Shown here: piece by piece, positions 1 through 64,000 of the stretch | Layout of the letters: each line of letters starts with the position of its first letter | Numbering within the stretch: position 1 is the first letter of the stretch | Assembly: GCA_964424795.1 (NCBI GenBank) | Contig: CAYRKG010000001.1 | Coordinates: 101,312-165,311 of the forward strand | Source of the DNA: an uncultured Spirochaetota bacterium | GTDB taxonomy: Bacteria > Spirochaetota > B62-G9 > DRHN01 | Reading direction: 5' to 3' | Length of the DNA: 64,000 nt | The notes under the pieces: model-generated | Databases searched by the model: none | Told to the model about the DNA's origin: nothing | What the model saw: only the letters and a program-made list of their open reading frames with translations | Position numbers and translations under genes: made by a program

Positions 1-26
1 TACATATACTAAATTAAGGACCTTTC

Positions 27-1457
27 ATGAAAATACTCTTCGTTAAACCACCAGTAAATCCCAATCTACTTACTATAACCCGGTATGAACCGCTGGAATT
101 TGAATATCTAGCTGCTTCTGTAAAAGAACATGAAGTTGAAATATTGGATATGCGAATCAGAGCTGAAAAAAAGAACTTAATGAAAAAACTGGATGCCTTT
201 AAACCAGACCTGGTGGGAACAACAGCATATACTGTTGATGTTAATGCGAGTAAGAATATTTTGAAAGAGATAAAAAAATACAACAGCAGGATTAAAACGA
301 TTATTGGAGGGCATCATGCAACCTTTATGCCTTCCGATTTTGCAGAAGGCTATATTGATACCATCTTCATTGGCTATGCAGATAAATCTTTCAGGGAATA
401 TATCAATACCTTCGAAGAGGGAGGGGATTTAGAAAGTGTTAAAAATATTGCATTTATTAGAGGTAATAAACTCATCCTTACTAAAAGAGAAAGCAATTTT
501 GACATAAATGCACTACCTACACCAGCGAGGCATTTAACACGCGATTACTGGAAAAAGTATCACGATCCATATGGGAAAAAAACTGGACTCATTATGACAA
601 GCAGAGGGTGTCCCTTCCAGTGCACCTTCTGTGCCTGCTGGAAATTAATGGATGGCAAATATGTAACACGTGATGTGAAATCTGTAATTGAAGAGATGAA
701 AAATATGCCTGATGAGGCTGAGTATATCGATGTTTCTGATGACAATACCCTGCATAATGTAAAACATGCATGGGAATTAAGCGAAATGATAAAAAAGCAT
801 AATATAAGCAGGAAGCTCAAAATGTATGCCCGTAGTAACACCATAGTAAAACATCCTGACCTCATTGAAAGCTTAAGGGAAGCAGGCCTCAGACATCTAA
901 CAGTAGGAATTGAAGCCATAAAGGATGAAGACTTAAAGGAATTAAAAAAAGGAACCTCAGTTAAAATGAATGATGAGGCAATACGCATACTTAAAAAACT
1001 AGGTATTTATATTGATGCACATTTTGTAATTAAGCCTGAGTCCACTGTTAAAGATTTTGCCGAAATTCTTCAATATGTTTATGAAAAGAGCCTCTTCCGC
1101 ACTATTTTTGCTGTTTTAACCCCTCTTCCAGGAACCAAACTGTATGCTGATAATGAACATCGATTTGCATTAAGAGACTATGAACTTTTTGATTTTGCAC
1201 ATTCAATTCTTCCTACAAGGCTAAGCAGAAAGGAGTTTTACCGCCAGCTTGCAAACCTGTATAGAAAAAGCTATTCCTGGATAAGGTGCTTGAAATTTAA
1301 AATCAGCAACTTGTGGAAACATCCAGAAATTACTGAAGATTCTTATGCATATAATACCGACGGGTTCTCAGTGCTGCAACTGTTGCTGATAAATATTCTT
1401 GCAATTCCCTATTATTTCAAGTTTAGAAATCTCCATAAATCAGAAATATTGCTGTAA
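27..1457 (+). CDS. B12-binding-domain radical SAM protein
   Basis: 476-aa ORF. The N-terminal MKILFVKPP... segment is typical of B12-binding-domain radical SAM enzymes. Canonical CxxxCxxC cluster motif in SRGCPFQCTFCACW. Confidence 0.8.
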   Translation: MKILFVKPPVNPNLLTITRYEPLEFEYLAASVKEHEVEILDMRIRAEKKNLMKKLDAFKPDLVGTTAYTVDVNASKNILKEIKKYNSRIKTIIGGHHATFMPSDFAEGYIDTIFIGYADKSFREYINTFEEGGDLESVKNIAFIRGNKLILTKRESNFDINALPTPARHLTRDYWKKYHDPYGKKTGLIMTSRGCPFQCTFCACWKLMDGKYVTRDVKSVIEEMKNMPDEAEYIDVSDDNTLHNVKHAWELSEMIKKHNISRKLKMYARSNTIVKHPDLIESLREAGLRHLTVGIEAIKDEDLKELKKGTSVKMNDEAIRILKKLGIYIDAHFVIKPESTVKDFAEILQYVYEKSLFRTIFAVLTPLPGTKLYADNEHRFALRDYELFDFAHSILPTRLSRKEFYRQLANLYRKSYSWIRCLKFKISNLWKHPEITEDSYAYNTDGFSVLQLLLINILAIPYYFKFRNLHKSEILL

Positions 1458-1463
1458 CATGTT

Positions 1464-1500
1464 GGGGACACAATACTTTAGGACACAATACTTGGTGACA
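1464..1500. repeat. REP-like array, left flank of the RAYT gene (tandem GGACACAATACTT units)
   Basis: GGGGACACAATACTTTAGGACACAATACTTGGTGACA read directly. It is the reverse complement of units at 2327-2391. Confidence 0.65.
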
Positions 1501-1506
1501 TGATTT

Positions 1507-2109
1507 CTACTTCTCTTTTATCATAATTCCATTACCTAGGGGACGTCCAGTACTGGCGTGTTTCCTAAAAGTATCTGTTAATAGAGGATCTTCGTATTCT
1601 GATAAATATAAAGCCCAATCTTTAATTTCTGAACTCAAAAAAGAATCTGATAATAAAATATCATGTTCATGATAGACATGTGTCCTAGCACTTGACCATC
1701 TATAATCTTCTGCATTCTTCACCAATCCTGCCCTCACAGGATTCCTTTCCACGTACCGCACAGCCGAATAGAGATACCTTTTGTCAAGCGGATATGATAG
1801 GAATCGACCTTGCCAGAGGTATCCTCGCCATCCCTCTCGAAAGTTGATCATTCTGGTATATTTTCTGTGTGTTTCACCAATTCCAGGCGCAAGACTATCC
1901 TCCCTTTCTGGTACTACGATGAGATGCACATGGTTATCCATAAGACAGTATGCCCAGATTTCAATACCGCATTTAACTGTTTCTTGATGTAACAGCTTGA
2001 TATACGCTCTCTTATCCTGTTCAGAAAAGAATACTATCTGTCGACGGTTGCCTCGCTGTATCACATGGTGTGGATAGCCTGGAATCACGATACGTGCAAT
2101 TCTGGACAT
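1507..2109 (-). CDS. REP-associated tyrosine transposase (RAYT; IS200/IS605 TnpA-like Y1 HUH enzyme)
   Basis: 200-aa ORF with IPGYPHHVIQRGN, the HUH motif in DNHVHLIVVP, and the C-terminal Tyr region YSAVRYVERNPVRAGLV. Flanked by inverted REP-like arrays. Confidence 0.85.
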   Translation of the reverse strand: MSRIARIVIPGYPHHVIQRGNRRQIVFFSEQDKRAYIKLLHQETVKCGIEIWAYCLMDNHVHLIVVPEREDSLAPGIGETHRKYTRMINFREGWRGYLWQGRFLSYPLDKRYLYSAVRYVERNPVRAGLVKNAEDYRWSSARTHVYHEHDILLSDSFLSSEIKDWALYLSEYEDPLLTDTFRKHASTGRPLGNGIMIKEK

Positions 2110-2326
2110 CTGATTTTCCTTGAATAGTGTATTTGTATTTAATTAAACAAGAAAGTGGGGATTTTTATTCTCGTATTAGTTTCAATTTTTTAGAGAAAAC
2201 ACAGTAAGATTAGTAGAGGAAATCGATTATGAAAAATTTTAATATTTATTCTTAACAATTATTAGGCGGTTACCCGCAGGAAATGTTTTTTCAAGCTTGT
2301 ATTTTAGTGAATAATCTTGTATTGAG

Positions 2327-2391
2327 ATATTGTGTCTTTAATATATGTTTATGGTGTCCCCTTTTATTGTGTCCCAAAGTATTGTGTCCCC
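2327..2391. repeat. REP-like array, right flank of the RAYT gene (TATTGTGTCCC units, inverted relative to 1464-1500)
   Basis: ATATTGTGTC...GGTGTCCCCTTTTATTGTGTCCCAAAGTATTGTGTCCCC read directly. Confidence 0.65.
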
Positions 2392-2401
2392 ATTTTATGG
2401 A

Positions 2402-3322
2402 TTACAATCCTTGCATCTCATTCAAGGCATCTGAGTATACTTCTGTGTCCATGTAACTTGCTTCTATATCATGAAAATAGCTCTTTGCCTTTTCCTTCTC
2501 ACCAAGAGCCTTATGAGATTTACCAAGCATTAATAAGGCATAGGGCTTGAAATCTCCTTCATTGAACTCTTTAGTATAGATTTTAAAACTTTCAATTGCA
2601 CCCGGATAATTCTTCATAAAATAGTAAGCAAAAGAGGCGTTTAAAAGGGCTACCTCATAAAAATATGCATTCTTATCCTTCATACTCTCATCTAAATAGC
2701 CAAGAGACTCTTCATACTGCATATTATTAAACATCGATGAACCAAGATAGAAGGCTACCTCTTCTCTTATTGGCGATAGTTCTTCAGTATCAATAACATC
2801 TTTAAATATATTAATGGCCTTTACATAACTCCCCTCATTATAAAGTTCCTTTCCATTTTCAAACCTGCTTACTGGATCCTCTTCCTCCAGTTCACCCATC
2901 CAGTCCAGCTCTCCTTCACCCTCCGGTATTGCTCTTACGCCCATGAATGCGGTCTTGACACGTTCTGATTTCTCTCCGACAATAGTTCTTAAAACAGGAG
3001 AAAGCTTCGAAAACCAGGCTAATTTCTTCCTTTCCTGCAGATTCTGGATGATATTTTTAATATTCACTCTTGTATCTCCCCCGACAATTATAGCCTCCCC
3101 ATCTACTTTAATTTCTACCTCTCCATCATGCCCAGTTTTTATGACAGACTTCTCATTCAGCTTCATATTAAGTGATAAATCTTTCCATTTGCTGCTTCCA
3201 TAGAGGTCTACCTTACATTCACCGCTTTTATAGGTTACTATAACATCTGATAGACCTATGTACGAAATGCCTATAAAAAGAACAACAATAAGGATTTTCA
3301 AAAATCTATTCATCATATTCAC
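2402..3322 (-). CDS. FecR-like domain / TPR-repeat envelope protein
   Basis: 306 aa with an N-terminal hydrophobic anchor (FLKILIVVLFIGISYIGL). It has a FecR-like beta segment (KSGECKVDL...IKTGHDGEVEIKVDGEAIIVGGDTRVNI) and C-terminal TPR-like helices. Confidence 0.55.
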   Translation of the reverse strand: MNMMNRFLKILIVVLFIGISYIGLSDVIVTYKSGECKVDLYGSSKWKDLSLNMKLNEKSVIKTGHDGEVEIKVDGEAIIVGGDTRVNIKNIIQNLQERKKLAWFSKLSPVLRTIVGEKSERVKTAFMGVRAIPEGEGELDWMGELEEEDPVSRFENGKELYNEGSYVKAINIFKDVIDTEELSPIREEVAFYLGSSMFNNMQYEESLGYLDESMKDKNAYFYEVALLNASFAYYFMKNYPGAIESFKIYTKEFNEGDFKPYALLMLGKSHKALGEKEKAKSYFHDIEASYMDTEVYSDALNEMQGL

Positions 3323-3334
3323 CTTTTTTACCCT

Positions 3335-5437
3335 TTATTTATAATCCCACTCTACCATTACGTCGATTCTTGCTCTGTCTGAAGCTCTGAGCTCTTCTCC
3401 AGCGCCCATGTCAAGATAAGCGTACTTCTTTTCAAACCTGTTATCCATCTTAACAGCGCTGAGATAATATGTCTTCGCCTTCTCATAATCTCCTATTTTA
3501 TGGACGGCCTTTGCAATGTTTATCATGATAAGGGGACTCTCTTTATATTTCAACGCTTTCATGTAGTAAGAATAAGCCTCCTCGTATTCTCCCATCAGGT
3601 AATGTACATTTCCAAGGTTGTTGTGAGCAGAAGCATATTCACTGTCAAGTTCAATCGCCTTTTTAAGACTTTCAATTGCCTGGTCATATTTCCCGTAGCG
3701 TCCATAGGTAATTCCAAGTTTATTGTACAATTTGGGATCCTGCGGTTCTTTATCTATTTGTGCCTGTATTTCCTTTACCCGCTGATTCATTTCGCTTCCA
3801 ACAAGAGCCTCAATATCTTTATCATACAGCGCTGCAATTTCACCTATGTCAGGTACTTCAGGCTCCCAGCCGAACTCCTCGAGGGTTACCGGCACGTACT
3901 CCTCCCATGCCTCTGCTGTGAGATATATTCCGATCTCTTCATTGTTTATTATAGTCTTATTATACTGTCTAGCACCTTCCTGCCATGCCCTTATAAATGT
4001 ATCGCCCGCTAAAGTCACTTCAACCGGTATCCATACATTACCGTTCTTCTCAATAAACATTCCCCTGTCCTCTGTTATCTCACGAAAATCGTATTTTGAT
4101 ACGCCCGTATCAAACATCATAAAGATATGGCCCGGAATTGTAACCAGTGCTGTCGGTATCCCGATATTCTCAAGAAGCGAAGAGTACAGTGCTACCATAT
4201 CATCACAGTCACCTGTCCTGAATCTCAAAGTCTCCCTCGGATACTGTATGTAGTCTACTGCATCCTTGGTCTCAGCAAACTTTTTAAATGGCGTTTTCGG
4301 GTCTGGAACATATGCGAGTCCATAGGTTCCGAGTGCATCGAATATCTCTATTGCAGCCTGAAGCTGTTGATTGAGCACGTTTATCTTTTCATCCTGGTAC
4401 TGCTGGATAATACTACGCGCAAAAACCTTACCCGGTGTATCCTTTGGAGTAATGAATGATGCAAGCTTTTGGTCATCGCTCCAGGTCATGGCGTTTCGGT
4501 TGTAAAGCTTGAAGGTTACGCTCTCTTCCTTTGCATAGTCCCTCTCTGCAACCATATAGTTTACACTCACATTTGCAGTAAGGGGAGTATCTTCAGTAAT
4601 AGAGAGGACCTTCATATTGAAGAGAATATGGAGGTCAATATCAACACTCTCTCCGGGAGCAAGAACATCAACAACCTTGCTCGGTGTTGGGTAATCCATA
4701 TATTCCTTCACCTGAACCGAAGCCTTTATATTTTTTACCTCCTTTTTCGAAACATTCGAGAGCCTGATTGTGCCTGCCGGGGTCTCTTCATAATATTTAT
4801 ATAATGCTGAAAAGAGAGGATTGATCTTAACCTCGTTTATCTCGATACTCCAGTCGTATTTAAGCTCTTCTGGGCTCTTCCCAAATCGGTAGTTTCCTGC
4901 AGCAATGATTGCAAGAGCAGACATCGGATCATCGGCAGCAAGATAATTGAGATAGCTTACAGAGGCATTCAGGTTGAAGTGAGGATCAATGACAAAATCA
5001 AGGCCTGCGATGGCCTTAATATAAGGATTGGAAGCACTACCTATCTCAACATTATTCTCTACAACACTGTTAAGATAATACCCACCGCCCACAGTTGCAC
5101 TTGCCTCGAGCCATTTCAAAATTGGAAGATTGTACGTAGCGTTTAATCCCAGGGAAAAGAACGAGGAAAAAATATTCGTATTTACCTTTCCCTGGAAACC
5201 AGAAAAGGTGAATTCTGGTTGCAGCATAAAGTTATTGATAAGTTTGGGATTGAAGTTTAAAAAGATACTCGCGTTTATCCCGCCGCTGAGAGACTCACTC
5301 TGCGGACCAATAGGCATGATATAGCCACCCCTGGCACCAAGGCTCAATGTGTACCATGGGTTTTTCTCTTGTGCGCTCAATGTAAACGGGATTAGAAAAA
5401 GCAACAGCACTATTGAAATTAGAATTAATTTTCTCAC
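3335..5437 (-). CDS. Secreted multidomain protein: N-terminal beta-barrel-like region, transglutaminase-like Cys protease core, C-terminal TPR repeats
   Basis: 700 aa with a GTG start after a GGAG RBS and a signal peptide (LLLFLIPFTLSAQE). Transglutaminase-like core RTGDCDDMVALYSSLLENIGIPTALVTIPGHIFMMFDTG. C-terminal TPR motifs (YNKLGITYGRYGKYDQAIESLKKAIELD...). Confidence 0.6.
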   Translation of the reverse strand: MRKLILISIVLLLFLIPFTLSAQEKNPWYTLSLGARGGYIMPIGPQSESLSGGINASIFLNFNPKLINNFMLQPEFTFSGFQGKVNTNIFSSFFSLGLNATYNLPILKWLEASATVGGGYYLNSVVENNVEIGSASNPYIKAIAGLDFVIDPHFNLNASVSYLNYLAADDPMSALAIIAAGNYRFGKSPEELKYDWSIEINEVKINPLFSALYKYYEETPAGTIRLSNVSKKEVKNIKASVQVKEYMDYPTPSKVVDVLAPGESVDIDLHILFNMKVLSITEDTPLTANVSVNYMVAERDYAKEESVTFKLYNRNAMTWSDDQKLASFITPKDTPGKVFARSIIQQYQDEKINVLNQQLQAAIEIFDALGTYGLAYVPDPKTPFKKFAETKDAVDYIQYPRETLRFRTGDCDDMVALYSSLLENIGIPTALVTIPGHIFMMFDTGVSKYDFREITEDRGMFIEKNGNVWIPVEVTLAGDTFIRAWQEGARQYNKTIINNEEIGIYLTAEAWEEYVPVTLEEFGWEPEVPDIGEIAALYDKDIEALVGSEMNQRVKEIQAQIDKEPQDPKLYNKLGITYGRYGKYDQAIESLKKAIELDSEYASAHNNLGNVHYLMGEYEEAYSYYMKALKYKESPLIMINIAKAVHKIGDYEKAKTYYLSAVKMDNRFEKKYAYLDMGAGEELRASDRARIDVMVEWDYK

Positions 5438-5855
5438 TTTTCTGCTCCTTTGTATTCAAACTAAATTGTTATTAAAAAGTAGCAGTTAAATCGATATCAA
5501 TCAATCATACCTTGTTTGCAAATATTTTACAAGAGATAATGATTTGCACAATATAGAGAATATCACCTTTTGAAATATGTTAAATATTAAAACAAACAGT
5601 ATAGATTCGAACTCGCAGTAATTATTTAAAAAGCTCATTATTTCATCAGTAGAGAAATGAATATTAATCTTTACTTTCTGAATCAAAACTAAGTACAAAC
5701 GCTCTTCTTCACGGATCTTTCAATACCTTGAATAAAAGCCTATTAAATAAAACGGGATATGTTATGTATGAATTGTTGCTCTTCTTAGCAATACCAAATA
5801 TTCTTATGGCAAGCTGGAATGCAAAAACATAGTAAGTTTTAATACCGCGCTTACT

Positions 5856-5950
5856 TTTCAGGCCATATTCCTGACGTGAACATCCAGAAATTATGACACG
5901 GGGAGAGACTCTCGAAGAATTAAAAGAAAACATTAAAGAAGAATATCTTT
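5856..5950 (+). pseudogene. Possible HicB/UPF0150-type antitoxin relic (frameshifted fragment)
   Basis: Reads SGHIPDV, then after a shift HPEIMTRGETLEELKENIKEEY. This resembles the ...PDLPGC.SQGETLEEAL.NIKEAI core of HicB-like antitoxins. No intact ORF and no HicA partner. Confidence 0.25.
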
Positions 5951-6060
5951 TTCAGAAAATATTTATTCTTGAAATAATTGAAAAATATAACTATATATAT
6001 TGCATCTTTTTTCTAAATATGATAAATTACATGTTTATAAAATAAAATGGAGGGAACACC

Positions 6061-6216
6061 ATGAATGAATATGAAGCCTATTGTGTAAAATGCAAGGCCA
6101 AGCGCCCTATGAAAGATGTACAAATAATCACGAATGCAAAAGGTCGACGTCAGGCAAAAGGGATATGCCCGCAATGTGGTACCAAGATGAATCTTTTCCT
6201 TAAATCCGATAAGTAA
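6061..6216 (+). CDS. Small zinc-ribbon protein (DUF5679-like)
   Basis: 51-aa ORF below the track cutoff: MNEYEAYCVKCKAKRPMKDVQIITNAKGRRQAKGICPQCGTKMNLFLKSDK. It has two CxxC pairs and a GGAGGG RBS ~8 nt upstream. Confidence 0.6.
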   Translation: MNEYEAYCVKCKAKRPMKDVQIITNAKGRRQAKGICPQCGTKMNLFLKSDK

Positions 6217-6486
6217 AAATTATTATATATCCGAAAACTTATCCCACCAATTTAATGAACAACTGACAATATCAATTGTCGCAAATTGTCCTTATTTTGG
6301 AATATGGTGTTGCCGAACCGAATAACTTAATTTACTTTTTTTTGAATTATTTCTTCACACATAGAAATTTTTTGACTTGCCATACATCCAAATATAGGTT
6401 TTAGTGAATGTCATGAGAAAATGTCGGTTTCATAATGAAGCTATATTGGCAAGATCAATAGTGATATTTTTTCAATCTCAATCCTA

Positions 6487-7278
6487 TTAATCTTTCCCCA
6501 TAATCGAAACATCAAACCTCCTGTTTTCAAGAAAGGGCAATTTCTCTCGTGTTTTTTCAATGAGCCCAATATCTATGTCAGCAATATAATACCCCTCTTC
6601 TATACCCATAGATGAAACAGAAACCCCCCATGGATTGGCAACCATACTCCTTCCCACAAATCTTTTCCCTGTCTGGTTACAGCTCATCACAAAAATCGTG
6701 TTATCAAGAGCTCTTGAACGGATATTCAGCTGCCAGTGATCGTGGTTTGGCTGGAAAAAGGCAGCAGGTAAAAATACAATCTTAGCACCCATTACTGCAT
6801 AGTAGCGGCAAACTTCTGGAAACCTTATATCGTAGCATATGGCAACACCAAACTTTAATCCTTCAAGTTCACATAAGAGAGGTTCATTTCCTTTTGCTAT
6901 AGTTGAAGATTCGTTGTAACCGAAGGCATCGAACAGATGCATCTTCCTGTATTTTCCACATATCCTGCCATCCCGATTAAATACCAGAGAGGTATTGTAA
7001 ACCTCCTCCCCATCCCTTTCGAAGAACGATCCCCCAATAACATTCACAGAAAAATCTTTAGCCAATCCTGAAAGAGTATCAGTTATTTCTGAGGGAATGT
7101 TATGTGAATATTTCACTGCATCTTTCGGTTCTGGAACAATCTCAAACATCTCCGGTAAAATGACAAAATCAGGCTTCCCGATACATGCCTTCTTAAAAAA
7201 AGAGACGATTTTTTCAATATTCTTCTTCGTGTCCTTTCCTGTTTCAATCTGGATTCCACAGATTCTGTACCTTTTCAT
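6487..7278 (-). CDS. Carbon-nitrogen hydrolase family protein (nitrilase/omega-amidase-like)
   Basis: 263 aa. The E-K-C triad contexts are ILPEMF, RKMHLFD and AICYDIRFPE. GGAGGG RBS. Confidence 0.85.
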   Translation of the reverse strand: MKRYRICGIQIETGKDTKKNIEKIVSFFKKACIGKPDFVILPEMFEIVPEPKDAVKYSHNIPSEITDTLSGLAKDFSVNVIGGSFFERDGEEVYNTSLVFNRDGRICGKYRKMHLFDAFGYNESSTIAKGNEPLLCELEGLKFGVAICYDIRFPEVCRYYAVMGAKIVFLPAAFFQPNHDHWQLNIRSRALDNTIFVMSCNQTGKRFVGRSMVANPWGVSVSSMGIEEGYYIADIDIGLIEKTREKLPFLENRRFDVSIMGKD

Positions 7279-7365
7279 CTTCCCTCCAGTTTTTCTTTTG
7301 TAAAGTATAGATTAAATAATTATACTACAGTTATCGTTTGTAACCAATACATAAAGAGGTGATCT

Positions 7366-7761
7366 ATGTATAAAGCTCATATTGAAATAAGAGTAAGGTA
7401 TGTGGAAACAGACAGGATGGGCCTTTTTCATCATGCACACTACTTTTCATGGATGGAAGCTGCACGGACAGAACTTTTGCGGAAAAACGGTATTTCATAC
7501 AGAGAGCTTGAAGATAGAGGCTTCTTACTCCCAGTTAGAGAAGCGTACTGTAGGTACAGAAAAGGTCTCAAGTACGATGATGTTGCAACTGTAGAGTCCG
7601 AACTCTTAAAACTTGAGGGGGCAAGTCTTAAAATAGGTTATAAGATCTATTTACAAAATGAGAACATTATTGCTGCAGAAGGATACACAGTTCATCCCTT
7701 TACAGACAAGACAGGAAAAATCGTTAGAACCCCTGAATTCTTCAAAAAAATGTTTTCTTAG
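7366..7761 (+). CDS. YbgC/4HBT-family acyl-CoA thioesterase
   Basis: 131 aa. IRVRYVETDRMGLFHHAHYFSWMEAARTELLR is the hotdog-fold YbgC signature. Confidence 0.85.
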   Translation: MYKAHIEIRVRYVETDRMGLFHHAHYFSWMEAARTELLRKNGISYRELEDRGFLLPVREAYCRYRKGLKYDDVATVESELLKLEGASLKIGYKIYLQNENIIAAEGYTVHPFTDKTGKIVRTPEFFKKMFS

Positions 7762-7799
7762 GTTTCATTTTACACCCTTCTTCATCCAGAGCTCAAAAT

Positions 7800-7866
7800 C
7801 AGGTTACAGCCTCACGTGGCTATCTCTCAAATTCAGGCTTTCAGCCTCGCGTCGCTTTCGATTAAA
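7800..7866. repeat. Two tandem imperfect ~33-nt units, each with an AGGCT-N-AGCCT-type hairpin
   Basis: CAGGTTACAGCCTCACGTGGCTATCTC... followed by CAGGCTTTCAGCCTCGCGTCGCTTTCG... A related copy on the other strand lies at 47451-47490. Confidence 0.5.
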
Positions 7867-7894
7867 TTGAAGCATATGGCTTCAAACCGTTTTT
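7867..7894 (+). terminator. Putative intrinsic terminator downstream of the thioesterase gene
   Basis: TTGAAGC-atatg-GCTTCAA (7-bp stem), then ACCGTTTTT. Confidence 0.45.
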
Positions 7895-7957
7895 GCTAAA
7901 AAATAAGGGGAGATAACCACTTACATTGAGGACGAAAAATGCTTGTCTTAAATATAC

Positions 7958-8887
7958 TTATCTGTTTAGCTTGCGGCCCCTCAGCCTTTCTGAGAGTAGT
8001 TGAATATATTCAGGGGTAGTTCCGCAACATCCGCCTATAATCGTTGCCCCTGCTTCTATTATTCTATCTAAAAATGAAATCATATATTCAGGGGTCTGCT
8101 CAAAAAAGGTTACTCCATTTTTCAGCTTAGGAACTCCGGCATTTGGATATATAACAAGAGGGTAATGAGTCAGAGACCTCATCTCATATATGACATCGAT
8201 ATACTCGTCAATCAATCCGCAGTTTGTGCCAATAGCATCTGCTCCAGCATCAATCAATTTAACAACTGTATCAGAAACACTGTTTCCATAGAGAGTTCTA
8301 TAATCTCCCTTGTTTGTTTTATTGAATACCAGTGAAACGAATACTGGGAGCAGGGTTTCCCTTTTCAATGTTTTACATGCAAGCACAGCCTCTTTAAGAT
8401 CCATCATGGTCTCAACAATAAAAAGGTCAACTCCTGTGGCTGCTAGAATTAAACCCTGATCAGTAAAAGATTTCTCAACTTCTTTTTGGGAAATATTTAT
8501 ACCAAGCATCTTACCTGTTGGTCCCACAGAGCCTGCGATATACCTTTCATCCCCTTTCTCTTCAGCTGGAATACTGTTCTTACCTCTGAAAGCTTTCAAT
8601 GCCTCTATTGCAAGTTCTGCACCTCTTTTATTTACATCATTAGAAATACTATCTTTTCCCACCATCCTCATCTTAACTTCTGAAGCACCGAAGGTGTTTG
8701 TTTCCACTATCTGTGCTCCTGCAAGAAGGTATTCGAGGTGAATCTCTCTTACAATTTCAGGACGCAGACTATTCCACTCTTCAGGCAAATTATCCTCTTT
8801 AAGTCCTTTCTTCTGGAGTAAAGTTCCCATAGCTCCATCAAGAACCACATATTCCTCTGAAACTAGATCCATTACACCATTTTTCAT
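7958..8887 (-). CDS. Homocysteine S-methyltransferase domain protein
   Basis: 309 aa. LDGAMGT, TNTFGA, GTNCG and the C-terminal GGCCGTTPEYI zinc-ligand motifs are typical of the Pfam S-methyl_trans family. Confidence 0.8.
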   Translation of the reverse strand: MKNGVMDLVSEEYVVLDGAMGTLLQKKGLKEDNLPEEWNSLRPEIVREIHLEYLLAGAQIVETNTFGASEVKMRMVGKDSISNDVNKRGAELAIEALKAFRGKNSIPAEEKGDERYIAGSVGPTGKMLGINISQKEVEKSFTDQGLILAATGVDLFIVETMMDLKEAVLACKTLKRETLLPVFVSLVFNKTNKGDYRTLYGNSVSDTVVKLIDAGADAIGTNCGLIDEYIDVIYEMRSLTHYPLVIYPNAGVPKLKNGVTFFEQTPEYMISFLDRIIEAGATIIGGCCGTTPEYIQLLSERLRGRKLNR

Positions 8888-9242
8888 TTCTACTCTCCAA
8901 ATTACTTTGTAAAAAGTATATTAGGTCAAATATAAAACTATTAAAAAAAGTAAAATTTTCATAGAAAATAGTGATTTCTTTAATTCTAATTAGTTCTTGT
9001 CGATTAATATATAATTTTTAGTATTAAACAATATTTCTTATTTTATAGATATAGAAATATGGAATATTTCAAGAACTAATTATTGAGTTGGTGAATCGTT
9101 ACCAACGACTAATTCAAAACTCGAAGTTCACCTTAGTAAATCTTCCGTAAAAAAGAACAGAAATTTCTCAACTTTTTTTGAAATTATTTAATTATGTCTT
9201 TAAAATATAAATAGGCATTAATCATAAATGGATATTATTTAA

Positions 9243-9611
9243 ATGCAAAAAACTATACTGGTAGCTGAAGATGATAAGAATATATCAAATTTGATAAAAG
9301 AAATGATTGAAAGAAAGGGATATAAAGCAATTACTGCAAAAAATGGTGCAGAAGCGTACAGGGCATACAGAAAAACCAGATTTGACCTTTTAATCACTGA
9401 TATCAAAATGCCTGAAATGGATGGATTAACATTTATTAAAATGGTTAGGGAACAGGACAAAGCCATTCCCATTCTCATTATTACTGCATATAGCTCTGAA
9501 AGAAACCGGGCCCTGGCAAAAGGTTACGGTGTATCAGGAATCTTACAGAAACCCTTTACAGTACTGGATGTTTCTCGGGCCATTGAGAGTGCAATAAATC
9601 CGCCTGAGTAA
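9243..9611 (+). CDS. Single-domain response regulator (CheY-like receiver)
   Basis: 122 aa. ILVAEDD, the phospho-acceptor context LLITDIKMPEMDG, and ITAYS...KPF. Confidence 0.85.
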   Translation: MQKTILVAEDDKNISNLIKEMIERKGYKAITAKNGAEAYRAYRKTRFDLLITDIKMPEMDGLTFIKMVREQDKAIPILIITAYSSERNRALAKGYGVSGILQKPFTVLDVSRAIESAINPPE

Positions 9612-9665
9612 CATCTAAAGATAAGATTATACACCATGCTTTCATATTTTAAATAATTGAATTAT

Positions 9666-10151
9666 TCAATAAGTACTGATTGTCTTTTTTCTTATTACGG
9701 CTCTCATACCTCTTGTGTATTCATTTAACTCCTCGGCAAAATCTTTAAATTCATCCTTTTGCCTCAAAATAACCTCTACTCCATAATCTCCCAGTTTATA
9801 GAGTTTTAATATAGTCTTAAAACGATATATAGGGCCTGCTATCCGGTTTGAATATATGAGGGCTCCTACAAATACAACAATCAGAATTAGAATGGCACTG
9901 ATAATCATAGGCGGAATGATAATCTCAAAGGGATTTAAAAGGCTTTCCACACGCATACCATGAGACTTCTGAATAAATATCTTAAACCCCTCTTTTCCTG
10001 GAAACCCATACTCCAGATAAAAATAGGAAGCTACTGCAATAAAAGACACTACAAAAGCAAGAATGATAATACAGAGAGCCCTTATGATAAACCTCGATTG
10101 AAAATCCCTGTTGATAAAGTAACGTCTCCTTCTGTTTCTCTGTTTATTCAT
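9666..10151 (-). CDS. Small membrane protein with a HAMP-like linker
   Basis: Start chosen at MNKQRNRRRRYFINRDFQ, preceded by a GGAGA RBS. The track ORF extends to 10199. Two TM segments, then SNRIAGPIYRFKTILKLYKLGDYGVEVILRQKDEFKDFAEELNE (HAMP-like). Confidence 0.5.
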   Translation of the reverse strand: MNKQRNRRRRYFINRDFQSRFIIRALCIIILAFVVSFIAVASYFYLEYGFPGKEGFKIFIQKSHGMRVESLLNPFEIIIPPMIISAILILIVVFVGALIYSNRIAGPIYRFKTILKLYKLGDYGVEVILRQKDEFKDFAEELNEYTRGMRAVIRKKTISTY

Positions 10152-10242
10152 ATTAGTCTCCGTAAATAAAATTACAGGTGTTGCCCAATTCTTAAACATA
10201 AATTATATTTAAAAAGATTATTCCACAATTTCAGAGCTAAAA

Positions 10243-11865
10243 ATGAAAGAGATGAAATGGCATATCGAAATTCTTCTTTCTCTTATATCCGCCTTTCTAC
10301 TCCTCCTCTCTTTTCCATCATTTAATATGCACTTCCTTGGTTTCTTTGCTCTTGTACCTATTCTATCCATAGTATATAAGACAAATATTAAAAAAACAAT
10401 TGCATACGGAATTATATCCGGCTTTCTTTTTTACTGTCTCTACCTCTTCTGGATGAATGCCTATCTTGCTGTAATAGGGATTGCATTCACTACAATTGTA
10501 TTTGGTGGATATTTTGTTCTTGCCCTTATCCTCATAAATCTTGCAGGAAGGGCATTTCCAAAATACAGGGCAGTATTAACTCCATTTATCTGGATCTCGA
10601 TTGAATACATCAGAAGTTTTGGCTTTTTAAGTTTCACCTTTGGATCAATGGGATACACACAGCATAACTTTCTACGCTTTATACAAATTGCAGATATTGG
10701 AGGGGAACCCCTCGTATCTTTTACTGTTGTCCTATTCAATGCAGGCCTTGCAGAATTGTTTATGTATCTATTCGATAAAAAACTGTATACCGGTAAGAAA
10801 GCCTTTTTAAAACAAACTGCCCCCCTTTTTGTATCCATAGTATTGATTACCCTGAGCCTCATATATGGTACTGTAAGGCTTAATGACCCTATTCCGAAAA
10901 ATCCAAGGATGAAGATTTCCTTGATACAGGCTCTGTCAAGCCCGAGAACTGAATGGAAAACGGAAAAATGGAAAACCCTTAACCGGCTAACAGATTTGAG
11001 CAAAAGATGTTATGAGGAAAACCCCGATACTGATTTACTCGTGTGGACAGAAACAGCAATAAGAACAAGCCTAAGACCCAATCTAATTTACGGATCGCCA
11101 TACCATACAAGAATACAGAAGCTAATCCAGAGGCTCAATACCTTTTTCGTTATCGGCTCTCCGGATAATTATGATATAGGAAAGGAAAGAAATCCAAGTG
11201 AGGATAACCTTGCAGAAATTTATCCCTCAAAGGATGAAGAAGAGATATGGACAAACAGTGCCTACTATCTTGACACTAAAGGTGAGATTATCAATAAGTA
11301 TGATAAGATAAAACTTACCCCCTTTGGAGAGCATTTCCCATATGGAAAAGTCTTTCCCTTTCTTCAGAAAATTCTCGACAGGTTCACTGATAGTGCTGGA
11401 TTTACAGCTGGAAATCAATATACAGTATTTGAGCATGAAAAACTTAAATTCAGTGTGGTGATCTGCTGGGAGGGTACCTATGGATACTTCATCCGAAGAT
11501 TTGTGCAAAATGGCGCTGATTTCATTATTAATATATCAAATGATATGTGGACCAGGACAAAGGCCGGTCACTTTCAACACTTCAGCATGACAAAGTTCAG
11601 GGCAATTGAGAACAGAATATGGTATACACGAGCTGGCAATGATGGAGTAACAGCAATAATAAATCCCCATGGAGAGATCATAAAAATATTGCCCATTAAG
11701 GAAGAGGGGTATCTTGTTGGAGAAGTCGGGCCAAGGGTAAGATCAACCTTTTATACAAGATATGGAGATATCCTGCCAAAGATCAGCATCGCTGTTCTCG
11801 GATTTTCCTTTATATTTTCGATCTTCATTCTAATCAAAAAACCGGTTAAATCCAGAAAACGGTAA
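10243..11865 (+). CDS. lnt: Apolipoprotein N-acyltransferase
   Basis: 540 aa. Polytopic N-terminal half plus a C-terminal C-N hydrolase domain (VWTETA..., KIKLTPFGE, VVICWEGTY). Confidence 0.85.
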   Translation: MKEMKWHIEILLSLISAFLLLLSFPSFNMHFLGFFALVPILSIVYKTNIKKTIAYGIISGFLFYCLYLFWMNAYLAVIGIAFTTIVFGGYFVLALILINLAGRAFPKYRAVLTPFIWISIEYIRSFGFLSFTFGSMGYTQHNFLRFIQIADIGGEPLVSFTVVLFNAGLAELFMYLFDKKLYTGKKAFLKQTAPLFVSIVLITLSLIYGTVRLNDPIPKNPRMKISLIQALSSPRTEWKTEKWKTLNRLTDLSKRCYEENPDTDLLVWTETAIRTSLRPNLIYGSPYHTRIQKLIQRLNTFFVIGSPDNYDIGKERNPSEDNLAEIYPSKDEEEIWTNSAYYLDTKGEIINKYDKIKLTPFGEHFPYGKVFPFLQKILDRFTDSAGFTAGNQYTVFEHEKLKFSVVICWEGTYGYFIRRFVQNGADFIINISNDMWTRTKAGHFQHFSMTKFRAIENRIWYTRAGNDGVTAIINPHGEIIKILPIKEEGYLVGEVGPRVRSTFYTRYGDILPKISIAVLGFSFIFSIFILIKKPVKSRKR

Positions 11866-11957
11866 TTTTTATAAAATTTTGACAATTACTCGCATATTCA
11901 TATCTTATAAATAAGTACAAATTATTAATCTGCAAGAAATCAACAAGAACTTGATAA

Positions 11958-12006
11958 GTTTCTGGTGCCTTCTCGCCAATTTATTGGCGCATTATTCACC
12001 AGAAAC
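11958..12006 (+). other. Two-tier perfect hairpin between lnt and cobC
   Basis: Outer stem GTTTCTGGTG/CACCAGAAAC (10 bp), inner stem CGCCAAT/ATTGGCG (7 bp). No U-tract follows, so its function (terminator or regulatory RNA) is unknown. Confidence 0.5.
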
Positions 12007-12044
12007 TAAATAGCTATTTGTTTAAAACTCGACTTTTAATTATT

Positions 12045-12647
12045 ATGGATACGAAAAAACTAATACTCATAAGACATGGTGAAAGTGTTTCTAATAAAAG
12101 CCAAACTCTTACAGGAAGGACAGAATCAGAACTTACTCGAAAAGGCAGAATGCATTCGAAAAAGTCATCAATCTTTATTAAAAAAAGATACAGTGCTATT
12201 GATGCCATTTATTCGAGCCCTTTAAAAAGGGCCAGTGCAACCGCACGGATAATATCGAAAAAGGTAAATGCCCCTGTTCACCTCGATGAACTGCTTGTCG
12301 AAACAGATTTTGGAATCTGGGAGGGGCAGGGAATAGATGATCTATACCTAAAGCCAGATTGGGATACATATATATCAGACCCATTTCACTTTAGCTTTCC
12401 CGATGGAGAATCTCAACAGGATGTTAAAAAACGAATTCTTGAATTTAAAGATAGGCTTTTAACGAATAAGGACTGGAAAAATATCATTATTGTATCTCAC
12501 TATACACCCATTTCATTCCTTATCTTGAGTGTTATTGGAGATAGTAATGATAAACATCCACCATTCAGGATCGACAATGCTTCAATCTCTGTTATAGAAA
12601 TAGCTGAGGATTTCGAGTTTATCGGAATGCTGAACTACACCCCCTAA
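12045..12647 (+). CDS. cobC: Histidine phosphatase family protein, probable alpha-ribazole phosphatase
   Basis: The LILIRHGES (RHG) motif is at the N-terminus when started at ATG 12045. The track ORF begins at TTG 12018. It sits immediately upstream of cobU. Confidence 0.6.
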   Translation: MDTKKLILIRHGESVSNKSQTLTGRTESELTRKGRMHSKKSSIFIKKRYSAIDAIYSSPLKRASATARIISKKVNAPVHLDELLVETDFGIWEGQGIDDLYLKPDWDTYISDPFHFSFPDGESQQDVKKRILEFKDRLLTNKDWKNIIIVSHYTPISFLILSVIGDSNDKHPPFRIDNASISVIEIAEDFEFIGMLNYTP

Positions 12648-12662
12648 TACTGGAGAAAACAA

Positions 12663-13178
12663 GTGCCCGTTATATTCATAACTGGCGGAGCAGGTTCAGG
12701 GAAAAGCCGCTTTGCTCTTAAATATTTCGAGGGAAAAAAGGATGTTACCTTTATTGCCACAGGAGTAATAACTGATCCTGAAATGGAAATGCAAATAAAA
12801 AGGCATAGGGAGGTGAGACCAGAAAGCTGGAATACTATTGAAGAACCACTCGATTTAATTAAAGCAGTAAAAAGTATAGAGGCTGATCATAAGTGTGTGA
12901 TAATCGATTGTCTCAGCTTCTGGGTTTCAAATCTCATATATAATAAAAAGTATGACAGGGAAAAAATTATTGACCTTGCAAAAAATACTGCTCAGCACCT
13001 TGTTACAATTGATAAAACATCTCTTATTGTAACCAATGAGGTTGGTATGGGAATCATACCTCATACGAAAGAGGGCAGGTATTACCGAAAGGTTCTTGGA
13101 GAGGTAAATCAGATCTTTGCAGGGACAAGCAAAGAGGCATATTTTGTTGTAAGTGGGATAGGGATAAAAATAAAGTAA
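12663..13178 (+). CDS. cobU: Adenosylcobinamide kinase / adenosylcobinamide-phosphate guanylyltransferase
   Basis: 171 aa, GTG start. P-loop FITGGAGSGKS and the typical CobU length and layout. Confidence 0.8.
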   Translation: MPVIFITGGAGSGKSRFALKYFEGKKDVTFIATGVITDPEMEMQIKRHREVRPESWNTIEEPLDLIKAVKSIEADHKCVIIDCLSFWVSNLIYNKKYDREKIIDLAKNTAQHLVTIDKTSLIVTNEVGMGIIPHTKEGRYYRKVLGEVNQIFAGTSKEAYFVVSGIGIKIK

Positions 13179-13482
13179 TTGATTATTTTGGAATTTATTT
13201 TTATAATAGCTCGAACGTTTAGCTTTAAACAAATAGATAAAGATAAGTTCTGGTGAAATATTTAAATAATAATCCTTGTTTATGTTTTAATTATTGATAA
13301 TATTAAAAACTCGAAGTTCATCATAATACCTCTGGGGCTATAAAAAGGCATTTTAAAAAAGACGTTTACCTTCTGGATTCCCGAATCACTATCCAAAAAG
13401 GGGTTCCGATAAAAGCCAGATGTAGAGTCTTACGTCTAACTTCGCTTATTTATATGAATGCCATCTACTAATGGGGGAAGGA

Positions 13483-14322
13483 ATGTCAATTCTTTTAAAG
13501 AGATCAACAAGAATCCTGATTCAGGGGATAACAACAACAGAAGGAAGACAGAATACTAATCTTATGCTCGAGAACAAGGCAGAGATTGTAGCAGGTGTGA
13601 GCCCGGGAAGGTACGGTCAGGAGGTTATGGGTGTCTCTGTCTATGATAAAGTAAGTGAAGCCCTGAAAAGACACCGCGTCGATGTATCTTTAATCTTTGT
13701 ACCAAAAGGAGCAGCTCTCAATGCAGCAACAGAAGCAATTCAGGAAGGTATTCCCTTAATTATAATCATCACTAAAGATATTCCAGTTACAGAAACTATT
13801 AAGATTAAGAATATAGCTCAAAAAAAGGATATAACTATTATCGGTCCTGGTTCTGCAGGTGTGTTAATTCCCGGTGAAACCAGAGCTGGGATTATATCAA
13901 ATGAGTACATCCTAGAGGGAGAAATTGCGGTAGTCACAAGAACAATTGGTAATGAAAAGCGCATATGCCAGAGTTTATATAAAGAGGAGATTGGCGAAAG
14001 TGCTGTTATCAGCTTAGGTGGTGACAATATAATCGGAACAGGATATATCGAAATTCTTAAGGAGCTTGAAGAATCAGATAAAACAACGGTAGTTGTAATC
14101 GGAGGAGAAACAAAAGGAAGATTGGAAGAGGATGCTGCACGTTTTATCGCAGAATCAAAATATTCAAAACCGGTTATCGCATACCTCTTTGATAGAGAAA
14201 ATAATACAGAGATTGCACTGGAGAAGGAAAAAATGTTACGCGAAGCAGGCGTAACTGTTGTTGATGATATCTGGGAGATAGGTCAAATCATTAAAGAGGC
14301 TACAATTGAGGAGTCAGAATAA
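13483..14322 (+). CDS. Succinyl-CoA ligase alpha-subunit-like CoA-binding protein lacking the phosphohistidine loop
   Basis: Start at MSILLKRSTRILIQGIT after a GGGGGAAGG RBS, compared with E. coli SucD MSILIDKNTKVICQGFTG. Colinear with SucD, but the [10 protein letters not shown] segment is absent (KPVIAYLFDRENN-TEIALEKEKMLREAGV). No sucC is adjacent. Confidence 0.65.
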   Translation: MSILLKRSTRILIQGITTTEGRQNTNLMLENKAEIVAGVSPGRYGQEVMGVSVYDKVSEALKRHRVDVSLIFVPKGAALNAATEAIQEGIPLIIIITKDIPVTETIKIKNIAQKKDITIIGPGSAGVLIPGETRAGIISNEYILEGEIAVVTRTIGNEKRICQSLYKEEIGESAVISLGGDNIIGTGYIEILKELEESDKTTVVVIGGETKGRLEEDAARFIAESKYSKPVIAYLFDRENNTEIALEKEKMLREAGVTVVDDIWEIGQIIKEATIEESE

Positions 14323-14323
14323 A

Positions 14324-14863
14324 TTACTCAATAATAGCATCTGTTATTCGAATGATTGCATCAGCCTTTTCCCTGTTCTTAAAAAATGGCTTTAATCTCA
14401 GGTATGAGACTATCAGACCATTTCTTCCCTCTTCTATGCGATAAGTAAAGAGCATAAGGTCGCTGATTGAAATTGCATCTATCTTTATTTCAACCATGGT
14501 TTTTGTTATACTGTTTTGCGATTCATTCCCCTTCGGTTTTATGTATTCTATATTTTCCCTTATACCAACTTCTTCAGCTACATTTTCAAGATATGTCAGA
14601 ACTGAAAGAGATTTCTTTTCCTCAAACATCTCAATAAGGGTTTCATAGTGATTTTTCTCAGCTACATATCTTTCTGCAAGAACTTTAAGTTCATGAAAAC
14701 GAGTCTCAAGTTCAGCCCACTCTAGCTCATACTCTTTCCTTGCCCTTAGAAGGGGAACAAAGACTATCTGGTAGATTAAAAAGGATACAAGAAGAACCAA
14801 GGCTACATATATGAAAATCTTCTCTTTATTTGAAACATTCCTTAAAAGGTTTCTTATATCCAA
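14324..14863 (-). CDS. GspM/PilO-like bitopic T2SS assembly protein
   Basis: 179 aa with one N-terminal TM (IFIYVALVLLVSFLIYQIVFVPLL). It is the last gene of the pseudopilin/GspL operon. Confidence 0.5.
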   Translation of the reverse strand: MDIRNLLRNVSNKEKIFIYVALVLLVSFLIYQIVFVPLLRARKEYELEWAELETRFHELKVLAERYVAEKNHYETLIEMFEEKKSLSVLTYLENVAEEVGIRENIEYIKPKGNESQNSITKTMVEIKIDAISISDLMLFTYRIEEGRNGLIVSYLRLKPFFKNREKADAIIRITDAIIE

Positions 14864-15027
14864 TACCTTACTCCTCCATGACCATAATAGGCCGAAATTT
14901 GAGTCTAATTTTAATGAGAATCTTTTTACAATCTCTAAAAACTCATTTTGGAAATATTAAGAAATTACGAATTTCGGCAACAGAACCATGCTTAATATAT
15001 AAAAGACATCTTTCCAAACATTCCATT

Positions 15028-16464
15028 CTAATACTCAGTATTTACCGTAATATCAAACACAAAGGTGACAGCAAAACCCTCACCGCTACCGGTTGTTCCA
15101 GTACTTGTTATCTCCACCTCTGAAAAATAATCAGAGTTTGAGAGTGATTCTCTTATTTTATCAATATCTGAAAAGGTCTGTGTTCTCCCATAAAACTTTA
15201 TATGGCCTCTCTCAAGTATTATATCTGTATATTCAAGAACAACATCCACCGGTAAAGAAGATGATAATTCCTTTAAAAGCTGGGCACTGCTGAACTTTCT
15301 ATCAGTAGCATCATGAATTTGACTAATCCTCTCCTGAATATCAGCAAGAATACGTTTTGTCTCTCCCACCTTTACAAGCGGTTTCTCAAAAACCTTCATG
15401 CTTATCTCATTCATACTTCTTTCAAGTTCAGATATATGACTCTTTTTAAACTTGATGTCAAAAAGCAGGTTTACAATAGAAAAAGATAAGAGAAAAAGAA
15501 ACAAAACTCCCAGTATCGTACAGTCCTTTATACTCACATATCTCTTAGATAGTGGTAAAAACTCCTCTTTCAGCAGATTTACCCTCTTCACCTTTGTCTC
15601 ATTTATACTCTTTAGGATACCGAAAGCTGCTATCATATCTGAAAAATCAAAATTTTCATGGTATGGAAAAAATGACTTATAGTTATGAATAGATATAGTC
15701 CTATAAGAAGAACCTATTTCTTCAAGCACTTCGTTAGTCAGATTTCTAAAATCATCCTTTGCATCCTGGCGTATGTTCAGGTAAATAATAGGGTAATCTG
15801 AGGCTTTAAGGAGCATCAGTAGGCCGGATACAAGCGAGTTTCTATAACTTTCATTATCACCCTTTCTGATATAAACTATATTCTTTAGTACTCTATCCTT
15901 TATATATTGTATATAGACAGAATCGTCCTGAAGATCTAAAAAGATGAAGGTATCCATATCCAGCAAAGAAGTTAAACTATGAAATACTGCAATATCAAAA
16001 GGTATAACAGCCTTCAAATTCTCCCTGTACTTTCCAAAGCTTTCAAGAATCTTCTTTATCTCATCTTTATCAATGGTAAATGATAGAACTTCATTCACCG
16101 AGGGCTTTTTCTCAAAGGTGTAAAAGTCTGTAAGATATTCGAAGTCTTGAGATGGCAAAAAATCACTAACCTCATATTTAATTACTGATTCGATTTTCTG
16201 CCTCTCTGAAAAGGGAAAGTTAAGTGTATTTCTAAAGTACTGGTGGGGAGAAATAATGTAGTAAACATTCTCTTTTATAATTCCCTCCTCATCGAGTATT
16301 TCTTCTAGAGTTCTGCCGTAGTATCTTCTAATTTCCACCTTTTCCTTTACCGGAATTTTCTCATCTATTTTAACAAGTGTATAATTATCCCCGAGCTTTT
16401 CTATAATCACTCCTCTCTTGCTTAATCCGATCCTGATATTAAAGAGATCTGTTAAAGTAGACAA
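15028..16464 (-). CDS. GspL-like (PilM/PilN-like) T2SS assembly protein
   Basis: 478 aa. A ~310-aa cytoplasmic domain, a single TM (CTILGVLFLFLLSFSIVNLLF) and a ~140-aa periplasmic tail. It overlaps the upstream GspK-like gene by 26 nt. Confidence 0.5.
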   Translation of the reverse strand: MSTLTDLFNIRIGLSKRGVIIEKLGDNYTLVKIDEKIPVKEKVEIRRYYGRTLEEILDEEGIIKENVYYIISPHQYFRNTLNFPFSERQKIESVIKYEVSDFLPSQDFEYLTDFYTFEKKPSVNEVLSFTIDKDEIKKILESFGKYRENLKAVIPFDIAVFHSLTSLLDMDTFIFLDLQDDSVYIQYIKDRVLKNIVYIRKGDNESYRNSLVSGLLMLLKASDYPIIYLNIRQDAKDDFRNLTNEVLEEIGSSYRTISIHNYKSFFPYHENFDFSDMIAAFGILKSINETKVKRVNLLKEEFLPLSKRYVSIKDCTILGVLFLFLLSFSIVNLLFDIKFKKSHISELERSMNEISMKVFEKPLVKVGETKRILADIQERISQIHDATDRKFSSAQLLKELSSSLPVDVVLEYTDIILERGHIKFYGRTQTFSDIDKIRESLSNSDYFSEVEITSTGTTGSGEGFAVTFVFDITVNTEY

Positions 16465-17425
16465 CCCTAAACCCCCTGCTTTGTCTCATTACAACCGCAG
16501 TAACTGTACTTATAAATTCATCTACAGTTCCATGTGCAATGATCCTGAATATATCGCTCTTTACAGTAATTAATGATTCTATTTCGTCATATAAAACATC
16601 GTATACTGATTCAACCTCTTTCAGATCTTCAACTTTATGAAAAGGATTCTCTTCCCTATACTCAATAATATCCCTGGCAATAAATTTATCCATATCCTTC
16701 GAGAGACTGAGCAAAACCGGCATTGAAGCTGTATTTATGTTAATCTTACCATCACCATACACAGTAATACAGTCATTAAGAGAATTAAGCTCCTCATCTA
16801 CTCCAATGGCCCTCGAAGACGGCGGTAAAAAATAGAGATCATGATCAAAGCCTTTAATTAAGAGGAGCTCTCCACTTGTAACAACAGGCTCATTTCTCGG
16901 TAGATAGGATGGAGAAAGGGCATTGTAATATGCTTCCTCAGCTCCATAGAGCAGACTTGTATCATCTGAATCCTGCCAGTCAATGAGAGCATCTATGAGT
17001 TCCGGTTCAAGACTTAAAGCTTCAAACATTCTCGTAAGCATAGCCCTGCTTCTTTCATGAACAGTATATTCCGATTCCTGTGCTGCTACAAGTTTCTTGA
17101 TGTTGAATCTTCCTTTCTCGTCCTCTATGCTCACCAACATCATCCCACTTTCAAATGGAATGGGTGGCAGGATCCCATACCATATATCCCCCGAACCATC
17201 ATATTCGTTTGTATCGCTCATTAATAGAGCCAAGGCTGCCTGATAACCACCTAATGCATAGTACAAAGCCTTCTTGGAATAGGCATAGTTCACTGTCATT
17301 TTCAGGTTTATACCGCTTCTACGTGAAAACTCGAAGGCAATAAGTGAAAGAAGAGATATAAACACGAGAATAGAAATAAGAGCAAAGCCACCAATCCGCT
17401 TTTTAGGTCTCTGATATAAAAACAT
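16439..17425 (-). CDS. gspK: Type II secretion minor pseudopilin GspK-like
   Basis: 328 aa. Prepilin-like N-terminus (GGFALISILVFISLL) and the GDGKININTASMPVLLSL helix-hairpin-helix motif typical of GspK. Confidence 0.7.
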   Translation of the reverse strand: MFLYQRPKKRIGGFALISILVFISLLSLIAFEFSRRSGINLKMTVNYAYSKKALYYALGGYQAALALLMSDTNEYDGSGDIWYGILPPIPFESGMMLVSIEDEKGRFNIKKLVAAQESEYTVHERSRAMLTRMFEALSLEPELIDALIDWQDSDDTSLLYGAEEAYYNALSPSYLPRNEPVVTSGELLLIKGFDHDLYFLPPSSRAIGVDEELNSLNDCITVYGDGKININTASMPVLLSLSKDMDKFIARDIIEYREENPFHKVEDLKEVESVYDVLYDEIESLITVKSDIFRIIAHGTVDEFISTVTAVVMRQSRGFRVVYFNRSL

Positions 17426-18047
17426 TAAAAAACTCTCTATACTTTTTCCCTCCCAGGGAAAATATTAGTTCCACACCATCTGGGAGCCTGTCCATTTTCC
17501 TGGTATCCCAGCTATCGTACCACTTCCCCTGACTATAAAAACGTAGCTGAAAAACAGTAAAATCATCACGAATTGTATACTGGGCTGCATTCGCAGTTTC
17601 TTCAACTTCAGATGTGAGATAATCAGTCTCTGGAGGTAAATTATTGAAAAAAATCCTTTTTTTAACAACGATCAGTTCATTATCCTTCTCGCTCTGTTCC
17701 ACAGTATACTCAACGCGAATAATCTCTCCCCTTTTCCCTAATTCCATGTATGCCTGTGGAGAAACTGTTGTAAAGACCAGATTATTGCTTTTTTCCCCAC
17801 CAACCTCAGACCTCTCAGATAGAAAGATTGTTTCTTCTGCCCTTCTTACATAAACAGCTCCTGATATTTCAACATCAAGCCGCTCTAAAAAGCTTCTCAT
17901 ATCCCTTAAAAGCTCTTCATTTCTTTTGTTAAGATCTACCACCCTGTTAACAGAAGAAAAAGAAACATAGCACACAGCAGCAATTACAGATAGTATGGCT
18001 AGCGACATTAAGAGCTCGATAAGTGTGAAGGATTTGAATCTATGCAT
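17403..18047 (-). CDS. Minor pseudopilin, GspJ-like
   Basis: 214 aa. The N-terminal methylation motif is KSFTLIELLMSLAILSVIAAV, with Ser rather than Gly at -1. Confidence 0.6.
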   Translation of the reverse strand: MHRFKSFTLIELLMSLAILSVIAAVCYVSFSSVNRVVDLNKRNEELLRDMRSFLERLDVEISGAVYVRRAEETIFLSERSEVGGEKSNNLVFTTVSPQAYMELGKRGEIIRVEYTVEQSEKDNELIVVKKRIFFNNLPPETDYLTSEVEETANAAQYTIRDDFTVFQLRFYSQGKWYDSWDTRKMDRLPDGVELIFSLGGKKYREFFNVFISET

Positions 18048-18054
18048 CTTTTTT

Positions 18055-18420
18055 TTAATATCTTGAAATAATGGTCTGTAATTGATAGCTCTTTCCCTCC
18101 CCCCATTTCACCTCAATGGTTATGAGCTTTAAATCACTGATAAGGGGAAGTTCCAGGGATTCAATCTTCTTCTCCCACTTGAATCCATCGAATAATCCCT
18201 CTTCAAAATTACCCTCAACTATACCTGATTGGGGATATCCTTTCACAATTTCTTCTTTTAAAATCGATTCTGCTGCAAGAACAGCGGTAGTTAAATCGGA
18301 TGCCTCCTTTTCTGAATTAAGGTTAAAGAGATTTCCTTTAAAAATTGCTAGCATCGATATAGAAAGTATTGTAAGGGTGATTAGAACCTCTATTAATGTA
18401 AATGCTCTTAATTTCAGCAT
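18055..18420 (-). CDS. Minor pseudopilin, GspI-like
   Basis: 121 aa. RAFTLIEVLITLTILSISMLAIF, with Ala at -1. Size and operon position fit GspI. Confidence 0.6.
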   Translation of the reverse strand: MLKLRAFTLIEVLITLTILSISMLAIFKGNLFNLNSEKEASDLTTAVLAAESILKEEIVKGYPQSGIVEGNFEEGLFDGFKWEKKIESLELPLISDLKLITIEVKWGEGKSYQLQTIISRY

Positions 18421-18518
18421 AAAATTGCACCATACTAAGAATTAAGTTTACTATCATCTATAGTGGATTATCGTCATCATTCTTTAATTCAAAAATCCGT
18501 AATCTTACTCTCAATAAG

Positions 18519-19040
18519 CTACCTCAAAATCTCTGCGCCGTAGAGTCTTTTCATTCTCTTAAATGCAAACTGAGCATCATCTTTATCCAAATCTGCCACA
18601 CCCTTCTTATAAACTTTTATTTTATAATCCCTGTAGGAAAGCTCAGCGACCGTATCCATGATACATATTGATGTACAAACCCCAACTACTCCCACTTCAT
18701 CAATATTATTATTCTTTAAGATATCTTCTAAATTAGTTTTGTAGAATGCTGAATATCTCGTCTTTGGAACAAAATAATCATCCTCTCTTCTATCTATACC
18801 CTTTTCCACTTCCCCGCCCCATGTGCCATTAACACAGTGTGGCGGAAATCTTTTAAACTCCCCATCATCCTTTTTATGATTGTCACAGGCAAATATAATA
18901 ATACTGCCCTCAGAACGATATTTATCTATAAGTTTATTAATATGGGGCACTATAAGAAGAGCATCGTTTCCGCAAAAGAGAGTTCCTTTTTTGTGGACAA
19001 AATCGTTCAACATATCTATGATAAGCAGAGCCTTATTCAT
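18519..19040 (-). CDS. Isochorismatase-family cysteine hydrolase (nicotinamidase-like)
   Basis: 173 aa. LLIIDMLNDF (Asp) and VGVCTSICIMDT (catalytic Cys). Confidence 0.75.
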   Translation of the reverse strand: MNKALLIIDMLNDFVHKKGTLFCGNDALLIVPHINKLIDKYRSEGSIIIFACDNHKKDDGEFKRFPPHCVNGTWGGEVEKGIDRREDDYFVPKTRYSAFYKTNLEDILKNNNIDEVGVVGVCTSICIMDTVAELSYRDYKIKVYKKGVADLDKDDAQFAFKRMKRLYGAEILR

Positions 19041-19173
19041 TGTGTCCCTCTAAAATCTGTTAAGTTTATTAAAGTACTACTATATTTAAAGCTGATAAAT
19101 TAACATTATGGAATAATTCGAATTTCGGCAATAGAAACATATCGATTTTTATTAAATCAATATTCGGATAATA

Positions 19174-20115
19174 ATGATGAGCCACTTTATTTCAAGTTTT
19201 AATCTGTCACCTATTCTCCTGTTAGTAATTGGGTTTTGTGTGAGCACCATGAGCGGCTTTTACGGTATAGGAGGAGGGTGGCTGATAACACCAACACTAA
19301 ACATCCTCGGCCTTCCAATGCCCTATGCTATCGGTACAAGCCTCGTATATATTACAATAACAGCCTTTTTGGGCACCCTGTATCATAGAAAACTAAAAAA
19401 TATCAGCTACATGATTGGAATCGTTACAGGCATAATTACAGTGGCAGGATTATTTATTGGAAAGAGACTTATCTTTTATCTTGAAGGAATTGGCTCTGTA
19501 GATAACTTTGTGAGGATAATCTATATATTCTTTTTAACAATCGTTGGAACCTATATGCTTCTTGAAAAAAAGATCAATCTACAATCACTAAAAACCAGAG
19601 AGAAGGGATTAACAATTCCGCCTATTTTACTTATACATACAGACGATAAAAATATCGTTAAAGTTTCTCTCATTAAACTGCTTTTCATCGGTCTCTTTAT
19701 TGGATTTCTCATAAGTACAATGGGTGTTGGAGGAGGCTTTGTACTGGTACCTATTTTCATATATATCATAAAATTGTCGGTCCCTCAGGCCATTGGAACA
19801 AGTCTATTATCCATTCTAATATCAAGCGTATCAGGATCAATTCTCTATATAACCTCACAGAGGGTTGATTGGTCGGTAGTTTTTTACCTATCATTAGCAG
19901 CAATAATTGGTACATTTATTGGAAGCTATGCTACAAGGCGCGTAAACCCTGAAAAAATAAAGGCATTTTTTGCGATAACCGCTCTTTTCGGAGTTGTCGC
20001 TGTTTTGTCAAAGCAACTAAAGTTTGAACTCCTGAGTAATATTATTATATTCAGTATTATTATTTCTATATTTCTTGTTATTATCTTTACAGCATATGTA
20101 AAAAAGTCTCGATAA
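19174..20115 (+). CDS. TSUP (TauE/SafE) family anion exporter
   Basis: 313 aa, polytopic, with duplicated G(I/V)GGG motifs (FYGIGGGWLITP and STMGVGGGFVLVP). Confidence 0.75.
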   Translation: MMSHFISSFNLSPILLLVIGFCVSTMSGFYGIGGGWLITPTLNILGLPMPYAIGTSLVYITITAFLGTLYHRKLKNISYMIGIVTGIITVAGLFIGKRLIFYLEGIGSVDNFVRIIYIFFLTIVGTYMLLEKKINLQSLKTREKGLTIPPILLIHTDDKNIVKVSLIKLLFIGLFIGFLISTMGVGGGFVLVPIFIYIIKLSVPQAIGTSLLSILISSVSGSILYITSQRVDWSVVFYLSLAAIIGTFIGSYATRRVNPEKIKAFFAITALFGVVAVLSKQLKFELLSNIIIFSIIISIFLVIIFTAYVKKSR

Positions 20116-20124
20116 TACACTATC

Positions 20125-21837
20125 ATGGATATAGAGATGGATTTGCTGCCAAGAGTAGCCATACAGGGAGAAGAGGGTTCTTTTAGTGAAGAGGCTGGAA
20201 TAAAATACTGGGGTAAATCTGTAGTATTTGTTCCTAAAAAGAGCTCCGATGAAGTAATCAAAGCTGTTGAGGAAGAGGATGTGGATTATGGCTTGCTCCC
20301 GATTGAGAATTCCCTTATTGGGAGTATTTCAACTACCTATGACCTTCTTCTTGAGTCTCATCTGCCAATTATCGGTGAGGTCATTGCACCAATTTCACAC
20401 TATCTCCTGGCTATTAAAAAGGTGCCCCTGAATGATATCAGAAGGATATTTTCCCATCCTGTTGCTCTCTCCCAGTGTTCAAGCTTTCTACAGAATCTGA
20501 AAAATTGCGAGATAATTCCAATATATGATACTGCTGGTAGTGCATTAAAAATTTCTAAAGAAAAGGACTCAAAATCTGCAGCAATTGCAAGTAGACTGGC
20601 TGCAAGAATATACAACCTTGAAATACTTGCTGAAAAACTGGAGGATTATCCAAATAACCAAACGCGGTTCATCATTATTTCAAAAAATGCTGCAGAAACA
20701 TACCATAAAAACGCAAAAACATCGATTATTTTTACAACACTTCACCAGCCCGGGTCGCTCTATAAAGTATTGAAAGTATTCAACGATTATGGCATAAATC
20801 TCACAAAGCTCGAATCTCGTCCTCACAAAACAGAAACATGGAGATACTATTTCTATCTGGATTTTGAGGGGCATATACAGGAGTCAATGGTTAAAGAGAG
20901 CCTGGAAGAATTAAAAGAACAGACGAACTTTCTGAAAATATTGGGAAGCTATCCCATATGGACCGGTATGAAAAAGATGGAGTATGTAGAAGCTCATAAA
21001 GGTAAAGATAAATCCAGGCTTCCATTGTACAGCTATGAAAGGAAAGAGAAACGTACAGTAATCTCATTAAAAAGTCGCAACATGAGCGAGGTTTTAATTG
21101 GTAGTGGCAACTTCACGATTATAGCTGGGCCATGCTCTGTAGAGGGAAGAAAGCAGCTATTTAAAACAGCTAATCTTATTAAAGAATCAGGGGTGAAAAT
21201 ACTTCGCGGAGGGGCCTTTAAACCAAGAACATCTCCATACAGCTTTCAGGGCCTTGAAGAAGAAGGACTTAGGCTTCTCAAAGAGGCAAAAGACACCTAT
21301 AGCTTATACATCATATCAGAGGTGGTTTCACCAGCTGATGTGGAACTGGTCTCGAAATATGTTGACATCCTTCAGGTGGGTGCACGTAACATGCAGAACT
21401 TTACACTTTTAAAAGAAATAGGTAATATAAACAAACCTGTACTTTTGAAACGGGGGATGTCTGCAACAATAGATGAGTTACTTCTCTCTGCTGAATATAT
21501 ACTGAAACAGGGCAATGAAAATGTTATTCTCTGTGAAAGAGGGATCAGAACATTCGAACCAACAACGAGAAACACACTCGATCTTTCCGCAGTTCCAATA
21601 CTCAAAGAAAAGGCCCACCTTCCCGTTTTTGTTGATCCCAGTCATGGAACTGGCAATAGAAGACTTATTCTTCCAATGAGCAAAGCTGCAATGGCAGCAG
21701 GTGCAGATGGAGTTATTGTCGAGGTACATTTTCAACCCGAATCAGCCATGAGCGACGGAGATCAATCTCTTGATTCTTCTATGTATAGAGATTTCATAAA
21801 GGAATTAACCTGGCTTTTAGAAAGGTTAAATTCGTAG
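20125..21837 (+). CDS. Fusion protein: prephenate dehydratase + ACT domain + type I-beta DAHP synthase
   Basis: 570 aa. The N-terminal part has PDT motifs ([28 protein letters not shown]) and an ACT region (TSIIFTT...LESRP). The C-terminal ~270 aa carries AroF/KDO8PS-like motifs ([42 protein letters not shown]). Confidence 0.8.
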
Positions 21838-23079
21838 CACTTTTCCATCATCAAGGGTTATCGGAGCATCAATCGGCCCTCCAAAATCTGTCACAAGACA
21901 CCCAGCTCCAATCCTGGAATACTGCGGAATCGAAATACCCTCACTAATAATCGTTAGCCCCCTTTTAAGGATATGGTAGTAATCTTTATTCTCAATATCG
22001 ATTTCCCTGCCGATTATTGATCCACCTCCAATAACTCGCCCATTGCCCTTTAGTATAAGAGAATTCTCTATTATCACTCCCTCTTCTATCCTATTTAAAG
22101 GTAGTATTACAGAATTATTTACCATTGACCTTTTGCCAATATTAACGCCATTAAAAATCACCGAGTTTTTTACAACTCCCTCTACCCTTACGCCACCCCC
22201 TAACAAGCTATTAGTGATAACTCCACTTTCAGAGATAGTAATATTAGAAAGAGAGGATACCATCAATTTTCTATATATTTCAATAAAGTTTTTGAGTTTA
22301 AGATAATTCATGATTTTCAAATTCTCTCTATAATATTCAAAAGAGTTCCTCAATAGGAATGAGAATCCCGAAATATCTATAATCCTCTCAAAATTATAAA
22401 AAAAGAATTTATCAAATAGCCATGAGGCCAAATTATCACATAACCCGTCCTCCCATTTGTGCAACACATTGACCAAATCTTTCTTCTTCATAGCATACAA
22501 ATCAGATGGAACCTTACCTACATGTATTTTTACAGTACCCTGTAAACCTCTCAATCTACTAGCGAGAGTACGCCAATTCAGAATCGTGATATTACCGGTT
22601 CTCCCTATAATGATATTTTCACATATCTCTTGTTTATTTAATAGATTAAGAAGCCGCTTTACTACATCCTTCTCATTGAGAGGAAAAATCGTAAAAGGAA
22701 CAGAGCCTATAATCGATATGTTGAGAATATCACGAATCCTGAAATTACTCCATATAGGTAGATCAGAAAGCACGGGCCACTTTCCTATGCTTATGGGAGC
22801 AGCCTCTCCATTCTTAGATGGGATTATCCGTTTATTGCCGGTATACCTATTCCTCCTTGGGAGATTTTTGCGAATGGGCCGGTTATTCTTTTCCTTAAAT
22901 AAAGATGTTTCACCCCTTTCTGTAATATCACTATCCTCTTGCAATATATCAACATCATCTCCAGATTGGTTTAATCTATTCAAAGTTTTTAAAGAAGAAA
23001 TGTCTCTCTCGTAATGAGTGAAACCTATAAAGGTTCTGCTAATCACTTCATCTAATATAAGTATATGAAATCTTTCCAT
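21826..23079 (-). CDS. Protein with a GlgC/GlgD-like C-terminal left-handed beta-helix and an unrecognised N-terminal half
   Basis: 417 aa. Hexapeptide-repeat region ([43 protein letters not shown]...). No nucleotidyltransferase GxGxRL motif was seen. Confidence 0.4.
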
Positions 23080-23097
23080 TCTTATATTAACATTTTA

Positions 23098-23125
23098 TTG
23101 CAATTTATAATCGCTATAGTATAAT
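23098..23125 (+). promoter_or_regulatory. Sigma-70-like promoter for the 753-aa gene
   Basis: TTGCAA-16 nt-TATAAT, ~27 nt upstream of ATG 23152. AAGAGGA RBS. Confidence 0.45.
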
Positions 23126-23151
23126 ATATATGATAAATAAGAGGAACCAAA

Positions 23152-25413
23152 ATGGAAAACAGTACCTTTCCTTCAGAAAAAAGGGTATTCCAGATAGACA
23201 ATGAGTGTTACATCGTATACCTTGGTTCAGATAGGGAAGACTATAAACCCTTTTTAAGAGTAGGCAATTCCAAATCCCTCACACAGGAAATAATTTCTAA
23301 CATATATAATATAATTATTACAGACTCATACATCGGGAATCCTTCACTGGAAGCTTTTAATATTAACACAGTAAATATACATGAAAACAGGTATGTCGGT
23401 AACGAAAATACAATCAGAAAGTTCCTTGTATTTCTCAATAATTTTAATATAGAAACAAGTAAAATAACCCAGTATCAAAAAATAAAAACAGAGGACAACA
23501 AGGCTCTGGTCTTTTTCTACGACGATGGAAATGTAAACCTCAATTATGATAAAAAGTTACTTTTCGATTTAAAGAGCAGAGAAAAGAAGGATTTACACTT
23601 TATTGAAAAGACAAAATGGATAATGGCTCAGTTTCTAAAAAATTCTCTTCGATATTCCCCCTCTGACTTCAATAAACCAGGATTTGCAATGGTAAAAAAT
23701 TCAGTCGTTCTGTTCAATAGAGAAAAGATTATCGCATTTTCTCTTCCAGATGATTATTTCTATACCTTTACACAATCCGGTATTGATCCTGACCTCATAT
23801 CAGCCGTTATTACAGAAGATGCTACAGAATCTATAATCGATCTTTTAAAAAGAAAGAAATATAAAAAGGAAAAAATAGATGTTCTTTCAAGGAATATGCC
23901 ACTTCTTAAGAGTGCCCTCGATTTATTTGAAAGCTCCAAAGAGGATTCATTAAAGTCCACTCTCTCGGATTTAACAAAAAAAAGCGCTGTTACTAAATTT
24001 GACTATACCATTAGAGCGAATAAAGATGCCCTGCGATTTAAGAATAAAGAAATTCCCTATTCTATATCAATCTCAGATAAACTTGAGAAGGCAGCTGAGA
24101 AGGAGCTTTTAATAAATCACACAAAAAAGGCTTTCACCCTCCCGGGGAGAAGTGTAAGAGAATCTGTAAAAATACCAGAAGGAATCCCTCATATTTTTAT
24201 TATGGAAGAGCCGCCCATTAGGGGGCTGCTAGAGACCTTTTTCAAAGAACTATTAACCCCTTTCGTGGACCTTCTGAGCTCCGTAGAATTAGTTCTCATA
24301 AAACAGCTCGAAAGCCTCTTCAATGATATTATAAACGATACAAAATTTCACGGCAGTCTTAAAAATGTAAAGAGAGGAATAAATAGGATTAAGATTAACT
24401 CCAAGAGCAGTGTGATCTTTCTCCTCTCCAATGCCGGGGAAATATGCTCACTACTTATAAACATGAAGAAGAATAAACAGGATGCTGTTCGCTCTCTCTC
24501 AAATATAAAAGCAAGTATTAACAAACGCCTTCGATCAATAGAAACAGTTGACATCAGTCTTCCTCTCATCTGCAATCTATATATATCTGAGCAGGGCACA
24601 TATAGCTTATATAGGCTATTTAAAAACACTGTTACAAAAGATGAATATAGTCTATCACAGGATATTATCAGTACCATTGAGGAAAAGGTAAGAGGAAAAA
24701 ATGAATATTTTCAACAGGAAAGAAGACGACTTATAGATCTCATAGATGAATTAATGTTACCACCATCTGCTGTTGAAGCTAAAGTTAAACCAGGTGCCCG
24801 AAAAGAGGAAATGCCTGTTACAGCCCGTGAAAAAAGGAAGACCCTGATCAAAAGGATATTCATTCCTGTTGGAATTGTCCTCGTTTTAGGTATTGCTTTT
24901 TCACTTTTTTTTCTTATTCCAAGAAAGGGTAAAATTGAAACTAAAGAAGAGGAAGTAGTAATAGAACAAACCCTGAAAGTTGAGACTCCTGAAAAAACAT
25001 TGGAGCCACATTTCTCTTTGAGTGATATAGAGATAACTGTTTTAGACATATACAGAGTTACAAACGAAATTGCAAAAGCAAACGGGTATAGAGAATTAGA
25101 CAAAGTAGAAGAACTCGGTAAAGATCCTGACTGGATATATCCTGAGAATGTATTTTTTCTCCCCGATAAAACAAGCTGTACTGTAAAAACTGGGGATACC
25201 ATTTGGTATATTGCAAATAGATACATTAAAGAAACACTTGATCATGATTGGGAAAAGTATCTCTCTATACTAAAAGAACTTGACAAAAACAAGATTAATA
25301 TGAATAATAGAAAAAGGCTCATATCAGAGCTTGAATTACTTAGGGAAAGTTCATACAGCGAAAACTTTGCAAAGGAGATAGATAAAGGCCTTAAAGATTT
25401 AGCGATGAAATAG
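23152..25413 (+). CDS. Bitopic membrane protein: ~560-aa cytoplasmic region, one TM, periplasmic LysM-like C-terminus
   Basis: 753 aa. TM segment IFIPVGIVLVLGIAFSLFFLI. LysM-like motifs are VLDIYRVTNEIAKANGY...DPDWIYPENVFFLP and TVKTGDTIWYIANRY. Confidence 0.5.
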   Translation: MENSTFPSEKRVFQIDNECYIVYLGSDREDYKPFLRVGNSKSLTQEIISNIYNIIITDSYIGNPSLEAFNINTVNIHENRYVGNENTIRKFLVFLNNFNIETSKITQYQKIKTEDNKALVFFYDDGNVNLNYDKKLLFDLKSREKKDLHFIEKTKWIMAQFLKNSLRYSPSDFNKPGFAMVKNSVVLFNREKIIAFSLPDDYFYTFTQSGIDPDLISAVITEDATESIIDLLKRKKYKKEKIDVLSRNMPLLKSALDLFESSKEDSLKSTLSDLTKKSAVTKFDYTIRANKDALRFKNKEIPYSISISDKLEKAAEKELLINHTKKAFTLPGRSVRESVKIPEGIPHIFIMEEPPIRGLLETFFKELLTPFVDLLSSVELVLIKQLESLFNDIINDTKFHGSLKNVKRGINRIKINSKSSVIFLLSNAGEICSLLINMKKNKQDAVRSLSNIKASINKRLRSIETVDISLPLICNLYISEQGTYSLYRLFKNTVTKDEYSLSQDIISTIEEKVRGKNEYFQQERRRLIDLIDELMLPPSAVEAKVKPGARKEEMPVTAREKRKTLIKRIFIPVGIVLVLGIAFSLFFLIPRKGKIETKEEEVVIEQTLKVETPEKTLEPHFSLSDIEITVLDIYRVTNEIAKANGYRELDKVEELGKDPDWIYPENVFFLPDKTSCTVKTGDTIWYIANRYIKETLDHDWEKYLSILKELDKNKINMNNRKRLISELELLRESSYSENFAKEIDKGLKDLAMK

Positions 25414-25576
25414 CAGTTTTAAAATTTTCTGAACACCATTTTTAGTGTTCATCAAACCTATTTAAGGAGTAAATTTATTTCGATTTATCTTTACAAGATA
25501 GTTAAAATATTTTATCATTGTAACTATAATATACTATGAATTATGAGTGACTTTATGAGTCAGAAAGGAGAGTAAT

Positions 25577-27568
25577 ATGGCAGGCGAACTTCCAAGAAGT
25601 CCAAATATCTTTCACCCTACAAAACCCTCCGCAGTAGGCTCACGACACAGCTTAGCACAGGAGGGCAGGATTCAGGAGGAAGAGTTTAAACGCCTTATAG
25701 AAGAAGAAACAGAAAAGGTTTTGAAAACAATTTCTGTTAAACTTCCCAAAGAGGTTCTGGATAAACTCGAAATAATGGGTGGAATAAAGGCAAAGCTTTA
25801 CAACTATTTTAATCAGAACTATCAAAACATGTTCAACAGGTATCTGGTTACCACTGAAGATGAGCTGGTAAAAAAGGTCAGGAACTTCGTTGATAAGGAA
25901 GAAATGAAAACCCTTGCCCGGTATACACCAAAAGAGATTACCCAAATGCTCGACCAAATCGCTGGGGCAGACAAGTTTAACACCGGTGAAATTGAAAAAT
26001 CAATCGTTAATATGTACGGACATCTACAGGGGCATGTTCAGAGAGGCCTAAATGACCTCGAAAATGAAACAAATGCGCTTCTGAGACAGAAAACCGATGT
26101 TGGTGCATTCATCAGGGGGGAGAATGCATATTCAATCGTTAAGTGTTCATTTAAGGATAATTCTACCAGACCGAAGACAGTTTCTGACGTAAAGCTTTCA
26201 GTAAATATTCTCGATTCAGAACTGATAAGTCCTATTTTCCAGTACCAGGCAACTGTTGAATTCTTGATCAAGGATCAAATTTCGAATACCATAATGGATC
26301 TGATTGATCGGGAACTCGAGCGTTTTAAAGACCAGCTCGTTGATGAAGGAAAGGCTGAGCTTTCCGACGGTGAAGTAATGTTTGAGAAGATGAAACGGGT
26401 TACTAACTTTACAGATGATGAAAAAGAGGATGAAAAATCGAGGCGCTATACCTTTATGGCAAAAAGCCTCATGGATAAAATTGAGGGATTGAGGGCTGAA
26501 ATAGATCAGAAGGAGTTTGATCCTTTAAATATCAGGGAAACCCTTAAAAAGATCGTGGATATGGAAAATATCAGAAACAGAGGTTTTAACACAGCTGTAA
26601 ACTCTATTACTTCTATCCTCGATACCAGCAAGATGGGCTACCAGTACATCGAAAATTTAAAGAATGCACGCGAAACAATAATAAGGGAGTATGAGGATAC
26701 AGATCCTAACAGACTGCCAGATGAAAGATACTCGATGAGACTGAAGTACTACGATCAGGCCCAGCTTTTAAAGGAGAGAGAGGCTTACGATAAACAGGTG
26801 GAAGAGTTTGTAAAGGAGGTCCAACACCTCTGGGATGTAACAGAGATCGTATATCAAAATAGTAAATCATTCTTGCGTGTAAATGATTTCCAAGATATTG
26901 CAAAGAGGGCAAAGAACAAGATAAAGAGACAGATCAAGAGTTTATCTGGTGAGCCACTCTATGAGGATATGAAAAAAACCTGGAATGAGATAGTGTCCAT
27001 TAAAGCAGGTGAGACCGATGTGGAAAAGCTGAACGAGACCTATGTCTATGAAAAAAACCTTCTCAAAAAGATGCTCAGAAAAACAAGGGAAAAGGTGCAG
27101 ACGATCTACGGATACCAGAATCCAAAAACGAGGGTAATATTAGACGAGAGGATAAACTTCCTGGAAAGGGAGTTTGAAGAGTTTGAATATATCATCAACC
27201 CCTACCACATACAGCCAGGTGTAATACTCGACGTAGATATTACAAGCATTAAAAGAAAGAAGTTCACCCTAAATAGTATGGCAAATGTGCTGAATGAGTT
27301 TCTCCATGGCATCTCTAAGGGGTTTCAGGATGCTGCCTTTGCCTCTTTCAGGAGGAGAAGATCAACTATGAGGGAAGATATTGCCCAGACATTCGCTGAG
27401 GGGGAGAGTATCTCTGAAGGTCCAGCTTCATACGCTGAATCTATCGTGAGTGAAACTGCTGCATCTCCAGCAAGACAGGCTCCAGGGCCCACTGGAGTAA
27501 AAAAGAAAGCAGATGTCACTCCAACAAAAAGAAAAAAAACTGACTTTGAAGACCTAAAAGAGCTATAA
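25577..27568 (+). CDS. Large acidic helical protein of unknown function; possible spirochaetal cytoplasmic filament protein (CfpA-like)
   Basis: 663 aa (~77 kDa), no TM, rich in charged helical segments. The size, and the order large protein / ~300-aa protein / ppdK, match my recollection of the Treponema cfpA locus. Not verified. Confidence 0.35.
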
Positions 27569-27570
27569 TC

Positions 27571-28467
27571 ATGGACAATGAACTGAATATTCTTTCAAGA
27601 AGGTCAGGTTTTAATACAGCTCTGCGTCACTTTAAAACTGTTACAGGATACGTTCCAGAAATCACAGATGGTGTAAATCTTGCCGATCTCATCAACGAAT
27701 CTCTTCAAGAGAAAGCCATTCAAAGATTCCAGGTAAAATCAATTATCAATTCACTGCTTGTTGATAAGTTCGGGTATGACTATAGGTCACACAATATTGA
27801 AAAAACAATTGAAAATGCAAAAAATGTTGTAGATACAATCTCTAAGTGGGGGAATTTACATTTTATTCTATCCTACTTCCATCCTCAAACAGGTTTGTCT
27901 GTCATAAATCCAAAAAAGGTCATGCAGTGGGAAAGCATACTCCCCCTTACAAAGGACGAATTCATAGTAGTGTACAGTGGACCTGTATTTAATAAGATTG
28001 ACAACACTCTACTTAGCTCAGCAATAGCCGATTTTTTAAGTCTCCTCTATGGAATCGAGGTCAAGTCAAAAAAGGAATACCTAGGGGAAAAGAGAGAAGA
28101 GGAAGCTCCTCCAGAAGCAGAGGTTCAAGTTCTGAAAAGGAGGGTAACGCCAAGATATTCTGTACAGGTTACAAACGAGCTCTTCCACAATGGAAATGTA
28201 GAAGCATGGAAAAAGATTGTGGAGAGCTACAATACAAGTTACCCGGACCTTGAAGTACTCATCTGGTATGAGAGCGAGAGGATCAACGATATTAATGCCC
28301 TTTTTAAATGGGGTAAGGTAAAACATGGCGGACTGATCTTCTTCAGCGTTGCAGGTGAAAATGTAAAAAACGTTTCCAAACTACAGAGATACCTCTTTGA
28401 AGGTGCAAGCCCCAGATTCGAAGCTTTCCTCAGAGGAGGAGTTGGAAGGGTGCTTGACCTATTTTGA
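27571..28467 (+). CDS. Hypothetical protein translationally coupled to the 663-aa gene
   Basis: 298 aa. Its ATG lies 2 nt after the upstream stop. No motif recognised. Confidence 0.4.
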   Translation: MDNELNILSRRSGFNTALRHFKTVTGYVPEITDGVNLADLINESLQEKAIQRFQVKSIINSLLVDKFGYDYRSHNIEKTIENAKNVVDTISKWGNLHFILSYFHPQTGLSVINPKKVMQWESILPLTKDEFIVVYSGPVFNKIDNTLLSSAIADFLSLLYGIEVKSKKEYLGEKREEEAPPEAEVQVLKRRVTPRYSVQVTNELFHNGNVEAWKKIVESYNTSYPDLEVLIWYESERINDINALFKWGKVKHGGLIFFSVAGENVKNVSKLQRYLFEGASPRFEAFLRGGVGRVLDLF

Positions 28468-28483
28468 TTGGTTGGGTTAAAAA

Positions 28484-31093
28484 ATGAAAAAATTCTATTC
28501 TTTCAGCAGCACAGAATACCTCGATAGCAAAGAGACAGGAGAAATTGTCGGCATACGTGGGAAAAGGATTATGGATCTTGCATCCCTAGGGGCTCCCATA
28601 CTCCCAGGCTTTATGCTTCCCAACGAAACAGTTAATGATCTGATTGCTTCATCATCAGATGCAAAAAAGTTTCTAATTGAACCTATTGCGAAAGTTGAAA
28701 GGATTCTGGGCAAACGGTATAATGATGAAAAGAATCCTCTTCTAATAAAAATTGTTGAAAGTCCACAGCTCAATATGATTCATGCATTTTCCATACATAA
28801 CATTGGCCTCTGTGATAAAACCATTGGCGGATTCATAAACTTCGTCGGGGAGGATTTTGGATACCACGAATATAGAAATATCCTGATTAAAATAACCGAG
28901 CTCGAGAAAAAGACAGATATTGATAATGAAAGATTGGGTAAGATTGATGAGTTTGCTAAGCAATTAAAATCCTCCAAGAAGCAGAAAAAAATTAAGGAAA
29001 CAATAGAGGAATACAAAAACCTGTACTCCAAGGAGATCTTTTCAAATGCCTATGATCAACTCTTCTTTATCATAAACCTTTTTCACTCATTCTTTCAAAA
29101 AAGCTCAAGTAATGTAGATTCCGCACTTCTACTCCAGGCAATGACCTTTGGTAATTATGGAGAGGAGAGCTACTTTGGTAGCTGCTTTACACGAGATATC
29201 ATAACAGGAGAAAACGAGATAAGTGGCCAATTCTTTGTAAATGCCTTTGATGCAACTGAAACTAAGGGAAAATCTGTTACAAAAATTGATGCTGTATACC
29301 TCGAAGAACTAAAACGGTTATCTTCCGAGCTGGAGAAATACTTTAAGGAAATCCGCCAGATCCGTTTTACTGTTGAAAATGGAAGATTTTATGTAATAGA
29401 TCAGATTCCTGTTCCCAATAAATCAACCCAGGCAGAAATTAAAACACTGCTCCATCTTCATTCGCAAAATATTGTTGACGACACATATGTTATCAATGCA
29501 ATAAAGCCTGGAAGACTCTCTGAAATCCTGCATCCTGTTATCGACCTTAAAAGTGCAGAAAAACTCCAAAAGATTCAGGGTGGAATCGCAGGAGCTGTTG
29601 GTGCTGCAATTGGAAAGGTATATTTTTCAACAGACGAGCTCCTTAAAGCATATAAGAGGGCTACTCAGACAAACGAGGATACCAATTTCATTCTTGCTAT
29701 GCCTGCATCCTTTGCAGAAGATGTGAAGGCAATTGAGGTTGCAAAAGGGGTACTTACAAGTGAAGGAGGCTATGCCTCTCACGCTCCAGTTGTTGCCAGG
29801 AGCCTTGGTAAGGTTTCACTGGTATATCCAGAGATCAGATTTGAAAAAAACTGCATTAAGATTGGAAAAAGGACAGTAAAAGAGGGTGAATACCTATCAA
29901 TAAATGTACCCTATTATGAAATACCATCAATATATTTCGGCAAAGTAGACCTCATCGAACCATCACCCGAGGGAAGCGGACTTTTGGAGTTTCTTGAAAT
30001 TGTTCAGAAGAATCTCGACGATTTCGATGTACATGCAAACGCCGACCAGCCGAAGGATGCTGAGCTTGCAAAGCTCTTCAAGGCAAAGGGAATAGGCCTG
30101 TGCAGAACTGAACATATGTTCTTTCATGAGAAGAGGATCAATACATTCAGGGCAATGATTATAGCTCAGGAAAGAAAAGAGAGGGAGAAGGCATTAGAAA
30201 AACTGAAAGAGATGCAGGTAGCAGACTTTTACAAACTCTTCAAGATTATGGAGGGACTTCCTGTTACAATAAGGCTTCTGGATGCTCCTCTTCATGAGTT
30301 TCTTCCACATACCAAGGAAAGTATGGCAGATTTTATTGCCTTCATGAAGGCTAAATATCCCAAGCTAAGTAAAGAGGAAATAAGGCTTCGCAGTGATATG
30401 CTCAAGGAGTTCAATCCCATGCTCGGTCACAGGGGGATTCGTATTGCAATCTCATATCCAGAAATCTACAATATGCAGGTAAGGGCTATATTCGAATCTG
30501 CATACAGCTTAAAGAAAGAAGGAATAGAGGTAATACCGGAGATTATGATCCCTCTGGTTATGAGCGCAAACGAGATTAAAACGATAAGGAACGGGAAAAA
30601 GATCGAGGGAAAATCGATACGTGGGATTAAGGATGTTGAAGAAGAGGTTCGTAAGAACTTTAAAAGCGACCCCATAGAGTACAAAGTGGGAACGATGATC
30701 GAGCTCCCTGCTGCAGCTTTACAGGCAGATAGAATTGCACGATATGCTGAGTTTTTCAGTTTTGGAACAAATGACCTGACACAAACAACAAACGGTCTCT
30801 CAAGAGACGATTTTAACTCATTCTTCACCGATTACAATGAGTTTGACCTCTTAGAGCAAAACCCCTTCAAGGTTTTGGGAGAGCAGGTAAAAGAGCTGAT
30901 CAAGCTTGCAGCAGAACGGGGAAAGCTCACAAGACCTGATATTGTAATGGGAATATGTGGAGAGCATGGTGCTGAGCCTGCAAATATACCTTTTGTGAAA
31001 CAGAACGGCTTAAACTACGTCTCCTGCTCACCATACGGCATACCGATAGCAAAGCTCGCCATTGCCCAGATGAATCTAAAGCAAGAAGCTTAA
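28484..31093 (+). CDS. ppdK: Pyruvate, phosphate dikinase
   Basis: 869 aa. Phosphohistidine motif TSEGGYASHAPVVARSLG, and the PEP/pyruvate domain motifs CRTEHMFF, FSFGTNDLTQ and GICGEHG. Confidence 0.9.
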   Translation: MKKFYSFSSTEYLDSKETGEIVGIRGKRIMDLASLGAPILPGFMLPNETVNDLIASSSDAKKFLIEPIAKVERILGKRYNDEKNPLLIKIVESPQLNMIHAFSIHNIGLCDKTIGGFINFVGEDFGYHEYRNILIKITELEKKTDIDNERLGKIDEFAKQLKSSKKQKKIKETIEEYKNLYSKEIFSNAYDQLFFIINLFHSFFQKSSSNVDSALLLQAMTFGNYGEESYFGSCFTRDIITGENEISGQFFVNAFDATETKGKSVTKIDAVYLEELKRLSSELEKYFKEIRQIRFTVENGRFYVIDQIPVPNKSTQAEIKTLLHLHSQNIVDDTYVINAIKPGRLSEILHPVIDLKSAEKLQKIQGGIAGAVGAAIGKVYFSTDELLKAYKRATQTNEDTNFILAMPASFAEDVKAIEVAKGVLTSEGGYASHAPVVARSLGKVSLVYPEIRFEKNCIKIGKRTVKEGEYLSINVPYYEIPSIYFGKVDLIEPSPEGSGLLEFLEIVQKNLDDFDVHANADQPKDAELAKLFKAKGIGLCRTEHMFFHEKRINTFRAMIIAQERKEREKALEKLKEMQVADFYKLFKIMEGLPVTIRLLDAPLHEFLPHTKESMADFIAFMKAKYPKLSKEEIRLRSDMLKEFNPMLGHRGIRIAISYPEIYNMQVRAIFESAYSLKKEGIEVIPEIMIPLVMSANEIKTIRNGKKIEGKSIRGIKDVEEEVRKNFKSDPIEYKVGTMIELPAAALQADRIARYAEFFSFGTNDLTQTTNGLSRDDFNSFFTDYNEFDLLEQNPFKVLGEQVKELIKLAAERGKLTRPDIVMGICGEHGAEPANIPFVKQNGLNYVSCSPYGIPIAKLAIAQMNLKQEA

Positions 31094-31212
31094 AACTTCG
31101 GTTGTACCAAGATAGGGACAGCGCCTGTTTTTACTTCTTCTCTGGGTATTTAGTGCCATTTTCTCACATATTGAGTAACATAGCATTTAACTATTGATAT
31201 AGTTATACATTA
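30743..31212 (+). repeat. Direct repeat copy A (3' end of ppdK plus ~120 nt downstream)
   Basis: 30743-31080 is identical base-for-base to 46973-47310. After a divergent patch at the stop codon (including an indel), similarity resumes to 31212/47425. Confidence 0.9.
31115..31132 (+). terminator. Weak terminator-like hairpin after ppdK
   Basis: GGGACAG-cgc-CTGTTTTT. It is conserved in copy B as GGGACAG-ctc-CTGTTTTT. Confidence 0.35.
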
Positions 31213-31995
31213 TAGTATTAGCAAGATCACTATCAAGAAGTTTGACCAGTCATTCTTTCTCATCAGAGTTCAATCCATTAAAAACTTCCCTGAACTATGT
31301 AAGATGCTTCTTTAAATATATCTATCTACATCAAGAATATATCGCTTCTTCTCTTCAATCTTCACACCCCATTGGTTCTTATCAATTCCTTTTGTTTAAT
31401 CAGATTTATGTTAGATTTTAAACAAAAAGGTTGTATTATTAACATAGTTTTTATATATTTATAAAAGTATTCTAAAGCAATATTTGCTTCATTACAAATC
31501 ATAAAAGTTCTTACGCTTTATCTTGTTTTCTGTACGACCATCGGTAAAATTTATCTTTCATCTAATTCGGTTATATGTACTTTGGGATTATTTACGTGTA
31601 TAACTTGTTTTGTAGTTTACTTAGTTATGTATGTCGCTACATTTTGGGAATTACTCTCTGCATTAATCAATCTTAATTTTTAACCAACAGTAAGTGAGGA
31701 TTATTTTTTGGTTGTTCTTGCGGTAGTGTTCTTAAGAAGTACTCCTCTATACGGAAGTGTAGGTCGACATTTGGTGGATATTTTGATTTAATTATTAGTG
31801 GCTTTTTAAAAACAAGTATAATTATTGTTAAGCTTCCAGGGATCTACATAGAATTAGTAGACGGTTTATAATTATTTATGCAATAATCGGTTATAGGTAT
31901 GGGACTTAAAAGAGCAGGCCTGTTTAATAAAATAGAAAAGAAAAATGATGAGGTTTTAATTAATCGATTAAAGCTATAAACATAGGAGGTATAAA

Positions 31996-32817
31996 ATGAA
32001 ATTATCATTCAATACATGGGTTTATTCTAGCTTCCCTGCATGGTTACCTGCATATCCTATTGGGTATATCATAGAAAGTTTGGCAAAAATAGGGTATGAT
32101 GGTATTGAGTTGGGCTGCGCGAGTCCGGTTGCCTATCCACCATATATGACTAAAGCAGATCGGGAACGTATAGTGAACTTACTGAAAGAAAATAACATTA
32201 GTATCTCATCAGTTCTTCCAGCTCCTGGTGGAGGATGTGGGAATAATGTGGCAAGCCCTATTGAAGCAGAGAGAAAACAAGCGATTCAGAGTTACAAAGA
32301 TTGTATTGATCTTGCAAGTGATTTAGGTGGTAACCTGTGTCTTTATGTGGGCGGATGGGTGATATGGGGTGTTGATCAAGACCAAGCATGGGAATGGTCA
32401 AGGGAATGTTTGATTGAGATAGCAAAGCACGGAAAGGCAAAAGGGGTGATTTTGGCTATTGAACCTACACCCGCCGATAGTAATCTAGTCGAAACAGCAG
32501 ACGATGCTTTAAAACTTATGCGAGAATCCAAAATGGATAATGTGAAAGTAATGTTTGATACGATTCACGCTCTGTACCGTAAGGAAATACCATCTGATTA
32601 TGTTGACAAGATGGGTAATGATCTCATACATGTGCATATCTCTGATCTGGATCGTATGCCTCCCGGCACATATACAGACTTTTCTTTTTTTATTGACGCT
32701 TTACGAGCTGTGAGATATCCAGGATACCTCACAATGGAAATAGGACTTGGTGGACGTGGTATAGATGGGAACAGCTTTGCAAAGAAAGCATATGACTATA
32801 TGAAAAGCATTTTGTAA
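31996..32817 (+). CDS. Sugar phosphate isomerase/epimerase (xylose isomerase-like TIM barrel)
   Basis: 273 aa, strong AGGAGG RBS. Typical AP_endonuc_2 layout (GYDGIELG..., LAIEPTP, HVHISD, LTMEI). Confidence 0.7.
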   Translation: MKLSFNTWVYSSFPAWLPAYPIGYIIESLAKIGYDGIELGCASPVAYPPYMTKADRERIVNLLKENNISISSVLPAPGGGCGNNVASPIEAERKQAIQSYKDCIDLASDLGGNLCLYVGGWVIWGVDQDQAWEWSRECLIEIAKHGKAKGVILAIEPTPADSNLVETADDALKLMRESKMDNVKVMFDTIHALYRKEIPSDYVDKMGNDLIHVHISDLDRMPPGTYTDFSFFIDALRAVRYPGYLTMEIGLGGRGIDGNSFAKKAYDYMKSIL

Positions 32818-32913
32818 TCTCATAACCATGTTAGTAATACAATGATTTAGTTTTTAATTGTAGTGAGTCAAATTGTTATTTTATCAAGCATATCGTCTAT
32901 AGAAGCATTGATC

Positions 32914-34878
32914 ATGAGTATTGATGTTCGATTTGATAAGCTTTTTTCAGAATTTAGAATAAAAAACCAGTTTTTAAAAAATAGAATAGTCTTTTTGCCC
33001 CATTATACAGGCTTAGCAAAAAGGGAGAGTCTTCCCAGCGAAAATGAGATTTATTATTATACAGAAAGAGCTAAAGGAGGGACAGGTTTAATTATTGCTG
33101 GAAATTATGCTGTAAGCAAAAGTGGACAGATGCACTGTACTTTTATCGATGCATCAGATAATGAAGTTATCCCTAATTTTAAAAAAACAGCAAAGCTTGT
33201 TCACCAATATGGAGCAAAGATTTTTGGACAACTCACGCATGCTGGGCCTACCAAAATGGAAATTCCTCAACCTGATCTATGGGCTCCTTCCCAGGTAATA
33301 GAGGGAAGTTCTGGAACATATACTAAGAAAGTTGATTTAGATGAAATAAAGGATGTGGTTTTTTCATTCAAAAAAGCAGCGCAAAATCTCGTGAGAAGTG
33401 ACTTTGATGGTGTTGAACTGAAGATAGGGCATGATGGGATCCTAAGGGCATTTATCTCTCCCCATTACAATAAAAGAAATGATGAGTATGGAGGAAGCTT
33501 TAAGAATAGGTTGCGAATAATAATAGAAATTATAAAGGCTGTTCGGAGTATCCTGAACGATCATCATGTACTTGGTATTCGTTTATGTATGGATGAATTT
33601 GAAGATGGTGGCTATGATCTGAAATACGCTATTGAGGTTGCAAAGTATTTAGAGACACATGGTCCAATTGATTATGTCAGTACAGATGCTGGTACAACAT
33701 GGGTTAGTTTCATTATGCAGATTCCACCGATGAGTATTCCACTTGGATATGCCGAATATATGGCAGCAGCTCTTAAAAAAGAAATCAAAGTTCCGGTAAT
33801 CACTTTTGGTAGGATAAACGATCCAGTGCAAGCTGAACAGATTCTTCAAAATGATAGTGCAGACCTCATCGGAATGGCAAGACAACTTGTATGTGATCCT
33901 GAGATGCCTAATAAAGCAAAAGCAGGAAACCTCGATGGTATTAGGAAATGTATAGCCTGTCTGGATGGATGTGGGATCCAAACAACTCTCAATCAACCTA
34001 TACGATGCATTCAGTGTATTTCAGTCGGTAATGAGAAAGAGTACGGAATTGGTACATTGAAAAAAGCAAAAAACAAGAAACGAATAATCATTGTGGGAGG
34101 TGGAGTAGCAGGTATGAAAGCAGCAGGAATTGCTGCTAAAAGAGGACACAGTGTGATGTTGTTCGAAAGAGATAGCTTCCTTGGCGGTCAGCTCAACCTC
34201 GTAAAAAAAATACCATTTCGAAATGAATTTTCTGAGGTAGTGCGTTACCTCGACTTTCAACTTAAAAATATCGAAAATGTGAATATCCAACTCAATACGG
34301 AGGCCACAGAAGATCTTATCCTTGATGAATCACCTGATGTTGTTATTATTGCAACAGGCTCTACCAGGAATGTACCGCTCAATTTCAGAAATAAAAAAAC
34401 CGCAACAAGCTGGGATGTTCTTAGTGAGCGAATAGAAATAAAGAAAGAGGTTGTAATCTTCGATCAGCTTGCCAAATCAGAAGGAGTTGGAGTAGCAGAG
34501 TATATCACAGAATATTATGAAGATATAAATATTATGTTTTTTACTCCTGCCTCACATGCTGCTGAGGATATGCATTTCCTCAATCAGGATATTATTTGCA
34601 GAAAGCTTTTTTCAAAGAATATTACGTTTTATCCCTATTATGAGTTAAAGCAAGTTAAACCAAACAAAATTACCTTTCTGCACAGGTATACCAGAAAAGA
34701 ATTCATCATACACAAATACGATAATTTTATTTTTGTTGGTGATATGTACTCAAATGATATGCTTTACTGGAAACTGAAAGGGAAAATAAAAGAACTTTAC
34801 AGAATAGGCGATGCATGTGCTCCAAGGATTGTTGAGTTTGCAATTCATAGCGCTGAAAGGCTTGCAAGAAGCATTTAA
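32914..34878 (+). CDS. FadH/2-enoate-reductase-like flavoprotein (OYE-type FMN domain + 4Fe-4S + FAD/NAD(P) domain)
   Basis: 654 aa from ATG 32914; the track ORF starts at GTG 32863. OYE-like N-terminal part (NRIVFLPHYTG, GQLTHAGP, DGVELKIGHDG), a Cys cluster (CIACLDGCGIQ...IRCIQC) and a dinucleotide fold (IIIVGGGVAGMKAA). Confidence 0.75.
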   Translation: MSIDVRFDKLFSEFRIKNQFLKNRIVFLPHYTGLAKRESLPSENEIYYYTERAKGGTGLIIAGNYAVSKSGQMHCTFIDASDNEVIPNFKKTAKLVHQYGAKIFGQLTHAGPTKMEIPQPDLWAPSQVIEGSSGTYTKKVDLDEIKDVVFSFKKAAQNLVRSDFDGVELKIGHDGILRAFISPHYNKRNDEYGGSFKNRLRIIIEIIKAVRSILNDHHVLGIRLCMDEFEDGGYDLKYAIEVAKYLETHGPIDYVSTDAGTTWVSFIMQIPPMSIPLGYAEYMAAALKKEIKVPVITFGRINDPVQAEQILQNDSADLIGMARQLVCDPEMPNKAKAGNLDGIRKCIACLDGCGIQTTLNQPIRCIQCISVGNEKEYGIGTLKKAKNKKRIIIVGGGVAGMKAAGIAAKRGHSVMLFERDSFLGGQLNLVKKIPFRNEFSEVVRYLDFQLKNIENVNIQLNTEATEDLILDESPDVVIIATGSTRNVPLNFRNKKTATSWDVLSERIEIKKEVVIFDQLAKSEGVGVAEYITEYYEDINIMFFTPASHAAEDMHFLNQDIICRKLFSKNITFYPYYELKQVKPNKITFLHRYTRKEFIIHKYDNFIFVGDMYSNDMLYWKLKGKIKELYRIGDACAPRIVEFAIHSAERLARSI

Positions 34879-34899
34879 TTCTATTCATCAGGATTTACT

Positions 34900-35769
34900 A
34901 TGGACGATATAATGGTATGTGTAAAACAAGTGCCCAATACCATGAATATTAAGCTTGATCCTGAAACACACACCTTAATAAGAGAGGGCGTTGCATCCAT
35001 AATGAATCCCTTCGATGAGTTTGCGCTTGATATAGCATTAGACTGCAAAGATAGATATGGTGTTAAGGTTGGTGTTCTCACTATGGGTCCGATTCAAGCG
35101 AAAGAAATCCTCCGATACTGCATAGAAAAAGGAGTTGATGAAGCATATCTCTTAACAGATAGCAGACTTGCCGGCTCAGATACACTGGTAACGGCAAAAG
35201 CACTGTATACTGTGATTGTAAAAACAAGTTATAAAAATATATTCTGTGGCCAGGAGTCTATTGACAGCAGCACTGGACATATCGGCCCTAGTCTGGCTGA
35301 ACTTTTAGGTCTTCCTCAGGTTGTTTATGTAACTGAAATAATAGATTTGAAAGGTGGGTGGATGAAAGTAAGGTGCAAACTGGAGAAGGTATCACAAATA
35401 GTAAAGGTAAAACTTCCTGCAGTATTCACCTTCAGGAAGACCTCTCGAAAGCTAAGACCAAAGCAAACAAAGGCTTATAAATCAAAGTTAAAGGTATTCG
35501 GACTTGACAAGGTAACACTAGATGAAAATGAGGTGGGAATCAAAGGCTCACCTACTCGGGTTATTGATATAGTAATAGATGAAAGTGCATTGAACTATAT
35601 AAAAATGGATGAGAATCTTTCAGCTTATGAAAGAATAAAATACATAATGAACGGTGGTGTTGAAAAAAAAGAAAACAGGATAATGTTGAAGGGCAGTTCG
35701 AAGAATACGATACAAATACTTCTGGAAAAACTGGGATTAGATTATAGTAATATCAAGAACAAAGGTTAA
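34900..35769 (+). CDS. etfB: Electron transfer flavoprotein beta subunit
   Basis: 289 aa. IMVCVKQVPN..., MNPFDEFALD, GQESIDSSTGHIGP. Confidence 0.8.
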   Translation: MDDIMVCVKQVPNTMNIKLDPETHTLIREGVASIMNPFDEFALDIALDCKDRYGVKVGVLTMGPIQAKEILRYCIEKGVDEAYLLTDSRLAGSDTLVTAKALYTVIVKTSYKNIFCGQESIDSSTGHIGPSLAELLGLPQVVYVTEIIDLKGGWMKVRCKLEKVSQIVKVKLPAVFTFRKTSRKLRPKQTKAYKSKLKVFGLDKVTLDENEVGIKGSPTRVIDIVIDESALNYIKMDENLSAYERIKYIMNGGVEKKENRIMLKGSSKNTIQILLEKLGLDYSNIKNKG

Positions 35770-35789
35770 TTACCAGAGGAATAGCAGAG

Positions 35790-36983
35790 ATGCAGGTAAG
35801 TCCTATTTACATTGTTGATGAGTTGTGTGATGGATGCGGAGCTTGTAAGAATATCTGTGTATACGATGCTGTTAGTTTAGAGAATAGGAAGGCTATTATT
35901 GATATTGATAAATGTACCCTATGTATGATGTGTGTAAAGGTATGCAAGGTAAAAGCAATAAATATTACAGAGATAAAAAAGGATAGTGATGTATTTGGAT
36001 ACAGAGGTGTATGGGTATTCATTGAATATCAAGAAGATAAAATTACTCCCGGATGTCTTCAGATATTAAGTAAAGGTTATAAATTAGCAGCAAAACTCAA
36101 TCAGGAATTAACTGCAGTGATAGTGGGAAGTTCAAATGAAAAAGTTGAGGAAATTAAGGATGTGGTTGATGAATATGGTGCTGATTCGGTTATTTTTTTA
36201 TATTCACAAGCCATTCATTCCTATCAGGTAGAGGATGTTGCTAATATAGTATCTACAGAGATACTCCTGAGAAAACCTGCTATAGTATTGTTTCTTGGAT
36301 CGTTTCTTGGAAGAGTGCTTGCCCCTAGGATAGCGGCCAAGGTGAAGACCGGTCTTACGGCGGACTGTACAGACCTCTATATCGATTATGAGGGTAAACT
36401 AGTGCAGGTGAGACCTACCTATGGCGGTAAGATCCTTGCGTCCATTGTGTGCCCATATGATAGGCCTCAGATGGCATCGGTAAGATCTAATATTTTTGAA
36501 AGTAAAAAAATTAAAAAGAATCACAAATGTGCTTCAATTCTGCTAAAGGAAGTGTGGGTTAATTCAATAGATAAAGTTAAAAGTATCGTCAATACCTTCG
36601 ACGATGAAACCAGTAATTTGGGGATAGATGAAGCTCGAATTATAGTATGTGGTGGTTATGGAGTAGGGTCCAAGGAGGGATTTAATCTTCTAAAGCAGTT
36701 AGCAGACAAGCTTGGAGGAGTAGTTGCAGGTACAAGAAGCGTGGTTGATGAGGGATGGCTTGATTTTTCTCATCAGATAGGTCAGACCGGTAAAACTGTA
36801 AGACCGATGATATATATTGGATGTGGGGTATCTGGAGCAATCCATCATCTCATTGGCATGAAAAACTCAAAATTTATTATTGCGATTAATAGAGATTCTA
36901 ATGCCCCAATATTTAAATATGCAGATATAGGAGTAGTTGCTGATTTGTTTGAGTTAGTGCCTAGGTTAATTGAAAGCTTTTAA
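35790..36983 (+). CDS. etfA: Electron transfer flavoprotein alpha subunit with an N-terminal 2x[4Fe-4S] ferredoxin domain
   Basis: 397 aa. CDGCGACKNICVYDA and CTLCMMCVKVCKVKA, followed by the EtfA core (IVCGGYGVGS, AGTRSVVDEGW, QIGQTGKTVRP, YIGCGVSGAIHH). Confidence 0.8.
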   Translation: MQVSPIYIVDELCDGCGACKNICVYDAVSLENRKAIIDIDKCTLCMMCVKVCKVKAINITEIKKDSDVFGYRGVWVFIEYQEDKITPGCLQILSKGYKLAAKLNQELTAVIVGSSNEKVEEIKDVVDEYGADSVIFLYSQAIHSYQVEDVANIVSTEILLRKPAIVLFLGSFLGRVLAPRIAAKVKTGLTADCTDLYIDYEGKLVQVRPTYGGKILASIVCPYDRPQMASVRSNIFESKKIKKNHKCASILLKEVWVNSIDKVKSIVNTFDDETSNLGIDEARIIVCGGYGVGSKEGFNLLKQLADKLGGVVAGTRSVVDEGWLDFSHQIGQTGKTVRPMIYIGCGVSGAIHHLIGMKNSKFIIAINRDSNAPIFKYADIGVVADLFELVPRLIESF

Positions 36984-37065
36984 TAACACTAGGAGAACGT
37001 ACAAGAGATATTTGTATAGATGTTTGAAATGTATTGATAATTATTTAACTGTAAAGGAGGAGTAT

Positions 37066-38034
37066 ATGAAGCTTGGGCTTAAGTCTAATTGCTATAATGA
37101 TAAAAGTTGGGAAAAAACTTTAGATATTCTAAAAGAAAAAGGTATAAGTGCTGTCGAGCCCGGTGCTGGAGGATTTAATGGAAAGGCACATTGTAATCCC
37201 GCTGAATTGCTAAAAGATTCCGCGTCTATGAAAAAATTCAAAGAAGCTGCTGATAAACGAGAGATAGAGATAACCGCATTGGCTGTACACGGAAACCCTC
37301 TTCACCCACAAAAATCGTTTTCTAAAGAGCATACAGGTGATGTGGAAGCAGCAATAGAACTCGCTGGTAAGTTGGGTATAAAGGCTATAACCTGTTTTGC
37401 CGGCTGCCCTGGTGCGAGTGAGGAGTCAAGGGAGCCTAATTGGATTACCTGTCCATTCCCTCCCTATTTTGGAGATTCAGTTATCTGGCAATGGAAGCAG
37501 AGGGTGATACCATTCTGGAAAGAGATGGCAAAAAAAGCTAAAAAATCAAAAGTAAAAATTGGATTCGAGATGCATCCGGGTGATGTAGTCTATAATACTG
37601 AAACATTACTTATGCTCAGAGAGCAAGTCGGCGCGGAAGAAATAGCATGTAACTTTGACCCAAGCCATCTTTTTTGGCAAGGCATGGATCCTATTGAATC
37701 TATAATGAACCTGAAAGAAATGATTGTTCATGTACACGCAAAGGATTGTAAGATTAATAACAGAGTCGTCAAGATTCGGGGTGTAAATGATTGGAAGCAT
37801 TATGGGGATATAGCAAACAGAGCATGGACGTTCAGAACAGTGGGATACGGGCACGGATTTGAGTTCTGGAATGATTTTGTGAGTATATTACGACTTATAG
37901 GCTATGATTGGGTATTGAGTATTGAACATGAAGATCCATTAATGTCAGTAAATGAAGGATTGGAAAAATCAATAGAGTTTCTCAATGATGTTTTAATTCA
38001 TGAACCGGTAGGGAAAAAGTGGTGGGAGATTTAA
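37066..38034 (+). CDS. Xylose isomerase-like TIM-barrel protein (paralogue of 45451-46527)
   Basis: 322 aa from the ATG after an AAGGAGG RBS; the track ORF starts upstream at 36970. Motifs HGNPLHP, FEMHPG, NFDPSHLFWQGMDPI, HVHAKD and LSIEHED. Confidence 0.7.
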   Translation: MKLGLKSNCYNDKSWEKTLDILKEKGISAVEPGAGGFNGKAHCNPAELLKDSASMKKFKEAADKREIEITALAVHGNPLHPQKSFSKEHTGDVEAAIELAGKLGIKAITCFAGCPGASEESREPNWITCPFPPYFGDSVIWQWKQRVIPFWKEMAKKAKKSKVKIGFEMHPGDVVYNTETLLMLREQVGAEEIACNFDPSHLFWQGMDPIESIMNLKEMIVHVHAKDCKINNRVVKIRGVNDWKHYGDIANRAWTFRTVGYGHGFEFWNDFVSILRLIGYDWVLSIEHEDPLMSVNEGLEKSIEFLNDVLIHEPVGKKWWEI

Positions 38035-38267
38035 ACGTCATTATATTGGAAACCCTATAAATATTTGAATAATTTTCCGGTTAAGACTAGTATAAATATA
38101 TCGGTTAAAACTGGAAAATTTCTATCGGTGTGGACACTTTGGCTAATTAAGACCCTCATAACTACATGTGATCAATTAAAACTATCGAAATTAGTTTTAT
38201 CTTTTCAAAAGATCAATCGTTAAGAATAAATATTAAAAGCTGATTTATTAAAAATTATTGTCTGCTT

Positions 38268-39461
38268 TTATGAATGACCTATTGTTTTTCTTATCATATA
38301 AATTTCTTCACTTAAAGGATACTGCCCATATTTTAACCCTGCTTCATATAATATAATAATATTTTCAGGTTGAACATCATCTTGAATATTTTGGGCGCAA
38401 CAAAATATATAACCACCACTTGGCGCATAAATAGCTATTCTTCTTTTAGCTTCTTCGATTACTTCTTGTGTTGTTCCATATGGCATAATTTTTTGAATAT
38501 CTATACCTCCATGAAAACAAAGTCTATTCCCGTATGTATCTTTCAAATAAGTACTATCCATCTGATAAGCTCGAGGTTGAAGTGAATTAAGGGCATCTAT
38601 TCCAACTTCTAATAATAAAGGAACCATTTCTCTAACTGCACCACAACTATGGTGAAATATTTTTGCCTTTGTTTTTGATTTTATAAAATTAATTAGTTCT
38701 TTATAATAAGGAAATATTAACTTCTCATAAAGTTTTGGTGAGATAAAACTACCTTGTTGTGTTCCAAGGTCATCATGTAGAAATATTATATCAATATATT
38801 TCCCAATGATATTCAAATATACATCCATAATAGCCAAAGAAATATCTGTAAGTTTTCGTAATAAAGTATGCGCCCATTTAGGTCTGCATATCATATCAAC
38901 ACTAAAATTCTCAAATCCTCTTAGCCAAAACGAAGTTTCTAAAAGACCGAATACCGCAGGTGCAGCAACTATTGAATAATCAGTATTATAATAAAGATAT
39001 TCAACACGATCTTTTAATCCCTTTACTCTATGAGGATCATATGGATCAAAAAATTTATAGTTTTTTATCTCATTAATCGATTTTGCATCTCTAATTGGGT
39101 GATATATTATTTCTCCATATATTCCTTTGTATTTCCATACAAAACCAATTTCGTCAGTCCAGGTTCCATCATTTGACAATACTCTTTTATAATTTTCTCC
39201 CGCACCTATAAATACTCTTCTGAAATCTATGTCAAATTTTTGCAAAATACGTTCATCAATTTCTGTAGCCATAAGCCAATTCTCATCAATTCTTTCATAT
39301 TCAACTGGTTCGAGATTTAAATATTTTTTTAAATTGTAGTAAGCATTTTTTGTGATAGTAGAAACAGCTGCACCTAAATCAATTGGAACTCTGTCAGCTT
39401 CTTCATGATTCAATACTTTTCTCACTCTTTCTCTATGGGTATATTTCATTCTTTTCTTCAA
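38268..39461 (-). CDS. Uroporphyrinogen decarboxylase (URO-D) family protein
   Basis: 397 aa. N-terminal RERVRKVLNHEEADRVPIDL and an overall URO-D/MtaA-like layout. Very AT-rich gene. Confidence 0.55.
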   Translation of the reverse strand: MKKRMKYTHRERVRKVLNHEEADRVPIDLGAAVSTITKNAYYNLKKYLNLEPVEYERIDENWLMATEIDERILQKFDIDFRRVFIGAGENYKRVLSNDGTWTDEIGFVWKYKGIYGEIIYHPIRDAKSINEIKNYKFFDPYDPHRVKGLKDRVEYLYYNTDYSIVAAPAVFGLLETSFWLRGFENFSVDMICRPKWAHTLLRKLTDISLAIMDVYLNIIGKYIDIIFLHDDLGTQQGSFISPKLYEKLIFPYYKELINFIKSKTKAKIFHHSCGAVREMVPLLLEVGIDALNSLQPRAYQMDSTYLKDTYGNRLCFHGGIDIQKIMPYGTTQEVIEEAKRRIAIYAPSGGYIFCCAQNIQDDVQPENIIILYEAGLKYGQYPLSEEIYMIRKTIGHS

Positions 39462-39501
39462 TGTTTAATACATTTTATTATGTGTAACCAAATTATAGGT
39501 T

Positions 39502-39590
39502 GAAAAATCTCAACTCTACCCAATAATGATTTCAATGCTAACTCATAACCATTTGATGTATGGGGAGTTAATACACCATATTACTAAAAG
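39502..39590 (-). repeat. Intergenic hairpin repeat, copy R4
   Basis: GAAAAATCTCAACTCTACCCAATAATGATTTCAATGCTAACTCATAACCATTTGATG... is ~80% identical by eye to copy R3. Confidence 0.6.
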
Positions 39591-39660
39591 AGCAACCTAC
39601 TACTAAATGAACTTTATTGTGAGTGCCATTTTGACTAGTTCGAACGACAACTAAACATAA

Positions 39661-40632
39661 TTAAACCTTTGTCCTTTCAGCTCCATATCTATGACCTATG
39701 ATTGCAAATATAATTATTACTCCATATACAAGTTTTGTCCAAAACCCGGTTAAACCTACTGCTATTATTCCCGTTTCTAAGAAACCTATAATTAATGCAC
39801 CAAGAAACGCCCCATATATTGTACCAACTCCACCCCATGTAGGAGTACCACCAAGAAAGACTGCTGCTAATGCAACTAATAGATATCCTTCACCTGAAGT
39901 TGGCCAGAAATTCAAATTTATGGTGTTGGATAATATACCAGAAAATGCACCAGAGAATCCTACTAAAATGAATGATCCAATAATTGTTTTATCTACATTT
40001 ATACCCATCTCCCTCGCACTTTCTCTATTATCCCCAACAAAACGTACATGGGCCCCAAATTTGAAACGATTAAATATAAACCATAAACCTATACTAAAAA
40101 CTAAAGCCCATATCATTTGTATTGGAAAGTTTATTATTCTTCCTACCATAATTTTATAAAATATACTTTTATCAAGATCTGTAAGTACCAGATTTCTACC
40201 TTGAGTTAAAACCATTATGAACCCTCTTAGTGCATACATCATACCTAAAGTGGACACCAAAGATGAAAGCTTGAGTTTAGTTATTAATAATCCATTTATT
40301 AATCCACATACTATACCAGTGATTATACCAGCAATTAAACCTAAATAAGGACTCTTTATCCAGATTGTAATATATGAAAATGACAATCCAGAAATTCCCA
40401 TAACAGACCCAAAAGATAAATCTATTTCACCACTTACAATAACAAATACCAGGGATAAGGTAAGTATTATAATAATAGGTACAGATGTTAAAACTGCATT
40501 ATAAATATTTACATTAAGAAAAATTTTAGGCTTAAATATTATGAAGATCATAAAAATAGCCAGAAAAACATAAGTAACATTAATTGCTCTCTGATATTTT
40601 AGAAATAGTATTTTCTTATTTATTCTAGGCAT
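39661..40632 (-). CDS. CUT2-type (RbsC/FrcC-like) sugar ABC transporter permease
   Basis: 323 aa, ~9 TM segments. Glycine-rich C-terminal segments are typical of the BPD_transp_2 family. Confidence 0.75.
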   Translation of the reverse strand: MPRINKKILFLKYQRAINVTYVFLAIFMIFIIFKPKIFLNVNIYNAVLTSVPIIIILTLSLVFVIVSGEIDLSFGSVMGISGLSFSYITIWIKSPYLGLIAGIITGIVCGLINGLLITKLKLSSLVSTLGMMYALRGFIMVLTQGRNLVLTDLDKSIFYKIMVGRIINFPIQMIWALVFSIGLWFIFNRFKFGAHVRFVGDNRESAREMGINVDKTIIGSFILVGFSGAFSGILSNTINLNFWPTSGEGYLLVALAAVFLGGTPTWGGVGTIYGAFLGALIIGFLETGIIAVGLTGFWTKLVYGVIIIFAIIGHRYGAERTKV

Positions 40633-40674
40633 TTAAAACCTCTATAAATTGATTATGAAGAAATGGTTTATATC

Positions 40675-40790
40675 AATTTAGAGCCTCAACTCTATTAAAG
40701 TAAAGGTACACTATCCAAATAAGTAATTTAGGGACCATTGACCATTTGCTATTCTCATAATATCCGGTTGAATATATGATAGAGGTCAAA
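40675..40790 (-). repeat. Intergenic hairpin repeat, divergent copy R5
   Basis: Shares CTCAACTCTA and ACCATTTG blocks with R3/R4. More degenerate than the other copies. Confidence 0.35.
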
Positions 40791-40850
40791 GAGATATCAA
40801 TCCAAGAATTATACAGAGCTAATTAGAAATTAAATTTATCTTAATATCTT

Positions 40851-41600
40851 TTACAATCTACTTTTAGCAATATTAGTCATTTTATTAATAAGTTCATCAA
40901 GCGTTATTGTAGATTTATTTATTGAAGCCGAAATTTCTCCTCTATCCATTATGGCAAATCTTTCAGCAATGTCATAAACATGATAGATATTGTGTGTTAT
41001 AAAAATACAAGAACTTCCTCTTTCTTTTATTCTCTGAACGAAATCAAAAACTTTTTTAGTTTCTAAAATAGATAAAGCCGTTGTTGGCTCATCTAAAATA
41101 ACAAGGTTTGCCTTAAAAAATATTGCTCTAGAAATAGCTACTCCTTCACGCTCCCCACCAGAACATGTTAATACTTTTGATTCTGGAATGAGTAAACTTG
41201 ATGTAAAGCCCATCTCTCTCATTAATTTTTCTGTTTCTATTCTTTGTTTTTTAAAATTTATATAACCAATAAAATTAGAAATTTCTCTTCCCATAAAAAT
41301 ATTACTTTCTAAAGATTGCTGATCTGCTAAAGCTTTATCCTGATAAACTGTCTCTATTCCTGCATTACGAGCTTCTTTTATACCCCATTTATTTAATTCT
41401 TTGCCATTTAAAAAAATTTTTCCTGAGTCGGGAGGATACAATCCTGAAATAATTTTTATTAATGTTGACTTGCCAGCACCATTATCTCCTATAAGGCCTA
41501 TTATTTCATTATTTCCAACTTTAAAATTAATGTTGCCAATTGCTAGAATTGTCCCGAAATGTTTGGTAATATTCCTTAATTCCAAAAAACAATTATTCAT
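40851..41600 (-). CDS. Sugar ABC transporter ATP-binding protein (single NBD, FrcA-like)
   Basis: 249 aa. Walker A GDNGAGKST, signature CSGGEREG (variant of LSGGQ), Walker B LVILDEPT, H-loop ITHN. Confidence 0.8.
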   Translation of the reverse strand: MNNCFLELRNITKHFGTILAIGNINFKVGNNEIIGLIGDNGAGKSTLIKIISGLYPPDSGKIFLNGKELNKWGIKEARNAGIETVYQDKALADQQSLESNIFMGREISNFIGYINFKKQRIETEKLMREMGFTSSLLIPESKVLTCSGGEREGVAISRAIFFKANLVILDEPTTALSILETKKVFDFVQRIKERGSSCIFITHNIYHVYDIAERFAIMDRGEISASINKSTITLDELINKMTNIAKSRL

Positions 41601-41796
41601 TGAAATACACCCTTTTCATTGGATCTCTAATGAGTTATTCTAGTTTAAAAGATATCTTGAAGACCCCATTTTTGCAAATTAATTAATAAGATCTTTCTTT
41701 CTTCATTTTATAACCGTATAGCTTACCATCTTACGTTCTCTTGTATATGAAACCAGATTATCTTAGGAGTACAACACAATCATAATATTAAGAAAT

Positions 41797-41905
41797 GAAA
41801 AAGCCCAACTCAACCCAATAATAGTTACAATGCAAACTAATAGCCATTTGTAAAATAGGGTGTTGGGCTATGGCCTATGATCATTCTATATTCAGGTAAA
41901 TACTT
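41797..41905 (-). repeat. Intergenic hairpin repeat, copy R3 (terminator-like on the minus strand)
   Basis: AGCCCAAC (41802-41809) and GTTGGGCT (41862-41869) enclose 52 nt. On the minus strand the hairpin is followed by a T-run. Confidence 0.65.
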
Positions 41906-42157
41906 CAAATGTATTTAAGATTTTCTTCATGTATTTGAGTTCATCTAAAAAATTCCACTTCATATTATCAAGTGTCTTTGTTAACGTCATTTACAAAAAT
42001 GTTTTTATTCTTAAATACATCATTTTCATAAATCTTTCCTTTCAGATTTCAATCCTTTGCTATGTTCTATATTTATCCTCCCCCAATTTATAATATTCGT
42101 TTCCTTTCTTATCTTATAAAATATTCTATACCAAGCACTCTAAATATATTCTTTACC

Positions 42158-43186
42158 TTATCTAATTCCTAGTTTAGCCCAGTGTGCTACTTCTTTATAA
42201 TTTGATTGATCAACAAAGACCTCACCTGACCCAGTATCTACAGTTATTAAAGAAAAACCATATTTTTGATTCAAGCAAACACTTAATACACCTAATAACC
42301 CTTCGAGGTAAGGCTGCTGGTCTATTGCTAAACTTGCATATCCTTTCTCAAATGCTTCAATTACTTTAGGAGATACATCATACCCAATATTCTTAATTTC
42401 TCCTGGTTTCTTCCCTAAAGATTCCATATAATAAGGACATGCACCAAGAAATTGACCTCCAGAGTAACTTATCAACTTTACATCGGGATTAGCTGCAACC
42501 GCCCCAGCTACTTGTGGCTGAAATAAAGTAGGATCAGCAGCTGATTCCATTGAATGTTTTATTTTTACTATATTTGCTCTAATCTCTTCGAAGGCCCTTA
42601 ACATACTAACATCTCTTACCTCAAAACCTGGTTCACCCCAGTTACCATCAAGTATTACAGTGTCCCCGGCTTTAATCCCAAATTGTTCTACAGCCCTTTT
42701 ACCTAATGTATATCCTAGTCTATCCCAATAAGTCCCTATATACCCTGTCTGATATTTTTCTTGAACTTTCGGAACATCGACAGCTATCATTGTTATAACA
42801 ATTCCAGCTTTTTTCGCCTGATCAACTAGGGGTAATAACGCATCATCTCCTGGATAGCTCATCATTACAATACAATCTGGTTTAGCTGCTATAGCTTCTC
42901 TAAGTTGTTGTAAAATTTTCTCTGTTTGCCAACCTGACCATATGTAATCCACATCACATCCAAGAAAGTCTTGAGCAGCTTTCGCACCATTAAAAACTAT
43001 TGTAGCCCATAAATCACCCTCATCACCACCACAAAAGAATCTCACCTTTATACCTGCAAATGGCTTTTCCTCCATAACACCTACTTTTTCTTCAACAGTA
43101 ACTCCCTCTTCTTTTCCTGCATAAAGTGAAAAAGCGATGAAGCAAAAAATAATAATTATACTTACCAATAATAATTTAGTCTTCAT
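42158..43186 (-). CDS. Periplasmic sugar-binding protein (RbsB/Peripla_BP-like)
   Basis: 342 aa with an N-terminal signal/anchor and a GGAGG RBS. It heads the ABC genes on the minus strand. Confidence 0.7.
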   Translation of the reverse strand: MKTKLLLVSIIIIFCFIAFSLYAGKEEGVTVEEKVGVMEEKPFAGIKVRFFCGGDEGDLWATIVFNGAKAAQDFLGCDVDYIWSGWQTEKILQQLREAIAAKPDCIVMMSYPGDDALLPLVDQAKKAGIVITMIAVDVPKVQEKYQTGYIGTYWDRLGYTLGKRAVEQFGIKAGDTVILDGNWGEPGFEVRDVSMLRAFEEIRANIVKIKHSMESAADPTLFQPQVAGAVAANPDVKLISYSGGQFLGACPYYMESLGKKPGEIKNIGYDVSPKVIEAFEKGYASLAIDQQPYLEGLLGVLSVCLNQKYGFSLITVDTGSGEVFVDQSNYKEVAHWAKLGIR

Positions 43187-43424
43187 TAAAATCCTCCTTA
43201 TAAATATATTTTTAAACCCTTAACTAAACTCATAACTTTTTATATTAATGAGTTATAGAGGGGCTATTTTATAATATATCATCTACTCATAAAGTATTAT
43301 GTTATTGGTAAAAAATCAGATGACTAAAATGTATTTCATTCTTAAAACTTTAATAATCCAGAAATCTTACTTATTTCGTTATCAAATAAATTTAAAAAAA
43401 TTTAATACATAATCAAATTTTATT

Positions 43425-43534
43425 ATGTTATATTTTAAACATATTGGTTAATTTTAAATAAATTATCAATTTTTGTCAACATATTTTTCCAAAAATATGT
43501 TGAAAATATACCATTTTAGTTTAAAATATAACAT
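43425..43534. promoter_or_regulatory. Nested perfect inverted repeats in the divergent SBP/DeoR control region
   Basis: Outer arms ATGTTATATTTTAAAC (43425-43440) and GTTTAAAATATAACAT (43519-43534). Inner palindrome CAACATATTTTT-cc-AAAAATATGTTG (43477-43502). Confidence 0.6.
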
Positions 43535-43594
43535 CTATCATAGATAGATAAGCTTTGGAAGACCGTTTAAAAAAACTGAACGAGTTGTAACAAC

Positions 43595-44368
43595 ATGGAA
43601 GAAAGGATTAATAAGATTACTGAGCTTCTAGCAAAAAGGGGATATATGAGTGTACTTGAACTAGCGGAAGTAATGAATGTATCCGATATGACAATTAGAA
43701 GGGATCTTGAAAAACTTGATAAAGAGGGTTTAATAAGACGCACACATGGAGGAGCGTATATTGAGCTGAGTATGTTGGAAGTCGATTATCATATACGCGA
43801 AACAGTATACCTTCCAGAGAAAGAGGCTATTGGACGTAAGGCCTATACCCTAATTCAGCCAGGAGAATCAATTTTTATCGATGCAGGGAGTACAACTTCA
43901 TTCCTTGCATCATCAATAGATGATACAAAAAAACTAACGGTGGTAACACATTCTATTGTGGTTTCCCAAGCTCTAATGAATAAACATAATGTCGATACAA
44001 TCATGTTGGGTGGCAAGTTACACAGTGCAACTCAATCTCTAATAGGACCTCTTACCGAAGAAGGTCTTAAAAAGTTCAAATATACAAAAGCCTTTCTTGG
44101 AACTAGTGGAATTAACCTCTCAGAGGGTCTAACCATTTCAACTATAGATGAAGTTCCAATAAAAAGGCAAGCAGCTCTTAACTCGAAACGGGTAATTTTA
44201 CTTGCAGATAGTACCAAGTTCAATAAGGATGTCCTGGCTGTTTTTTTAAGGATTGATGAAATAGATACAATTATTACCGATTGGCATTTGAAAGAAACAG
44301 ATCGCAAAATACTGGAAGAAAAAGGAATCGAGGTATTATTGGCTGATAAAAGGAGGATAACCAATTAA
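43595..44368 (+). CDS. DeoR-family transcriptional regulator
   Basis: 257 aa. N-terminal wHTH (MSVLELAEVMNVSDMTIRRDLEKLDKEGLIRRTHGGA) plus a DeoR C-terminal sensor domain. Confidence 0.85.
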   Translation: MEERINKITELLAKRGYMSVLELAEVMNVSDMTIRRDLEKLDKEGLIRRTHGGAYIELSMLEVDYHIRETVYLPEKEAIGRKAYTLIQPGESIFIDAGSTTSFLASSIDDTKKLTVVTHSIVVSQALMNKHNVDTIMLGGKLHSATQSLIGPLTEEGLKKFKYTKAFLGTSGINLSEGLTISTIDEVPIKRQAALNSKRVILLADSTKFNKDVLAVFLRIDEIDTIITDWHLKETDRKILEEKGIEVLLADKRRITN

Positions 44369-44446
44369 AAATTGTAATAATTTCAAAATAGTTTTTGGAG
44401 ATTTAAAATTAGTATTAAAAATATCTAAAATCTAAGGGTTCTTAAT

Positions 44447-45298
44447 TTGAATTTTCTTCCTTCAATAGAATTGGTAAAAAAAGCTGAAAAAGAAGGCTAT
44501 GCTGTACCTTCATTCTGCATCTGGAATGCAGAAACAATAAAAACAGTTCTTGATTGTGCATCAGAGATGAAAGCCCCAGTCATTATTATGAATGGATGGG
44601 CTGAGTTTAAGCTTTTAAATCCTGAAGTAACTAGTGAGGTAGCACAAGAGCTAGCAAAAAAACACAAATATCCGATAGCATTGCATTTAGATCACGGGAA
44701 ATCAATTCAACAGATTAAGAAAGGCCTTGTAGCAGGCTATTCATCAGTTATGCTCGATTACTCAACAAAACCTTTCGATTTAAATGTTAAGGCTTTAAAA
44801 AAGGTTGTGGAGTTGGCTCACCCTATTGGAGTAACTGTTGAAGGTGAGATAGGCGCCATCGGGAGGGTTGACATGACAACAACTGAAGGGGACTCGAACT
44901 CTCAGCTAACCAAACCAAAAGATGCTGAAGAATACGTAGCACAAACTGGTATCGATATGCTGGCTGTATCCATCGGAAATGCTCATGGTGTTTATACAAG
45001 ACCTCCCAATCTTGACTTTGATAGGTTAAAAGAAATTAAAGAGGTAGTGAATATACCCCTGGTTCTTCATGGAGGATCAAGTACTCCAGAGAATCATTTA
45101 AAAAAGGCTATTTTTCTTGGGATGTCAAAAATAAATGTGGCAAGTGACTTGGTCTACACGATACGTCAATCTCTGATGAAACAGTGGAACTCGGGTGAAA
45201 ATCTATATGTTCCCCTTGCTTATGCCAAAGCTGTAAAAGAAATGGCCGGAGTTGTCAGGAGATGGATCCGGTTAACTGGTGCGGAGAGAAAGGCTTAA
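44447..45298 (+). CDS. Class II (metal-dependent) ketose-bisphosphate aldolase (FBA/tagatose-bisphosphate aldolase family)
   Basis: 283 aa, TTG start. HLDHG, SVMLDYS, EGEIG, GNAHG and LVLHGGS motifs. Confidence 0.8.
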   Translation: MNFLPSIELVKKAEKEGYAVPSFCIWNAETIKTVLDCASEMKAPVIIMNGWAEFKLLNPEVTSEVAQELAKKHKYPIALHLDHGKSIQQIKKGLVAGYSSVMLDYSTKPFDLNVKALKKVVELAHPIGVTVEGEIGAIGRVDMTTTEGDSNSQLTKPKDAEEYVAQTGIDMLAVSIGNAHGVYTRPPNLDFDRLKEIKEVVNIPLVLHGGSSTPENHLKKAIFLGMSKINVASDLVYTIRQSLMKQWNSGENLYVPLAYAKAVKEMAGVVRRWIRLTGAERKA

Positions 45299-45450
45299 CA
45301 AAAATGATAGAATCGATTTGGATTTTTCATATATCATGCAATTTACACCCTCCAAAAGATATACTCTTCATAAACAAACAACCAATCTCTATGGTGTATG
45401 GAAATTGAACTCTGAGAACATGATCTCTTTGATCATTAGAGCAAAAACAA

Positions 45451-46527
45451 TCATCTTGCAGCCCAGGTGATTGGCCCGGGCCCCTCCCTGTTTACTGCTT
45501 GGTCAAGGACCCTGAGTGCTTTGCTAAGTCCCTCAGCAAAAGATTTTCTTGAGTCTTCGTGTTCTATACTTATCACATGATCGTAACCCCAGAGCTGGAG
45601 TTCAGTGATAAAGCGCGACCACCAATTCAGGTCGTGGTCACCGTTCACAGGGTCTCTTCCTTCACCTATGGTTACAAACCGCCAGACTCGATCCTTCTCC
45701 TGCGAATAAGGTATAACACTGTGATTACCCTGAATGAAAGTGTTATAGAAGTCCACAAAAGTATCTTTTCCATGGCAATGTTTTATGGGACCAGTACCTA
45801 AGGTTTTATTTAGGTATCTCACTACAGCTATGGGGTCCATATTACGCCAAAAGAGGTGGCTTGGGTCAAAGTTTAGGCCCAAGGTAGTTCCATCATCGCC
45901 CACCCTTTCAAGGAGATTAAGATAGGTTTCAGGATTGTGAACAAGGAAATTGGGGTGAAGCTCAAAAGCGAGCGCTACACCGGAATCCCGTGCTTCTTTC
46001 ACCAGATCCTTCCATACAAAAGATGCATATCTAAACTGTTGCTGGAATGAATCGAAATGTTCATCGGGCCATGGACAGACATTCCACCCTGGTAGTTTCC
46101 CTTGCTGAAGAACTTTCCCATTTTTATCTACTATTATATCGGCAGCCGGTAAACCGGAAAAGCAGTTCACCACTCGTACTGGTTTCTCATCTTTATCTCT
46201 AAGGAGGCACCTATCCAATCTACTCATAAGAGCAATGGCATTTTTCAGTCGATTGAGGCTTATTTCTGCGATTTCACGATCAGGGTGTAGTGGATTCCCA
46301 TGGGCTGAGAGCGAAGAAAGAAAAAACCCTCTATCAACGATAGCTTCCTCAAACTCATCCCGCTTTGTAGAATCCTTTATAAAAAGCGGTGGGTCACAGT
46401 GTGCAATCCCATAGAGGCTCACCCCGACCTCGATACATTCCAAAGATGTAAATTCCTTTCTTAGGAAATCCAATACCTTCGGAAGTGGTTCCTTCGCATA
46501 AGGAGCAATAAGAAAGCCGATCTTCAT
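45451..46527 (-). CDS. Xylose isomerase-like TIM-barrel protein (paralogue of 37066-38034)
   Basis: 358 aa, GGAGG RBS. Motifs HGNPLHP, FELHPN, NFDPSHLFWRNMDPI, HCHGKD and ISIEHED. Noticeably more GC-rich than its neighbours. Confidence 0.7.
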   Translation of the reverse strand: MKIGFLIAPYAKEPLPKVLDFLRKEFTSLECIEVGVSLYGIAHCDPPLFIKDSTKRDEFEEAIVDRGFFLSSLSAHGNPLHPDREIAEISLNRLKNAIALMSRLDRCLLRDKDEKPVRVVNCFSGLPAADIIVDKNGKVLQQGKLPGWNVCPWPDEHFDSFQQQFRYASFVWKDLVKEARDSGVALAFELHPNFLVHNPETYLNLLERVGDDGTTLGLNFDPSHLFWRNMDPIAVVRYLNKTLGTGPIKHCHGKDTFVDFYNTFIQGNHSVIPYSQEKDRVWRFVTIGEGRDPVNGDHDLNWWSRFITELQLWGYDHVISIEHEDSRKSFAEGLSKALRVLDQAVNREGPGPITWAAR

Positions 46528-46816
46528 TTGAATTACCTCCTTTCAATTTTTCGGAAAATCATAATTTAGAACTGTAATACTATCAAGCCGATAGTAAAAA
46601 AAGGATTACTAACTTAGTATATTCTGCCGCAATTAATAGTCTATATTAATATATTAAAAAATAATACAAACGCTAGCAGAAAAAACAACAATCAAGTCTT
46701 AAGACAATTCACGATTTGAAGGTCAGAACAATAGTAATTCTGTGTTACCCATCAAATACATAGCAGGGACAGAGATTCACTAAATGATAAAACCAAACTT
46801 GTAAACTTAGAAATTT

Positions 46817-46972
46817 ATGTTGAAAATACTCCTTTTCTTACTTAATAAGAAAATTGCGGGTATATCTACAAAATCGGGCATACATGATTACTGCGGTCCA
46901 AAGGGTCTGTGGAAATGCCAGTAGCCTGAATATTACAAGGATTTCATGACTAAAGAGGATGCCCTTAAATAG
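46817..46972 (+). pseudogene. Sir2-family NAD-dependent deacylase, 5' fragment with an in-frame stop, truncated at the repeat junction
   Basis: MLKILLFLLNKKIAGISTKSGIHDYCGPKGLWKCQ*PEYYKDFMTKEDALK* matches the sirtuin N-terminal GAGIS..SGI.D(F/Y)R.P.GLW motif. It ends exactly where ppdK copy B starts. Confidence 0.6.
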
Positions 46973-47425
46973 TATGCTGAGTTTTTCAGTTTTGGAACAA
47001 ATGACCTGACACAAACAACAAACGGTCTCTCAAGAGACGATTTTAACTCATTCTTCACCGATTACAATGAGTTTGACCTCTTAGAGCAAAACCCCTTCAA
47101 GGTTTTGGGAGAGCAGGTAAAAGAGCTGATCAAGCTTGCAGCAGAACGGGGAAAGCTCACAAGACCTGATATTGTAATGGGAATATGTGGAGAGCATGGT
47201 GCTGAGCCTGCAAATATACCTTTTGTGAAACAGAACGGCTTAAACTACGTCTCCTGCTCACCATACGGCATACCGATAGCAAAGCTCGCCATTGCCCAGA
47301 TGAATCTAAAGGAAAATGCTTAAATTAGGGACAGCTCCTGTTTTTACTTCTTCTCTGGTTATTTAGTGCCATTTTCTCACATATTGAGTAACAGAGCATT
47401 TAATTATTGATATAGTTATACATTA
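46973..47425 (+). repeat. Direct repeat copy B: displaced 3' ppdK fragment (coding part 46973-47323) plus downstream sequence
   Basis: Identical to 30743-31080 over 338 nt. The C-terminus reads ...NLKENA* against ...NLKQEA* in the intact gene. There is no start context of its own. Confidence 0.9.
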
Positions 47426-47593
47426 CTGTTTCTTGCTAAGAGCTGTTTTTATGCTTCGAGTTTGCTACGTGGCTTTATAAAGCCTGTCCGACCATGCTCC
47501 CCCTTCTGTATGAGTTTTGAAGTTATTGTTACATGAAAAAAATAGCCATCCCCCAATTTTTAACAGCATGATAAGTTCGAGTCATATACAACT

Positions 47594-47627
47594 CCCTTTT
47601 TATTGTGTCCTGAAGTAATATGTCCCA
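47594..47627. repeat. Solo REP-like element related to the RAYT-flanking units
   Basis: CCCTTTTTATTGTGTCCTGAAGTAATATGTCCCA against CCCCTTTTATTGTGTCCCAAAGTATTGTGTCCCC at 2357-2391. Confidence 0.55.
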
Positions 47628-47632
47628 GAATA

Positions 47633-48379
47633 TTAATCCATAAATAATCCACCATCTACATGCAATGTGACTCCAGTGATGTATTCAGCTTCTTTCGAAA
47701 CAAAAAAAACTACTGCATTAGCCACATCCTCTGGTCGTCCTATTTTCCCCAGGGGTATCATTTTGACCAAAGACTCTATCTCTTCGGCCGGCATGGCTCG
47801 CACCATTGGTGTATCAATACTACCAGGAGCAATGGCATTGACGGTTACCCCATAAGGACCCATCTCCTTTGCTAAACGTTTTGTAAAAGCAATCACTCCT
47901 GCTTTTGAGACCACATAATTTGCACCAGATAAGATCCCTCCAGTTTTGCCAGCTATAGAAGCAATATTCACAATATTTCCCGACTTCTGTTTTTTCATTT
48001 GTTTTATGACTGTCTTTGAGCAAAGAAACACACCTTTAAGATTCACATCTATCACTCTATCCCAATCTTCTTCCTTCAGCTCTTCTATGCTTCCACGATA
48101 AAAAATGCCTGCATTATTAACCAGAATATCGATCCTTCCAAAAGTTTCAAGAGTAGTTTTAGTCATCTGATTAACTTCTTCTTCTTTAGAGACATCTGCC
48201 TTAATATATATAGCTTTTCTACCCAAAGATATAATCTTTTTCCTTACCCTTTCACCTGCAGAAACATCAATGTCACTAACCACCACTTTGCATCCTTCTC
48301 CTGCCAGAGCCATACAGATAGCCCTTCCTAAACCTTTCCCACCACCAGTTATTATTGCTACTTTGTTCACCAATCTCAT
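47633..48379 (-). CDS. Short-chain dehydrogenase/reductase (FabG-like)
   Basis: 248 aa. TGGGKGLG, NNAG, YVVSKAG (YxxxK). GGAGG RBS. Confidence 0.85.
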   Translation of the reverse strand: MRLVNKVAIITGGGKGLGRAICMALAGEGCKVVVSDIDVSAGERVRKKIISLGRKAIYIKADVSKEEEVNQMTKTTLETFGRIDILVNNAGIFYRGSIEELKEEDWDRVIDVNLKGVFLCSKTVIKQMKKQKSGNIVNIASIAGKTGGILSGANYVVSKAGVIAFTKRLAKEMGPYGVTVNAIAPGSIDTPMVRAMPAEEIESLVKMIPLGKIGRPEDVANAVVFFVSKEAEYITGVTLHVDGGLFMD

Positions 48380-48482
48380 TGAAGTACCTCCCCTTATAGT
48401 CTTAGTTTAGTACTCAGATTCTGCATTAAAAGCTGTGATAACTGGTAACCACCACGAATCAAACTCTCCACATCTCATCCTT

Positions 48483-49619
48483 TTAAAAACCAGTCTTTAG
48501 ATTTATGGCGCATCCTTTTTTTGCAGATTCGTAGGTTTTTACCATAATCTCGAGAACATGTCGTGCGTGTTCACTACTAAGAAGAGGTTTTGTATCCTTC
48601 TCGATGCATTCAGCCAGATGAATAACACCATCAGCAAATGTCCATTCCATTGTATCCGGCACCCGAGTCTTAAAACGATAATTGGGAGTCAGCGAGCCGT
48701 GATATACTGGTTCAGGAATAAGCCAACCACTTAAGTTGTATTGTACTTCGTCTCTGAATATTCTCATCGGAACCTCATCATGTCCCGAGTAAAGATTAAT
48801 AACCCCCCTGCTGCCGTAGAGTTCCATACGAGGACCCCTGTCGGACAGAACACAATAAGTAGCATCCAAAGTCGCAAATACAGCCTTTCCAAAATCGAGC
48901 ATAATGTGCGTGTTATCATCAACCTCCTCTATTATTTTTTTACCTTTAACTGGGCCTGCTCTGACTATACGTTCTGGAATGGCTTTTCCTGAGAATGCTA
49001 TTACCCTCTTAGCGGGCCCAAGTATTCCCGTTATTATATGGAGAGGATAGACTGCCAAATCGAAAACAGGTCCACCATATTCTTTATAACACCAGCTGGG
49101 ATCGGTGGTACAATCAGCCCACCAGGCCACTCCCGGATGCGAAGCGCGAGCTCTGATAAAGCATATCTTACCAATGGCTCCTTCTTGTATCAGTGCCCTC
49201 AACTTTTTGGTCTCAGGATGAAGCATAAAAGGTGGTGCACATGCAATTTTGATCCTTGCCTTTCGAGCAGCCTCAATTATCCTATCAGCTTCACTAAGAG
49301 TAGTAGCAATTGGCTTTTCTGTGTAAACATGCTTACCGGCAGCAATAGCTTCCAAGGTACAGGAAGTATGCGCTTGAATGGGCGTTAAATTAACTACCAT
49401 ATCAATATCTGCATTTCTCAACATTTCCCTGTATTCGGTGTAGTACTTTCCAATGTTAAATTTTTCTGAAAGGTTTCTTGCCCTATCCTCAATATTGTCG
49501 CACACGGCTATAATATTAAATAATTCTTTGTGTGTAGTTTCTCTAAATCTAAACCCCGGAAAATATAGACGATCTGCGACATTTCCGCACCCTACTACGC
49601 CTACTTTTATTCCTTCCAT
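48483..49619 (-). CDS. Gfo/Idh/MocA-family oxidoreductase
   Basis: Start taken at MEGIKVGVVGCGNVA after an AAGGGA RBS; the track ORF extends to TTG 49664. EKP motif in YTEKPIA. Confidence 0.8.
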   Translation of the reverse strand: MEGIKVGVVGCGNVADRLYFPGFRFRETTHKELFNIIAVCDNIEDRARNLSEKFNIGKYYTEYREMLRNADIDMVVNLTPIQAHTSCTLEAIAAGKHVYTEKPIATTLSEADRIIEAARKARIKIACAPPFMLHPETKKLRALIQEGAIGKICFIRARASHPGVAWWADCTTDPSWCYKEYGGPVFDLAVYPLHIITGILGPAKRVIAFSGKAIPERIVRAGPVKGKKIIEEVDDNTHIMLDFGKAVFATLDATYCVLSDRGPRMELYGSRGVINLYSGHDEVPMRIFRDEVQYNLSGWLIPEPVYHGSLTPNYRFKTRVPDTMEWTFADGVIHLAECIEKDTKPLLSSEHARHVLEIMVKTYESAKKGCAINLKTGF

Positions 49620-49860
49620 TAGTTTTCCCTTTTTCTTTGGTTTATTATGAATATAAGATTCCAATCATTAAGGTTTCAAACCTTTCTTAGAGCAAGACTT
49701 TTTTTGCCCTATGCTCATGGCTCTTAACTAGTCATACCTCTGGCGATCCATTATCCAATATGCCGGATGACGCCTGCTACAGCCATTCCCTTACCAGCAA
49801 GCTCAGGAAATTACATGTAGAGTGCCTCCTGGTAAATAACGACTTCTCATGTAATCCCAT

Positions 49861-50628
49861 CTACATAATAGTCATACCGCCATCCACTGCTAGGAGGTGA
49901 CCGGTAACCATACTGGAGGCTTGTGAGGCCAGGAAAATTGCCGGACCTACTATCTCTTTTGGCTTACCCAATCGGCCCAGAGGTATAGTCGCCACTATAG
50001 AAGCCAGATGTGGTGAGTCAGGGTCAAGAAGATTTTTCATACTTGGTGTTTCGAACTGACAAGGAGCAATGGCATTCACCCGAATATTGTACTTCGCCCA
50101 TTCCACTGCGAGCATTCTGGTCATTGAGACAATGCCTCCTTTTGCGGCTGTATAGTGAGGCCCGCCACGGGGAAGTCCTACGACTGCAGCTGTAGAAGCA
50201 ATATTGATGATATTACCGCTTCTCTGTTTAATCATAATTCGGCCAACTCTCTGAGAGAAGAAAAACATTCCTTTCAGATCTACATCGATTATTCTATTCC
50301 AGTGTTCTTCTGTCACATCCTCTGAGGACTCCCTGATAAGAGTGAATGCATTATTGACAAGGATATCTATACACCCAAACTCTTTCATGGTGTATTCAAC
50401 TACTCTGTTTATATCTTTTATCTTACTGATGTCACAATGAATAAAAAGTGCTTTCTTACCAAAAGATTCTACTTTCTTAATGACTTCTGTCTGCTCTTCT
50501 TTCTTAATCTCCGCTATCACAACATGTGCGTCATATTGAGCAAAACCACAAGCTATGGCTTCTCCTAATCCACTCCCTGCACCAGTTATTATGGCCACCT
50601 TCCCATCAAGATTGAACAAATCACGCAT
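49861..50628 (-). CDS. Short-chain dehydrogenase/reductase
   Basis: ATG at 50628, giving MRDLFNLDGKVAIITGAGSGLG; the track ORF starts at TTG 50649. NNAF and YTAAKGG (YxxxK). Confidence 0.85.
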   Translation of the reverse strand: MRDLFNLDGKVAIITGAGSGLGEAIACGFAQYDAHVVIAEIKKEEQTEVIKKVESFGKKALFIHCDISKIKDINRVVEYTMKEFGCIDILVNNAFTLIRESSEDVTEEHWNRIIDVDLKGMFFFSQRVGRIMIKQRSGNIINIASTAAVVGLPRGGPHYTAAKGGIVSMTRMLAVEWAKYNIRVNAIAPCQFETPSMKNLLDPDSPHLASIVATIPLGRLGKPKEIVGPAIFLASQASSMVTGHLLAVDGGMTIM

Positions 50629-50632
50629 CAGT

Positions 50633-51628
50633 TCATCTCTCTTGAACAATTTTTTTGACCGCCTGAATTATTCGTTCCTTGTTTGGAACGACAAAATTAG
50701 CCATCACAGGACTGAAAGGTATAGGTACATGATGAGTGTTTACCCTTTTAATGGGAGCATCCAGATAGGCAAAAGCATCATCAGCAACCATAGCGGCAAT
50801 TTCTGCACTAAATCCACAGGCAGAGTATCCCTCATCCACAATTACAAGGTGTCTTGTCTTTCTCACAGATTCAATAATAGTGTCCATATCGAGAGGCCAT
50901 AGTGTACGAGGATCAATGACTTCCAGGGAAATCCCATCTCCCTGCAAGTCATTTGCAACATCCAGTGCGTAATGTACCATCAGACCAGTGGCTACTAAAG
51001 TTGCATCAGAACCGGCTCTTTTAATATCTGCCTCTCCCAGAGGGACAACATATTCCTCCTCTGGAACGGGCCCTTTTACCTTGAAAAGTCCCTTATGTTC
51101 CAGATATATCACAGGATCGTCATCCCGAACTGCACTAATCAAAAGCCCTTTAGCATCGTAAGGGGTTGAAGGAAGAACAACCTTGAGCCCTGGTGTATGA
51201 ATGAACCAAGCATAGAACGATTGCGAGTGATGAGGCCCCATTGCATTTAAGGACCCTTGCAACGTTCCACAACTAGCTCGAATAACTAAGGGTACCCTTA
51301 GCTGACCTTTGGACATCCATCTCATTTTAGCCGCCATATTCACAATCTGATCCATCGCTACCAGGGAGAAATCCAGAAACATAAGATCTACGATAGGCCT
51401 CATTCCACACACAGCAGCTCCAACCCCTACCCCAGTAAATGCTGATTCTGAGATAGGAGTATCCCGTACTCTCTCGTCCCCAAATTCCTCCCACAGTCCT
51501 GCTGTCTGCTTAAAGGCACTCCCCCGAGGACCAATTCCTTCCCCAATTAGAAACACTGATTTGTCCTTCTGGAGTTCATTTCTTAATGCCTCCCGTATAG
51601 CTTCAAGTAAAGTGACTTCTCGAATCAC
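50633..51628 (-). CDS. 2-oxoacid (acetoin/pyruvate-type) dehydrogenase E1 beta subunit
   Basis: 331 aa, GTG start after GGAGG. LLEAIREAL..., GEGIG, DTPISE, and a transketolase-like C-terminal domain. Confidence 0.85.
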   Translation of the reverse strand: MIREVTLLEAIREALRNELQKDKSVFLIGEGIGPRGSAFKQTAGLWEEFGDERVRDTPISESAFTGVGVGAAVCGMRPIVDLMFLDFSLVAMDQIVNMAAKMRWMSKGQLRVPLVIRASCGTLQGSLNAMGPHHSQSFYAWFIHTPGLKVVLPSTPYDAKGLLISAVRDDDPVIYLEHKGLFKVKGPVPEEEYVVPLGEADIKRAGSDATLVATGLMVHYALDVANDLQGDGISLEVIDPRTLWPLDMDTIIESVRKTRHLVIVDEGYSACGFSAEIAAMVADDAFAYLDAPIKRVNTHHVPIPFSPVMANFVVPNKERIIQAVKKIVQER

Positions 51629-51740
51629 ACTTATCCTCCGGTTGTCGTAATGTTTTTACCTTAATTAGTTATAGAATCATGAAAATAGCGTTTATCTCTT
51701 ATTTAACAGCACACCTTGCTATCTCGTCAATTCATGAAAC

Positions 51741-52691
51741 TTAAATCAAGGCACTTTCTGGTTTGGGCCAAGGACTCTTTGATGCAAAACGCGCTGCCTC
51801 TTGTACTCTTTCCCTGATTGAATCCTCCAGCCTCTGCAGCTTTTCCTTTTGAACAATGTTCTCGGTGAGAAGCAATCTTAGCATTTTAGGAACCGGGTCT
51901 TCTAGTTTCCATCTTTCCACTTCTTTCTTTGTTCTGTATGAAGTACCAGGATCACCATCAAAGTGACCATAGAAGCGATAAGTTTTGCATTCAATCAGTA
52001 TTGGACCCTTACCGCTTCTTGCCCTCTTTACGGCTTTCAAAGCCTTCTCATATACATCTAAGACATCCATCCCGTCAGCTATTACTCCAGGTATGCTGTA
52101 ACTATCTGCCCGTACTGCGATGTTGTCTACTGAGGTCGATCTCTTGGTAGAAGTCGGTCCTGCATAAAGGTTATTCTCACACACAAAGATCACAGGAAGT
52201 TTCCATAATGAGGCTAAATTGAGACTTTCATGAAAAGTACCTTGATTACACGCACCATCTCCAAAAAAGCTGACAGTAACTCGCCCCGTGTCCTGTAGCT
52301 TGGATTGGAGAGCTGCTCCGACTGCCATTGGTATCGCCCCACCCACGATTCCGGATGAACCCAGAAATCCTATTTCTGGAATGTATATGTGCATACTTCC
52401 ACCTCTACCTCCGCAATAACCAGTATCCCTGCCACAAATTTCGGCCATCAGTTTACCCAGGTCAGCCCCCTTTGCTATACAGTGACCGTGACATCTATGA
52501 GTACTCACCACATAGTCATCTTTCCGAAGAGCACCAATAAAACCTGCAGCTACAGCCTCCTCTCCCACATATACATGGACATGTCCTGGCGCGCTGGCTT
52601 CTCGGAACATCTGGATAGCCTTTTCTTCAAAAAGCCTCATCTCCAACATCATCATGTAGAGCTCTATCTTCTTTTTAGAGGATATTTCCAT
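51741..52691 (-). CDS. 2-oxoacid dehydrogenase E1 alpha subunit (TPP-binding)
   Basis: Start at MEISSKK after a GGGAGGG RBS; the track ORF extends to 52757. TPP motif GDGACNQGTFHESLNLASLWKLPVIFVCENN. Confidence 0.85.
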   Translation of the reverse strand: MEISSKKKIELYMMMLEMRLFEEKAIQMFREASAPGHVHVYVGEEAVAAGFIGALRKDDYVVSTHRCHGHCIAKGADLGKLMAEICGRDTGYCGGRGGSMHIYIPEIGFLGSSGIVGGAIPMAVGAALQSKLQDTGRVTVSFFGDGACNQGTFHESLNLASLWKLPVIFVCENNLYAGPTSTKRSTSVDNIAVRADSYSIPGVIADGMDVLDVYEKALKAVKRARSGKGPILIECKTYRFYGHFDGDPGTSYRTKKEVERWKLEDPVPKMLRLLLTENIVQKEKLQRLEDSIRERVQEAARFASKSPWPKPESALI

Positions 52692-52985
52692 ATCTGTCCC
52701 TCCCTGGAAATCGGGCTTCTCATTTTTCCGATCTCGATTGTTATATCTCTTCTTCATTCAAAATCTGAAACGTTCGTATTTCTAACATTCCCAACATATC
52801 TTGTTCTTTAATTATAGAGTACCCCCTCTTATTCTTGTCTCAATGAAGTCTCCTGTGTTACTGCTGAGGGCCCTCGTAGAAAAGTCTGTCAAAGTTCTAT
52901 TCATTAATCCTTCTTATTTGTTGCAGTGCTATTACGAATATTTTTACAAAACTTATCAATACATATGTAAACAAAATAAAAATTG

Positions 52986-53095
52986 AAAAAGCATAAGATA
53001 ACCATATAACGGTTGTAATCGCTATTCAGAACCATTTCATGCTTAGAGAGCTGGGCCTTGATTCACAATCATACTATACTAAGACAAATGTTACA
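52986..53095 (-). repeat. Intergenic hairpin repeat, copy R1
   Basis: The 78-nt core ATCGCTATTCAGAACCATTTCATGCTTAGAGAGCTGGGCC...AAATGTTACA matches R2 at 62/78 positions, counted by hand. Confidence 0.7.
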
Positions 53096-53112
53096 GATTA
53101 TTTTTTATTGTT

Positions 53113-53349
53113 TTAGGGAATTTCCTCAGCTTCCTCTCCAATATATGCAATAATTTCACCAACCGGTATTTCCTCGCCCTCAGTAATAATTATTTTTTTG
53201 AGTATGCCAGAATAATTTGCCTCTACTTCTATGGTTACCTTATCTGTCATTACTTCAAATAGAATTTCTTTTTCATTAATAAAATCGCCTTCTTTTTTAT
53301 GCCATTTTACAATAGTTCCTGATTGCATTGTAAGACCCAATTTTGGCAT
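53113..53349 (-). CDS. Free-standing lipoyl-attachment domain protein (E2 N-terminal domain only)
   Basis: MPKLGLTMQSGTIVKWHKKEGDFINEKEILFEVMTDKVTIEVEA carries the lipoyl-lysine context TDK. The protein is 78 aa from this ATG, and the track ORF (102 aa) begins at TTG 53421. There is no E2 catalytic domain. Confidence 0.7.
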   Translation of the reverse strand: MPKLGLTMQSGTIVKWHKKEGDFINEKEILFEVMTDKVTIEVEANYSGILKKIIITEGEEIPVGEIIAYIGEEAEEIP

Positions 53350-53431
53350 TTTTATTTCATGCACTATTTTAATACCTCTTAATTTCAAATTATATATTGT
53401 TATTTTATCATGATTGCCCAAAACAGAAATT

Positions 53432-53541
53432 AAAAAAGCCCAACGTAAGCATATGATGGTTTTGATCGCTATTCATAACCATTTAATGCATAGGAAGTTG
53501 GGCTTCGAGTTACAACCATACCATAATGAGTTAAATGTTAC
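53432..53541 (-). repeat. Intergenic hairpin repeat, copy R2 (terminator-like on the minus strand)
   Basis: AGCCCAAC (53437-53444) and GTTGGGCT (53497-53504) enclose 52 nt, the same spacing as R3. A T-run follows on the minus strand. Confidence 0.7.
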
Positions 53542-53619
53542 AAAATATCTTTGAAATTTGAATTCTAAAAAGCCGTCAATGAAAATAAAACCGAATTCCA
53601 TAAACATGGATTCCGTCTT

Positions 53620-53803
53620 TGGAATCATTTCATTGCGATGCTCTTTGGCCAGATATCCGGTCAATACAGTCAATCAGGGCTGGCCTCACAGTCACAATCC
53701 ACCTACCTTCTTGGGGCAGGGTCAGTACACCGCCCAAACCCTATCCTATGCCAATGAGCATCGCTATCATAACCAGACCTCTTCTCGGTTATTTGAAATT
53801 CAT
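53620..53803 (-). pseudogene. Relic of an OppB/DppB-type ABC permease N-terminus
   Basis: One frame reads MNFK*PRRGLVMIAMLIGIG*GLGGVLTLPQEG.... This fits the M..F..RR.L..IP.L.G(I/V)......L.PGD pattern of peptide permeases. It has two in-frame stops and is truncated. Confidence 0.45.
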
Positions 53804-53899
53804 ATCCAAGTTTCAATGATCATTATACGATGAGCTCTATTCTTCCGATGTAAAATCCCATACTCAAGCATAAATTAGCGTTCTGTACTGATGCTCAAC

Positions 53900-55537
53900 T
53901 CATTCCCATTCGCTCTTGAAGTATAGCCTCCGAAACTCCTGGAGACCTCCATAAGGACAGAAGTTCTCAGCTCCACCAACATCCTTGTTCAGTGCATTAT
54001 AATAGTTTGCCTGCGCAATAGGCATGAGCCCGGCTTCCTGCAGGACAATACGCTGAGCTTCCTGGTAGAGCTTTGCTCTTTGCCCTTCATCTGTTATTTC
54101 GAGAGCCTGCAAGTGTAACTTACTAACGGTGGGATTTTCATACCAGGAGGCACCTATATAGGTTCCAAATGCTCTGCCGTCAGCAAGTCTAGACCAGTGG
54201 TCTGGATCGATGTAGAAAGGACTGAGCCCCAATATACCAATATGGTAGGCAGTTTCCGGTTTGGCAACTTCTTCACAGTAAGTTGGCCAGGTAACATATT
54301 TCATTGTCGCTTCTATACCGAGCTGATTAAGTCCAGCTACCATCATCTCAGCACTTACACGGTCAAACTCGACCCCTTTACAAATCCCGATTACCAAAGG
54401 CTCATATTTTTTATAATCTATCTCACATTTAGCAAGCTCTTCACGTGCCTTATCCAAGTCATAGCTGTAATGAAACTCCTTGTCGGGATCAAGGGAACCA
54501 AAAAGTGCATTTGGTATGTAGCCAATGTTGCGTTCCATGTAGCCGTGCATCAAGTCTTCGATAATTGTGTCATAGTCGTAAGCGTACAATATCGCTTTCC
54601 TGAAGTGGACGTCACTTGTCGGAGGTCTACGATTGTTAATTGAATTAAACTTGATATATGGACTGGGAGCCTTCATATCTTGGAGCAGCGGCGATTTCAT
54701 CAGATCCTGCATCTCTACGTAACTCTTTGTCACTGGTGAGAAATGATAGGTGCCTTTTTTAAGACCGACGATTCGCGTAGCAGTCTCATACACCAGTTCA
54801 ACCCGAACCTCTGACAAGTGTGGTTGATTCCAGCCATTGAAATAATCATCGAACTTCTCACAGGTCCAATAGCTTCCCGGCTCCCATTCTGTAAGTACGT
54901 AGGCGCCTGTTCCCACACCATCTTTACCGAGCCGAGTGCCGTTAGTCGCCAACCACTTGTTTCCATAATCGCCATTCTCCTCATGACGTTGCAAGACATC
55001 TTTATTCAACACAAATATAAACTGCGTGAAACCAGCAAAGGGAGAGAAAGGTTGTGTCAGGTGAAATTTAACCGTGTATTTATCAACTGCCTCAGTAGCT
55101 CCCGATTTCAGGAACTTGCTCAAAGTACCTGCCATCCCTTTTCCTCCATGGAGGAGTTTCTCTGTAGAATAAACAACGTCTTCCGCTGTCATTTCAGACC
55201 CATCATGAAAAAGCACCCCTTTCCTTAAATGGAAAGTCCACTCTTTCGCCGCAGGTCCCACCTCCCATGATTCTGCAAGCCACGGCTTCAATACTGGTGG
55301 GCTCCCTTGAAATCGTGTTAAGCCATCATACATATTCATCCTTACTATTGCCCTGGTGTAATCCGCATGTTCATGAGGATCCATTGACTTGGCCTCAGCG
55401 AATACAGCAATAACAAAAATCTTCCCTGCCTTTTCCTCAGCACCAATGAGAAAGAATCCTGCAAGTAATGAAAGCGATAAAAATGCTACTAATAGCACTT
55501 TCCAAGACCTTTTTTTCCTAAACTTTCCTTCTATCAT
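53900..55537 (-). CDS. ABC transporter substrate-binding protein, family 5 (peptide/nickel/oligosaccharide type)
   Basis: 545 aa with a signal anchor (WKVLLVAFLSLSLLAGFFLIG) and SBP_bac_5-like size and layout. GC-rich relative to the window. Confidence 0.75.
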   Translation of the reverse strand: MIEGKFRKKRSWKVLLVAFLSLSLLAGFFLIGAEEKAGKIFVIAVFAEAKSMDPHEHADYTRAIVRMNMYDGLTRFQGSPPVLKPWLAESWEVGPAAKEWTFHLRKGVLFHDGSEMTAEDVVYSTEKLLHGGKGMAGTLSKFLKSGATEAVDKYTVKFHLTQPFSPFAGFTQFIFVLNKDVLQRHEENGDYGNKWLATNGTRLGKDGVGTGAYVLTEWEPGSYWTCEKFDDYFNGWNQPHLSEVRVELVYETATRIVGLKKGTYHFSPVTKSYVEMQDLMKSPLLQDMKAPSPYIKFNSINNRRPPTSDVHFRKAILYAYDYDTIIEDLMHGYMERNIGYIPNALFGSLDPDKEFHYSYDLDKAREELAKCEIDYKKYEPLVIGICKGVEFDRVSAEMMVAGLNQLGIEATMKYVTWPTYCEEVAKPETAYHIGILGLSPFYIDPDHWSRLADGRAFGTYIGASWYENPTVSKLHLQALEITDEGQRAKLYQEAQRIVLQEAGLMPIAQANYYNALNKDVGGAENFCPYGGLQEFRRLYFKSEWE

Positions 55538-55665
55538 TTTTTTCTCCTTTCAGATAGATACTAAATTTAATGATCTATCTAATTTTTCTAAAAAAGCTTT
55601 CCTTTCGTTTTAACTATTCGACCAGTTATTTCTTTAAATCTCACCTCCTTTCGTAGGTTTTACTA

Positions 55666-56841
55666 TCATCCCACCACTCCCTCAAAGACCCGTAAGAAAT
55701 TGCCCCCGATGATTTTCTCGATTTCATCATCGGAGTAACCCCTTGAAACAAGCCCCCTTGTGATATTTGGCCAATCTTCCCATTTATAGCCTTTCAAGGG
55801 GAGCAAGATATCGTTTCGATGTTCTGGTCTAAATCCAGACATATTTGCATATTCTTTGTTGAGTGCTTTCGCTAAAACCAGCATATGGTTCATTCCAGAA
55901 AAATCGGTTCCTATTCCAACAGAGTCTATGCCCCCCACTTTAACTGCATGATCAATGTGATCTAATACATCATCAAGACTGGGGTTACTTTCAGCGATAA
56001 AGCCCGGAAGAACCAGAATCCCTATGTATCCTCCTTTTTCAGCTACTGCCTTTATTTCTTCATCAGTTTTTGCCCGACTATGATCATACACTGATTTACA
56101 AATCGTATGTGTCATAGCAATGGGAACTTTGGAAACCTCAACAGCATCCATAGTCGTTTGATGACTACAATGAGAAGTATCAATAAGGATCCCCAGTTGA
56201 TTCATCTTTTCGACTACCTCTACACCCAAGTAGCTTAACCCACCATCGTTCCGGTCGGTACATCCCCCTGCCACCGAATTCGTTTCATTATAGGCTAGGG
56301 TAATAATACGAATTCCCAAATCATAGAAAAGTTCCAAATTGGCTAACCTATCACAAAGGTCTAGATTGACCTGATCATTGAAAAAATGAGTTGTATTTTG
56401 TAAATTCGAAATAACAGCAGTTCTTCCTTCTTTCTTTAGTTGCCTGATATTATTAGCCTTAGTAACTGGTTTCAAGAAATCAAAATCGTTGCACAGTTTG
56501 TGGAAAAAGGCTAAATCTCTGATAGCTACTTCGTAAGAGTAGCGAGGTAATCCATGACTTCCCATAGTAATGCAGATACCATTCACCCCTGATTTTTGTA
56601 TCGTTTTAATAACGGCCTTTTGGTATTGAGGATCTCTCGCTATCCGGGAAAACTTCATTCGAATTTCTTGTGCCTGAATTTCAAGTATAGGTCCACCTGC
56701 CTCAATCAAAGCGGTAATTTTGGGGATTGCCTCTGACATTACCGGAAACAAATCCTCAAATAAAACTTGAGAATCAACAACACAGGCTTTTTGATGAATT
56801 TCTTTCGCCCTTTCTTCCTGTTCTTTATTCAAAACAAACAT
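55666..56841 (-). CDS. Peptidase M19 (renal dipeptidase) family homologue with atypical metal-ligand positions
   Basis: Start at MFVLNKEQ after GAAGGTG; the track ORF extends to TTG 56877. The conserved LIDTSHCS, IAMTHT and IGTDFSG blocks are present, but the N-terminal DGHND-type motif reads VDSQVL. Confidence 0.6.
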   Translation of the reverse strand: MFVLNKEQEERAKEIHQKACVVDSQVLFEDLFPVMSEAIPKITALIEAGGPILEIQAQEIRMKFSRIARDPQYQKAVIKTIQKSGVNGICITMGSHGLPRYSYEVAIRDLAFFHKLCNDFDFLKPVTKANNIRQLKKEGRTAVISNLQNTTHFFNDQVNLDLCDRLANLELFYDLGIRIITLAYNETNSVAGGCTDRNDGGLSYLGVEVVEKMNQLGILIDTSHCSHQTTMDAVEVSKVPIAMTHTICKSVYDHSRAKTDEEIKAVAEKGGYIGILVLPGFIAESNPSLDDVLDHIDHAVKVGGIDSVGIGTDFSGMNHMLVLAKALNKEYANMSGFRPEHRNDILLPLKGYKWEDWPNITRGLVSRGYSDDEIEKIIGGNFLRVFEGVVG

Positions 56842-56912
56842 TTTTAAAGCACCTTCACAGCTGTTATTTTGTCTCAAGCTTAGCAGTTCTCATCTAAAGC
56901 AGCGCTCAGCTA

Positions 56913-57422
56913 TTAATCTTCAGAAGATTTTAATTTTATTGTGAGCTTCTCTGAGCCTTCCCATCTTACCCTTCTAGCTATCTCTGTTATAGCTTTGATA
57001 TCTTTTATCTTTGCGAAAACGTTGACATCCAGCGTTAAATCAACAGATGTTCGTGGTCGTGCTATTCCATAGAATATGCAAAGAGAGGTAACACCCTTAC
57101 CAGCCAAGTGAGGCTCATGACGTATAGAAATTGAAGAACAACAGGCTACATCTCCTGGAACGACAGCATTAGTATCGTTTTCATAGTCTAAAGTTTCAGG
57201 CATGGGAATGCCATCAATAAAAATTTCTTCCCCAGCCCACTTAGCATGAACTACCGGATTTTCGAATGGTAAAGCACTCAAAATTAGCTTGCACGTTTTA
57301 GGAGCCTCTTTCTCCAATAAATCAGCAGCAACTCTGCCCCCGCGCTCAAACTCGAAAATGATTTGTTTTGCCACGATTCCCTCCTCATTGGTTCTAGAAT
57401 TTTTATTTTTACTCAGACTCAT
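56913..57422 (-). CDS. DUF3830 (cyclophilin-like fold) family protein
   Basis: 169 aa. AADLLEKEAPKTCKLILSALPFENPVVHAKWAGEEIF resembles the DUF3830 N-terminal signature as I recall it. Confidence 0.5.
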   Translation of the reverse strand: MSLSKNKNSRTNEEGIVAKQIIFEFERGGRVAADLLEKEAPKTCKLILSALPFENPVVHAKWAGEEIFIDGIPMPETLDYENDTNAVVPGDVACCSSISIRHEPHLAGKGVTSLCIFYGIARPRTSVDLTLDVNVFAKIKDIKAITEIARRVRWEGSEKLTIKLKSSED

Positions 57423-57541
57423 GCAAGGTTATTTAAGTACAAAACATTCTTATCTTTTTCTTTTATTTTGACATCTCTTTTGTAAACTGTCAAGATATTT
57501 TTTCATTTTTCATAAAAAAAAATGTAAAATGAAAAAAAATC

Positions 57542-57569
57542 TTTACAATCTCAATAATATTGTTATAAT
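57542..57569 (+). promoter_or_regulatory. Sigma-70-like promoter upstream of the SIS-domain gene
   Basis: TTTACA-16 nt-TATAAT, ~40 nt upstream of the TTG start at 57609. An A/T-rich imperfect palindrome sits just upstream. Confidence 0.45.
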
Positions 57570-57608
57570 ATGAATTGATTTAATTAATTTCATACTGAAG
57601 GTAAATCC

Positions 57609-58217
57609 TTGGAAGAATACGATAAATTTTGGGAGTATGCAACTGATGTGTTTGAAACAACTTCTAAAGCCATCTCTCAGTTATCAGCAATAATTAATAA
57701 AAAGGCTTTTAAAAACTGTGTGGAAGTTTTTAGCAAATGTAAAGGGAAAATAATTACTTCAGGTGCAGGGACATCAGGTGCTGCTGCAAAAAAAATTGCT
57801 CACTCTCTTTCCTGTATTGATAAAGCTGCTTTCTTCCTATCGCCTTCTGATGCTCTGCATGGAGCATTGGGAAGTGTAGAGAAAAATGATGTTATTATTC
57901 TTATTTCTAAGGGCGGTGAAACACCTGAAATCAATAGCATGCTTCCAAGTTTGAAAGCCAAAGGAGCTTACATAATTGGAGTAACTGAAAATGAGAAATC
58001 AATTCTGGCAAAAGAGAGTAATCTTTTGATGAAAATCAAGGTTGAGAGAGAAGCAGACCCTTTTAATATGCTTGCTACTACAAGTACTGCAGCAGTAATA
58101 ACTGTTTTTGATGCGATCTGCATTGTTCTTATGCATCAAACGAAGTTCACAAAAAGGAACTTTCTGATACTACATCCTGGCGGCGCTGTAGGAAAACGCC
58201 TTTTAAATGAACAATGA
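57609..58217 (+). CDS. SIS-domain sugar isomerase (KpsF/GutQ-like core without CBS domains)
   Basis: 202 aa, TTG start. GKIITSGAGTSGAAAKKIAHSL, ILISKGGET, and it ends at HPGGAVGKRLL, where the CBS pair of KpsF normally begins. Confidence 0.7.
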   Translation: MEEYDKFWEYATDVFETTSKAISQLSAIINKKAFKNCVEVFSKCKGKIITSGAGTSGAAAKKIAHSLSCIDKAAFFLSPSDALHGALGSVEKNDVIILISKGGETPEINSMLPSLKAKGAYIIGVTENEKSILAKESNLLMKIKVEREADPFNMLATTSTAAVITVFDAICIVLMHQTKFTKRNFLILHPGGAVGKRLLNEQ

Positions 58218-58646
58218 GCAGTAGTATATTAAGATTTAAAAGCAGCCTTATTTGAAGACGTTGAGAATATTCAGGTTAGAGAGATTAAAAAGATCAGATT
58301 AGCGTAATATGAGCTCAAAAGAAGTTATTAATAGCTTAGATCTTTCGACAACTCAACAATAGATTGTAAGGCTGATACTTGAATGTTAAACATTAAATTA
58401 AAAACCAGTCTAGAAATGTTAATAAAGCTGGAATCAGTATTAATGCGCTGAATGCCATAAGGGGAGAGGCAAAATCCCCTGCGTGGCTTACAGATTAAGG
58501 CAGATATATTAGGGCTAACTATCAGCACTTTAGAGATAAGGGAGGCGGCCTGTATGTTTTTCATTGCTGAATTCGAAATATAGAAGAACATTTATCTCTC
58601 ATTATCTCCTATCAACAATAATCTTTTAAAAAAGGAGAATTAATCT

Positions 58647-59519
58647 ATGAACGAGAGATTCAATAAGAGGATTCCACACAATTGTATTTTAAAAACGAAA
58701 GGCATATATGACACACTAAAAAAAGCAGAGAAAAAAGGCGTTGATTTCATATTAAAAAATCCAGAAGAAATCACTAGTTCATCTATTGTCGAGGTCGCTA
58801 AAAAAGCAGGATGCAGTGAAGCAACACTGGTACGTATTTCAAAAAAGCTTGGCTATGAAGGATTTGTGGAATTAAAAGCGGATTTTATAAACCATAACAA
58901 AAAAGATGTTTACGAATTCGAATATGAAGGATTCTCAATCAAGGATGATTTCAAAGATATTATAAGGAAAACTTTTGACAACACAATTAATGCATTAAAA
59001 GATACGCTTGAAATTCTCAACATTGAGAATTATGAAAAAGCTCTAAATGCACTTCTCAAAGCGGATAAGATTTTCTTTTGTGGTGTTGGTGATGGAGCAA
59101 TTACAGCTAAGGAAGCTTACAACCGATTTTTACGGATTGGTGAAAGGTCTCTCTTTAGTGAAGATCCGGACATTCAACTTATATTTGCTGCTCATCTAAA
59201 GAAAGGTGATGTATTTTTCGCATTTTCTCATTCAGGTAAAAGCAAAACAGTAATAAATACTGCTAAAATAGCAAAAAAAAGTGGTGCTACCATAATTGCA
59301 GTGACAAATTTCCCTGTTTCTCCTCTCACGAAAAATACAGATATAGTTCTTTTGACCGCTGCGTTTACCAAACATTTTACCGGAGAAGTAATATCAAAGC
59401 GTGTGACAGAACTATGCATATTAGAAAGCCTGTATATCAACTATTTGTTTAAGAAAGGTAAAAACGCAAGGGAAAAATTAAATCTTTCCGAAAGTGTAAT
59501 TGCTTTAACTAAAATTTAG
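58647..59519 (+). CDS. RpiR/MurR-family transcriptional regulator (HTH + SIS)
   Basis: 290 aa. HTH_6-like N-terminal part (SSSIVEVAKKAGCSEATLVRISKKLGYEGF) and a C-terminal SIS domain (FFCGVGDGAITA..., FAFSHSGKSK). Confidence 0.85.
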   Translation: MNERFNKRIPHNCILKTKGIYDTLKKAEKKGVDFILKNPEEITSSSIVEVAKKAGCSEATLVRISKKLGYEGFVELKADFINHNKKDVYEFEYEGFSIKDDFKDIIRKTFDNTINALKDTLEILNIENYEKALNALLKADKIFFCGVGDGAITAKEAYNRFLRIGERSLFSEDPDIQLIFAAHLKKGDVFFAFSHSGKSKTVINTAKIAKKSGATIIAVTNFPVSPLTKNTDIVLLTAAFTKHFTGEVISKRVTELCILESLYINYLFKKGKNAREKLNLSESVIALTKI

Positions 59520-59549
59520 GATAAAACCATATAAAGATGGTTTAATTTT

Positions 59550-61100
59550 ATGGCTTATTTAATGGGGATAGATTATGGCACGGGTGGTGCTAAGGCTTGT
59601 ATTATTAATACCCTTGGTGAAGTACTGGGTTTTTCCTATCAAGAATATCCTATTATACATGAACAACCTGGTTGGTCAGAGCATGACCCTGTTTTATACT
59701 GGAAAATAGCCTGTCAATTAGTTCGGCAAACTCTGGCGCAAAGCAGAATAGATTCCAAGGAAATAGATGGAATCGCAGTATCATCTGCACTACCATCAAT
59801 GGTGATGGTGGATGATAACCATCAGCCTATCGAGCGGGCATATAACCTCATGGATAGGCGTGCTGTAAAAGAAGTAGAATGGTTAAAAGACCACATCGGT
59901 GAGGAAATAATATACAATCTTTCCGGTTACCGTTTGGATGATCACCCAAGCCTAGTGAATATCCTCTGGGAAAAAAATAATCGGCCAAATTCTTTCAAAC
60001 GTATTCATAAAGTACTTACGATTGACGGATATATCACCCTTAAATTGACGGGAAAAGCAGTTCTCAATCATTCAGGCGCAGCCTTTTATGGAGTTGCGTT
60101 CGATTTGAGGAGAGCACAATTCGACTCCTCAATAATGAAAGAACTAGGTCTCCCTCTCGAGATAATCCCTCAATTACATCCCTGCACTGATATAATCGGA
60201 GAAGTTACACCCCGGGCCGCTGGTGATACAGGTCTTGTACCTGGTATACCGGTTGTGGCAGGTCAGGTTGACTGTAACGCAAGCTGGCTCGGTGCCGGTG
60301 CAATTGATATCGGTGATTTCCAAAGCAATTTGGGATCAGTGGGTAATTTCGGGATTATATACAGAGATATTGACTTTATTTTTTCAGAAATTGGCCGGCA
60401 GATGATGAATTTCCCTTACACTATAGACGGAATGTACATCACTGTACCAACAACCATAACCGGAGGACAATCCATCAGATTCATACGCGATACCTTTTCC
60501 CAATTTGAATTGGAAACAGAAAGAGTATTAAAAGTGAGCTCTTATGATCTTTTAAACCTCCAGGCTGAAAAAGTTCCCATTGGTAGTGAAGGACTTATAA
60601 TTTTACCTTTTCTGATGGGAGAACGTACCCCAATATGGGATATATACGCTCGAGGTGTTATTTTCGGTCTTTCCCTCAACCACACGAAAGGTCATATAGT
60701 TCGGGCCATGATGGAAGCCGTGGCCTTTGCCATGTATGATTCATTCCGGCTTATCAAAAAAGCGGGTTTGAAGGTGAATTATCCTATGATCCTCAATGAG
60801 GGTGGAGCGGTGAGCCGTCTTTGGCGAAAAATCATATCAGATGTATTCAATGTCCCCATAATTCTTGTCAAGCGCAGGACTGGAGCTCCCTATGGCGATG
60901 CCATTTTGGCAGGCGTGGGAACAGGTGTTCTTAAAGATTTTTCAGTCGCAAAACAGTGGTTTGAAGGAATTGAACCAACGGAGCCGGATCAGGAAAATCA
61001 TGATAAATATATGGAGTGTTTCTCACTTTATAAAGAGATATACGAACATCTCAAAGGAGATTTCCGCACATTAGCAAAATTACGGAATAAGTTGATTTAA
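59550..61100 (+). CDS. FGGY-family carbohydrate kinase (xylulokinase-like)
   Basis: 516 aa. [21 protein letters not shown] and [16 protein letters not shown]. Confidence 0.85.
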
Positions 61101-61134
61101 AAATTTCCGACTTGTGAAGGGAGCGTAAACTAAC

Positions 61135-62457
61135 ATGGAACTTTTAAAAAAACTGATGAAGCGAGAACAAGAAAACAATCCTATCAAAGTTGGGTTGGTG
61201 GGATGTGGACAGATGGGTTCAGGGATGGTACATATAACCAACACCATGCCAGGTATGAAAATCAAGGTTATAGCAGATATCGATATAAATCGACCTCGAT
61301 CGACACTCAATGCTATAAATGTGCCCCCAACTTCTATATGTATCACAGATAAAGTTAACAAGGCTCAGGATGAATTGAGGAAAGGCAAGTTCGTTATTAC
61401 TCAAGATGCATTACTTCTACCACAATTAGAGGACCTCGATGCAATTGTAGAAGCTACTGGAAATACAGAGACAGGTGCTCAGGTAGCCTGGAACTGTATT
61501 TTGCATTCCAAGCATATAATAATGCTTAATGTAGAGACCGATGTAACTGTCGGGTTCTTTCTTCATCACAAAGCTCAGAAATCGGGCTGTATCTATACGG
61601 TTGCAAGTGGCGATGAACCTGGCGTTTGCAAAAATTTGTACGATTTTGCTAAAAGTCTCGGTTTCGAAGTGGTTTGTGTTGGAAAGGGTAAGAATAATCC
61701 TCTCGATTTCTTTGCTGATCCAGACTCATGTGAGGAGGAAGCGAAAAGGGAAAATATGAACCCGAAGATGCTCGCTGCATTCCAGAATGGTACAAAAACA
61801 ATGGTAGAAATGGCTGCAGTTTCTAATGCTACAGGTTTAATCCCTGACGTTCCGGGAATGCACGGTCAAAAAGTTGACATAGATAAATTAAATAAAGTAT
61901 TAGTACCAAAAAAAGATGGAGGTATACTTGAAAATACTGGTTGCGTTGACTATTCAACGGGTAATGTCGCCCCTGGTGTTTTCCTTATCTGTACCTCATA
62001 TGATGAACGTATACGTAAAGATATGAAATTTCTCAGCATGGGCGACGGTCCATACTACACTTTGTATCGACCCTATCACCTATGCAATATTGAAACACCT
62101 ATTTCTGTAGCAGAAGCTGTGTTATACAAAGAAACAACTCTCGTAACTATAGGCATGTATGCTGAAGTTATCACTGTGGCAAAGAGAGACCTCAAGGTGG
62201 GAGAGATAATTGGAGATATTGGGAGCGCGGATGTTTTCCATAGAATCTATACTTTTAAGGAGGCAAAAGCATTGCAAGGCATTCCAATGGGTTTGGCTAC
62301 AGGAGGGAAGATGGTCAAGAATGTAAGCAAAGGTGAGCTTATAACTTCTGATAGTATTGCTCTTGATACTTCACGACTGGTATATAAACTTCGTCAGATG
62401 CAGGATGCACTGGTTGAGGATTCAACCTTGAAAACAGCGATTAAAAAACAGAATTAG
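61135..62457 (+). CDS. NAD(P)-binding oxidoreductase with a C-terminal SAF domain (homoserine-dehydrogenase-like fold)
   Basis: 440 aa. [14 protein letters not shown] Rossmann motif. The C-terminal beta-clip-like region ([19 protein letters not shown]) is consistent with SAF. Confidence 0.55.
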
Positions 62458-62473
62458 TTTTTGGATTACAAAC

Positions 62474-63529
62474 ATGAACGAAAAAATGCGAGCAGTTGTT
62501 GTTCGGGCTCCGATGCAATTCGATCTGGAGGAAGTTTCTATTCCTGCAGTACCTCCTGGCGGAATGCTGGTAAAAGTACAGGCATGTGCTTTATGCGGCT
62601 CAGATTTGCGTACTTTAAGGAGCGGTCACCGTCGGGTAACTTTTCCATGGATCATTGGACATGAACTCTGCGGGACTGTATTTGAAGTCGGTAAAAATTA
62701 TTCCGGCCCCTGGAAAAAAGGGGAGATCATCGCAGTGGGACCGGTGGCCTATTGCGGAAGATGCGACTTTTGTCTTACAGGCAGATATGAGCTTTGCACT
62801 GATTATAGGGAAATCGCACAGGAATGGCCAGGAGGCTTTGCCGATTTCATAGCGATTCCTGAAGAATGTGTTCGCTTGGGAACAATACAGCGTGTACCAA
62901 AAGGACTTGATCCAGCTTTTGCTGCGATAACAGAGCCGATATCCTCATGTATCCACGCTCATGAAAAGTGCAGAATAGATTTGGGAGACACGATAGTAAT
63001 CATCGGAGCAGGACCCGTTGGCTGCATCCACATGATGCTTGCCAGACTCCGTGGTGCCGATAAAATATTTTTGGTGGATACCAATCAAGACAGACTTCAT
63101 CTTTCTGAAGCTTTTGAACCCGATGAACTACTTGATGCAACAAAAATTGACTTGATTGATGAAGTGAAAAAACTCACGAATGGAATGGGTGCCGATGTTG
63201 TTATTACAGCCACACCAGCACCAATTGCGGTTGTCCAGGCTGTTGAAATTGCAAAAAAGGGAGGGCGCATATTAATATTTGGCGGTCTACCAATAAATGA
63301 CAGTAAACCTCCTGTTGACATCAATACCGTACACTATAAAGGACTGTTTCTTATTGGAATTACAACCTTCGCTCCGCGGCATCAGATATTAGCCATTCGG
63401 CTGGTTAACTCCAAACGACTACAAATAGATAAACTCATTACCCATCGCTTTCCACTTTCAGAATTTAAACAAGGAGCGCTTCTGGCTCTCGAAGGAAAAG
63501 TATTAAAAGGAGTATTTTTCCCAAAATAA
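62474..63529 (+). CDS. Zinc-dependent alcohol/polyol dehydrogenase (MDR family)
   Basis: 351 aa. [14 protein letters not shown], the structural zinc site [15 protein letters not shown], and GAGPVG. Confidence 0.85.
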
Positions 63530-63699
63530 AGTGTCGTATTCTTATTTTTCCATATTGCAATCGAAAGAGGAAGGAAAATGTTTAAAAATAATAATCAAGA
63601 AAATCTGCCTTTTTTAAAAGAAGGTATAGTGCTGCCTTCAGCTGAATTTGTGGACACCAATTTAAGAATATGCTATAAATTACAGAATATCAGGAGAGA

Positions 63700-63960
63700 A
63701 TAATCAAAGCCTGAAGTATGACAGAGAATTAATGATTGAAGCTGTAAAGCTTTTCAGGAAAAGTGGAAAAAAAATCAAGGAGATGGCGGAAGATCTAGGT
63801 ATTTGCCATGGGAACTTATCCAGGTAAGAGAGGGAGTATCAGAGGAATGCTGAGAATTTGTTTACCGGGCTGGGAAAGTTACAACCAGCTGATGAAGAGC
63901 TGAGGGGAGCAGCGCATGGAGGTTAGACTTGGCCGTAGCTTGGCCTTTTTTCATAAGAAC
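63700..63960 (+). pseudogene. IS3-family transposase orfA relic (stops and frameshifts)
   Basis: KYDRELMIEAVKLFRKSGKKIKEMAEDLGICHGNLSR*, then EREYQRNAENLFTGLGKLQPADEELRG, then RMEVRLGRSLAFFHKN in shifted frames. This matches the IS3 OrfA HTH / leucine-zipper layout. Confidence 0.55.
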
Positions 63961-64000
63961 TAATCCGTTAGCCTCATACTTCTGATGGCAACGATAAGGA

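Follow-up and report, generated by a model that had tools for sequence, protein, structure and literature searches.

Why does the 3’-end of a single gene occur twice, in direct orientation and 16,230 nt apart, on a chromosome segment of an uncultured Spirochaetota bacterium? The segment analyzed here is a window of 64,000 nt, in which an intact, essential-looking ppdK gene is followed by a 15.8-kb block of 12 metabolic genes (hereafter the cargo) and then by a second, orphan copy of the ppdK end (Table 1). A first-pass annotation had pointed out this repeat and offered two origins for it, a Campbell-type integration by a single crossover and the site-specific insertion of an island. On balance, we lean towards reading the duplication as the scar of a homology-driven insertion that was independent of any recombinase.

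Table 1. Features of the ppdK locus (positions within the 64,000-nt window).
Feature	Position	Strand	Description and evidence
CfpA-like gene	25577-27568	+	Conserved core; Pfam PF27473 CfpA_C on orthologues (precomputed)
TP_0747-like gene	27571-28467	+	Conserved core; Pfam PF27497 TP_0747_N on orthologues (precomputed)
ppdK	28484..31093	+	Divergent pyruvate, phosphate dikinase; intact, 869 aa; last 351 nt in copy A; Pfam PEP-utilizers and PEP-utilizers_C
Repeat copy A	30743-31212	+	470 nt: last 351 nt of ppdK and 119 nt downstream; repeat finder, alignment, self-BLAST, string comparison
ABC-permease pseudogene	31348..31918	+	Decayed, with stops, frameshifts and an internal deletion; tblastx/tblastn
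Cargo operon c01-c05	31996..38034	+	Pfam, NCBIfam
Low-GC3 sub-block c06-c09	38268..43186	-	URO-D/MtaA-like, ABC permease (c07), ABC ATPase, sugar-binding protein; Pfam
DeoR-family regulator and class II ketose-bisphosphate aldolase	43595..45298	+	Pfam, NCBIfam
c12	45451..46527	-	Third xylose-isomerase-like TIM-barrel protein, rightmost intact cargo gene; Pfam
Sir2/sirtuin-like N-terminal stub	46817..46972	+	...IAGISTKSGIHDYCGPKGLW...; one TAG within it and another right at the copy B junction; ends the cargo
Repeat copy B	46973-47425	+	453 nt: orphan ppdK 3’-end (codons 754-869, tail ...NLKENA*) and 102 nt downstream
SDR, GFO/IDH/MocA oxidoreductase, SDR, E1 beta / E1 alpha of 2-oxoacid (acetoin-type) dehydrogenase	47633..52757	-	Right flank; Pfam

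Anatomy of the duplicated ppdK end

The repeat and its offset were recovered by a repeat finder, by pairwise alignment, by direct string comparison and by the self-BLAST of the whole window that the first-pass annotation had called for, which aligned the two copies at 94.7% identity over 470 columns (E=0). Both the repeat finder and self-BLAST showed this to be the only large repeat of the window; a candidate 44-nt inverted repeat (37651/45830) turned out to be a motif shared by two paralogous TIM-barrel genes that are encoded on opposite strands. The outer boundaries of the ppdK repeat are both abrupt, with zero extra identical bases to the left or right. From its left edge the repeat is identical base-for-base, as initially described, over a stretch that string comparison extends from the reported 338 nt to 339 nt (30743-31081, matching 46973-47311). 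The copies then part at the stop codon and resume similarity with scattered mismatches as far as 31212/47425, again in line with the initial description: in this diverged part (31082-31212 in copy A) there are 8 substitutions and a 17-nt indel, with 3 of the substitutions in the last codons (the ppdK tail being ...NLKQEA* in copy A, thus KQEA* against KENA*), one just 3’ of the stop together with the indel, whose 17 extra nt are carried by copy A, and four in the final 100 nt, at 31123, 31146, 31181 and 31191. Divergence is significantly uneven, with none of the first 339 nt differing but 8 of the other 115 (Fisher p=1.4e-5; p=0.02 when only roughly neutral coding sites are counted), a pattern that would fit two alleles of different origin combined with a crossover or a conversion tract. 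The non-coding part of the repeat contains no convincing terminator or structure (z = -0.7 to -0.8).

Copy A completes a full-length gene, as the annotation had it. The 869-aa product aligns nearly end-to-end with TIGR01828 (E=1.5e-201, 2-864 of 865), yet scores below its trusted cut-off, and relatives match it over residues 1-869. Together with its two upstream neighbors, the CfpA-like and TP_0747-like genes, ppdK forms a syntenic triplet that is found phylum-wide (tblastn, ~40 Spirochaetota loci). Copy B is indeed an orphan tail: upstream of it lies an in-frame TAG, preceded by a stub of ~50 codons with a sirtuin N-terminal motif. The reported identification of this stub as Sir2 is weak, the Pfam SIR2 match (E=0.0045, 17.4 bits) lying under the 24-bit threshold.

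Since the integrated state is known from one assembly, a 174,763-nt contig of metagenomic origin whose repeat core is longer than typical k-mers, a wrong path through the 339-nt stretch has to be weighed. The true order would then be ppdK, the B tail and the SDR gene, with the cargo located elsewhere or existing as a 16.2-kb circle or tandem array. Neither junction is spanned by an independent assembly, and the sole same-population contig found (Logan contig L001) ends 77 nt before copy B. However, the 3’ parts of the copies differ and each of their four unique flanks is distinct, so the orphan tail beside the Sir2 stub would be real under either assembly path. Under the alternative path, one would have to accept a 16-kb circle that carries metabolic genes only, devoid of replication or mobilization functions. 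We regard such an artefact as improbable.

A probably lineage-native gene cluster with decayed ends

The leftmost cargo operon encodes, in order, a sugar-phosphate epimerase-like TIM barrel, an OYE/FAD oxidoreductase, ETF beta, a ferredoxin-ETF alpha protein and a second TIM barrel (c01-c05), with orthologues at 59-81% amino acid identity in four relatives (L046, L056, L057 and L058). Most cargo genes are host-like in composition. Aberrant GC3 is confined to c06-c09, at 0.16-0.22 compared with 0.44-0.47 in the L046 orthologues, and composition is not decisive as a sign of foreignness for the cargo as a whole. The orthologous cluster is present in a sister MAG, on another contig and far from ppdK. 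Its genes share 59-79% amino acid identity with the cargo, while core genes share 67-79%, indicating DNA that is internal to the lineage but relocated. Judged by these orthologues, the cargo appears native to the lineage, and the idea of a foreign cargo is not supported.

The two ends of the cargo likewise bear little resemblance to the termini of an element. Adjacent to copy A, the permease pseudogene retains fragments that match c07 and the permeases of relatives at 45-56% identity (lowest E 5e-18). The operon order in relatives is permease, c01, OYE, and the wreck occupies the place of their intact first gene. By these matches, the left end is the 5’-end of a native operon with a decayed first gene, and the right end is the truncated Sir2-like stub. 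Both wrecks look old and the repeat core looks young, a mismatch that counts against a homology-driven insertion.

To the right of copy B, the flanking genes are also accessory. They are syntenic with ppdK in no relative and absent 3’ of ppdK there; the flank is 100% identical to L001 and 89% identical to a second contig, L055. In one relative, E1 alpha/beta and SIS, gene families that also occur on this flank, are linked to the cargo cluster, and ‘cargo’ and ‘flank’ may accordingly be parts of one rearranged region as opposed to insert and recipient.

These observations bear on an origin by rearrangement in place, either a tandem duplication running from ppdK codon 754 to Sir2, most of whose second copy was later deleted, or another intragenomic shuffling of a large carbohydrate region, with gene conversion preserving the 339-nt core. 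The native character of the cargo, the heavy rearrangement of its cluster compared with relatives, the flank families found beside that cluster and the apparent age of the decayed permease and Sir2 stub would all suit such a history. Yet it calls for at least two illegitimate events, one of them a deletion ending exactly at the right edge of the repeat. Moreover, repeat divergence is non-uniform, and the diverged tails, with their 17-nt indel, resemble two alleles more than one decayed sequence. We therefore consider rearrangement in place rather unlikely.

Absence of hallmarks of site-specific integration

Formally, the locus resembles islands that target the 3’-end of a gene and restore it, with the ppdK end as attachment site and a replacement gene end carried by the element, the integrase acting in trans or having since been lost. 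A 7-bp palindrome (AACTATTGATATAGTT-like, 31188-31206) also lies near the right edge of the repeat. However, among the 12 cargo and 30 flanking proteins, whose domains are metabolic, structural or without a Pfam assignment, Pfam searches revealed no integrase, transposase or relaxase, in agreement with the initial remark that the insert lacks an integrase or recombinase, and no tyrosine or serine recombinase was found in the unit or within ~30 kb to either side. No tRNA was found as an integration landmark, no Rfam family matched, and comparison with plasmids and phages gave no nucleotide match, with protein matches at family level only (<40% identity).

The repeat itself, at 470/453 nt with a 339-nt identical run, is some tenfold longer than typical att cores of tens of bp. 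Self-BLAST of the 10 kb downstream of ppdK in 40 relatives uncovered only local hairpins and tandem repeats and no second ppdK tail, such that the site is not recurrently used in this set. Some long contigs encode short proteins that correspond to the C-terminus of PPDK and had appeared to be further orphan tails, but these were frameshift-split ppdK genes. As the cargo is moreover a metabolic operon that appears native to the lineage and whose ends are wrecked, we judge site-specific integration, the second of the two origins first proposed, to be very improbable.

A proposed insertion through a few hundred bases of homology

The alternative first proposed, Campbell-type integration by a single crossover, agrees well with the anatomy of the locus: the insert is flanked by a direct duplication of a few hundred bp, in which one gene copy is complete and the other truncated. 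In E. coli, 56 of 60 integrations with one-ended homology were single crossovers of re-circularized DNA, leaving duplications of 109-950 bp (PMC3240628), a range that includes the 453-470 nt of homology, with 339 nt of perfect identity, seen here.

We propose that the recipient acquired a chromosome piece of ~16.2 kb from a close relative, either another strain or another species, and that only the ~0.45 kb of sequence shared at the end of ppdK served as homology. The incoming piece would have extended from inside the ppdK 3’-end, through an adjacent sugar-catabolism cluster, to a break inside a sirtuin gene. Its most likely route is circularization by an illegitimate end-join, which would have created the joint between the Sir2 stub and ppdK codon 754, followed by integration through one RecA-type crossover within the 339-nt identical stretch. 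The product would be an intact ppdK with the incoming tail (QEA*), followed by the cluster, with the resident end (ENA*) displaced 16.2 kb downstream and orphaned. The C-termini of the closest relatives (…GENEEE*) align further into the copy B tail than into the copy A tail, hinting that copy B may be the resident end. Recombination between the identical repeats by RecA would permit loss of the block, leaving ppdK unharmed.

A single crossover by itself leaves unexplained why an identical stretch of 339 nt sits beside ~130 nt with ~7% differences and an indel. For the 339-nt identity, either the parental coding sequences must already have been the same, or gene conversion must have followed.

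We searched for the arrangements that such an insertion would have joined. An exact-protein look-up of ppdK gave no match, and a genome scan returned ppdK of other species only, at <=87% amino acid identity and with unrelated DNA downstream of the gene in all of them. An exact 22-mer from the repeat was absent from JGI metagenomes, a peptide search with the B tail gave no same-species allele, and the search for relatives of the right flank yielded a 1.8-kb contig only. In the genomes and metagenomes searched, where the ppdK relatives belong to other species, an empty site (the B tail completing ppdK, with 47426+ immediately after it) was not seen; nor was a donor-type arrangement, in which ppdK is natively followed by the permease and c01. 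Neither ppdK nor Sir2 was ever among the neighbors of c12 and c01 relatives. As all relatives are non-syntenic downstream of ppdK, the right edge of the repeat would be the natural limit of homology between genomes.

The absence of a recombinase, the one seamless homologous side and the one abrupt joint would equally result from one-ended recombination of linear DNA, through homology-facilitated illegitimate recombination of a kind resembling C-terminal displacement. In that case the donor was anchored in ppdK, its far end in Sir2 was joined illegitimately at codon 754 of the recipient gene, and the resident 3’-end was pushed downstream. Orphaned 3’-ends that lie beyond a conserved gene body in rhs and T6SS loci have been ascribed to such a mechanism (PMC5361080). 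However, classical homology-facilitated events combine an insertion with a deletion in the recipient and usually use 3-10 bp of microhomology (PMC3240628). Here the ppdK end is duplicated, and the checkable side lacks microhomology, with no shared base left of 30743 and 46973. Such events were also far rarer in the experiments cited above, at 4/60 against 56/60 for circularized single crossovers (PMC3240628). We consider this linear route unlikely.

A bolder extension of the proposed insertion would make the block a ‘homology cassette’: a recombinase-free, mobile and strain-variable sugar-catabolism island that carries its own ppdK end, is cycled by RecA between integrated and circular states, and passes between related spirochaetes by transformation, its 339-nt core being kept identical by gene conversion, which would preserve the function of the switch. 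We give this idea little credence.

Relation to known systems

The ppdK-end duplication looks like the scar of ordinary homology-driven recombination, with no new mechanism or class of element. With Campbell-type integrations, such as those of suicide plasmids or the lacZ-end duplications of E. coli (PMC3240628), it shares direct duplications of hundreds of bp around the insert, the pairing of a complete with a truncated gene copy, the lack of a dedicated recombinase, and a presumed reversibility by recombination between the repeats. It departs from them in that the insert is a chromosomal metabolic cluster and not a plasmid, that a circular intermediate is only presumed, and that the copies are non-uniform. 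Homology-facilitated illegitimate recombination, known in Acinetobacter, S. pneumoniae and P. stutzeri (summarized in PMC3240628), likewise combines one homologous anchor with one illegitimate joint and allows non-homologous DNA to be acquired from relatives with no need for mobile-element functions. It typically shows a recipient deletion and microhomology, while at the ppdK locus recipient DNA is duplicated and the checkable side of the joint has no visible microhomology.

C-terminal displacement in rhs, CDI and T6SS effector loci (PMC5361080; orphan 3’-ends also in Jackson et al. 2009, as cited there) resembles the present case in that a conserved gene body gains a new 3’-end with downstream genes and the old end is orphaned, here as copy B 16.2 kb downstream of the intact gene. 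Those loci, however, exchange functionally different toxin tips and immunity genes under diversifying selection, whereas the two ppdK ends differ by 2-3 residues (QEA vs ENA) and the passengers serve sugar catabolism. Integrase-mediated islands and ICEs in tRNA genes or the 3’-ends of protein genes also keep their target intact through a replacement end and have direct repeats at their borders, but are distinguished by an integrase, short att repeats, defined termini and a recurrent site, none of which was found at this locus.

If our reading holds, the locus is a case from nature, found in an uncultured spirochaete, in which an accessory metabolic cluster was moved beside the conserved operon cfpA–TP0747–ppdK by means of only a few hundred bases of homology, leaving the target gene intact and an orphan gene tail behind. 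Such scars mark strain-level gene flow, and point to places in MAGs where repeats may cause instability or put the assembly at risk. They also caution annotators with respect to ‘partial PPDK’ ORFs; on the source contig, a 72-aa ORF (47105-47323) is called within copy B.

Anatomy of the duplicated ppdK 3' end

The 3' end of ppdK occurs twice in direct orientation at an offset of 16,230 nt, as 470 nt in the upstream copy (copy A) and 453 nt in the downstream copy (copy B). Four concordant methods (repeat finder, pairwise alignment, whole-window self-BLAST and direct string comparison) placed it exactly where the first-pass annotation had, and the self-BLAST, which that annotation had proposed as a check, recovered it as the sole substantial repeat in the 64-kb window. 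Both outer edges are sharp, with 0 additional matching bases by string comparison. The copies start base-for-base identical, as had been noted, over 339 nt rather than the 338 nt originally given. Beyond this stretch, alignment bore out the reported stop-codon difference, adjacent indel and scattered mismatches: three substitutions in the last ppdK codons (...NLKQEA* in copy A, ...NLKENA* in copy B), one directly 3' of the stop codon, a 17-nt indel, and four further substitutions within the last 100 nt. Divergence is significantly uneven, with 0 differences in 339 nt versus 8 in 115 nt (p=1.4e-5, or ~0.02 with a conservative count). A palindrome with 7-bp arms (TAACTAT-TGAT-ATAGTTA, one mismatch in copy B) lies ~10 nt from the right boundary of the repeat, and could be an operator or mere chance.

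Coordinates of the features discussed, in window positions unless a relative is named
Feature	Position	Strand	Remark
ppdK	28484-31093		869 aa
Copy A	30743-31212		
Copy B	46973-47425		
Identical stretch	30743-31081; 46973-47311		
Palindrome	31188-31206; 47401-47419		
Permease pseudogene	31348-31918	+	
Inverted sub-block	38268-43186	-	four genes
Sir2 stub	46817-46972		
Match to Logan contig	47502-48665		1,164 nt
Short direct repeat	52972-53105; 53419-53552		134 nt, 77% identical
Small ORF	53113-53421	-	102 aa
ORF without Pfam match	23152-25413		753 aa
ORF without Pfam match	14324-14863		179 aa
Pilus-like gene set	15028-18047		PilN, T2SS K, T2SS J
DATKZJ ppdK, two contig ends	L039 2-997; L043 10001-11743		
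Repeated units 3' of ppdK, distant relatives	L035 12750-13138; L014 5377-5560		
Fragmented ppdK, distant relative	L053 1444-3400		1-Mb contig

Copy B had been described as an orphan tail abutting a truncated Sir2 gene. The orphan tail stands, beginning exactly at ppdK codon 754; an in-frame TAG lies upstream, preceded by ~50 codons with a sirtuin N-terminal motif and an internal stop, and the Sir2 assignment of this stub is weak, its Pfam match (E=0.0045, 17 bits) falling under the 24-bit threshold. We consider it improbable that the arrangement stems from a wrong assembly path across the 339-nt core, a reading that implies a 16-kb circle carrying metabolic genes only, and under which both repeat variants and the joint between the Sir2 stub and ppdK must still exist.

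Conserved synteny ends at ppdK

Copy A completes an intact ppdK, in agreement with the first reading, and the protein aligns end to end with TIGR01828 and with its relatives. A genome scan assigned the window to an uncultured Spirochaetota lineage, with ppdK amino-acid identities of 80-87% to the nearest species representatives. The two genes 5' of ppdK are CfpA-like and TP_0747-like (precomputed Pfam matches on orthologues), and the triplet is syntenic in ~40 loci across the phylum; the window ppdK falls in a divergent PPDK clade of spirochaetes, whose members always lie 3' of cfpA and a TP_0747-like gene. It has no Pfam PPDK_N match, and scores 672 bits against the TIGR01828 trusted cut-off of 843 despite the end-to-end alignment.

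Synteny with relatives does not extend past the ppdK stop codon. The genes between the two copies (the cargo) and those after copy B were not found 3' of ppdK in any relative examined, and no gene that comes after ppdK in a relative is present in the window. From 31.2 kb to its end, the window carries carbohydrate and accessory-metabolism genes in succession.

Elsewhere, in the closely related MAG DATKZJ, ppdK is divided between two contig ends overlapping by ~46 codons (about k=141), suggesting a strain-variation break within ppdK in that assembly. Repeated or tandem units of ~40-80 nt lie directly 3' of ppdK in two distant relatives, and on a distant relative's contig an IS1595-family transposase comes directly after a fragmented ppdK 3' end.

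An apparently lineage-native, rearranged cargo

Twelve proteins are encoded by the 15,760 nt that separate the copies. Three are xylose-isomerase-like TIM barrels; the others comprise an OYE/FAD oxidoreductase, ETF beta, ferredoxin-ETF alpha, a URO-D/MtaA-like protein, an ABC permease with its ATPase and a sugar-binding protein, a DeoR regulator and a class II ketose-bisphosphate aldolase. An orthologous cluster occurs in the sister MAG CAZFTJ (ppdK 77% identical) on a separate contig far from ppdK, with proteins 59-79% identical to those of the window (67-79% for the three core genes). Three further relatives share the operon order permease–c01–OYE–ETFβ–ETFα–TIM (c01 being the first cargo gene), preceded by a divergent DeoR gene and a RuBisCO-like gene rather than by ppdK. 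By sequence comparison, the cargo thus appears native to the host lineage.

In the seemingly non-coding 780 nt that follow copy A, we identified a decayed ABC-permease pseudogene (stops, frameshifts and an internal deletion) that occupies the exact place of the relatives' intact first gene in the permease–c01–OYE operon. The intact orthologue, c07 (65-73% identical to the relatives' permeases), now lies 8 kb away on the opposite strand, within an inverted sub-block of four adjacent genes (URO-D/MtaA-like protein and the three transporter genes). GC3 in this sub-block is 0.16-0.22, compared with ~0.35 elsewhere in the window and 0.44-0.47 in the orthologous CAZFTJ transporter genes (locus L046); these four genes appear to have a separate history, such as replacement from a lower-GC donor. 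Given the relocated intact permease and the low-GC3 inverted sub-block, the cargo is mosaic and rearranged. Rather than element termini, it has the promoter-proximal start of an operon at one end and a truncated gene at the other.

The reported absence of an integrase or recombinase from the insert was upheld (0/12 cargo proteins), and extended to the flanks (0/30 proteins). The window contains no tRNA and no Rfam match; no nucleotide similarity of the unit to plasmid or phage records was found, and plasmid matches of its proteins are at the family level only. Site-specific insertion of an island, one of two origins offered by the first-pass annotation, is disfavoured by every testable criterion.

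Probable homology-driven insertion by single crossover

A few hundred bases are duplicated directly; the upstream gene copy is intact, the downstream copy is truncated, and only one joint is both novel and abrupt. This is the anatomy of a homology-driven, recombinase-independent insertion. In classical homology-facilitated illegitimate recombination, insertion is coupled to deletion and the joint usually shows microhomology (PMC3240628), whereas single crossover of a re-circularised fragment duplicates the homologous segment (109-950 bp; 56/60 events; PMC3240628). The latter fits better, since the duplication spans 453-470 nt and no microhomology is visible on the side of the joint that can be compared, leaving the Campbell-type origin proposed at first as the best-supported reading.

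The uneven divergence suggests that two alleles recombined, their coding part identical or homogenised by conversion, with the crossover inside the identical stretch. On this view copy A, whose tail runs directly into the cargo, would carry the incoming end and copy B the resident one; the C-termini of the closest relatives can be aligned a little further into copy B, in weak agreement with this assignment. The outcome resembles C-terminal displacement, by which rhs and T6SS loci come to contain orphan 3' ends (PMC5361080), but here the two ppdK ends are nearly synonymous.

A two-step origin in situ, by tandem duplication and then deletion, is a possible alternative, favoured by the lineage-native cargo, by the old appearance of the permease and Sir2 wrecks, and by the right-flank families E1α/β and SIS, which adjoin a cargo-type cluster in one relative; it is less parsimonious, and leaves the uneven repeat divergence unexplained. 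Under the single-crossover reading, the feature is a tidy instance, from a little-studied phylum, of a recombination scar of known kind.

Recurrence and neighbouring features

None of 40 relatives repeats its own ppdK end within 10 kb. Querying with the copy-B peptide gave many short proteins matching the PPDK C-terminus but no same-species allele of the repeat region; those on long contigs were rejected as orphan tails, being frameshift-split ppdK genes. An exact 22-mer from the repeat had no match in JGI metagenomes. The sole same-population sequence is a Logan contig identical to part of the right flank and ending short of copy B, and the closest relative of the right flank is a 1.8-kb contig. 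Run SRR14802572 contains the same population.

Further along, a short direct repeat flanks a small ORF that resembles a stand-alone lipoyl/biotinyl-attachment domain and adjoins the E1 alpha/beta genes. Upstream of ppdK, two sizeable ORFs are without a Pfam match at E<=1e-5, and a type II secretion/pilus-like gene set is present.

Follow-up and report, generated by a model that had tools for sequence, protein, structure and literature searches.

The locus analyzed here raises the question of which reaction an OYE-type Fe-S flavoenzyme serves when it is encoded together with its own ETF and TIM barrels of sugar metabolism. It lies in a window of 64,000 nucleotides, the whole stretch of DNA analyzed, from an uncultured Spirochaetota bacterium. 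Five genes follow each other on the + strand in the order TIM1, flavoenzyme, EtfB, EtfA, TIM2, with intergenic gaps of 96, 21, 20 and 82 bp:

31996–32817, + strand: TIM1, ketose-3-epimerase-like barrel of the xylose-isomerase fold, 273 aa (Pfam AP_endonuc_2, 143.8 bits)
32914–34878, + strand: flavoenzyme with OYE-fold FMN, 4Fe-4S and FAD domains, 654 aa (Oxidored_FMN, 186.6 bits, then an FAD Rossmann domain)
34900–35769, + strand: EtfB, small ETF subunit with a conserved C-terminal extension (Pfam ETF, 118 bits)
35790–36983, + strand: EtfA, large ETF subunit with an N-terminal 2x[4Fe-4S] ferredoxin domain (two CxxCxxCxxxC motifs)
37066–38034, + strand: TIM2, TIM barrel of the AtHYD/SCO6571 subgroup, 322 aa (AP_endonuc_2, 110 bits)

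Pfam and domain searches recovered all five co-oriented, tightly spaced genes with the domains given in the initial annotation. The flavoenzyme ORF (32863–34878) opens at GTG 32863, the real start being ATG 32914, where homologues begin and which yields the annotated length of 654 aa. For TIM2 the ORF (36970–38034) opens at TTG 36970 and the real start is ATG 37066.

The five genes had been described as a unit embedded between sugar genes. They are instead the central part of a 16.2-kb island of 12 genes. Besides them it encodes an ABC importer of the ribose type, a regulator of the DeoR family, a class II aldolase, a URO-D-like protein and one more TIM barrel. The following features complete the island and its surroundings:

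30743–31212, no strand: ppdK 3' end, first of two copies, at the left island boundary
38268–39461, − strand: URO-D-family protein, encoded last in the ABC transporter operon (Pfam URO-D, 75 bits)
39661–43186, − strand: ribose-type (CUT2) ABC importer, three components
39661–40632, − strand: CUT2 permease
40851–41600, − strand: CUT2 ATPase
42158–43186, − strand: Peripla_BP_4 binding protein
43595–44368, + strand: DeoR-family regulator, kept in orthologous islands
44447–45298, + strand: class II ketose-bisphosphate aldolase, GatY/KbaY-like (Pfam F_bP_aldolase, 276.7 bits)
45451–46527, − strand: TIM3, a paralogue of TIM2 (37% identity)
46973–47425, no strand: right copy of the ppdK 3' end, island boundary
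48483–49664, − strand: Gfo/Idh/MocA oxidoreductase, 1.9 kb outside the island
50633–51628, − strand: TPP-dependent E1 beta
51741–52757, − strand: TPP-dependent E1 alpha

Both edges consist of the duplicated 3' end of ppdK: 30743–31042 is identical to 46973–47272 (100%), 31113–31212 matches 47326–47425 at 96%, and an orphan ppdK tail ORF of 72 aa is located at 47105–47323. The island was acquired horizontally, by a Treponema-like bacterium. As noted before, no acyl-CoA dehydrogenase, CoA transferase or CoA ligase is encoded within it. A corrinoid protein is likewise absent from the island, and so is a kinase, although the aldolase (TIGR00167, 243.8 bits, above cut-off; also present in L001/L015 and L107) belongs to a phosphate-dependent family. 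The URO-D-like gene occurs in the orthologous loci L107 and L002 as well, and its H-S-C-G (HxC) motif, known as the zinc motif in the MtaA-type branch of methyltransferases, is kept in all three copies compared. Outside the island, the Gfo/Idh/MocA protein is a candidate sugar 3-dehydrogenase (top PDB match the C-glycoside 3-oxidase DgpA, 7xr9, 90 bits) and may take part in the pathway. The same may hold for the E1 genes, recurrent neighbors that also adjoin the module's orthologues in P0014 and L107. We read the island as serving catabolism of an imported sugar-like compound, with the five genes as one functional unit inside.

A neighborhood check, which the initial annotation had proposed for the module, found the same genes elsewhere. 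A Spirochaetota MAG carries TIM1, flavoenzyme, EtfB, EtfA, TIM2, binding protein, permease, ATPase, DeoR, aldolase and TIM3 at 59–79% identity, and the gene set recurs in P0014, L107 and L108. The association of the core genes is far beyond chance. The same set is found in other genomes and metagenomes. The flavoenzyme-EtfB-EtfA trio was present in all orthologue contexts examined; TIM barrels and sugar genes were retained in 5/5 well-flanked contexts at an identity of at least 59%. Pairwise flavoenzyme identities between loci correlate with those for EtfB and EtfA (r = 0.92, 15 loci), and EtfA carries the ferredoxin domain in 15/15 loci. Fully flanked family loci contain a TIM barrel in 34/49, a CUT2 permease in 34/49 and a Gfo/Idh/MocA gene (GFO) in 24/49 cases. 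Inside orthologous islands at an identity of at least 59% there is no Gfo/Idh/MocA gene; the P0014 locus has one upstream on the opposite strand, and the partners at other loci are levoglucosan-dehydrogenase-like (185–203 bits). Homologues of TIM1 (46–58% identity) adjoin flavoenzyme relatives in Alphaproteobacteria, Verrucomicrobiota, Lachnospiraceae and Neobacillus.

By sequence, the flavoenzyme is a member of a distinct subfamily. Its best model is TIGR03997 (mycofactocin-associated OYE_2, 610 bits) and its top PDB match by sequence is FadH (1ps9), with TMADH among the best; all equivalog cut-offs are missed (610 vs 793, 373 vs 825 and 342 vs 750 bits). Four invariant cysteines (C363, C366, C370 and C382, ORF numbering) form the 4Fe-4S motif, and the motif E-x-K-x-[AG]-H-D-G-[IL]-L-R replaces the His/His/Tyr site of OYE. 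The first GxGxxG is retained. The second, NAD(P)H-type GxGxxG is missing at the aligned position in every family member having that region, as it is in the ETF-dependent StcD; the distant relative L011 keeps both this motif and the classical H-x-x-H-x-Y of OYE. Lacking the NAD(P)H Rossmann motif, the flavoenzyme therefore needs a protein redox partner. Our comparisons show the adjacent, dedicated and ferredoxin-fused EtfAB as its only predicted route of electron exchange.

This EtfAB is CarDE-like and of the bifurcating type. For EtfB the top PDB matches are bifurcating ETFs with 138–157 bits, compared to 53–66 bits for non-bifurcating ones. EtfA matches CarE (6fah) over its full length including the ferredoxin domain with 348.6 bits. 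With 233.7 bits it also matches LctC, likewise fused to ferredoxin, from the lactate dehydrogenase-Etf complex, an oxidative system. Acetobacterium woodii CarCDE and LctBCD (7qh2), which share the N-terminal 2x[4Fe-4S] of EtfA, are the nearest bifurcating/confurcating ETFs. The partner enzyme differs, being an OYE/Fe-S flavoenzyme here and not an acyl-CoA dehydrogenase or FAD-oxidase, and EtfB differs by its conserved C-terminal extension (invariant D237, R245, G252 and G253) and by DSSTGHIGP in place of DGDTAQVGP.

For TIM1 the top PDB matches are D-psicose/D-tagatose 3-epimerases (55 bits); the 3-keto-glucoside 4-epimerase YcjR scores 31 bits. TIM2 and TIM3 fall with AtHYD, the 2-hydroxy-3-keto-glucal hydratase: their family profile matches 2zds with 245 bits and AtHYD (8ro4) with 234 bits, and the predicted model of TIM2 (pLDDT 87) finds AtHYD 8ro4 and SCO6571 2zds as top structural matches at TM 0.76–0.77. 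AtHYD is an enone-hydrating enzyme (PMC10628242). In the orthologous locus L017 (flavoenzyme-EtfB-EtfA-GFO-AtHYD homologue) the AtHYD homologue reaches 410 bits (E = 7e-122). The keto-sugar chemistry proposed earlier gains support from these matches; nothing supports a glycoside aglycone as substrate.

Known systems resemble parts of the module. The oxidation-elimination-hydration-reduction systems for glycosides and levoglucosan (A. tumefaciens GlycDH/AtOGE/AtHYD/Gfo, the Dgp operon of strain PUE and the Lgd operon of Bacillus smithii; PMC10628242) likewise act on 3-keto-sugars with xylose-isomerase-fold TIM barrels, among them an AtHYD-subgroup hydratase, and use Gfo/Idh/MocA-type sugar 3-dehydrogenases. 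However, neither a flavin/Fe-S enzyme nor an ETF, both of which are present here, is named for the operons described there, the Treponema-type islands lack a GFO of their own, and the PDB sequence matches of TIM1 and TIM2 include no eliminase homologue. FadH, clostridial enoate reductases, BaiCD, BilR and OYE_2 (TIGR03997) share fold and cofactor domains with the flavoenzyme, which differs from the FadH/enoate reductase group in missing the equivalog cut-offs and the NAD(P)H motif, and from FadH and YqjM in lacking the catalytic Tyr. Pairing of an ETF with an enoate-reductase-type enzyme, in this setting, had been noted as matching no nameable pathway. The pairing itself has precedents in the TMADH-ETF complexes (1o94–1o97) and in StcD with its own adjoining etfBA; dimethylglycine DgcA is another ETF-dependent OYE/Fe-S dehydrogenase. 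The flavoenzyme resembles TMADH, StcD and DgcA in its three-domain architecture, FMN, 4Fe-4S and vestigial nucleotide domain, but identity to the TMADH/StcD group is only 27–30%, the context there is amines, not sugar, and the flavoenzyme's own ETF belongs to the bifurcating type with fused ferredoxin. Hence the initial interpretation stands in part, for the domains, the lack of acyl-CoA enzymes, recurrence and keto-sugar chemistry, but not for the pairing, which has precedents, or the five-gene unit. What is new is the keto-sugar setting: we found no paper describing the conserved combination of an Fe-S flavoenzyme, its own ETF and keto-sugar epimerase- and hydratase-like enzymes.

We prefer the reading, at a probability of roughly 40%, that an ETF-linked dehydrogenation adjoining the carbonyl of a sugar is followed by hydration. 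The flavoenzyme would act on a keto-sugar intermediate, abstracting a proton alpha to the carbonyl and a hydride from the beta carbon. TIM2 and TIM3 would add water to the enone and TIM1 would set the configuration beside the carbonyl, so that an ordinary ketohexose or hexose could be phosphorylated and passed to the class II aldolase. Electrons would flow from FMN via 4Fe-4S to ETF and, in a quinone-less fermenter, would probably be passed to NAD+ jointly with those of reduced ferredoxin, the way the lactate dehydrogenase-Etf complex does it. Several observations speak against this reading: the orthologous islands have no Gfo/Idh/MocA gene of their own that would form the ketone, AtHYD is distant (17% identity to TIM2/TIM3; 28.6 bits to TIM2 searched singly), the island offers no kinase for the aldolase, neither the URO-D-like gene nor the MttB-family genes recurring in three related contexts fit any step, and a subclade of 55–57% identity keeps the trio alone with zero sugar genes.

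The retention of the trio alone in this subclade, together with NCBI and UniRef labels of relatives that include 'NADH oxidase', would also suit mere neighborhood, with no common pathway, the ETF serving another enzyme and the flavoenzyme acting as a general NADH oxidase or enoate reductase. This is highly improbable: the trio was never found apart, the gene set is co-inherited across genomes at 59–79% identity, each of the other three of four ETF pairs in the genome adjoins its own partner (an acyl-CoA dehydrogenase and two FAD-oxidases), and the flavoenzyme has no NAD(P)H motif. Less far-fetched, though still unlikely, is ETF-linked dehydrogenation at another site. This could be a sugar hydroxyl, whose direct oxidation would make up for the absent Gfo/Idh/MocA 3-dehydrogenase, or a C-N or C-O(methyl) bond in a sugar or cyclitol that bears methyl or amino groups, analogous to TMADH, DgcA and StcD acting on N-methyl groups. 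StcD (30% identity) with its own etfBA, TMADH among the best PDB matches and islands without GFO agree with this, as do the HxC motif of the URO-D-like protein conserved in three contexts, the three MttB contexts and a rhizopine (O-methyl-scyllo-inosamine) SBP as top and sole NCBIfam match of the binding protein, weak at 90 bits vs a cut-off of 420. Yet the family motif K-x-x-H-D-G is unlike the active site of StcD, Tyr occupies the position of TMADH Cys30, no corrinoid protein accompanies the island, and GFO stands alongside the flavoenzyme in 24/49 family loci, where the two hence do not replace each other.

A close rival, if a doubtful one, keeps the reductive direction of the initial annotation: the TIM barrels would dehydrate or eliminate on a keto-sugar, and the flavoenzyme, as an electron-bifurcating ene-reductase with EtfAB, would reduce the enone with NADH while ferredoxin is reduced too. 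Such a sugar-level analogue of CarCDE or butyryl-CoA dehydrogenase-Etf would conserve energy in a fermenting spirochete like the host. Enone reduction is the best-known role of the OYE fold, bifurcating ETFs are nearest to EtfB, and the orthologous islands hold two (de)hydratase-like TIM barrels yet no NAD-dependent sugar dehydrogenase. The full-length similarity of EtfA to CarE, part of a reductive, bifurcating caffeyl-CoA reductase, also counts against oxidation, but LctC of an oxidative complex is a good match, too. Moreover, both the proton-donor Tyr and the His/His(Asn) pair of OYE are replaced, and reduction of 2-hydroxy-3-keto-glucal would yield an anhydro-sugar, which is poorly suited as an intermediate of catabolism. 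The missing NAD(P)H site leans towards oxidation, as do two groups of homologues. In Moorella (LacI-TIM-SBP-ABC-flavoenzyme-FixB-FixC-FixX-FixA-GFO-TIM2-like-ROK kinase) the ETF-QO-like FixCX suggests an ETF:quinone-type outlet, and the product there would suit a hexokinase. Homologues of Pseudomonadota and Verrucomicrobiota have no ETF encoded alongside, L090 excepted, and probably use one encoded elsewhere in the genome; the aerobic homologues lack an NAD(P)H site as well. The evidence thus leans to oxidation without settling the direction.

If the oxidative reading holds, the module would resemble the glycyl-radical 'anhydroglycolysis' (YbiW/PflD) for 1,5-anhydroglucitol and 1,5-anhydromannitol, which depends on PTS uptake and phosphorylated substrates (PMC13450708, PMC12441222), in the anaerobic opening of a sugar without an anomeric hydroxyl. 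Chemistry and enzymes are wholly different, with ABC uptake and flavin/ETF here. Desaturation followed by hydration would amount to an oxygen-independent hydroxylation at a carbon without a leaving group. Such a hydroxylation would be required for anhydro- or deoxy-sugars, for example the 1,5-anhydrohexitols, which are not openable via the known oxidation-elimination-hydration-reduction route.

The initial annotation of five co-oriented genes with their domains, including its length for the flavoenzyme, was borne out by ORF listing and by Pfam and NCBIfam scans:

31996-32817, plus strand: TIM1, a TIM barrel (AP_endonuc_2)
from start ATG 32914, plus strand: flavoenzyme with three domains (OYE, 4Fe-4S and FAD domain), 654 aa
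34900-35769, plus strand: EtfB
35790-36983, plus strand: EtfA, with two N-terminal CxxCxxCxxxC motifs
from start ATG 37066, plus strand: TIM2, a second TIM barrel, 322 aa

The starts of the flavoenzyme and TIM2 lie downstream of the longest-ORF starts and give lengths that agree with those of homologues. Intergenic gaps across the five genes are 96, 21, 20 and 82 bp. Past the module, a URO-D gene and a CUT2 ABC importer (permease, ATPase and a Peripla_BP_4 binding protein, SBP) form one minus-strand operon, and a DeoR regulator, a GatY-like class II aldolase and TIM3 (37% identical to TIM2) are also found there. Directly repeated copies of the ppdK 3' end flank this region (30743-31212 and 46973-47425), in which 30743-31042 equals 46973-47272 at 100% (300 nt) and 31113-31212 matches 47326-47425 at 96% (100 nt); an orphan ppdK tail ORF of 72 aa is located at 47105-47323. 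The insertion so delimited spans 16.2 kb and carries the module as cargo. Of 16 genomes of the same family that were searched, a single one has an orthologue (72% identity), and there it lies in another genomic setting, consistent with horizontal acquisition.

Immediately beyond the borders of the island we found two SDRs, one Gfo/Idh/MocA oxidoreductase (GFO) and TPP-dependent E1 alpha/beta genes. An Rfam scan of 20000-48000 detected no RNA family, and a promoter/terminator scan gave no excess over shuffled expectation. The stretch of about 780 bp 5' of TIM1 (31213-31995) is without an ORF of at least 60 aa and without an Rfam match, and is unusually long for a promoter region. Just upstream, the gene for the cytoplasmic filament protein CfpA (25577-27568; NF040882 equivalog, 1105 bits) shows that the host is a Treponema-like spirochaete; the adjoining proteins of 753 aa and 298 aa had no Pfam or NCBIfam match.

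A deep protein search with the flavoenzyme returned a sharply bounded, mostly metagenomic clade of orthologues (52-72% identity), below which come paralogues of no more than 46%. A Spirochaetota MAG (72%) carries TIM1, flavoenzyme, EtfB, EtfA, TIM2, SBP, permease, ATPase, DeoR, aldolase and TIM3, with identities of 59-79% and the gene order rearranged. The same gene set is present in P0014 (63%), L107 (64%) and L108 (59%), P and L numbers denoting the contigs and loci compared, and L107 additionally contains the URO-D gene and aldolase. In an Actinomycetota MAG (54%) SBP, permease, Zn-ADH, TIM, GFO, URO-D, ATPase, MttB and a sugar-kinase-like gene precede the trio of flavoenzyme, EtfB and EtfA, and L017 (57%) shows the order flavoenzyme-EtfB-EtfA-GFO-TIM-SBP-SBP-TIM. 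A 55-57% subclade from microbial-mat Spirochaetales (L109, L110, L020 and L026) has only the trio, beside a BioY/ECF transporter and without sugar genes, which means that the trio can also be used in a different setting. The trio itself is invariant across orthologue contexts, and the full five-gene set is kept in 5/5 well-flanked contexts at identities of at least 59%. Across 15 loci, flavoenzymes that are more alike also come with more similar EtfB and EtfA (r = 0.92 between pairwise identities), and the EtfA ferredoxin domain is present in 15/15 loci. The five genes, which had been read as one module outside any pathway that could be named, do recur together when gene neighbourhoods are compared across orthologue loci, and a full-text literature search found no paper that describes a flavoenzyme-ETF keto-sugar module as a characterised operon.

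Among 49 fully flanked loci of the wider family, a TIM barrel and a CUT2 permease each occur in 34, GFO in 24 and ETF in 22. Cultured bacteria with a homologous locus include Neomoorella carbonis, Neobacillus drentensis, Christensenella sp., Mesorhizobium and Shinella, and the GFO adjoining rhizobial homologues has roughly 340 aa. An alphaproteobacterial subclade with K-x-x-H-D-G (L047, L049, L051, L052, L055, L058, L059 and L062) carries LLAHWN or MLPHWT at the FLPHYT position. Near its fully flanked members no TIM barrel, GFO, ETF or CUT2 gene is encoded, and the subclade probably acts on a different substrate. Genes for TPP-dependent E1 alpha/beta, a SIS-domain protein and GFO adjoin orthologous modules repeatedly, in the window (47633-52757, minus strand, and 57609-58217), in L107 and on the P0014 contig, and a RuBisCO-like protein is a recurrent neighbour in two other genomes. 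As the E1 alpha/beta genes of the window are not part of the insertion, the island may have inserted next to a related pathway, or the E1 association may predate the insertion. A locus of Sinorhizobium meliloti Rm41 pRM41A (L098) combines a TIM1 homologue (44.5%) with GFO, CUT2 SBP and permease, acetoin-dehydrogenase-like E1 alpha/beta/E2 and an SDR. It is without the flavoenzyme, and its E1 and SDR families also adjoin the Treponema island.

The flavoenzyme begins with an OYE-fold FMN domain (PF00724, 186.6 bits, residues 26-355), and the 4Fe-4S motif CxxCxxxC...C after the barrel has cysteines (C363, C366, C370 and C382) invariant in 24 orthologues. In an alignment of 85 relatives these cysteines are retained in nearly all family members, as is the first dinucleotide motif, and the signature E-x-K-x-[AG]-H-D-G-[IL]-L-R occupies the place of the classical OYE H-x-x-H-G-Y. 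The flavoenzyme has no OYE His/His(Asn) pair, K187-x-x-H190-D191-G192 standing instead of H-x-x-H-G-Y, and the position of the FadH proton donor Tyr166 is deleted. The second Rossmann GxGxxG, which binds NAD(P)H, is missing at the aligned position in every family member covering the region (aligned stretch of the flavoenzyme: VVIFDQLAKSEGVGVAEYI). StcD has the same degenerate stretch, whereas L011, a distant relative in which the classical OYE motif is intact, retains this GxGxxG. Since this second motif is missing, the flavoenzyme needs a protein electron partner.

The nearest PDB relatives are FadH, naphthoyl-CoA reductase NCR, TMADH and histamine dehydrogenase. The top NCBIfam model is the mycofactocin-associated OYE_2, and the flavoenzyme scores below the curated cut-offs of this model (610 vs 793), of BaiCD (373 vs 825) and of BilR (342 vs 750). 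It resembles the ETF-dependent dehydrogenases of the TMADH/StcD type in having adjacent dedicated ETF genes and no NAD(P)H site. StcD, an N-methylproline demethylase with 30% identity to the flavoenzyme, has its own etfB/etfA alongside on a Rhizobium etli plasmid, and complexes of TMADH with ETF are present in the PDB; these precedents for an ETF with this enzyme class had been overlooked in the initial annotation. The active-site motif of StcD (LE-AYGHLIDQF) differs from that of the flavoenzyme, and the residue aligned to TMADH Cys30, the site of 6-S-cysteinyl FMN, is a Tyr (FLPHYTG); the TMADH structure 1djq is the C30A form.

We also assessed the relationships of the ETF. Along its entire length, with the ferredoxin domain, EtfA scores 348.6 bits to CarE (6fah_A), from the bifurcating caffeyl-CoA reductase; to the ferredoxin-fused LctC it scores 233.7 bits. 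EtfB scores 138-157 bits against the bifurcating ETFs 4kpu, 5ol2, 7koe, 7qh2 and 6fah and 53-66 bits against non-bifurcating ones. Judged by sequence, EtfAB would belong with the bifurcating (group 2), CarDE-like ETFs, having an N-terminal 2x[4Fe-4S] domain and both subunits nearest to bifurcating ETFs. At the stretch for the second (bifurcating) FAD, EtfB reads DSSTGHIGP vs DGDTAQVGP in 4kpu/5ol2, with T and GP kept; 16 homologues all share D122 and T125. The solved bifurcating EtfBs have 260-265 aa and align only to about residue 225 of EtfB, whereas flavoenzyme-linked EtfBs share a C-terminal extension (residues 225-289; Y-x-x-V-D...L-S-A-x-E-R-I-x-Y-I-x-N-G-G-I) with invariant D237, R245, G252 and G253, which may be a contact with the partner enzyme. 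The genome encodes four ETF pairs, each beside its own partner. Besides the pair next to the flavoenzyme, these are located on three other contigs of the source genome:

C16, 28.8-32.1 kb: EtfAB pair
C40, 11.0-16.1 kb: EtfAB pair
C65, 7.3-10.8 kb: EtfAB pair

One of these three adjoins an acyl-CoA dehydrogenase gene and two adjoin FAD-oxidase (lactate/glycolate dehydrogenase-type) genes. That every ETF pair has its own partner supports a dedicated pairing of the flavoenzyme with EtfAB.

The surrounding genes point to keto-sugars. TIM1 is nearest to ketose 3-epimerases (PDB matches up to 55 bits) and weakly related to the 3-keto-glucoside 4-epimerase YcjR. As it stays under the curated equivalog cut-offs of IolO (92 vs 300), FrlC (79 vs 305) and psicose 3-epimerase (70 vs 300), it is by its sequence a relative of ketose 3-epimerases outside any named equivalog; homologues at 46-58% sit with distant flavoenzyme relatives (35-45%) in many phyla. 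A TIM2/TIM3 profile matches the 2-hydroxy-3-keto-glucal hydratase AtHYD (8ro4) with 234 bits, structures other than 8ro4 and SCO6571 scoring far lower, and a predicted TIM2 model (pLDDT 87) gave the same top two structures in Foldseek, 8ro4 leading with a TM of 0.76. The TIM2 sequence alone reaches 28.6 bits and 17% identity to 8ro4, with the uncharacterised SCO6571 equally near; TIM2 by itself is a distant AtHYD relative and a putative hydratase. The TIM adjoining the orthologous trio in L017 is a close AtHYD homologue (410 bits). GFO partners are levoglucosan-dehydrogenase-like or DgpA-like, i.e. of sugar 3-dehydrogenase types; the island is without a GFO, the nearest being at 48483-49664. 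Searches with TIM1 and TIM2 gave no OGE/CGE/LgdB1-like match. The known keto-sugar framework is an oxidation-elimination-hydration-reduction route for glycosides and levoglucosan, and the operons described for it name no flavin/Fe-S enzyme and no ETF (PMC10628242). It differs from the island also in its sugar 3-dehydrogenase, which is not encoded with the hydratase-like TIMs here, and in its beta-eliminase, of which the TIM1 and TIM2 searches gave no counterpart. An inositol (iol) pathway was rejected, IolE, IolG and IolO models being far under cut-offs and IolD, IolB and IolC being absent, and so was an Amadori or opine dehydrogenase, as the CUT2 SBP argues for a neutral sugar or cyclitol. 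PDB homologues of the SBP were undiagnostic for its ligand, all matches having E ~1e-10 and different bound sugars.

One further island gene may hint at methylated substrates:

38268-39461, minus strand: URO-D-family protein with conserved H-S-C-G (HxC) motif, last gene of the sugar ABC operon

In the MtaA-type branch of methyltransferases, HxC is the zinc motif. The gene recurs in two distant orthologous loci (L107 and L002), MttB-family genes occur in three related loci (L001, L002 and L031), and no corrinoid protein is encoded near the URO-D gene. An ESM Atlas search with the protein gave only 'URO-D domain protein'. A suspected MttB gene at 15028-16464 (478 aa) was rejected because its product is PilN-like and belongs to a type II secretion/pilus cluster.

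The module contains a dedicated ETF-dependent flavin/Fe-S oxidoreductase among keto-sugar catabolic genes with an importer; we infer the direction of electron flow and the bond attacked. The flavoenzyme would dehydrogenate next to a sugar carbonyl, and hydration would then follow, a reading to which we give a probability of roughly 0.4. It is favored because the flavoenzyme, having lost the NAD(P)H site, resembles ETF-dependent dehydrogenases, and because AtHYD-type enzymes hydrate an enone. Moorella likewise argues for it, encoding the same enzyme with FixABCX (an ETF:quinone-type outlet), GFO, a TIM2-like barrel and a ROK kinase, a set that fits substrate + water -> hexose + 2[H]. So do homologues in Pseudomonadota and Verrucomicrobiota, which except for L090 are without adjacent ETF genes and presumably use an ETF encoded elsewhere. 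The opposite direction, a reductive and bifurcating use of the flavoenzyme-ETF pair, remains a close rival since several points count against dehydrogenation; a reductive step had been one speculative reading in the initial annotation. The best EtfA match is to CarE, islands of the Treponema type lack their own GFO, a kinase gene is missing from the island, and the URO-D HxC motif and recurrent MttB-family genes hint at methylated substrates, for which dehydrogenation-hydration has no use.

Dehydrogenation followed by hydration would be required only for sugars without a leaving group at the beta carbon, e.g. 1,5-anhydrohexitols. Here 3-keto-1,5-anhydroglucitol or -mannitol would be desaturated to a 2-hydroxy-3-keto-glycal, which would be hydrated to a 3-keto-hexose and reduced to the hexose. 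We consider it a speculative and rather unlikely proposal that the flavoenzyme-ETF and the AtHYD-like hydratase act as an oxygen-independent C1 'hydroxylase' for 1,5-anhydrohexitols, and in rhizobial homologues as the missing enzyme from 1,5-anhydromannitol to mannose. According to a 2025 review, the Rhizobiaceae enzyme for this C1 hydroxylation is still unidentified and presumed P450-like (PMC12441222), and a glycyl-radical route is the only known bacterial route for 1,5-anhydroglucitol (PMC12441222; PMC13450708), to which the proposal, if true, would add a second, radical-free anaerobic one.

In summary, the module is real, conserved and horizontally mobile, and joins two known kinds of system, ETF-dependent OYE/Fe-S enzymes and keto-sugar TIM-barrel pathways. 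Keto-sugar pathways with a GFO dehydrogenase and a xylose-isomerase-fold lyase/hydratase have been described only recently. The ETF-coupled enzyme is found in keto-sugar loci of Spirochaetota, Lachnospiraceae, Christensenellaceae, Moorella, Bacillaceae and Actinomycetota; in Rhizobiaceae, Paracoccaceae and Verrucomicrobiota the sugar genes are retained around its homologues, mostly with no adjacent ETF. This distribution suggests that sugar catabolism includes a redox step not yet described. Desaturation-hydration, if true, would explain the opening of sugars without a leaving group at the reactive carbon and supply a concrete candidate for the C1-oxidising enzyme still missing for 1,5-anhydrohexitols. 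If the complex is instead a bifurcating enone reductase, it would pass electrons by flavin-based bifurcation to an acceptor derived from a sugar, a type not known to have been described. Either direction would lengthen the list of ETF partner enzymes.
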